Shown one piece after another: positions 1 to 40,553 of a stretch of 40,553 nucleotides of DNA. The notes under the pieces are model-generated. The model did no database searches. It was not told where the DNA came from and was given only the letters and a program-made list of their open reading frames with translations. Each line of letters starts with the position of its first letter. The first letter of the stretch is position 1. The translations under genes were made by a program, and so were the position numbers. This DNA is from Seison nebaliae (taxonomy: Eukaryota), in the NCBI GenBank assembly GCA_023231475.1, contig JALJEE010000638.1, positions 1 to 40,553 on the forward strand, given 5' to 3'.

Positions 1-939
1 TTCCTTAATGAAATGGTATGATAATATAAAGAAGGACGTCAGCAATCATATAAGTAACTGCTTTAGTTCTGCAGAGGAATTACGGGATTCAGAAATGGCC
101 GCAACGGAAAGATCTTATAGATCTTACCTTAAGGCTGTTTCCGATATTTGTAAAAATCTGGAAAAACAGCTGGATTGTTATTTGGAAAATAAATTCCTAA
201 TCGCCGCAGCATATGTTAATCCTTTGTTCGGACCACGGGAATTGAAAAAAATGAACTAGAATTTGGTCGGAGATAATTTGGCGTCAATATTGAGTAACGT
301 TTGCGAATCTTTCAAAATTGAAACAATAGTTTATCCCGATGACGATGACGAAGAATTGGAATATACCGAGACGGGCCAAATAAAATTCAACGCAATACAA
401 GGAAAGGTTGAAGAGAATCAGGATTTATCGGATGATATGGCTAGGTATTCCATCGATTGTAGACATTTGAAGCATGAAGATTTCGAAGAATATTGGTTAA
501 GAAACCAAAAAACTTTGCCCATTCTTTATAAAATTGCTAAGGAAATTAATTGCATCTCCACAAATTCTTTAAAATCGGAACAAATGTTCTCATCGGCGGG
601 GAATATTTATACCCAGAAAAGAAATTGTCTCACCGATGAGAACTTATCCAATTTAACATTTCTTCACGCTAACAAGTCGTTAGCGTTGAAATTTTTTTAC
701 TCCTAAAATTGTCTTCATTATTATCTTCATTCATCTTATATATAAATATTTTTTCTTAACTGTCTAAATTCTCACTGTATACATGTCATTTCATTCATTT
801 TTCATTTTTTCTGAGAAATTTTGTAAAATTTTTATAGAAAGCGTTCGGGAACGAAATGAGAACATTCGTTCGAGCGGTATTGAGAAGAACAATGTATTTC
901 GTTCTCGTCCAACTGATTTTCAAAAACCAGACATCACAA
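1..939 (+). mobile_element. 3' part of a hAT-superfamily DNA transposon (transposase C-terminus plus candidate subterminal region/TIR), truncated by the window start
   Basis: ORFs 8-259 and 263-706 are in one frame. They give AAYVNPLF (hAT 'A..LDPRF' motif) and the hAT dimerisation-domain pattern EEYWLRNQKTLPILYKIAKEINCISTNSLKSEQMFSSAGNIYTQKRNCLTDENLSNLTFLHAN. GAAC/GTTC-rich subterminal-like motifs occur at 840-910. The end ...GACATCACAA (930-939) resembles a reversed TAGTGATG/CAGTGATG hAT terminus; this right boundary is inferred. Confidence 0.8.
8..706 (+). pseudogene. hAT transposase fragment with an in-frame TAG at 257-259
   Basis: The transposase-like reading frame continues across a single TAG stop, and I found no intron that removes it. 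Confidence 0.7.
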
Positions 940-976
940 TTATATTCGAGAACAGTCCATTATATTCGAGAACAGT
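939..976. repeat. 18-bp direct repeat ATTATATTCGAGAACAGT x2 (period 20)
   Basis: Exact copies at 939-956 and 959-976, immediately beyond the putative hAT end. Confidence 0.9.
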
Positions 977-1168
977 GCTGTTCAACAGCACTACAAACAA
1001 GTTGTCCATTTCTGTTGGGATAGCCATAACTATGTTTAGACCTCTTACAAAAGCTTCCTGATGATCCTACTAATGAACACCAGTTTCACAAGTTCGACTG
1101 TATAAAAGAAATAGAAGTAACTAATTCTCCCCATTTCAATTTAATTATTTCAATAAAATTATTTTGAG

Positions 1169-2000
1169 ATGGTTTTTATTAATATTTTTCTTTTCATAAA
1201 AATTATTATATGTGTTCAATCATATGAACATAATTTCACTAATTTTAAACCGATCGGTAAACTTTTCGAAAGTAGTATTAGAACCAATAGTTCTCCTTAA
1301 CAATTCTTTTTATGAAAACAACTAATTTCTATAGGAACTCCTCTAACTTATTATCCCAAATTTACAAACGGAAAAGATCTTGCATTGATTGTGGGTGGAA
1401 TTCTTCTCGTCATTTTTGGCGCATATGCAATTTCCCAGATACTATCTACACGTTCTTTAAGTTCTTAAATTTTCTTCTTCTCACTAATTTACTTATTTCA
1501 AACAAGAACGTATGCGTGAATCGGAAGTTGTCAGAATGAAAAAAACTCATAATTTTCTAAAAATGGCCGGACAGAATGTATATGACGAAGAAAGTACTTA
1601 CAGTGATAATTCCATAGGAAAGTCATATCGAACCTTTAACACAAAAGAAAAATCTCTAAGAGATTTAAAACCAGTGAAATCTTATCATACACCCAATATT
1701 CCCCATCGGACAGAAAGAGATCGAAGAGAAACAAGATCATATCGAACAAATAATTCCCGTCACAAATCTCAAAGAGACGTAAAACCATCAAACTCAAAAC
1801 GGACAACTAGTACTAAACATAGATCGCAAACACGAGAAGAACCTATAAAATCACATCGAACAACTAGTTCAAAATATAAATTGCGAAATGAACAAGAACA
1901 AACACGATCAAATCGAATGGATAATAGTAGATATAGGTCGGAAAGGAATTTCAGTCGAACAAAATCTCGAGTTGAATTTGAAGATAATTTTAGTATTTAA
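1169..2000 (+). CDS. Orphan type I membrane protein: signal peptide, short ectodomain, one TM helix, basic Arg/Ser-rich repeat tail
   Basis: Three exons (1169-1289, 1335-1460, 1507-2000) joined by GTT..AG introns of 45 and 46 nt keep the frame. Translation: MVFINIFLFIKIIICVQS-YEHNFTNFKPIGKLFESSIRTNRTPLTYYPKFTNGKD-LALIVGGILLVIFGAYAISQIL-STRSLKRMRESE...KSRVEFEDNFSI*. Confidence 0.7.
1620..1961 (+). repeat. Six degenerate 57-bp (19-aa) coding tandem repeats
   Basis: KSYRTFNTKEKSLRDLKPV / KSYHTPNIPHRTERDRRET / RSYRTNNSRHKSQRDVKPS / NSKRTTSTKHRSQTREEPI / KSHRTTSSKYKLRNEQEQT / RSNRMDNSRYRSERNFSRT. Confidence 0.85.
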
Positions 2001-2120
2001 AAAAGCAGAAAATTTATATAAATTATGAATAATTAAAAATAGAATATAGTATGGAAAAAATAAATGGAAATGAAATAGATTTTCATTCGACTTCTTTTTA
2101 CAAACAACTCCCACTTCAAA

Positions 2121-3243
2121 TCACCACGGTCTCCACACACTCTCTTTCATTTTCATCATTTGCTCAATCGTTTCATTTGAAGGAAGCATGTCAGCTTTTA
2201 GACCTAACGATCTTAAAATTAGTTGTGCTTTCTCTTCCAAATTCATTCCATTCATTTGAATACCGTTCTCCGTTTCTACGCAATTTCTTTTCGATGGTGT
2301 AACAAAAGCTGTGACTTTATCATCAGAAAATTCATTCGAACAATTTCGTTTCCTTTTAAATGTGTTAGTCGAATTTGTTGATGATTGGGAGATATTCTGA
2401 CCATCAGGTGATGAACAATATCCGGATGATGGTGGACCAACAGATGTATTTGATAAATCTTCTTTCTTTACCGTTTCCATCATTGGAGACGATAAATCAG
2501 GTTTTGACGTATCTTCTGTAGAAATTGCACAAACTTTTGATTGTAGTTGAGCATTGATTAGAATGTCTTTCAATTTCTCTTGTAATTCATATTGTGGTAT
2601 TTCCATTTGACTGTTATTCGTTTCAAACGATTTTAATAATAAACTTGTTGTCGATGAGATAAGGGAAGCTTTTTGTCTCGCTTCTTCATTGATCATTTGA
2701 CTCTTCTTTAAATATTCGACGGTCATTTCTAAAATTTCCGCTTTCTCCAACTTCTGATATCTCGCACGTTCATCTGATACTGCCATTAATTCTTTCAACT
2801 CATCTAAACATCGATTGATACGATCTCGTCTCTTCTTTTCTACACATGTCTTTGCAATCTTAATTAACGATAGAATAGAAAAAAGATGAAAAAAGGAGAA
2901 TAAACTTTTCTTGAAATTATTGCTGAATGATTTCGGTTCGCAAACATATCTCTTGTCATCTCAATTTTCAATGGAATCGACTTGTTCGTTTTCTTCCCAA
3001 ACATCTCTTGAGCTCTCAACAAATTCTCGTTACTTCTCATCGTCTGTAAACGAGAATTTGTCAAATTCAACATCTTATTCCTGATATCAGAAAGGAGATT
3101 TGCTGGGTCGATATCAGTGACTTGTGGTACTGAAGGAAATGTGTTATTCGAAATCATCTGATGGAAATAAAGTGGGAAATTTTGATTTGAGTGTGAAATA
3201 CAGAAATTATTTGATTGGTTGATATGAATCGAATTTCCGACAT
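2121..3243 (-). CDS. Hes/Hairy-E(spl) family bHLH transcriptional repressor with C-terminal WRPW
   Basis: Splicing intron 2859-2905 (GTTTA..TAAG) gives SRK|IAKTCVEKKRRDRINRCLDELKELM..KLEKAEILEMTVEYLK, and the protein ends SVWRPW*. The start is either 3157 or 3243 (via a possible 44-nt GTATT..CAG intron at 3158-3201). Confidence 0.9.
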
Positions 3244-4395
3244 ATTAATTGCGTGTCGTATAAAAACGGAAATTATAAGGCGAAAAAATTTTTTCTGAAA
3301 AATCGAAAATTGTACGGAAAATTCTTCGTTAAGAAGGAGAGGACTAATGTTCTTCAAAATGGAATGGTGGGGGATGTTCTTATTGAGGTAATGGAAAGAA
3401 TTTCCAGAGTGGAATAATAATAATGATTGGAACGGGAGAGAATGGAAGAAATACTAATGAAAAAGGAACATTGAACCAATTAAACTTTGAAGATGGAAGA
3501 AACATACGACGACATTTAACGCGCGAGACTTAACTAGAGAAGAAGACGAAAAACAACTACTTGAAAGATGAGAGGAGATCTACAAATTTACGATCATAAA
3601 CATAATAGTTTTTTCCGTCGTTCAATTCGTCGTCTTTAGCTCACTTCATAAATGTCTAAAATAGTTGTCGTTCCTTTTTGGTAGGAAGTGAGTGGAGGGG
3701 AAGAGAATATACATATATTTTTATGAAGAGTAAACTGGAGAGTAAATGACAACATTATCGTGATAAAATTCGGATAACGCCACTAGAGATGGTGCTTTAT
3801 TTGGGAAAACATTCAAATTTCATGTTCGATTTCTCAAACGGAAGATATGTTCGACGTGAACTTTCTTAAGAAGAAAATCGTTCGTATCTTTTGTGCGAAG
3901 TGTTAAATATAATGTATTCTTTCTAATGAACTAGCGACCTGCAATATGTATTGTTCTTACCTCCCGTATAACACGGCGAGAATCAGATGTAGAAACTCTT
4001 CACTCAGATTTCTTTTGTAAACGATACGATGAATAATAAGGATGATGTCGAATGTAGATAATAAGAAATTAGGAAGGTTCGGGCGAAAATTATATTTTAC
4101 CGCTTTTCTTCTTTATCTGAAGAAAAATGGGAAGAATCTACCAACTAATTATCGAGAAAGCGCGCGAAGTTTCGGTGTCTATATCTTATCGAATAAAGAT
4201 ATAAGAGGAAGGGGAATTATTGCTTATTGTTTCAGACGATAATGATCGTCGGTCCATCGAGAAATATTTATTTCTGTAAACGTGAGGATGAATCGATAGG
4301 TTAGATTTATTCACTCCATTTCTTCTTTCCGAGAATATAATTATTATTATTATTTATTGAAACACAATCCCAATTTGGGTATAGTAGATGAAAAT

Positions 4396-4971
4396 CGTGG
4401 GAAAATAACGCCTGAACGAGCGGAAGAGAACATCCTATTCTAATATTCTCCCATCTTCCCATCCTTCTCCCAATGAACGGCCATTGGGAAGAAGAGAGAG
4501 GAAGAATAGTAGAAAACGTGTCCAATAAAATTATCTAACAATAAAAGAATAATTCCGGTTTGCCATATTACTACCGCACCGCGCAGTGTCATCTTCTTAT
4601 TATTGAAGTTGAAGATTAAGTTCGAGAAAAATTTTCCCATGCCAATTTGTTATTGATTAAATGGGAATAAAAAATGAATAGATTACTCAAAAATTCTTCA
4701 TGATCTTCAAATCAACAAGATTAATTCATTGAAATGTCTTTCAATTTCTTTTTAAAAAATTCGATAATTTAAAAATTCCAATTCTAAATACAGAATGGAA
4801 ACAATTGATGATAACAAATATCGATTGAATACTCATCAAATTTGTTATCAAAATTTAAATTCTTTTTCATTATCTAAATATAAACTAAACTTTAGCGGAA
4901 CGACGATTTTTTTTTTGAAATCTTCTTTCATAAAAGAAAGTGATAATACTGACATGAGAATAATATGAGAA
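4396..4971. promoter_or_regulatory. Cluster of candidate Su(H)/CSL (Notch effector) sites upstream of the Hes gene
   Basis: YRTGRGAA matches: CGTGGGAA 4396-4403, TTCCCATG 4634-4641, CATGAGAA 4953-4960, TATGAGAA 4964-4971. Hes genes are established Notch targets. Motif match only. Confidence 0.4.
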
Positions 4972-7900
4972 TTTCAGTGAATTTATTCTATTCGATTGAT
5001 GAGACGAACAGACATGATAGTGATGAAATTGTCTGGAATAGATGAAATATAGTTCGGCATTGATCATAACCGATAGTGATGATAACACATTTTGCAGGTT
5101 GAAGAATGCGTTAACAGTGCGGGTGAGGCATGAGTGACTTGTCAGGCAAAATGAGAATGGAATTGATATTGTCGATTATTGAGAATGGAAGAATTGGAAG
5201 TGTAAGATACAAATGAACGTCAACAAACAAATTGTATGTTAACGAATGATCGATTAAGTAAACATGACATGTCAGCGAGTGTGGAAAAAGGCGATATGAA
5301 CCATCTTCCTGCATTGGCAACTTTCTACTCGTTTCGAGGACTGTTCACTAGAATTAAAGTAATTGAATTGTTCCATCAGAAACGAATTCTTTCCACTAAT
5401 TCAATTGGGATTCTAATTCAGATATGTCTCTTCCTCTCGATGTTTGTCTTAGGCTAATGTCATTAGCTACAAGTTGGGGAGATGTGTTAGTTTAACATTC
5501 GAGAAGACCATCCCATTCGAGACATTGCGTCGCCACATAATTAATTTATGATATTGGAACAAATCAAATATTAAGATAAAAGATAAACATTATCATAAAT
5601 TGATCGAGTTATTTCGTCGATCGAGACACTTTGGTGGAATGAGAAACCGGAAGAATAAAAAATAAAAAATACTCCCATTCTCAAATGACATTCGCTACTT
5701 CGACGAGTTGGAAGACGAATCTCCGAATTGACACTGTCAAATAACGATAGGTGAAACGGAGAAGATGTTGGAAACTGAGAACGGAATGATCTCATGTAAT
5801 TGGAGTCTTCTGTTGACAGCACGATTGTGAGGTATTGTTGATGGGCGTAAAGGAATTTTGACGAAAATCATGTGATTAAACGACGTCACTCTACACGCAT
5901 GTTAATGATGAAAAGCGAAAAGGTGTATGAACTGAAGAAAAGACGATGAACATCTCAATCGTCGGCTCTTCTTCCATTTCCTATTTTTTTCAGGGGAATG
6001 AACGAAAAGAACAAGTTCGACTAAACAGGAACCTCATCGACTTGTTTGATTCTCTTAAATATAAAAGTCACAAAATTGAACTGTAAACTAAACAAAGGTA
6101 AACAGTATGTCACGGAGAGTTGTATGAAACATATAAACAACAATGATCGTATGTTAAACGATTTCCAATAAACGGATTCTCAATCCAATTGAATTGTGAG
6201 TTCAATGTCCACCAGAATCTTCTTTGAGTTTAGACACAGTATGTCATGGAAAGAAAACAAAACAACTGTTGTGTTTCAATCAGTAAATGAAGAAATCGAC
6301 TAATCATAATCGATATCTCTCCCAACTCTCAATATGTAAGTACTTAATGAATTATGGTGAGAAGGAACGTTCGTCATTATGGTAGTTGAAGTCTATTACT
6401 AATTAACTGTGACACTATTATGATAAGGGTTCTCCTTCTTGGTGGTTCCTACACACGATAATTTTCTACTTCATTAAAATTACTTTAATAAAATTGACAG
6501 AATAAAATGCATTTAATTTCTCACTTCTTACCACATTAAGCGGAAAATTTTATGTGTTTATCATTGGTTGATGGGACATCATATTTTCATGACAACTGTT
6601 CTAAATCAATAAAACGATAGTAAATTTTTTAAATACAAATTATATTACAATAATACTTCAAATATAATCATGTACGAATTACCCCATTGCCCACTGACGA
6701 ATTGTCCCAAGTCATAAAAATTATAAATTTTGTTAAAATCGAAAAGAACATCATCTTCACATTCTTGTTAATGAGACGAAGAATGAGAATGTAACATAAT
6801 AACGACTGAGGGAAGAAAAGGAGAAATTCACCTTAAATTTTCACCTTCCGATGAAATGATGTTGTTTAATGAAGAGCGTTCATAAATGAACAAATGAAAT
6901 TATTGAACCATTAATCCATTAAATGAATTGCAATCACTCACTTTTAACAAAGTTACACAAAAGAAGATAAATCGTATGTGGTTGTACGAACTTAAATGAA
7001 AATAATTTACTTCGAACGAATTAATCGAGAGAAGAAGAAATTATAGAAATCTTATTAGGTAGAGACATACTTCTTTCAACTTCAATTTACGAGATATGCA
7101 TGTGGCAGATTTTTTCCTAAATATTTTCGTAACATTCCAACCGATAACCATCAGATGGTGATGTGTTCTTCTCCTGTTGACCTGTAAAGAAATCCTAACA
7201 ACTTCTAATTTTATCTTCGAATCCAATCATCGTCAAATGGCGACAGTCAGTCCACATCTGATCCCCGAACACATACACACAATACTAAGATTCGATATCA
7301 ATCACATCAATCACCATCAAAATATTTGACAATAATGCATATCTGATAAGTCTCTCTAAATCGAATGTCATTGGTTCGTGTTCGTCGCTCGTCCTACCTG
7401 ATCAACTCACATGACAACAATTCGACTAGAAGATAAACATATCGTTGTGAATTCTCTTCAAGAACCGTCCAACTTTACACGTAATTGTCAAATTTTCTAT
7501 TGTGATTCTCATATCGTCTGCCTATTTAAACTCTGAAATCTTTCCATCCTCCTATCATTCATTTCGACGATACTTCTACGATCTCTAATTTTTTTTGGTA
7601 GCTGTTTCTTAAACTTCTTTTCTGACAAGAAGAGAAACATCATGTTTCAAGCAAACTAGATAGCAGAGGAGATTAAGCACAACGGAAAGAAAATGTGAAG
7701 TCGACGGCGGGAAAATTACTCAAGTTTCACTCATGAAAACATTTGTGTTTGGTAGAATATGTGATCGGATACGTGTACGAAGATTCCATTTCATTAGAAC
7801 AAATGAAGATGAAGCAACTTAACTCTCTCAAAGGCGACCACTTGACATGTTTGTGTAGTGAACGTACTAATCGATCAAATCTGCCAACCATCACTTTCTT

Positions 7901-9407
7901 CTTCCTAAGATCAGCAAACCGACCACTAATCCTGTTTTAGGTTGCATAATCGAAAACGATGCCATATTAGTATGGTTGGAAATCACGTGTGAAAGAATGA
8001 AAAATTATGTTCCTTTTCAAATTCTAATGAACGGCATGATATATGGAGAAGGATTTAGTTTATGATGAAAGACACGATGGAATCTATTAGACATGAACGT
8101 AGCAGAAAGGTTTAGTGTTGCATAATTGTTAATTGGTCGAAACTGCAGTATAAGTAATTAAGGCGGATGTAAACGAGATGAAAGAGAGAGGTAAGTCAAT
8201 ATGATGCTAATAGAATAAATCGTTTGAATGTTCATCTCAATTCGTCTTTTAGAAAAAACAAATTATTATTCCATAAACATTTTGACGAGACACCACATCT
8301 TCTACGACGACTTGATATTCGATAGTGACTTGTGACGGAAATTTAGTTGCAAATTCGATACAAGAAGAAAGATGAACCTCTCCACATATACACACACCGA
8401 ATGAGAGAATATAATGACATTAGTGTCATTAAGAGGAAAAGATAGTCAGTAAGTCGTTCAACAGAAGATTTTTTAACAATAATACTTATTATTTATGTTC
8501 ACTCGTCTGTTAGATAAGACGGACGACGTACAAATGTTTTAATTCACGCTGAATTGAACTAATTTTATTTTTATAATGTGGAATTTCTGTCGGAATTGTA
8601 ATGCTTTCAAATCTGTTTTAACTTATCATTTTGAGTACCGTAAAATTCGCCATTTTGTCGGCAACAATTACAATTATCTTTTTATTTCTCTAACAACAAT
8701 TCTTCATCGTCGTATATTTCCACTTTCCAGTTTTACTCTCATTTTGGACATTCCCACCTTTGGACATTATTGGAATGATTTTAACGTTTCAAATATTTCT
8801 TCATCAAATTCTTTATTGTCTATATGATATGAGAATATTATGAATTTGTAAAATTTTCATTATTTATATAAAATATTATATTATTATTTTCAGAAGAAAA
8901 ATATGAAATTGATTTTCTGAAAGAAAACAATATTTTCTTCATCATTTATATATATATATATTATATTTTATTAAAATTATCGATTATGTTACAAATCAAT
9001 GAAGATGAAAGAGAAAGTGATGAACTTTTCATTTTAGTTTTTTATTAATTTGAAATTTTCATAAAGATAATGATGATTTAATAAGAATAAATAATAAATA
9101 ATAAATCATAGTTTGGTTAATAATATTTGGAACGCGAATGGAAGTGACAAAGTGAAATGCAAAAATATTTATTAGAATAAATCGTGTGAAATCTTAATTA
9201 CAAAAAAGAAAAGAAAAGAGGAAGAACAACGAAGGTGGAAAGAAATTGTCTGAAATAGAGATTCGTTAAAAAGTCAGTCCGCCAAACGTTATTGTTGTTT
9301 TTGTTGTTCTGTGAAAATTTGGTGAAAGTCGAATAAAAATTGTATAATTTTTGCATAAAATTTGATTTGATTCAAATGAAGTAAAAAATTATTATGTAGA
9401 ACGCGAA

Positions 9408-10597
9408 TTATGCAGGATTCACTGAGTTGATTGTACTTGTCTTTGCTTTCAGCGGATGTTGAGGAACGTTCAAAGTGAAATTGTTTACACTTCCATTACT
9501 GTCGGTTGTGGAGCCGGAGCCCGTATCGATTTCTTTATCAAGAATTCTCGTCCGATGCATCACCAAGTCTTTGTTTGCATCTTCAATTATATTGACATCT
9601 CCTAAAGTTACTTCACGAAATGTCTGTTTGTCCGTTCTTATCGTATAATTATCCATCGTCATACCATCCGATGGTTTATGTTTATGTCTCCTATACAACG
9701 GAATGTCTAATTCAGTGGAAGATTTAAAGTACTGTTTGAATCTTGACGAGTAGAGGACCACTTGTATCATAATTGCAACATCCACAGAGATTTGGAGGGA
9801 AGAGCAAATCATAAATTGTGTCGGCGATTTCCGAAGAATGAAATATGCAGTTTTGAACAAATCACCTGCCATCCACATCATCACCATCGTTAGACTCATT
9901 CCAGCGGTGCTTTTTCTAGTAAAATTTTGTACAAATTGTGGTAGACCGAGGAGAGCTTCCAAGAAAACGGCAAGAAATCCTGAAAAAACCGTTTTTTATC
10001 AACAAAATGAAGAAATTATTAAAAAAGAAAAATTGAACCTACTAATTCGACGTAAATCCAGAAACCAATCATGACATATGTGGTGGAAGTGATAATGAAG
10101 ATGAGTAGAAAGAAACATTGAATATACGAAGTGAAATCTGTCCATTTCCAAAAATTATTCACTTCCATATCTGGAATAAAAATGAAGTTTTTTTCAATGA
10201 AATTTAAATATTTAAATTAATTTTTAAAAATTAAACCTAAAAAATATTTCTTCTGTTCATTCTCATTGATAACGAAACGACAATGTGTATGGACGAGAAC
10301 GAACATTCCACTTATCAGTACGAAACTTTGCATAAGAAGAGGCAGTTCGAATCGATGACCGAACCTGTACCAGAAATGAAAATAATTTTAGAAATGATCT
10401 CAATCACCTAACCAGAAATTCACTCGGAGAATTGATGCGATGATTAAAACGAGACAAACGTAAAGAGAAAATCCGTTTTTATCATCGCCAGTTTTATGAT
10501 GATTTCTCATAAGTAAGAATTGAGGAATGAATGGAATGATGCCTCCAAACGTCATCATACAAGAGGCGATGAATGTGAATATGTTGAGGTGTAGCAT
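9408..10597 (-). CDS. SLC66A2: PQ-loop repeat membrane protein (SLC66A2/PQLC1-like)
   Basis: Four exons and three GTT..AG introns. FGGIIPFIPQF..GFSLYVCLVLIIASILRVNFW|FGHRFELPLLMQS; second PQ repeat EALLGLPQFVQNFTRKSTAGMSLTMVMMWMAGDLFKTAYF. Confidence 0.9.
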
Positions 10598-11213
10598 GGT
10601 TCAACGAATTTTCATTTCATAATTCATGGGAGATCATAATGGAATAGAAGAATAGATAGGCCAATGGTTGGATCGGTGAGAATTGTCGATCGATTCGAGT
10701 TATTAGATAATCACAACCATAGATATGAGTATACAGCAGAAATAAAGATGAATGAATGACTAATAAGATGTCATATAATTTAATTCGTTCGAAATTTATA
10801 TCAATAAATTTTCGAGTGAAAAATCGAATAGCAAATTTATACAATGTCTTTCTACAACACATTCCCCCCTTCTACAAATCGATCATTCAAATCATTTTTC
10901 TATTCTCAACAAACTTCATGTCTTTTAAAATCACAAGCTCATTTTTCCATTAGCATCTTCTCGCGACTTCATCACATTAAATGAAATTTAATTCAAACGC
11001 ATGTCTTGATCAAATGACATGAACCATTTGTAAACAATCACTTCCTAAATTTCTCTTACATCATCTCCTCTTCTCTCTTACTCTCTAATGAAATAACTTT
11101 TCAAAATTTTTTATGAATAAAAAATCCTTTTCATTTTATTTGTTTGATTACAAGATAAGATCATTTCTTTCCCCTCCATTTTCTTGCTCTCTTTCTAATT
11201 GCCCTCGATTTGT

Positions 11214-12697
11214 CTAGTCATGAAAATTCAATTTCTTTCGACCTTTAAAAACCCATTTTTATCACTTACACAATAAATAACTTTCCACTAAACTTTTCAA
11301 AGACATATTCTTTTTCGATGTCAATTTATCGCTCATTGATTGATCCTCTAATTTTTCTGTTAATGATTTTGGTAAAGGTAATTCAGATGATGGACAGGGA
11401 GGTGGTCGATTGATAAAAAATGGTGATTTCAACGCCTAAATTAATTTGAATTTTGAAATATTTTCAAAAAATTCATTTAACTTCTGTGGTCGTAATCCGT
11501 TTAGCGGGATTGAGCATCATCATTTCTGATAATAACATCAGCAGATCTTCGGAAGCTGCCGTAAATATTTGATTGAGAGGAACTGGTTCACGTGGATGAG
11601 GTTCTATATATCCACTTAATGATTTGACATTCTTCAAATGAGAATGATAAAAAACTTGAAAAAAAAAATCTGACTGGCCAGTTGTCCGTATTGGGAGTTC
11701 CGAAAACATTAAATATTTTCGATAATTGTTCAAGTTCGTTAGCGCCTGGCAAAAATGGATTCTTAAAGAATTTTCTTAAGAATTTTGAATTTGATAATTT
11801 ATGAGAAATATAACTCGCAACAATAATTCTGCCAAAATGCATCCCACACTCCACATATCCACACCAGTTCCATAGAATCTGGCACCATAAATTAATTCTG
11901 GTGGTCGATACCATCTGTAAAAAAAAATTATTTCTTAAAAAAAATTCAATAAATTTAATAACATTGTAATGACTTGGGGAGTCATTTGTCGATTGGGTGT
12001 TCCGAATCGTTTGGCTAAACCAAAATCTCCAATTCTCAAATTGCCTTCTGAACTAATTAATAAATTGTTGGGCTTAAGATCTCGATGGAGGAGACCGTTA
12101 GCATGAATGAACTCCAAACCACGTAACAACATCATCATATATGATTTGATGATGGAGAGTGTCATTGGAATAGATAAATCTCGAATGACATGTGATAAAT
12201 CGCCGATCATAAATTCGAAAACGAGATTGATCAATTTCGATCGATTGACATAAACATCGATTAACTGAAAGAAAATGAAGTAAATGATAAAAAGAGAAAA
12301 TGAGGAACGTTGAGAATATGATCATGTTCAATTTCACGAAGTAGTTTTATTTCACGTAATGCCGTTAAATCTATTCCATTAATCCAATCTGATCGATCAG
12401 TCACTTTTAACTGGAATTTAATCGATAAAATTCAAAAAAAAATTTTATTATTCACTTGTTTTATGGCAACTTCTTTAGTTTTGATTAAGTCAAGTGCCTT
12501 ATAAACAACAGCGTATTGACCTTCACCTAAAAATTTCAATTTTTTGTATCTTCCTTTCTCCGCGAAATGTTCATTCGTCTGAACAGCAGTTGGAATGGAA
12601 AATATTCATTAAGAAACATTAGTCTGTTAAATTTAACATTTTCTTCATTCTCCTCCATAAATTTCTCCATTTTTTCCATTTCAACATCTTCTCCCAT
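11214..12697 (-). CDS. CDK7: Cyclin-dependent kinase 7 (CAK/TFIIH kinase)
   Basis: Nine exons reconstructed: [96 protein letters not shown]-terminus RKKLNFHD*. The first and last exons are less certain. Confidence 0.88.
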
Positions 12698-13179
12698 TTT
12701 CCTCTCCGAATGAACAAAATAGAATATAAAGAAATTGAAAAATCTTCCAAATAGAGAAAGTTGGAATAGAAATATTTTACAAAGAAGTTTTGAATATTGG
12801 GAGGAAAGAGAATGTAAAAAGAAGTTCTTATTTTTCCAAAAATATTTATTAACAACTTATTTTTGGAGAATGGAAATTGTGTAAAATTTTAATTAAAAAA
12901 AAAATTTCGTAAAATTTTTAATGAAAAAATAATTCCATAAAATTTTTAATAAAATTACAAAGTAAAATGGCAATACGCTGGGGAAAGGAATATTGGAAAG
13001 AGAGAGAGAGAGGGGAGAGTGATAGATGTCTGATTCGCAAATTAATGAAATTTAGTGAAAACTAATTTTTTAAGTTTAACAAAAAATATTCGATGTGATT
13101 TGGGGGAATTTACAAAAAGAAAGTTACTCTCTTCTTAAAAAAAATTCGGAATTTCATAGTAGTAAAATGAGGAATAGAT

Positions 13180-14958
13180 TCAAATGACTGTTTCTAAAAG
13201 AATGGATGAGGAATGATTAGTTGTAATATCTTCATTGCTACTTAATATATCGCTACTTTCGAATAAGCTTGTAGTACAAGCACCACTGCTCTCGCTCAGA
13301 TGTGGATAGTGACCACTTTGATTAAGTCTCATGTTGTCCTCATATTCTTCGTAATGGTGACTATGATGGTGGTTCGGATGGTTTTGTTGATTGGAATTTT
13401 TTAGATGATGTCCATGATGTGTTTGATGTTGAGAATGTGGATTGGAATAATCTTGATGAAAAAGATGATTGCTACTTCGATGGAGATGTGTTGTGGAATT
13501 TGAACAATCATATGATTTGGATACAACCGAATTATATTTGCTGAGATATTGAAATATATTAATTTGTTGAATTCTTTCCAAATCGAATGATGCCGTTTTC
13601 ATAAATGATGTATATCTTAATTGAGATAAGTTTTTTATTCTTCTTGTTGGATTTCTTGATAATAGTCTCGTTATACAACTATTCGCTTCTACTCCATATT
13701 TCAATGGAAGTTCTATTCGATTTTTTATCAGTTTTTCAGCCATCGTCATTCGATTAGTACATCCGTTAATCGGATATTTACCAACGACTAAAGCATACAT
13801 TAAAATACCTAACGACCACCAATCAACACAATGGTCGTACGGTTGAACTTGAAGGATTTCTGGTGCCATATATTGGAGAGTGCCACAAACAGTTGTTGTA
13901 TAATTGCCAATTGGGAGATATTTTGATAAACCGAAATCCACAATTTTTAAATGTCCACGTTTCGATAATAAAATATTTTCCATTTTCACATCTCGATAAA
14001 GAATTCCACGACGATGGAGAAATTCTAATACGAGAGAAACTTCGACTAAATAAATTTTGATGATTTCTAATGGAATTTGTCCTCGCATCTTTGACCATAA
14101 TGCCAACAATTCACCATTGGGGACATATTCGCTAACGATATAAAGGAAACGTTTTGATTGCCAGAATGAATGGACAGGTACGACTAGAGTGGGTAATGAT
14201 TGACCAATTTCATTTTGAATTAACGCCTCGTCTTTGACTTGTTGGACGGCGAGATCGGACATGATTTGTTGTTTCGACATAATTTTCATTGCGTAGACAA
14301 TATCAGTTTCATTGAAGCTAACTTTGAGAACATTACCGAAAGCACCGTTAGCTATGATATCGAGAACGGTGAAATCGCCTTCAGTTATCGGGCCTTTGAT
14401 AGAGAATTCAGGATGGAATAATGCTTCGTGTAATGACACTGGATAATTAATAGTTGCTTCTTTGAGACTTTTAGATCGTGTGTCATTGACATTCTGTTGG
14501 AGTAGAAGTCGCTTCCTCCAATTCGATCTTTCTTTCTCCTCGTAATTATTCCGTCGATATTGAGTATTTGATGGAATTTCATGTCGTTTTCTACGATCGA
14601 ATATCGACAATTCTAAATCACCGTCTTCATCATCATCGTCGTCGTCACCATTCGAATGATTTTTGAAGGAAAGATGCCGATAGATGTTGGAGAGAAACTT
14701 TCTGATTCGTAAACCATCGTCGATGGAATCGGGAGTGGTTGTGGAAGGAAGACGTCCGCTAATCCGACGACGACTTAATTGTCGTTTGGAAAGTTGTTGA
14801 GGGAAGGCAGCAGAATGTTTAATTTGTTCCAATTGCATTTTCCATCGATCATGCTTACTCCCGTTCGTCACATTAGGAACTATAGGCGACGATGTCGTAT
14901 AAGAATAAGTTAAATTGATATTGGGAGAATCGGTTTGATAATTCGATGATTTAGTCAT
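13180..14958 (-). CDS. RSKR: AGC Ser/Thr kinase, ribosomal S6 kinase-related (RSKR/SgK494-like), single exon, His-rich tail
   Basis: 592-aa ORF with IIANGAFGNVLKV, YAMK, YRDVKMENILL, DFGLSK, CGTLQYMAPE and VDWWSLG. DVKMEN and GTLQYMAPE are typical of the SgK494 group. Confidence 0.85.
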   Translation of the reverse strand: MTKSSNYQTDSPNINLTYSYTTSSPIVPNVTNGSKHDRWKMQLEQIKHSAAFPQQLSKRQLSRRRISGRLPSTTTPDSIDDGLRIRKFLSNIYRHLSFKNHSNGDDDDDDEDGDLELSIFDRRKRHEIPSNTQYRRNNYEEKERSNWRKRLLLQQNVNDTRSKSLKEATINYPVSLHEALFHPEFSIKGPITEGDFTVLDIIANGAFGNVLKVSFNETDIVYAMKIMSKQQIMSDLAVQQVKDEALIQNEIGQSLPTLVVPVHSFWQSKRFLYIVSEYVPNGELLALWSKMRGQIPLEIIKIYLVEVSLVLEFLHRRGILYRDVKMENILLSKRGHLKIVDFGLSKYLPIGNYTTTVCGTLQYMAPEILQVQPYDHCVDWWSLGILMYALVVGKYPINGCTNRMTMAEKLIKNRIELPLKYGVEANSCITRLLSRNPTRRIKNLSQLRYTSFMKTASFDLERIQQINIFQYLSKYNSVVSKSYDCSNSTTHLHRSSNHLFHQDYSNPHSQHQTHHGHHLKNSNQQNHPNHHHSHHYEEYEDNMRLNQSGHYPHLSESSGACTTSLFESSDILSSNEDITTNHSSSILLETVI

Positions 14959-15264
14959 TATCGTTTTCTAATTCATTCAATCGTACCATCCGCCTCGCAA
15001 TTCCTTATTCGATATAATTATTCATTTCATCTTCTTTCTCACATTAAACAAATCTTCCTTCTTCTCAACAATCACTTGTTTTCTTCCTCTACGAACAAAT
15101 GAATAGACAAGAAGATAATTCAATAAAAAATAAAGTTGTTTTCCTTCAAATCAATCGCCAATTATACGAGTAAAGAACGAATATTTCCAAATTCGAATGA
15201 GAAAACGGATTATTTTTTACCTATCATTCAATCATTCTTTGCCTTGATATGGTAAACAACAGAA

Positions 15265-15294
15265 AATAATAATAATAATAATAATAATAATAAT
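15265..15294. repeat. (AAT)10 microsatellite
   Basis: Direct reading of the sequence. Confidence 0.95.
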
Positions 15295-17024
15295 TATCAG
15301 AATGGGAATAAAAGGACATTTGAAGTAAAATATAATTGAAATCGATCAGAAATTATTGACGATACATGAAAGAATAGTCAACTGAAGAATAAAAAGGGAA
15401 ATTGCAGGAACGAAATGGAATCTCTCGCAAACAATTGAAGGGAAAAAAACTTTCATTTCTTCCTTCCTTCCCCTCACTCAAGCGGTATGCTACTAGACGA
15501 TATTTGTTATATGCTTCTCTATGTCTCTGCTGATCGTATTAGGCATAAGAAAATAATATTGGTAATACTACAACGACTAACAGTTGTAGTAGTAGTAGTA
15601 GTAGTCGTCGTATATGATGGAAATCGATGTAAATAGAGAAGGCGAATTTCGTTAGAGATATGTCTACATGGCAATCGTGTTGCAGAGCCGAGAAGAATTC
15701 TAATGATTGAAGTTCGATGAAAAGACAAAAAAAAATTTTTTGGATGTTGTTGATGAATCGTAATTTGATTAGCCTTCTATAATAACATGCAGTCTATCCA
15801 TCCATCCCATCCATCATATTAGATAGATTTTATCTGTTACCCCCTCCAACCCAGCATCTCGGAGAGGTAATGCAATAATATTAGCATTACCAGCCAATCT
15901 TCCAATTCCTACGTTTGCATATTAGATGATGTGTGTGAGGATTGAGCTAAAGGAAATTTCATAAATCTACTTTCTCACTTAATTTCAACAGTCATTCGTT
16001 TACTTACATGAATGTGCAGTTGTACATTCTTATCTTATCCATCCTCTTCTTCCTCCTCCCCCTAACTTTTCACATCCAATTACTGCTCCATAAACAACAA
16101 GAGAATCATTAAGGTTATCCAACTCCCACATGAAACTATCAATACGTGTGAATTTATAAACATGAACTTTGATAGATAAATTCCGACTGAAGTGACGTGA
16201 ATGAATTTGAAGGAATTCCATTACCAATTCATCATTTCCATTTGTCGCCAAACAAATATTTGAACTCTAATCAAATATATTCTCCTCGTTATTATTATCA
16301 GTTTCAATCAATGTTCCATTGTCATCTACCTCAAAGATTGTAAAAACATATTTACCTTCTAAAAAATAATCCCCCGAACTTACAGAGATTATTTGAAATA
16401 ATGTGCTACAAAAAAATAGTTTAATTTCTATTCAAAAACTCTCATTGTTCGAAGGTGGAGAAGAATTACTTTAAAATAAACATTGAAAGCAATTTAAAAG
16501 AATTGGAGGGAGCAGACTTTCCATCAAATCATATTCATATAATTGTAAGTTGCACCTTGATTCTCATAATCTTTTGTTTATCACATGAATTCTTTTTTGA
16601 AAGTCCCTCCTTTTTTTCCCAAATACATATCAAATACTTTCAAATGTACATATATATATATTTAAGCTTTTATTGTCTTCTTGTTGACTACAAGAGAACC
16701 TAGCTTAAAATATGATTGCTCAACTATAGACTAGAATGCTGCTAAGTCCTCCCAACAAACCGTCCTAACTACAAGAAATTATTGTTCGAATTTTAATTTC
16801 CTTCATAAATTCATCAATTTCCCGTCTGCTAATCATACACATGGACTTATTAGGTAATTATTCATTTATCCGAATAATAGAAATGGAACATCTTTAATTA
16901 AATTGTACTTGATCTCTATTACAATTTCTCTTCCCACTCTTTTACCGAACATTGTCGAAAGAATCGAATATCAGAAACTTCAAATGATTTTAAAAAATTT
17001 TTTAAATAATTCAAATATTGAGCT

Positions 17025-17541
17025 ATGGTTGCATATGAACTGCTATTGGTACTCCGTTCGTCCGGAAGAGTTTGTCTTTTATAATAGCGGAATTATAATT
17101 TTTTCAGACGAAATTGGTGGAGACTATTAAAAGATGTTCATTAAAAATTGATGGAATCATTCGTTCATTCAATAATTTGGGAGAACGTGATCTCCATCAA
17201 CCAACTCGAAAACATGATGAAACTTTCTATTCAGGCCAGTTCGTTTCCTTCTCTAATTCCATATCAAATTTCTTTTCAGTTATTTTCTCATTACTTATTC
17301 CGCTCCACCAAAATTTAATAAGAATTTGATTGATGGCATGAATCGAGATAAGGATGTCATTCGTTCCACTATCGTCAATGTACCCGAGAAATTTCTGAAA
17401 GTTCCGCCAAACGCCATTTTAGATGTTGATTGTGAATGTGAAGAAAATAACAAATTTATTGACGATCCAATCGATGTCTATCGGAAGTACAATCGCGACG
17501 AAAAGAGACGTCTATACAAAGATTTCGGTGTTCGCTTATAA
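17025..17541 (+). CDS. MRPS6: Mitochondrial ribosomal protein S6 (bS6m)
   Basis: Introns 17070-17107 and 17239-17279 (GTT..CAG). MVAYELLLVLRSSGR|TKLVETIKR..GIIRSFNNLGERDL..GH YFLITYSAP..MNRDKDVIRSTIV matches the bS6 YEL / NLGER.L / RD.DVIR motifs. Confidence 0.88.
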
Positions 17542-17903
17542 AAAATTTCCTGATATTCTCTTACAGATAATTTTCATTTGTTATAATAAAAACTTTCATT
17601 TTTTTGGAAACTTTTAAAATTTTTTGAAACTATCAAAATTAATTTTCTTTTTTCTTTTTTAATTGACAGTTCATTGTGAGTTTAGTTCAATAAAATTATA
17701 ATAAAATTATTATCTTATTTTCTTTCTAAATTCACCCCGAGGAGGTTTGATCTTATAATAAATAATAATAATAATAATAAAATAAAAAATTCTATAAATT
17801 AATTTAGAAATTGAATTGAGGAAGAATGAAAACATTTGATAAGAATTCTTTATTTGGATATAAGAGAATTTTATTAAATAAAAAAATTTAGATGACAAAA
17901 AAA

Positions 17904-19671
17904 TCAAATTGAATCATGACGTCGACGTTGGAGTCGTTTCTTTTTTAGTTCGTTCCATTGTTGAGTTTTTTGTTCGTAAGTGAATAGATTGTATAAATCG
18001 AAATTGGTTAAATTGGAAGTTTGAATATCTTTCAGATGAGACGTCCTTAAAGAATTGAGGAGAGACACAGATCCAGGTAAGTTCTTGTGTTCAATAGCGA
18101 CAGCCACCGGATGGATTGTTGAACATTCGACATCGACATCTTTCGATTTGCAGTCGTTCGGTTGTAAGAGAAGTGAATGACTGAGATAATATTTGGAATC
18201 ATTTGAAGAAATTAAATTAACAATTGGCATTTTCTTCATGAAGAATAATTGTTGTGTCATCATTGATGATTGTCGAGATGCAGCGTTCTCTGCACCCACA
18301 TCAATATGGACATCATGTTTATAAAAGTGTCGATAATCAGTTGTTAGATAACAAGGAGTATAACTATCACCGAAACTGCGAACGACTTCCTTCTTTATTT
18401 GACTTGAGTCATCGTCTCGATTTTGTGATGAATTTTTTAATTGTCGCCGATTCTTCACATCGTTCACATTGGATGGCACACAATTGGCACAACAACATCT
18501 ATTGAGAATACTTTTCTGTGATTTGGAGAATTGGAAACGGAAACACGATTGATATTCACAAGAACAAACGGAAACTAGATCCTCTTCTTCCGGTTTCTCT
18601 TCTTTGTCTTTGATGACAATTCGAGTGTTCTCACTAATCACATCTCCTTTCACTGTGACTTGTTGTCGAATAGCTTCTTCTAATTGTAACTTCTCTTTTC
18701 GTTCTTCTTCCGTATTAATAGAGACTAATTTCAAAACTAATAAATTTATACTGGAAGCACCAAATGTGAGAACTGATACGATGAAGAGAACGGTAAACGC
18801 ATAATAAGCTGGTGATCGATTTAACATCTCCTTCTTTTGCATCGGCACATAATCACCAAAACCGATTGTGGTCAAAGTAATGAAACAATAATAAACAGCT
18901 TCGAAATAACTCCAATTCTCTTTATAATGAAATATGGCGGCGGCTGAAAAAACGGTAAACATACTCAGACAAAATTCTGCGAGAATAATTTCCATTTGAG
19001 TAATTTGTTGAGTTTTCGCTTTCATTTTCAATTGAATCAATTTCTCCGATTGTTCCAATGATGTTTTAGTTAGATGTCCGAAACGTTTCTGCTCGTTTTT
19101 GACATGTCTCTTCAATTGATAATATTGATAAGAATAATATTTCTGTTTCGTTACCATCATAATATGTGCGAGAAATGTATTTATACGTTCACCGACACTC
19201 TGGAACATAATGATGGAAATTGGAATTCCAACAATCGCATAAATAATCGTAAATATTTTACCACTAAATGTGACGGGTGTCGAATGACCATAACCTGAGA
19301 ATATTCAAAAATAAATTTTAAAAAAAATTCAAAAATAAATTTAAAAAAAAACCTATTAATGATGTGACGATGAGACAATAGAAGAAAGCGCCGGGAAATT
19401 GCCATTGGGAACCGGCCATCATTTTCTTCTTTCGCCAGAATGTGTTGATTAGTTGTTGCATATCATTTTCAGTGACATTATATTTCTCTTTGATTTGTTT
19501 CGTTACGTTTTTATAACGATTATAATCTGATTGTTCGCGACTCGATTCCAATCGATCAAAAACGGCGGCACCAATTAACAGATAAGTGAAAGTACAAATT
19601 ATGAGGGAGAGTGTCCTTATATTTTGCCGTTTTATGGAAATGTTGTCGTTCAACTTATCGCGCGTCGTCAT
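17904..19671 (-). CDS. Two-pore-domain potassium channel, TASK subfamily (KCNK3/9, sup-9-like)
   Basis: KRQNIRTLSLIICTFTYLLIGAAVFDRLE. One intron at 19295-19352. P1 is SLIG|YGH, P2 is YYCFITLTTIGFGDYVP, and the C-terminus RRRHDSI resembles the TASK 14-3-3 motif. Confidence 0.92.
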
Positions 19672-22600
19672 TTAACGATACATGAATAGTATTTTTGGGT
19701 GGTGGAAAGACAGAGATAAAGAAACACGAAATATTTCTGAAGAGAAATAAACGAATTTAATTTGTGATAATGTCGAACAAGTGAATAGTAAATATGGGAA
19801 GAAATTAGGAAGATTACTGAGGAATAAATTTATTAACTGCAACATTTGGAAGAAGGCAGGGGACGGATGTACAAATGATTTTCTTCTTCCGTTCATTAAT
19901 CATTAACTTTTATCTAGAGAATAACTGAAATGTCTCTATGAAATGTCTCTCGATGTGATTCGATCTCGGAAGATTTCTGGTGAATTAAAGGAACAACATC
20001 ATTCCAAAATGAAATATTCGTCCTCCATATTAAACTATCAATCAATGGGAAAGACGATACAAACCGAATTTGGTTAGACTATCTCCAATATCGACTCAAC
20101 TTCTTTTGCTTTCTCATAAAAGAAAATTCTTCTTCTTCTTCTTCTTCTCCCTCCTCCTCCCAATGAACTATGGTGACATATAATGTGATTATTTGCATAA
20201 TAATTCGCTGCTCCCGGAGATGTTCCTATCAGATCATTGGAATAATTATACTTTTCTTATACAATTTCCCTTCCAACGAACAATAATTCTCCGAAATCGT
20301 TCTTCTCCCCCCAAAACTGGTAAAGATGTGATATAAGATGTGAGTTTTACAAATCTCTCATCATCATCAAGACTATCATTCTTTTAGTAACGAGATTTCA
20401 TAATGATCATATAATGCAAACTCATTATTTCCTCATTAAACACCAACTAGAAGTATGTAATAATATCTCATCTTCTTACTCAACCTAATGTACTTCGTAA
20501 ATTATCGTTTTCTTCCATTTCACCACTAAACTCATTCGAAACCGTTGAACAATCCATAACTATACTACATAATACCTATAAACCAATTTATTTATAATAA
20601 CATTCGTCTCCAATTTAACCTTTAAGATATTTCTGGGATTATTTTCATTAAGAATTCTCTTTTTAAATTAAACGGAAATGTCCTCATAATTTCTTTTCTA
20701 ATTCAAACCCGAAGAAAAGTCATTTATTTTTTTATGAATAACTATCAGACAATTGTGTTTAAGAGTTTGACGAAAAAAGAATTAGATGAATGAATAATGA
20801 GGTAAGGATAAATATGGAATTCGTACATTTCACACATCATAATTAATAATAAGTATATTTTAATGGGCATTTCTCCGGAAACAATATCGAAGCTATTCCT
20901 TAATATTTTTGGGCTTAAATGTTCGTTTATATGACAGCAGCTGAGATACTTCATCATTGGACATTCCAAATCACCTTCTTTTGTTCGAACAACGTATTGG
21001 ACGATAGTCATAAATAAAAATGGAATGATAAAATTCAAACTTTCCGTCTTCAACATATGATGTGGGACAATTCGTACATGGAATTGAAATCTTCCAAAAG
21101 ATGTTAAAATTCAGAGGACGAATCGACTTTAATTATATATAGATTATTTTTGTTTATTTGTTTATCTATTTTTAGAAAACATGATTAGCTTACTTGAAAT
21201 TCAAGGTAAATTTAAAGTTACATAATTATTTTGCAATTAGCCAAATAAATTAAACAAATTCAATTTCAACCTAGAAAACAACCCCAATACTTTATAATAG
21301 TTCCTAATAATCTTTTTATGTTAAATTTATGGAATTTTTTGTTCGTAGCTGAGAAAAATGAATCTACATTAATAATCGATGGCTGAATTGGGAACATATC
21401 GTCTATATGTGATCTAGTTATATTTCGTTATTCGGACAAATATTAATATTATCAATAAAGAAAATATTCATCAACAGTATTAGGTAGATCCTGCGAATCA
21501 CACGATAGATTATACGTAGCTGGAGCGGATATCACATTTCCTAGGAATTCTTATGTGGAATGATGATGTATCTTTATGAAACTTTCTCCTTTCGTTCTTC
21601 GAGAGGAGAAAATTCTTTATCGAAAGTAGATTATGTGCCCTATTCGGACACATGTTTTCTTATGTCCAAAATGTAAACGATATAATTTATGGCATTTTAT
21701 GAATTTACATTAATGTCTCGCTTCATCGGAATAATCGATGTGCTTTATAATTGTAGAGACGAAATGAATAAATTTAATTAATTAATTCTTCATTCAAACT
21801 GTCATTTCGAAAGTTTCTGATGATTTTTCTTCAAAGATTCCCATAAAAGAATTAACTACTTTCCATTCGGTATTATTGGGAAGTATGAGCACAGATGGTA
21901 CGATACCTGAAAATAAATTTTGGCAGATAATATTGAAAAGAACAGTTCTTCTCAACAACAATTCTCTTTTGAGTTTCACAATACAATATTATGGAATCGA
22001 TATAAAATAAATTATTCGTCTTTCTTCCATGAAGAGAATTCGAACAAAAAAAAAGATAATTAGACAATTCCTATCTGTCCTAACAAATTTCGCATGACAA
22101 TAAACATAATACATATATAAAGTTGATTCATCTTCTTTTCGATAATGAAACTTATCATCTATTTAGGTTTCATCTCCGTTCAACTGAGAAATTGGACGGA
22201 ATGTCAAAAGTTTTCTTATCGACACTTTTTCGTTATTTAATGTTGGTGATCTTGGTTTGTTTGATAATAATCCTAATTTTTTACTTTATAGAGGAATGAG
22301 TGCGGAAAGAAATGAGTTAATTCTAATTAAGTTAAAATATGGAGAAATGTGAATTTAGTTAATGGGAGAAAAGTTCGAATAGAAATTTTACGATTTCCTA
22401 ATTTACGAGAAGGTCAGAAGTAGATTATGAATTAGAAGGTTATGAAGACAGAGTAGTTTATACGAAATTGAGAATTGGAATTCGATAGTTGGAATTAGAT
22501 GAATGGAACTGGATGACAATTTCTGGGGAACAATTCCATAATACGGGCGATTGATATGAGAAACATGAGATTTTCATATCGAGATGGCAATAAACAAATA

Positions 22601-23447
22601 TAATTAAAATCATTTTTATACATCTCTTTCAGAGTGTGCATATGAATATTATGAATATATGTCCTATATAGGAAAGGAGAAGAAATTGATGAAGAAATGC
22701 TTTTGCATAATATTATCATATAATTCTACTCATTGGAAATGGAAGAGTTTGTTTGATCACGAATACGGTTATTTTGGATGGAATCTAATAGATATCTCTT
22801 CGTAATCATTCCTAAAAGATATGGATTTCTTTACTATATTTAGTAAGCTTTTATTGATAACATGAATGTAATCTCGATTGAATTGAGTGTAACCTTCACA
22901 ATTCAACTTGATTAGTAGAAAGAACAGTGAATGGATGAAGACAGTGGAAATAAACGATTAGAAGTTGAACTGATGATTGATAGAGATTATATGAATTTGA
23001 TTCATCTGCAGTAAAGTGGCACGGTATGTGAAGGAATGAATAGTTCGAATGATAAACAAAAGTTGAAGTAATTGAATTGGAGGGAGGGAATACAAAGGAA
23101 AGGAATCAGTGCCGGAGTGTTGGACTTATATGCACATTATTCACGGTAATGTGTTCTTTTTCCCTTAATAGCAGATGTGAATTCATTATTCTATTAACTT
23201 GTACAATTACTAAGAAAACTTTTATTTATATTACTTTCCTTTTTATTGCATTAAAAACAATAGAATTGCATTAACATCGGAAAAGTGAATTTGTTTAATT
23301 CAATTTTACGATAACCAATTAACAAATAAGCAACATCGATTCATTTACATTTCTTTTTGGCAATGAATTATCGTAAGTAAATTATGTCATGGTTTCATTG
23401 CTAGAGTGATGGAAACGGAATTGGAAGATGCACAAAACAAGAAGAAT

Positions 23448-24377
23448 TCAATTCATTTCTTGTTTGAGACGAACGTCAATTTCTTGCATCTCTCGAACTC
23501 TCTGTTATAGAGAATAGACAATAGAGAAAATGATAGAAAGGAAATTTTACTTGAGATATTTCTGTTTCAATCTTATTCCGATATTTCTCACCTTCGCCTA
23601 ATTCGACCATTTCTATCAGGAAATTCTTTCTATCCTCTATTTCTTTAGTTACTGCGAATTGAGAATGAATGAGACTTGTAAGAAGAAAGATAAAATAAAC
23701 ATTCGTCAAATCGTCCATATAAGTCATCGTCGTCCTTATCACGTGAATTGTTTCTGTTTTCACTTGGGGAAATTGTATCTTTGTTTGGTGACTTCCTTCT
23801 TAACTGTGCTTCTTGTTCATCTACTGCTTCCCGTCCATATTCCATAATCTTTGAAAATTTCTCTTTCTCCTTATTTCTGGATGGAACTATGGAACTCCAA
23901 ATAAAAGAGATTTCATTTATTAACTAAACAATTCAACTTTTCACAGAATGATAAGGATCTACTTGAAATGCTCCACTTTGTACAATCGATGAGAGATTAC
24001 GACGTTTCCCATTGTAACTGAAATACGATAAGGATTAAGCAAAAATTCATCGTTAAGAAACTTCATTTTCACATCGTTATTATCTCCCGATGGTTTTTGT
24101 CTTTGTCGATGATATTGATTACTTTTTAATGTTTTTGGTAATCCACTTCCATCTTTTTTTTCAAAATTTTTTTTATAATTTCAATAATAAGAAATTAAAT
24201 TGTGAAAACTCTTAATAGAATCATTTATTTCTTTTCGTTGGACATTCGACAATTTCGCTTCTTTCATCAAATCTTTTGAAATTTAACAAATTGAAATTAG
24301 GAAGAAATTAATTGACAATAACTGTCTAATAATGTACGTGTGTTTGATGAAATATCAGGTTTAGTAGTATTCCACAT
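23448..24377 (-). CDS. C22orf23: UPF0193 protein EVG1 (C22orf23-like)
   Basis: Seven exons: MWNTTKPDISSNTRTLLDNLMKEAKLSNVQRKEINDSIKNGSGLP..EKEKFSKIMEYG..RFDELTKEIEDRKNFLIEMVELGEGEKYRNKIETEISQRVREMQEID. This matches the UPF0193 pattern as I recall it. Confidence 0.8.
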
Positions 24378-24420
24378 TTTTGATACGGATAAAAAATTTG
24401 TCGAAAAAATTGTTGCTATA

Positions 24421-24434
24421 GTTGCTATGACAAC
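24421..24434. promoter_or_regulatory. RFX X-box (GTTGCTATGACAAC) about 44 bp upstream of the EVG1 ATG
   Basis: Near-palindromic match to the X-box GTTGCCATGGCAAC, with an extra half-site GTTGCTATA at 24412-24420. Confidence 0.7.
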
Positions 24435-24469
24435 GACTTTTAAAATAGTTTTAAGCTAGCACTCTAAAC

Positions 24470-24475
24470 TTTATT
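24470..24475 (-). terminator. Candidate AATAAA polyadenylation signal of GMPR
   Basis: AATAAA on the minus strand about 40 nt after the GMPR stop. The motif is common in AT-rich DNA. Confidence 0.45.
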
Positions 24476-24513
24476 TCACTCACAGAAACATAACGAAATA
24501 AATTATGAAAATA

Positions 24514-25735
24514 TTATGAAAACATCGCGTTCGTTTGTTGTGTTACTCGTACAAAAGTTGTCTTTCTGTTCAATTGTTTTAGCGTGACTGCTCCGACATA
24601 GGTACATGCTGATCGGAGACCGCCCAAAATATCGAGAATTGTTTCTCGAATCGGACCGCGATATTCCACTTCCACGGTCTTCCCTTCTGATGCCCGATAG
24701 TTATTTACTCCTCCCGCATGTTTCATCATTGCAGTTGTTGAACTCATACCATAAAATAATTTATATTTCTTCCCATCTTTACAAATCAAATCTCCTTTAC
24801 ACTCATCGTGACCAGCTAACATTCCACCCAACATAACGAAATCAGCACCAGCTCCGAATGCTTTAGCAATGTCTCCAGGACAGGAACAACCCCCATCTGC
24901 TATAATATGTCCACCGAGTCCATGAGCAGCATCGGCGCATTCCATTATAGCTGATAATTGAGGATATCCTACACCCGTTTTCTTTCGCGTCGTACAAACA
25001 CTACCAGGACCAATTCCAATTTTAACTATATCAGCACCAGCTAAAATTAATTGTTCCACCATTTCTCCCGTTACCACATTCCCAGCAATGATGGTTTTTG
25101 TAGAATAGCGCGAACGTACATCCGATAAATATTGAACGAAATGTTCCGAATAACCTATACGATATTTAAACCAAATTATAAAATCATAGAAATTAATCAA
25201 ACCGTTAGCTACATCTAAACAAATATAATTGATATCGTCTACTTTTTGTAAAACTTCGTCAATTTTTTTATCGTCAGTTTCAGTCATTCCAGCAGATATA
25301 GCGACATTCTAATAAATAAATCATTCTAATTTTAAACGAAGAAAAACTTTCAATATTTTCGGGTTTTTCTTCGCCCAATTTATTATTTCTTCGGCCGAAT
25401 AATGTTTCTGTAAGGTAACGAATAATCCGTGCTAAAGTTTTTGTTAATTTAAAAAAATAATTTACAAATTTCAAAGCTGAACTTCGGCGAATATTTCCGC
25501 TACTTCAAATGTGCCAGTGGTATCCATGTTGGAAGCGATAATGGGAATACCATAATACTCTTTACCGGAATTTCTGAATTGTTTAAAATTTCGATGAAGG
25601 TCAACCTATTGCAATCGATAAAATAAACGATAATTAATCAAGAGTAACATCAGCACGACTTTTCAATGTACTTCGTTTGGGTCGAATTAAAACATCTTTG
25701 AAATCTAATTTTATATCTTGCTCAATTCTTGGCAT
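24514..25735 (-). CDS. GMPR: GMP reductase
   Basis: Five exons: [105 protein letters not shown]. Confidence 0.96.
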
Positions 25736-27250
25736 ATTTCCACTATTGATGAATAGTTGCGTCCAAACCGAAATATAATAAATTTGATATGAATATCAAT
25801 CATATAATATGTTTTCCACTGATACGTAGTGTAATTGTGCTCAAATATAGAAATCTATATATTTGTTATTTATCGTAAAACGGTAATCTACTTGACGAAA
25901 ACGATTGTTAGATCAGCAATGCCTTCATAACAAATTTCTATTTATTCACTGGAACCTTTTCAAGGATAATGTCCATGAACGAAATTCAACTCACAGAGTC
26001 CATGAGAGGAAGCCTATTTGAAAATTTATTATTATTTTCCGTCTGATTATTTTCTCTGTTATTGTTCTGCCTTCCCGTCCGTCCAGTGATTGGACTGCAC
26101 TCTGTACACTGCGTATTATCCGAATACGGCTTATTCCCAATTGCAAATGTAAACTAGTTCTTCTTTATTAACTTCTCTAATGAATTAACGGGCTCCATTT
26201 CCGGTGAATAATCAACACTCAACTGTACTACTAGAAGATGGAACTGTCAAATTTGATTCCCGCCCATTCTTTTATACATTTATCATTTCTCAAGAGATTC
26301 TCATTTAATTTTTATTCAAAAAAAAAACAAATTTCAAGTGTGTATTTGACCATGCTTTGACTGCTCTTAATATGACTGACTAAAAGAGAAAAATTAGATT
26401 TCCTTCAAAAACATCGATACATAATTGACATTGAGAGACGGACAACAATTTAGACGATACAAATCCAAATTCACTCGGAGAAAGAACTCAAAAGAATTTT
26501 TCAGTTAAATTCCTTCCAAAACTTTAAATATAATAAATGTTCTCCTCTTTAAAAAAAAGAGTATTTAAATATTATTATATGAAGACTATTCTTAAATTGT
26601 ACAAATATATCCTTAATAAATTTTAGTTATTTAATGAGGAAAAATATTCAAATATTTATGAACAACAATAATAACGAGAAGTGGATTGCATAATAATCAT
26701 TTTGTTTGATTAGTGTTGTACTTGTTGTTGTTGTTTTAATATGGTTTCTTGATATTTCCAATTATAAACTAGAGAATGTTCAAGAATAAAAGTGATTATA
26801 ATTATTAGTTTCTTAAATGTTTGAATGAGAGTGAACTGGATTTAGAAGTAAAACGAAACAAGATTTGTCATTCGAATATTTATATACAGTTCACTCGCTA
26901 AAGTAGAAGTAGAAGAAAAAGAAAATTTTTTGGTTCATATAATTTCTTTCTGTTCAAAAGTTTGTCGTTTGAAACTAAAACAAAATTTAAGAAATTCTAT
27001 TTGGTGAATTTGTCGAAATGAAATTAGGAGAATTATCGGAACTTATTCATTTAATCATCAGCCGAAAGTTAGAACACTTAATAATTTCCTAATCTGATTA
27101 TATGGAGTTTTGGAGAGAGAATTAAATAAAATATTAATAATAATATTCTTTCTTTTTTGAGAATGACGTAAAACCAAACAAAAAACGGGAATATTCAACT
27201 TTCATTGTGTTGTAGATTATCGGATTAGAGTTTAATGATCTTCATCTAAC

Positions 27251-28117
27251 ATGGTAGTGAATCGACTTAACACATCTTCATTTACCAACAACAATCACAA
27301 AATGATGTTATCGAGACGAGTCAACAATACGACTAGTGGGGTGGTTAAGCCAAGATCTGACTCGAGCAATATTCGATTATTGAAAAATTGCCGATTCTTC
27401 GGTTTCGAACTACATCCCTTAAATTATCTCAATTTTCGAACCGATGACGGAAATTGTCTATTTTATGCGGTCGCCTTTTGGATTGTTCGATTGGGGAAAA
27501 GTCAAGAAAGAATAAAAGAACATTTTGTTCGTTTATTTAATCAACATTTCAGTCAAGATTATACTTTTGATCAAACATTCTTCTGCAACAACTGTCTATC
27601 TTCACAACTCATCCAATTGAATCATATGTTACGGCAACTTTGTGTGAATGAATGGGAAAAGAATCAATCTGTATATATTCCTTATTTCTCTACAACACAA
27701 GAAAAAACTGAAGAGAAAAGAATAAGCTTATTCAACAAAGAAATTCATAAATTCCTCCACAACACACACTACAACTCCCAATTTGGTGATTTGGTTCCTC
27801 ATACAATTTGCAACATTTTCGGAATTAACATTCTCATTTTTACTTCTAACAAAGTTCGTCCTCTACAATTCCTTCAACCATCAACTGCAGCCAGTTCCAA
27901 CATGACCATTTGTCTCGGATATAACCAACAACATACCGGTCATTACGATGTGGTTCTCCCATTGGACAATGTCAGTGTAAACGGAACTGAACCGATTAAA
28001 GGAATGCATCTCACGAATAATCTGAATCATATGAATGTGGACGAGCAATTGAGAAATTATAAAATGTATAAAGAGAATCATTCGAAATCAAAAGTTTATC
28101 GTCCTGTCCATAATTGA
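27251..28117 (+). CDS. OTU-like cysteine protease (deubiquitinase family), single exon
   Basis: DDGNCLFYAVA (Cys codon 27455), FGDLVP..ICNIFGINILIF, LGYNQQHTGHYDVV (His codon 27941). Confidence 0.82.
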   Translation: MVVNRLNTSSFTNNNHKMMLSRRVNNTTSGVVKPRSDSSNIRLLKNCRFFGFELHPLNYLNFRTDDGNCLFYAVAFWIVRLGKSQERIKEHFVRLFNQHFSQDYTFDQTFFCNNCLSSQLIQLNHMLRQLCVNEWEKNQSVYIPYFSTTQEKTEEKRISLFNKEIHKFLHNTHYNSQFGDLVPHTICNIFGINILIFTSNKVRPLQFLQPSTAASSNMTICLGYNQQHTGHYDVVLPLDNVSVNGTEPIKGMHLTNNLNHMNVDEQLRNYKMYKENHSKSKVYRPVHN

Positions 28118-28289
28118 GTTTAGATATTTTTCAGTCAAAATTAAATTTTTTACCCCAAATTTTATTCTAATTTTTTTCCCTCCTAAATATATGTGAAAAG
28201 TAAACAAATCTTTTATTATATTATCTATATCCAATTAACTAGTTCTCGTAGAATTAGATGTCCTAAACAAACATCGTTTTCGAGTTCCA

Positions 28290-29512
28290 TCAAACAAATA
28301 AGAAGAAAGGATGCTGATTATCTTGTGACATCGTTCGAGATGTTAACAATCCAATAATTCTCGATCGATTCAAATTATGATTTGGTGTTCGTTTTAAGAG
28401 ACGAGGCGGACGATCTTCGATTAGATCAAGTTTCAATTCACCTACATCATGAATGGCATGAGAGAGTATGTGTGCTAAGTCATGGAAAATATCGCAATAT
28501 AATTGATCTCTGACTGATCTTGTCCAAAGTTTGCCTTGTGTCGTGGAAACATTACCGATTGAATCGGGATGTGATGAACTATTTACATTGGCATTTATTG
28601 GATTTTTAATTTCATCATTTTTCGAATAATCTTCATCTGCCATAATAATATCTTGATAATGTGCCAGATATGGTCGCATCTTCTCACGTAAATTCACCAA
28701 CTTCCTCATATATTCTCCGTGTTTAGCACATGTGGCATTATTGAACATTAATCGACGTTCCTTCTCCTTAATATCCAAATGACTGATTAGATCTTCAACA
28801 TTATTATTTATATTCGGTGTGGGCATATTCGGATTGGGCCAGATTTCCGCTCGAATGTCTTCCGCTTTCTCCAATTTCGTCAACAGATCCATCAACTGAT
28901 TCATGGTGGTGAGACGTTGTTCGATCTGTTTGTAACATTCATCTATATAAGTCGCATCCCAGAAAAATATCTCATTCATAATTACACTTGTCACCAGTTG
29001 CTATGGAAACAAGAATGAGAAGATATTCGAATTTGAATATATTTAGAATATTTGAAATTTAACTATTTGTTCGGATGATGCAGCTGTCTGAGTCGTAAGA
29101 ATATTCGATACTCCTTCAAGCATTGTCTAAGAAATTTATAATAATTTTTTCAACTAATTCAATAATAATTTTCAACTTCTTTTTCTGGTTTCTCCCAATT
29201 TTGTAAAACAAATTCAGCTAATTCAAAATTTACTTGGATGGGTATATCGGGATAAGTTACACTATGATCTACTAATTCCTCTGAACGTAATAAATATACA
29301 ACTTCACCATCTATATCTAGTTTTAGAAGACGAGTTTTTAGTTTACTTAAATATTTTAAGGTGAACTATAGTCTCCTACTTTTTTATTATCCTCCAACTT
29401 ATTACTACGATAGAACAAATTCATTCCGAATACGGGAATTGCCTAATCGAAATTTAGTAACAATTTATGGTTAAGTTATATATTCAAAGATAACCATTGT
29501 ATTGGAAATCAT
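28290..29512 (-). CDS. Hypothetical protein (orphan, helical/coiled-coil-like segments)
   Basis: The 234-aa terminal ORF extends upstream through four frame-preserving GTT..AG introns to an ATG at 29512 (MISNTM|AIPVFGMNLFYRS..|..IDGEVVYLLRSEEL..|TMLEGVSNIL..|QLVTSVIMNE). No family recognised. Confidence 0.65.
28997..29010. promoter_or_regulatory. X-box-like motif GTTGCTATGGAAAC overlapping an intron acceptor
   Basis: Strong RFX consensus match that coincides with the ..GTTTCCATAG|CAAC splice junction of the orphan gene. Confidence 0.4.
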
Positions 29513-31351
29513 TTGTTTGAATTCTGCAACAGTTAACTACAAAAAGTTGAAAATAAGTAAATCAAATGATAAAATCAGAAATCGAAGGAACGTTTTTATC
29601 TAAATCAACGAATCTGCGAGATTCATCATGAAACGATTGAATGAATACAGACAACGACATCAACAAATAAAACCAAGAAAAAAACAAAATAAAAACGAAT
29701 TGAATTTAAGTCAACACATGACTTGATATACTTCAATTATCTGACTGATCGTTGGGTTAACTGTGATCTTAACCCTAACTAATCCTTCTTCCTTACCTCT
29801 CATCATCGAAGTTTAGTCATCTATCAATATTCTTAGAATTATGACATTAAAAGAATTAGAAAAATCGTTCGATTTATTATTCTACTCACTTTTATATTTT
29901 GATTATAATCAATTTTATTTAAAGATGAGTAATAACAGTATTATGATTTCACGATGATATAATGCAGTAGTTTTTTATTCCTTTGTATATTTTTAAAGAA
30001 TTTCGAAAGATCGAGAACGAAAACCTAATAAAATTTCCAAAAACTCAATTTTCCGAGAAATTGGTGAATTAAGAAATGTGTTCCTTTGAATGTTTATCTA
30101 ATCTAATTCCTACTTCTACGCAATGTGAAGACTTCTCATCGCCTGTCGTTTTTTGCAGTTCTGCCATAACTAAACCATGTGGTGGTTTTGGAATCATGTG
30201 GAATTATAGTTTTAGACAATAATAAAATTTGATAAAAAGAAAACCATAAAACGGTAGGAAGTTATATGGACATGTTGTACCTTAAAGAAACTTCAGAAAA
30301 GAACCTTTAAAGTAAGAAATTTTCCTAAAGAACTTCTATGAATAAGAAAGAACTTCCCAATTGAACAACAACTACAAAGTCTAAAGTTATTATCAAATAA
30401 TTCATAAAATGTAAACGGCGACAATTAAAAGATTTATATTCTCCTGTCCAATGTGTGTGGTTGGTTAAATCGTCATTTGATTAGAACAATCGTCGAATAG
30501 TGTACGAGTATTAATTAATTTTATGTCCGGTAGTAAAACTTTAGGAGATGTTTCTTCCAGTAGTTACACATTGTGTGACGCTAAAGTTCAGGAGACACGT
30601 TGATAATTAACATATATAACGGATCGAAATGTTGAAGAGTTACATATGTAAGAAAGATGAGTTAGAATGAATAAAATGATTAATTTTATTTTTTATGATA
30701 GAATCACAATCGAAATGATTCGAAACAAAATAAAAGAATTAAGCGTTTTCTTAAGAATCATCGTGTACCGTCCATCAATTATTTCTCCTCATTTATACCT
30801 GTTCTTTCTTCTTCTATGTGATATCTCTTTTCTTCTTCATTTGACTAACGCGATTTATTCAAGTGTAAAAATCATTCTCCAACTCCAAGAAACCAAAATA
30901 GTTAACTAGTTAAAAACTAATTATAACATTCTGATATATTGGTTGAAATACTTTTCCTAAAAATAAGAAAGTAATATGGTGAAAATATTTTCATAGGAGA
31001 TAATGCATGTTCAACTTCATTCAATTAATTTAATTTCAATATAATCATTTTAACAGTTAGTTGACATTTATGAAGAACAATACGTTCAAGGCCGATTAGA
31101 ATGAATATTTTTCTAATTACGGAGAGTTGGACATAAAATTTCATTCTATTTAAATAATATGTTACTAGAATAATTCTCGAATTTATGATTTCTCCACTAA
31201 CAGAAGAAGATTACTTTCGATATTCGTATTTTAATTGAGACAATTTCCTTTTTCAAAAATAAATTTCATTAAAAAATATATGTTGTAAATTAATGGAAAT
31301 TTATATTGATAGAATTCAAAATTTTTTTATATTGACGGTTTCTAATTCCTA

Positions 31352-33207
31352 ATGGAATTAGAAGGGAAGATAAACAAAGGATATCAGAATGATGATCTTA
31401 CGGCCGATGATGAGAAAGAGAAGGTTGAACGAGCGGCGGTTGAAGGAACAAAAGTAGATTTACAGAAATCCATCGGATTATTCAGTGGGACATGTATCAT
31501 TGTGGGATTGATGATAGGTTAATAATTTATCTAAAAATTTTTCGTTGAAAAACGGTTAGATTTCAGGTTCCGGTATCTTCGTTTCTCCAACGGGAATTGT
31601 GAAACATGCACAATCTGTTGGACTGTCAATTGTGATGTGGTTGGTCTGTGGATTGATTTCTTTGTTGGGTTGACTATTTGAATTTCACAATAATTTCATC
31701 ATCTTCTGTAACAGGTGCGCTATGTTATGCGGAATTAGGAACACAAATTCAGGAGAGTGGTTGCGAATATACATATCTTCATTATGCATTTGTTAACGAG
31801 AATCAAAGTAGTAAGAAAGCGAAATTAAGTTATAAGAATTATTTAAATTAAATACTCATAATTTCTGTTCTGATAAATTTGTATTAGGTTCAATTCCTGC
31901 ATTCTTATTTCATTGGGTGGCCATGTTTATATTGAAAACGTCAAGTGCCGCTATCATCTCTTTGGCATTCGGGAAATATTTCCTTACGATGTTTAAGGAT
32001 TCAAGTAAATATGAAGAGTTTCATCTAGATAAATTATTGGCGATACTTTTGATGAGTTTATAAAAGAATTTTATTCAACTTTCACTTTAATCCAGTTCTT
32101 CTGACAATCGTCAATAGTGTCAGTGTGAAGATAGCGACGTACGTGCAAAATGTGACAACAATTATAAAAATTGTAGCGGTCGCTATAATAATTATTACTG
32201 GTTTTGTATTGTTAGGTCAAGGAAAAACAGAAATTTTACAAACTGGTTTCACTAATTCAACTTCGAACGGTTGGAAATTGTCTTTGGCATTGTACAACGG
32301 AATGTGGGCTTATGATGGATGGAACAATTTGAATTTTGTAACTGGAGAAATTATTAATCCGGAAAGAAATCTTCCATTAGCCATTTTCATCGCTATTCCT
32401 CTAGTAACGATCGTGTATGTTCTGATCAGTATTTCTTATTTCACTCTATTGACACCAATGGAAATAATGAGTTCAAACACTGCGGCTGCCGATTGGGCTG
32501 CGAACATTTTCACATCCAAATTCAGTTGGGTTATGCCACTTTTCATCTGCGTTTCTACAATGGGCGCATGTAACGGAAGCATGTTTAGTGCCGCCAGGTT
32601 TCCAATTTCGCTAAACAGTTGAAATTATTATATAAAAAACTTTCATTTAAGATTACCATATGCTGGGGCAAAAAATGGCCATATGATCAGTCTGTTGGGA
32701 ATGGTCCATATTAAATGGTTAACACCATTGCCCGCGGTAATATTTCAGGTTATTATTTCAATGAGTTTTTTGAAGCCACTTAAATTATACGTAGTCAACA
32801 ATCAGTTGTATAATGGTAATTCCAAGTAATTTGAGTGATATGATCGATTTCTTCAATTTTTGCGCATGGATGTTTTATGGTTTAACTTTCTTCAGTATCA
32901 TATGGATGAGGTACACTAAACCAGATGATATTCGTCCGTTTAAAGTTCCAATTTTAAGTTTATCATTAAACTTATTTGTTAGGTCCCAATCATTCTACCA
33001 ATAATCGGTGTTATGATCAGTGTTTATCTGATTATTGCTCCAATTGTTTATGAACCGAAAATTGGATATTTGGTGGCTTTTATTATTATGATCAGTGGAC
33101 TACTCTTGTATGTTCCATTCGTCCTATATGAAATGAGAATGCCATATATGGATAAGATTACATATGTTCTTCAAATCTTCCTCAATGTTTCAGCACCAAC
33201 ATCATAA
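31352..33207 (+). CDS. SLC7 L-type/b(0,+)-like amino acid transporter, paralog 1
   Basis: Eight exons and seven GTT..AG introns. [71 protein letters not shown]. Closest in motif pattern to SLC7A9. Confidence 0.92.
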
Positions 33208-33693
33208 AATCAACGCACAATTATTTTGATAAGGAAATCCAGTTTATTTTAATCAAAATTCTTCTGTACTATAAAATTTACTACCGAATATTTATAATTA
33301 TTTTGATAATTCTTTCTTCAACAGAAATCAACCGAAATAAATTTATTCATCTTTTTTATCTTCTCAAATGACATTTATTAAATTCACGCACCCACACAAC
33401 ACCCACATTAAAATTGAGAAGAATAAACATTTTAATGTAAAAAATTGGTAAAAGTTACACTAATAGATTGATCAATCTATGAATTCCTAGAACGATGATT
33501 AATTACAGCTGAATAATAACATACTATATCATGTCTATCAACCGAAATCTATAATTTTACAAATACGTAATCAACAGACTTACTTCCCTTTTGGGTGCCA
33601 AATGTTATTTTGAATAATTATTCAAAATTATGACTGAATTGATGCATATCTAATAAATTTAGAACATTTACAAAGTGTGAAAGTGCAATTTGG

Positions 33694-35511
33694 ATGGAAA
33701 AGATTGAAAATAAGTTAGAAGGAGAAAAAATTCTTCAAAAGGATTTAGTTAATTATGGTACTTCAACAGAACCGGTCGAATTGGAGAGGAGTATTGGATT
33801 ACTATCAGCGATCAGTATTGTCTTGGGAATTATCGTAGGTTTAATAATTCATTCAGCGATATAATTAAATGATGTTAAGGTACCGGAATATTCATTCAAC
33901 CAGCAGGTGTTGTACAATATTCGGGTTCTGTTGGTGAGTCATTAATAATATGGTTTCTATGTGGCATATTCTCCCTTGTCGGTTTAATATCTTTTGATAT
34001 ATAAATTGAATAATAGATAGTACCTGTTTTAGGTGCTCTTTGTTATGTTGAATTGGGAACGCAGATAAATGAAAGTGGATCCGAATATATTTATTTACAT
34101 CATGCATTCGTTGAAGGGGACCAGTCGGTAACTCAAAACAAATGGGGTTAGTTCGATTAGATATATGAGAGATTTGTAAAATAAGAGATTAGCCCGATTT
34201 CCCGCATTCCTCTATCAATGGGTTGCTATTCTCATAGCCAAACCGTCTTTTGTTGGTGTTGTTGCTATGGTGTTTGGAGAATATTTCATACAACTATTCA
34301 CTACTCGAAAGATGATTTGGATAACAAAATTAATTGCAATAATTTTAATATGTTAATAATATTAATGAATAATTTAATGATAGAATATTCTGGTGTAGCT
34401 CTTCTCACTCTCATTAATAGTGTAAGTATGAAATTAGTTGAACATTTTCAGAATATCACAACAATTATAAAAATGTTTGCCGTTCTTACTGTTATTATTG
34501 GTGGTGGTGTACTAATAATAAAAGGTCACACTGAAATTCTCCAAAGTGGATTTACCAATTCCACCATGGACGGTTTGCAACTTTCTGTGGCACTATCAAA
34601 TGGTTTGTGGGCGTATGATGGTTGGAATAATCTAAATATGATAGTAGGTGAATTAAAAGAGCCACAACGTACTTTACCTATCGCCCTAATCATTGGTTTG
34701 CCCATAGTGATACTGATCTTCATGTTAATGAATGTTTCATATTTCACTTTGTTTACACCGTCGGAAATAATGAAGTTAGATATCATTGGAGTGGCATGGG
34801 CTAATAAAATATTGGGTGAAAAGATGGGATGGTTGATGCCTCTATTCATCTGCATTTCAGCAATCGGTTCATGTAACGCAACTATTTTGGGAAATTCCAG
34901 GTTTCTACTTTTTTTTCAATTGAATGAACAGAATATAAATCATAATTTGTAGAATTGTATATATCAGTGCCACAAAAGGCGACATGATAAGTCTATTTGG
35001 AATGATCCATGTCAAATTCCGTACACCATTACCAGCAATCATTCTCCAGGTTAATATCGAAATATCTTCTCACATAACTGATTGTCATTTCCAGAGTTCC
35101 ATTACCGTTCTTATGATACTGCTAACTGATTTAAATGATATGATTCAATTAGCTATGTTTACAATGTGGATATTTTATGGATTAACTTTCTTCTGTATCA
35201 TATGGATGCGTTGGACGAAACCAGAAGAAACACGACCTTTTAAAGTTTGTAGTTTATTTTGAATTAGTTCAATTTTCGATTTACAGATACCTCTCATTCT
35301 TCCAATAATTGCGGTCTTCTTCAGTATTTTTATAGTTGGGGGACCTCTAATTTACAATCCCAACGTCAGTCATTTAATCAGCATATTGATCATGTTGAGT
35401 AGTCTCACAGCATTTATTCCATTCATCATTTGGGAAAAACGAATTTCTTGTTTCGAAAAAGTGACAAATATCTTAAAAAATTTATTCCAATTGGAGTTTC
35501 CACATAGTTAA
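33694..35511 (+). CDS. SLC7 L-type/b(0,+)-like amino acid transporter, paralog 2 (more divergent)
   Basis: Same seven intron positions as paralog 1. [48 protein letters not shown]; ends QLEFPHS*. Confidence 0.9.
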
Positions 35512-35768
35512 CTTAAATGTATTTCTGTTCTATTAAAAATGATTCATCAAATAATATGGTTCTAATTAATTTAAACTTTAGTTTAAATTAAAGTTAAAAT
35601 TATTTTCAATGGTAACCATTACAAAACGTACAAAATAGTTAAATATTCAATTCAATTCTAACTAATTTGAAATTTTTATTAAAATAATTGAACAAATTTT
35701 TTTTCTCTTTGAACATAATTTTTATTTCTATAATTTTTATAATCATAAATTAAAATAGATTATTCATT

Positions 35769-37307
35769 TCAAGAAATCAAACTATCATCCTTATACATTA
35801 TCTGGTTGTTGATCTTTCCTAAAATTTTACGTGTTTCAATTACTTTATTCTTTTCGTTGAGAACAACTGTATAAAGTTTTCGATATGAAAAATATGAAAA
35901 ATATAATTTTAAATCTTCCACCGCAAAAACGAAATCATTATCTAATATATACCATGCATCTCCAATTAAATTCTTCACTAAAGCGTACGAATGTCCATAA
36001 GAATTGCAAATTTCGTGCACACTCGATAGAAGATCAGATGTTAGATCATTGATCAATTCCATCATAGCGTCCTTCTTCAACTTATTTAATCGTCTGATTT
36101 TTATTTCTAACATAAAATATTTAATGAAACTATTAACATAGCCATTTTTAACGTCATCGTCAATTTGATATGGTCTCTTTTGTGTACTAAAACCGGCAGC
36201 AGCTGGTGATAATCCGATTCCCGATATTTCGTAGAGAATTTCAGGAAATTGTGGTAATCTAACAGCTGAATCAATATCGATATTTGGATGCATTGTAATA
36301 GATTTAGCTAGAATTTGGAATTTTGGTCGATTTATTGGCGGAACATAACTATCAAAATCCATTTTTATATCGAACAAATTCGAATTGATAAATGTTCGCA
36401 AATTCGCTACATCCGAATTATGAATTCCCATTTCTAAATAATTCGTGTAGACTTCATAGAATTGCATTACAATAATCGATGGTGTTATTGTCAAATTGAT
36501 TAGTGTAGATTTGAAATCAGATAAATCAGAAATGTTCTCTATATATGTGACGGGAGATAGATCATCGAGAAATTGGTAAGTGAAAGAAATATAAGCGAGA
36601 TCGAACAATTCTGAATAAGAATCGAAGTCATTCTCATTCATAGGGATCGTTCTGCTACATCTTTCACTTCTATTACAAATGAAATCAGTTTGATCGATAA
36701 TTTTATGGAAAAACTGGTGAATAATATTATTTTCATTAGTTGATGCTGCCATTATGGAATTCCACGAATTGAATTTCGTAATATTTGTTTTATGCGGAAT
36801 TGGAAGTGGATCTTCTATTTTTTCATTAAATCTTAACGAAGTCTCTAATAAATGTGGATTAGCATGTGTTATACTTCTCAAATTATGAAAAGAATATGCG
36901 CCTTCTGGTTTCGTACAATTCTCATAATGATCATGAATAAGACTCGTTGATTGGAGCATTGAATGTACCAGGAAATATCCTTCGTTATATTTAGAGACGA
37001 GTGAACTGACATCAATAATCGAACCATTCTTCACAACAATCTCATCGACCGCCTGATGGATTGCTGAAAGACGTTTACAAAAATTTTCATCGATCTTCAC
37101 CTTCTCATACAAAATGTTCATGATCAATGGAGATGATTGCAACAGAAATTGTCCAACTAAACTCAAACAGATATTATCTTTATTAAGTCCCCCATTTGGT
37201 ACGTAGAATCTATTTTGGGATTTTGCAAATTTCATTTTAAAATATAAACTGTTCCCACAATCCATATAATCACTATGACTAATTATGTTAAACAAAGTAA
37301 GATTCAT
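35769..37307 (-). CDS. Single-exon 512-aa protein, possibly a highly divergent ubiquitin-specific protease (peptidase C19)
   Basis: Long clean ORF. N-terminal PNGGLNKDNICLSLVGQFLL resembles a USP Cys box, and C-terminal SYGHSYALVKN..AWYILDNDFV resembles the His/Asp box. The CDS call is confident; the family call is tentative. Confidence 0.6.
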   Translation of the reverse strand: MNLTLFNIISHSDYMDCGNSLYFKMKFAKSQNRFYVPNGGLNKDNICLSLVGQFLLQSSPLIMNILYEKVKIDENFCKRLSAIHQAVDEIVVKNGSIIDVSSLVSKYNEGYFLVHSMLQSTSLIHDHYENCTKPEGAYSFHNLRSITHANPHLLETSLRFNEKIEDPLPIPHKTNITKFNSWNSIMAASTNENNIIHQFFHKIIDQTDFICNRSERCSRTIPMNENDFDSYSELFDLAYISFTYQFLDDLSPVTYIENISDLSDFKSTLINLTITPSIIVMQFYEVYTNYLEMGIHNSDVANLRTFINSNLFDIKMDFDSYVPPINRPKFQILAKSITMHPNIDIDSAVRLPQFPEILYEISGIGLSPAAAGFSTQKRPYQIDDDVKNGYVNSFIKYFMLEIKIRRLNKLKKDAMMELINDLTSDLLSSVHEICNSYGHSYALVKNLIGDAWYILDNDFVFAVEDLKLYFSYFSYRKLYTVVLNEKNKVIETRKILGKINNQIMYKDDSLIS

Positions 37308-37612
37308 GACTTACTTTTTTCTACAACAATAAACCAACAAATTTTTTCCTAAAATTTTGATTTACCAAACAAAGAAACAGTAAACAAATTGAAAAAAAAC
37401 CGAAATAATATAGTTCTTTTATTTTATCTAATGGAAGAGAACTAAATACATATCAGAATTGAACAAACTCCACAACTCTCATTTTAAATGAAATATTTGA
37501 ATATTTCTTTTCGAGAAAAGATCTCAATTTCAAATAGAAAAAACTTTCCTGTAATAGTTTTTGGAAAAATTTCGAATAATCAATAATTTATTTTTCTGAT
37601 AGATATAATTTC

Positions 37613-38581
37613 TTATAAAGTTCTTTGAATTTCCTGTTTGACCCTTCGAATCATTTTTGGATTATTGTCATCGCCCAAATTAGTGACAACACTCACTTCA
37701 CATCTGAAGGAAACATATCCGTCAGCGAATTTAAAACCGTCAAATTTCATTTGAATCTCATTTTTATTAAAACCATCATCTTTCTCAAAATTTATAACGC
37801 CCCCAAACTCTCTAAATTGGAATAAAATTTGAAATTTTCAAAGAAATTCAACTTCAGATTTTTAAAATCTTCATCGCTTTCATACGTATCCGGTGCGGCC
37901 AAACATTCTGCTTCACATTTTAACTTCTCACATGTATCTGAATGAAAATTAATTGAAATTTCACAACTGTAAAGGACAAACCTCCTAATAAAATTTGTTC
38001 AACATTTAAAGTGATGACCATTCGATCACCAACGAGAATTTTATTCGCCACTTCCTCTCCACCTTCTTTTTTTATAGTCATATCGATCTGAAAAACAACT
38101 TTGTCCTCTTTGTTGATGAAACTTTCGTCGTTAATTCTACAGAAGAAATAAATTTAGTAGATTTTTTTGTTAAATGATTTTCTACCTGACATTTTCCGTC
38201 TTCTCAATTTCACCAAAACCATCCTTACACATGATTTTGAAGGATAAATTTTTCGATTGGATTTCATGATAGAAGTAAATATAAGCCACTTTCGTAGTAC
38301 CCTTTGAAGCAGCATCAACACATTTTTCTTCGGGCACTATTACCTCACCTTCTACTACTATTCCTTGACTGCATGACGTGGCTTCAGCGTCACCTGGTGT
38401 AAAATGATAATTGTATCCTTTTAGATCATCACTGGGAACAATTTTCATTTCCTGGTCACATATTACAGAAACATTCTTCGTTTTCTTCTCAGCTGACAAT
38501 CGATATTTAATAAGAACAAAATAAAAAAGAACCGTTAACAAAAAAAACTATAAGAATAAAAAGGAAGATTAATCTTGCCAT
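37613..38581 (-). CDS. Secreted ZP (zona pellucida)-domain-like protein, paralog A
   Basis: Five exons. Signal peptide MARLIFLFILIVFFVNA; four-Cys N-terminal module (VICDQ, TSCSQ, EKCVD, IMCKD); ILVGDRMVITL; FDGFKFADGYVSFRCEV; basic MIRRVKQ near the end; no TM helix. Confidence 0.7.
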
Positions 38582-39580
38582 TCTCTTTAAACAAAACCGA
38601 CAAATGTCAAAATAACCGGTTTAAATCATCATTTAATATCACTGCATATTTATAATATTTATTTAGCTGGAGGTTTTTTGCTTATTCAGCTTGTTCTGTT
38701 CCCTTCAAACTAAAATTTTTTTAAGTCCTCATAAAAGATAAATTGGAAAAAAGACAAACATGACCACCAAAAGGACGTGAAGAAGATGATTCGCTTTCTT
38801 TTTTTTTCTTAATTATTTAATGAACTTAATTAATTTTATCGATAAATTATTCTATTATTGAATGAATTAAGTTCAAAGAATTAACGGTTTTATTATCATT
38901 GAGTAGTCGTAATCATAATGTGACGATTAGGCACAATAAGTCGTAACATATGTGGAAGATTTGAAATAACGTCCATCTATTTATCATATCAATAAATTTT
39001 ATACAGAAATTAGAACTCCCTTTTCATAGAGTCCGATTAACAACCAAAAAAGTCCACATTGGTTACACTATGAGTTATATTTATTGGAAGTTTTCCACTC
39101 GTTTTATGTCGTTTTTAGCTGAATTGTTTCGTTGAACTTTTATTATAGTACGTTTAATATTTCAATAGAATATTAAGAATACTATTTCATATAATAGATT
39201 CTATTCGGTAATAGAACATATTATTAGTCTTTTATTCAGTCAAAAATTCTATCAAACATTCATATTGTTTGGGAATGTTCTTTATTAAAAAAATGCAGTT
39301 ATCAATCACAGAAATATTGGAGAAACTGGTCAATTTGTTAACATACCATATCATCAATTTATATCATTACATAATATAATCAATATATTAATATATGTAA
39401 TTAAAAGATTTTTCATTTTAAATTTAATGACAAATTTTCTGAATTTATGGTAAATGTAAATTGTCAATGAGAAATGAACAATATGAAGATTATACTTTCT
39501 TCAAAAAAATATTCTTCTTCAAATATTCATATTGTATTAGATCGCGTTGAAATAACAATCTTGGTTTATAATCGGGGTTG

Positions 39581-40553
39581 TTATAATACCTTTTGTACTG
39601 TTTGTTTAATTCTTCGTACGTTTTTTGGGCTTACTCTTGTACCTTCAACGTCCTTAGCTGGGAGATCCACCTCACATTTAAATACGCTATTTTGATCAGG
39701 AAACTTAAAACCGTCAAATCTCATTGTTATTTTATTTTCGTCGAAATTTTCGTCTTCTTCATAATTTATAGCATCATACTCACTAAATTGGAATAAACGG
39801 GTAGTATTAAAATTTTTTATATTTAGATAATTAAATGACTGATAACCTTAATTTTTTATAATCATCTTCGTTAACATTTCCAAGATCTTTCTCTGCACTT
39901 ATAGGAGCTACCATACATACTGCTCCGCACTCTAACTTTTCACATGACTCTAATAATGTAAATGGTTAATATTAAAATTAATTTCAAAACAAACTCTTTA
40001 ATACATTTTCGTCCACAGTTAAAGTTATTTGCATGCGGTCGCCAACCATAATTGCCTCATCTCCTGCACGTTCTGAAGCACTTTCAGAAATCTTAGAAAT
40101 TGTCATTTCTATTTTAAAGTCAACTTTGGTTTCCACTTTATCATAAATCTCATCCGCAACTCTTAACGTAAGGAAAATTTGAAGAATTAATGATAAATGA
40201 TGTCACTTTATATCTGAGTACTTGTCAACAGTTCCAAATCCATTTTTACATGTTACTTTGAAAGATAGCTCTTTCGTTTGTATTATTTGTTTTTCGTAAA
40301 AATAAACATGTGCCACTTTGCTGTTCTCCTTACCATCAGTAATACAGTTTACGTCCACAATAATCTTACCATCATTTACCGGTGAATCTTTGCCCTTACA
40401 TATATTTGTTGTATCATTTTGTTTCACAAATTGAAAACCAAGACCTTTAAGTTCTCCTGTTGGGGTAAGTGTCATGTTCTGATTACAAGTTACATTAACA
40501 CCGTACTTCGGTTCCTCACCTGTCAATAGTCAATTAAATCAAATTTGAAAATG
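39581..40553 (-). CDS. Secreted ZP-domain-like protein, paralog B (first exon lies beyond the window end)
   Basis: Colinear with paralog A and with the same intron positions: VTCNQ..ICKG..NCIT..LSFKVTCKNGFG, IMVGDRMQITL, SCEKLECGAVC, FDGFKFPDQNSVFKCEV, VRRIKQTVQKVL*. Confidence 0.7.

Follow-up and report, generated by a model that had tools for sequence, protein, structure and literature searches.

Introns starting with GTT predominate in a contig of Seison nebaliae and suggest an altered reading of donor position +3

The window analysed here, positions 1-40,553 of Seison nebaliae contig JALJEE010000638.1, contains 13 intron-bearing genes and three further long frames that lack introns. Across 5,730 modelled codons there are 54 introns (51 modelled and three known from transcripts alone), or about 3 per kb of coding sequence. 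At least 36 minus-strand junctions were taken from published transcript alignments and 35 of their donors were scored; the transcripts are assembled sequences rather than raw reads, and the 18 plus-strand introns and that of the Hes-like gene were placed by frame and homology. The junctions of 22 introns are pinned by non-Seison protein profiles. A gene finder that uses no donor motif recovers 24 of the 30 public-model junctions (leave-one-out). We do not count it as proof, since T after T has a slight advantage in its intron background (0.54) and it miscalls Hes, MRPS6, EVG1 and one of the paralogues. Contigs from two DNA sequencing runs match positions 10000-15252 with zero differences, and over 10000-19290 they contain no intron-skipping joint.

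All plus-strand introns, as modelled, begin with GTT. An unnamed membrane-protein gene has two (1290-1334 and 1461-1506) and MRPS6 another two (17070-17107 and 17239-17279), all placed by frame; the middle exon of MRPS6 matches positions 19-58 of Ribosomal_S6 (E 8e-4, under the curated cut-off). The remainder lie in two SLC7 paralogues with seven introns each, paralogue a (31518..32982; public model P0121; donors at 31518, 31669, 31829, 32056, 32598, 32749 and 32945) and paralogue b (33839..35286; public model P0122; donors at 33839, 33982, 34147, 34352, 34901, 35050 and 35245). In each paralogue six of the seven are profile-pinned; at 31829 the upstream GTAAG and GTAGT alternatives score 2.6-3.1 bits higher, and donor 34147 is ambiguous. 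All seven intron positions are common to the two genes and +3T is kept in 7/7 pairs, with intron bodies that align at only about half of their letters.

On the minus strand, the Hes-like bHLH gene (2124-3157) has one GTT intron (2859..2905), placed by frame, with the downstream exon matching HLH from its residue 2 onwards, and a K2P channel gene has one (19295..19352), located by frame, Ion_trans_2 and a transcript. SLC66A2/PQ-loop (public model P0361; 4/4 introns in transcripts) has GTT introns at 10412-10365, 10236-10171 and 10038-9980 and a 42 nt, in-frame GTA intron at 9732-9691, which is spliced in one and retained in two of the three spanning isoforms listed. CDK7 (public model P0241) has six GTT introns (12637-12579, 12308-12265, 11962-11915, 11814-11762, 11481-11436 and 11293-11243), a GTG intron (12455-12411) and a GTC intron (11674-11632); all eight are in transcripts and 6/8 are pinned by a non-Seison profile. 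EVG1/UPF0193, modelled from frame and UPF0193, contains five GTT introns (24322-24273, 24209-24153, 24061-24018, 23937-23887 and 23700-23652) and one starting GTA (23550-23502), all six present in a single transcript. The GMPR gene (public model P0001) has four, all GTT, profile-pinned and found in transcripts (25648-25606, 25482-25432, 25347-25309 and 25202-25155), and a BAG6-domain gene (PF12057) has five, all GTT and all in one transcript (29591-29537, 29494-29443, 29366-29317, 29176-29127 and 29063-29001), the first three of which are known from the transcript and absent from the models. Finally, an unnamed gene has GTT introns at 38532-38493, 37981-37938 and 37852-37812 and a GTA intron at 38185-38137 (frame; 4/4 in one transcript, with donor 37981 matching after a 2-nt slide that leaves the spliced sequence the same), and its tandem paralogue has GTT introns at 39994-39950 and 39846-39783 and a GTG intron at 40206-40162 (frame; 3/3 in transcripts).

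A first-pass annotation of this DNA proposed that nearly all introns start with GTT and none with GTRAG, and both statements hold: the donors are GTT in 48, GTA in three, GTG in two and GTC in one of 54 introns (GTT share 48/54; Wilson 95% interval 78-95%), with GTRAG in 0/54. The proportion is similar among modelled introns (45/51), profile-pinned introns (20/22) and transcript-derived donors (29/35 among the junctions listed; 95% interval 67-92%). Its six example donors, 17070 GTTTG, 17239 GTTCG, 31518 GTTAA, 2905(-) GTTTA, 19352(-) GTTTT and 25202(-) GTTTG, are all present, and its five exceptions, 12455(-) GTGAA, 11674(-) GTCAG, 23550(-) GTAAA, 38185(-) GTAGA and 40206(-) GTGAC, are real and transcript-supported; a sixth, the SLC66A2 donor 9732(-) GTACT, was overlooked, so that its count of 36 GTT donors in conserved genes stands over a denominator of 40 rather than 39. 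The six non-GTT donors, all spliced, make up 11% of the whole set and 17% of the RNA-derived set.

The GTT-start pattern is real, and is confirmed on the RNA-derived junctions of the minus strand. Transcript gaps agree with 32/33 minus-strand models, the three introns first seen in transcripts are all GTT, and for each of the 36 listed transcript junctions there is one, and only one, placement with GT..AG ends; 22 of these 36 allow a single placement, 18 of them GTT. The junctions thus coincide with the GTT donors rather than falling at other GTA or GTG sites, an outcome that the first-pass annotation had named as a check, as it had a comparison of +3T with its background. T follows GT at 41% of window sites and in 36/61 internal intron GTs, and makes up 48% of intron bodies; the 35 RNA donors exceed all three (binomial p 5e-7, 2e-3 and 2e-5, respectively). 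Among GTs that lie within feasible reach but go unused, 12/35 in the RNA set read GTT (Fisher p 7e-5 against used donors), as do 19/57 decoy GTs in the model set (p 5e-9). Per available site, RNA donors use GTT at 29/183, GTA at 3/90, GTG at 2/86 and GTC at 1/63 (GTT against GTA+GTG, 5/176, p=2e-5); AG|GTT sites are used in 5/8 and AG|GTR sites in 1/10 cases, and GTRAG sites in 0/15, a difference from GTT that falls short of significance (p=0.13). Since a +3 purine has no advantage over C per site, donor choice is unlike the animal norm, and the proposal of a divergent donor reading is supported to this extent.

The remainder of the donor code is sparse. Position +3 stands apart from +4 (33% T) and +6 (48% T), which resemble the intron body, and +3A is depleted (3/54, in introns that are 34% A). 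The exon side is biased, with A at -2 in 34/51 introns (expected 17.5) and a purine at -1 in 45/51 (expected 27.8), where A (28/54) exceeds G (19/54); a full exonic AG precedes just 12/54 donors, as had been remarked of many donors earlier, although the -2A/-1 purine bias had escaped notice. The earlier description of +4 to +6 as unconstrained is correct insofar as these positions contribute no added information to donor choice (leave-one-out, 51 introns), but +5G, present in about a fifth of donors as estimated (9/54), is slightly above intron-body G (9/51 against 7%, p=0.01). No sign was seen that -1G makes up for a missing +5G, or the reverse (Fisher p 0.70, n=51). The narrow range of intron lengths (38-66 nt) has a role that was also missed, in that length alone selects the correct GT in 43/51 introns, and length together with -2/-1 and +3 does so in 48/51 (leave-one-out; chance 31.4). 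In short, the code reads -2A, -1 purine, GT, +3T and a length of 38-66 nt. The 3' ends are T-rich and -3 is never G (C20, T21, A10; n=51), and TRAY motifs occur at variable distance from the 3' end, with no fixed branch-point position among 51 introns. All three intron phases occur. The U12-type donor motif is RTATCCT, and no such extended donor was found among the 54. The introns have U2-type GT...AG ends, 32/33 minus-strand models are seen to be removed from RNA, and the donors depart from the animal GTRAG/+5G consensus.

Entamoeba is the one other lineage with +3U donors that we found in the literature. It is intron-poor, with a strict 6-7 letter donor GUUUGU(U) (97-98.5% GUUUGN), a constrained branch point, and a U1 that co-evolved with the donor to pair with +3 and +4 (Roy and Bowser, 10.1101/2022.06.08.495308). 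Seison shares with it GT-AG introns, +3U as the norm and a major-spliceosome context, but is intron-rich, has little +5G and no fixed branch-point position, and is known here from its donors, with U1 itself a prediction; GT-T-TGT, the Entamoeba-like donor, occurs in 4/51. In C. elegans, GURAG accounts for 44% of donors, and Seison resembles the U5 class of animal donors (AG//GU) in its GT-AG ends and exonic -2A/-1G bias, while differing from animal donors, including the U6 class (//GURAG), in its lack of GTRAG, scarcity of exonic AG and near-fixed +3T (PMC11732430; PMC11347140). Fritillaria borealis is likewise an animal whose major spliceosome handles an altered splice code, but 95% of its introns escape GT-AG with diverse donors, and its U1, U5 loop 1 and U6 box are unchanged (PMC13326754); in Seison GT-AG is retained and one position is switched. 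The U1-less spliceosome of Cyanidioschyzon merolae, which has 38 introns in its genome, serves as a model of how donors can be chosen when U1 does not pair with them (PMC10158995).

We propose that the Seison major spliceosome reads +3U by means of a U1 snRNA in which A is predicted opposite +3, a proposition that we regard as evenly balanced. The spliceosome may define the intron across its length, which would leave only 1-4 candidate GTs per acceptor, and selection among them would fall to a short helix spanning -2 to +3, formed with U1 and then, over the exon positions, with U5 loop 1; the usual +4 to +6 pairings (U1, then the U6 ACAGA box) would now be dispensable, leaving a trace of +5G. 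A canonical U1 arm would favour +3 purines, so the per-site preference for GTT argues for a changed U1, as does the near absence of the +5G expected of a U6-led code; the +3T kept in all seven SLC7 intron pairs is also in its favour. Entamoeba offers a precedent, and Mastigamoeba has another compensatory U1. Against the predicted change stand the excess of A over G at -1 and the loss of +5G, neither of which is explained by a single U1 change, and the six spliced donors that are not GTT. Compensation is also not the rule, which counts against a change in U1: the U1 of Thecamonas, of Mamiellales and of 69 yeasts with atypical +4 has stayed standard, as has that of Fritillaria.

A standard, weakened or absent U1 is the main alternative, possible though doubtful, with +3U read later by the ACAGA-box G of U6 (as a G-U wobble) or by an altered pocket in a protein (PRP8, U1-C, LUC7, SNRNP27K), while U5 loop 1 would read the exon side. 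The bias to -2A and -1 A or G would suit pairing with a U-rich sequence, for example U5 loop 1, and mutants of METTL16, SNRNP27K, LUC7 and U4 move donor use towards U5-type sites, although these shifts affect +4 and the exon, not +3. Further, +3U can add pairing to a standard U6 box (Roy and Bowser, 10.1101/2022.06.08.495308), but the Watson-Crick part of that helix (+4 to +6) is almost traceless here. The Fritillaria introns changed while its snRNA sequence did not, and Cyanidioschyzon splices without U1, yet its U1 loss is reported from a genome of 38 introns, not an intron-rich one.

Drift in T-rich introns under ordinary but permissive machinery would yield GTT donors too, and T-rich bodies, T in 36/61 internal GTs and the power of length alone to pick donors are all in its favour; it is nonetheless very improbable, as +3 alone is elevated, decoy GTs are GTT in just 19/57 and 12/35 cases, and +3A is scarce. 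Descent from a burst of intron-generating elements with GTT ends, such as are known in other eukaryotes, would fit the narrow length range, but no word longer than 12-15 nt is shared among 51 introns, with the T-rich K2P intron taking part in the longest, all three phases are present, and the SLC7 paralogues share seven positions with diverged bodies, over which such an origin would not account for the persistence of +3T; we give this explanation an equally slim chance. That the pattern is an artefact of gene modelling or assembly is hardly credible. Transcripts for the 18 plus-strand introns and for Hes are missing among the 19,906 rows listed, in which 14 block-length patterns gave no match to plus-strand genes, two SLC7 donors are ambiguous by homology and the transcripts are assembled, but the agreement of 32/33 minus-strand models with transcripts, which refutes this reading for the minus strand, the three unmodelled GTT introns and the identity of the DNA contigs over 10000-15252 all argue against it.

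In animals, the pairing of U1 and U6 with GURAGU is regarded as an invariant basis of donor recognition, and most descriptions of transformed donors come from protists that have few introns and long, strict signals. In Seison, an intron-rich animal, +3 is switched and +5G lost. We found no prior report of the GTT donor code in Seison. With slightly less than an even chance, this animal has rewritten its donor code genome-wide (to the five letters A, purine, G, U, U, read together with a length ruler), changed the snRNA reading +3 and dropped the near-universal +5G pairing to U1/U6, which would be the first snRNA–intron co-evolution at the donor in an animal. Seison is a natural setting in which to ask whether U1, U5 loop 1 or the U6 box provides the pairing that splicing cannot do without, and how a code can shift in thousands of introns together. 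In practice, its genome is likely to be mis-scored by splice models that were trained on other animals.

An Rfam search of the window gave one chance match (E 0.76) and no snRNA, and a metagenome scan with a bdelloid CDK7, made for a sister-lineage control, gave three loci (36-57% identity), none recognisable as an intron-bearing rotifer gene. Coding sequences in the window do not avoid GTT, which is the commonest Val codon (126/347), and xGT before T is not depleted in them; the sole count leaning towards avoidance is that of sense GTT, 288 against 359 for AAC.

The GTT donor pattern is real, selected and, on the minus strand, supported by transcripts. Single-exon homologue searches recovered public spliced proteins of Seison nebaliae (Rotifera, Seisonacea in the taxonomy on record) for GMPR, two SLC7 transporters, CDK7 and SLC66A2, and these five map exactly to give 30 introns, each with a single GT..AG placement (27 GTT, 1 GTA, 1 GTG and 1 GTC). 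Because the public models might carry trained bias, all in-frame GT/GC..AG alternatives (≤45 nt) were rebuilt for 26 introns in GMPR, CDK7 and both SLC7 genes and re-scored against profiles of 73, 91 and 93 non-Seison proteins, kept by length out of 119, 119 and 118, respectively. Twenty-two are pinned with a margin of 6 bits or more (20 GTT, 1 GTG, 1 GTC), and the other four are ambiguous. At 31829 a competing GTAAG, lying 18 nt upstream, outscores the model by 2.6 bits. Frame-based models contribute 21 more introns in eight genes (18 GTT), so that 45 of the 51 modelled introns are GTT. Pfam matches support Hes-type HLH, PQ-loop, K2P, UPF0193 and BAG6 assignments, with ribosomal S6 weak.

Junctions were taken from Additional file 2 of PMC8351084, described there as genome-guided Trinity transcripts from directional RNA-seq mapped by GMAP; they therefore represent assembled transcripts, not reads. 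Rows with blocks fitting minus-strand genes yielded at least 17 distinct spliced isoform alignments, one duplicate and unspliced or transposon rows being excluded. The rows listed contain 36 junctions with 35 donors (29 GTT, 3 GTA, 2 GTG and 1 GTC), bearing out the GTT pattern described in the first-pass annotation. Within these rows, 32 of the 33 minus-strand models have a matching junction (one after a 2-nt slide), which argues against a modelling or assembly artefact, and Hes has no row; at least three introns absent from the models are added, all three GTT, plus one alternative acceptor. Twenty-two of the 36 junctions (18 GTT) are unable to slide, and their ends are thus independent of any motif. 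The rows listed include none on the plus-strand genes; for the 18 introns of that strand, all GTT, the support is a public model, homology or the reading frame. The GTT share is lower in the RNA-only set (83%) than overall (89%). GMAP recorded 34 of the 36 listed junctions as deletions, not introns, which may reflect donors that its splice model does not recognise, or a general handling of short gaps. The last exon of SLC66A2 contains a 42-nt GTA intron that keeps the frame and has no stop codon (9691-9732, minus strand). It is spliced in one and retained in two of the three spanning isoforms listed, and its possibly weak donor may serve as an alternative-splicing switch. One listed CDK7 isoform uses an acceptor at 11775 (minus strand; donor 11814), giving a 40-nt instead of a 53-nt intron and shifting the frame.

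Thymine follows 41% of GTs on both strands and 36 of 61 internal intron GTs, and makes up 48% of intron bodies. Of 57 unused GTs found 36-70 nt before the same acceptors, 19 are GTT; in the RNA set +3T exceeds background, with 29/35 used donors being GTT versus 12/35 unused GTs (Fisher p 7e-5). In spliced transcript spans totalling 11.9 kb, per-site usage at positions with a feasible acceptor is 29/183 for GTT, 3/90 for GTA, 2/86 for GTG and 1/63 for GTC, and these counts run counter to drift as the source of GTT. The reported lack of GTRAG donors holds in the same spans (0/15 feasible sites), a count that is not significant alone. Introners are likewise disfavoured, since at seven intron positions common to the SLC7 paralogues +3T has been kept while the bodies diverged.

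Across the 54 introns, T occupies +3 in 48, A occupies -2 in 35, and -1 is A in 28, G in 19 and a pyrimidine in 7, with -1A in five of the six non-GTT donors; +4 is A in 20 and T in 18, +5 is G in 9 and +6 is T in 26. Introns are 38-66 nt long (median 48), with 1-4 candidate GTs per acceptor; acceptors are HAG with a stretch rich in T, and the introns show no branch point at a constant position. In leave-one-out choice of the true GT (n=51; chance 31.4), length gives 43, +3 gives 41 and -2/-1 gives 44, and together they give 48/51. Positions +4 to +6 score 36 alone and leave the combined result at 48/51 when added, in keeping with their earlier description as unconstrained. GT-site selection depends on +3U, not on a +3 purine or +5G.

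Intron definition across a short fixed length would lower the information demanded of the donor, and a helix spanning -2 to +3 could provide what is needed. We favour, at about an even chance, a U1 snRNA changed to carry A opposite +3, because the sole +3U lineage found in print is described as having such a U1 (Roy and Bowser, bioRxiv 10.1101/2022.06.08.495308) and the trace of a U6 helix is small. The mean match over nine donor positions is 4.3 for the standard U1 arm and 5.2 for an arm with A opposite +3, which is true by construction and not a test. A somewhat less probable reading, not far behind the U1 change, is that U6 wobble or a protein pocket reads +3U, with U1 standard or weakened; in its favour, Fritillaria, an animal with non-canonical introns, and the +4 lineages retained U1, but the Seison donors bear little trace of a U6 helix.

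The text available of PMC8351084 refers to introns solely regarding gene compactness, and term searches found no splice, intron or snRNA term in its Additional file 1, no intron or splicing term in the available text of PMC12256650, and no mention of Seison in that of PMC10639083. The literature covered also comprised PMC10125929, PMC11732430, PMC11347140, PMC13326754, PMC10158995 and PMC10599564. A literature search with thin coverage of subscription journals found no publication on Seison donors or any GTT-donor animal, and the code is apparently undescribed. An annotation paper for the S. nebaliae genome reportedly exists outside the literature searched. In some animals with compact genomes, nematodes among them, a substantial minority of donors already have +3U, so what is new here is not that +3U occurs but that it is nearly fixed and +5G has been lost.

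Other features include a hAT transposase remnant (PF05699; 1-703, plus strand) and two intronless minus-strand reading frames covered by unspliced transcripts: a 592-aa protein kinase amid intron-rich neighbours (13183-14967) and a 513-codon frame with no Pfam family above threshold (35772-37310). A 292-codon plus-strand frame (27239-28114), its 5' exons outside the model, has weak OTU-like protease matches (E 0.001, under the cut-off). Tandem minus-strand paralogues with conserved cysteines and no Pfam family lie at 37616-38581, with a hydrophobic N-terminus, and 39584-40553, continuing past the window end. Low-depth contigs from sequencing run X2 over 15778-16018, 17420-17543 and 18298-18420 are ~10-15% divergent from the window, with coding-part changes frequently three bases apart; they probably represent a second lineage, whose donors would lend themselves to comparison.
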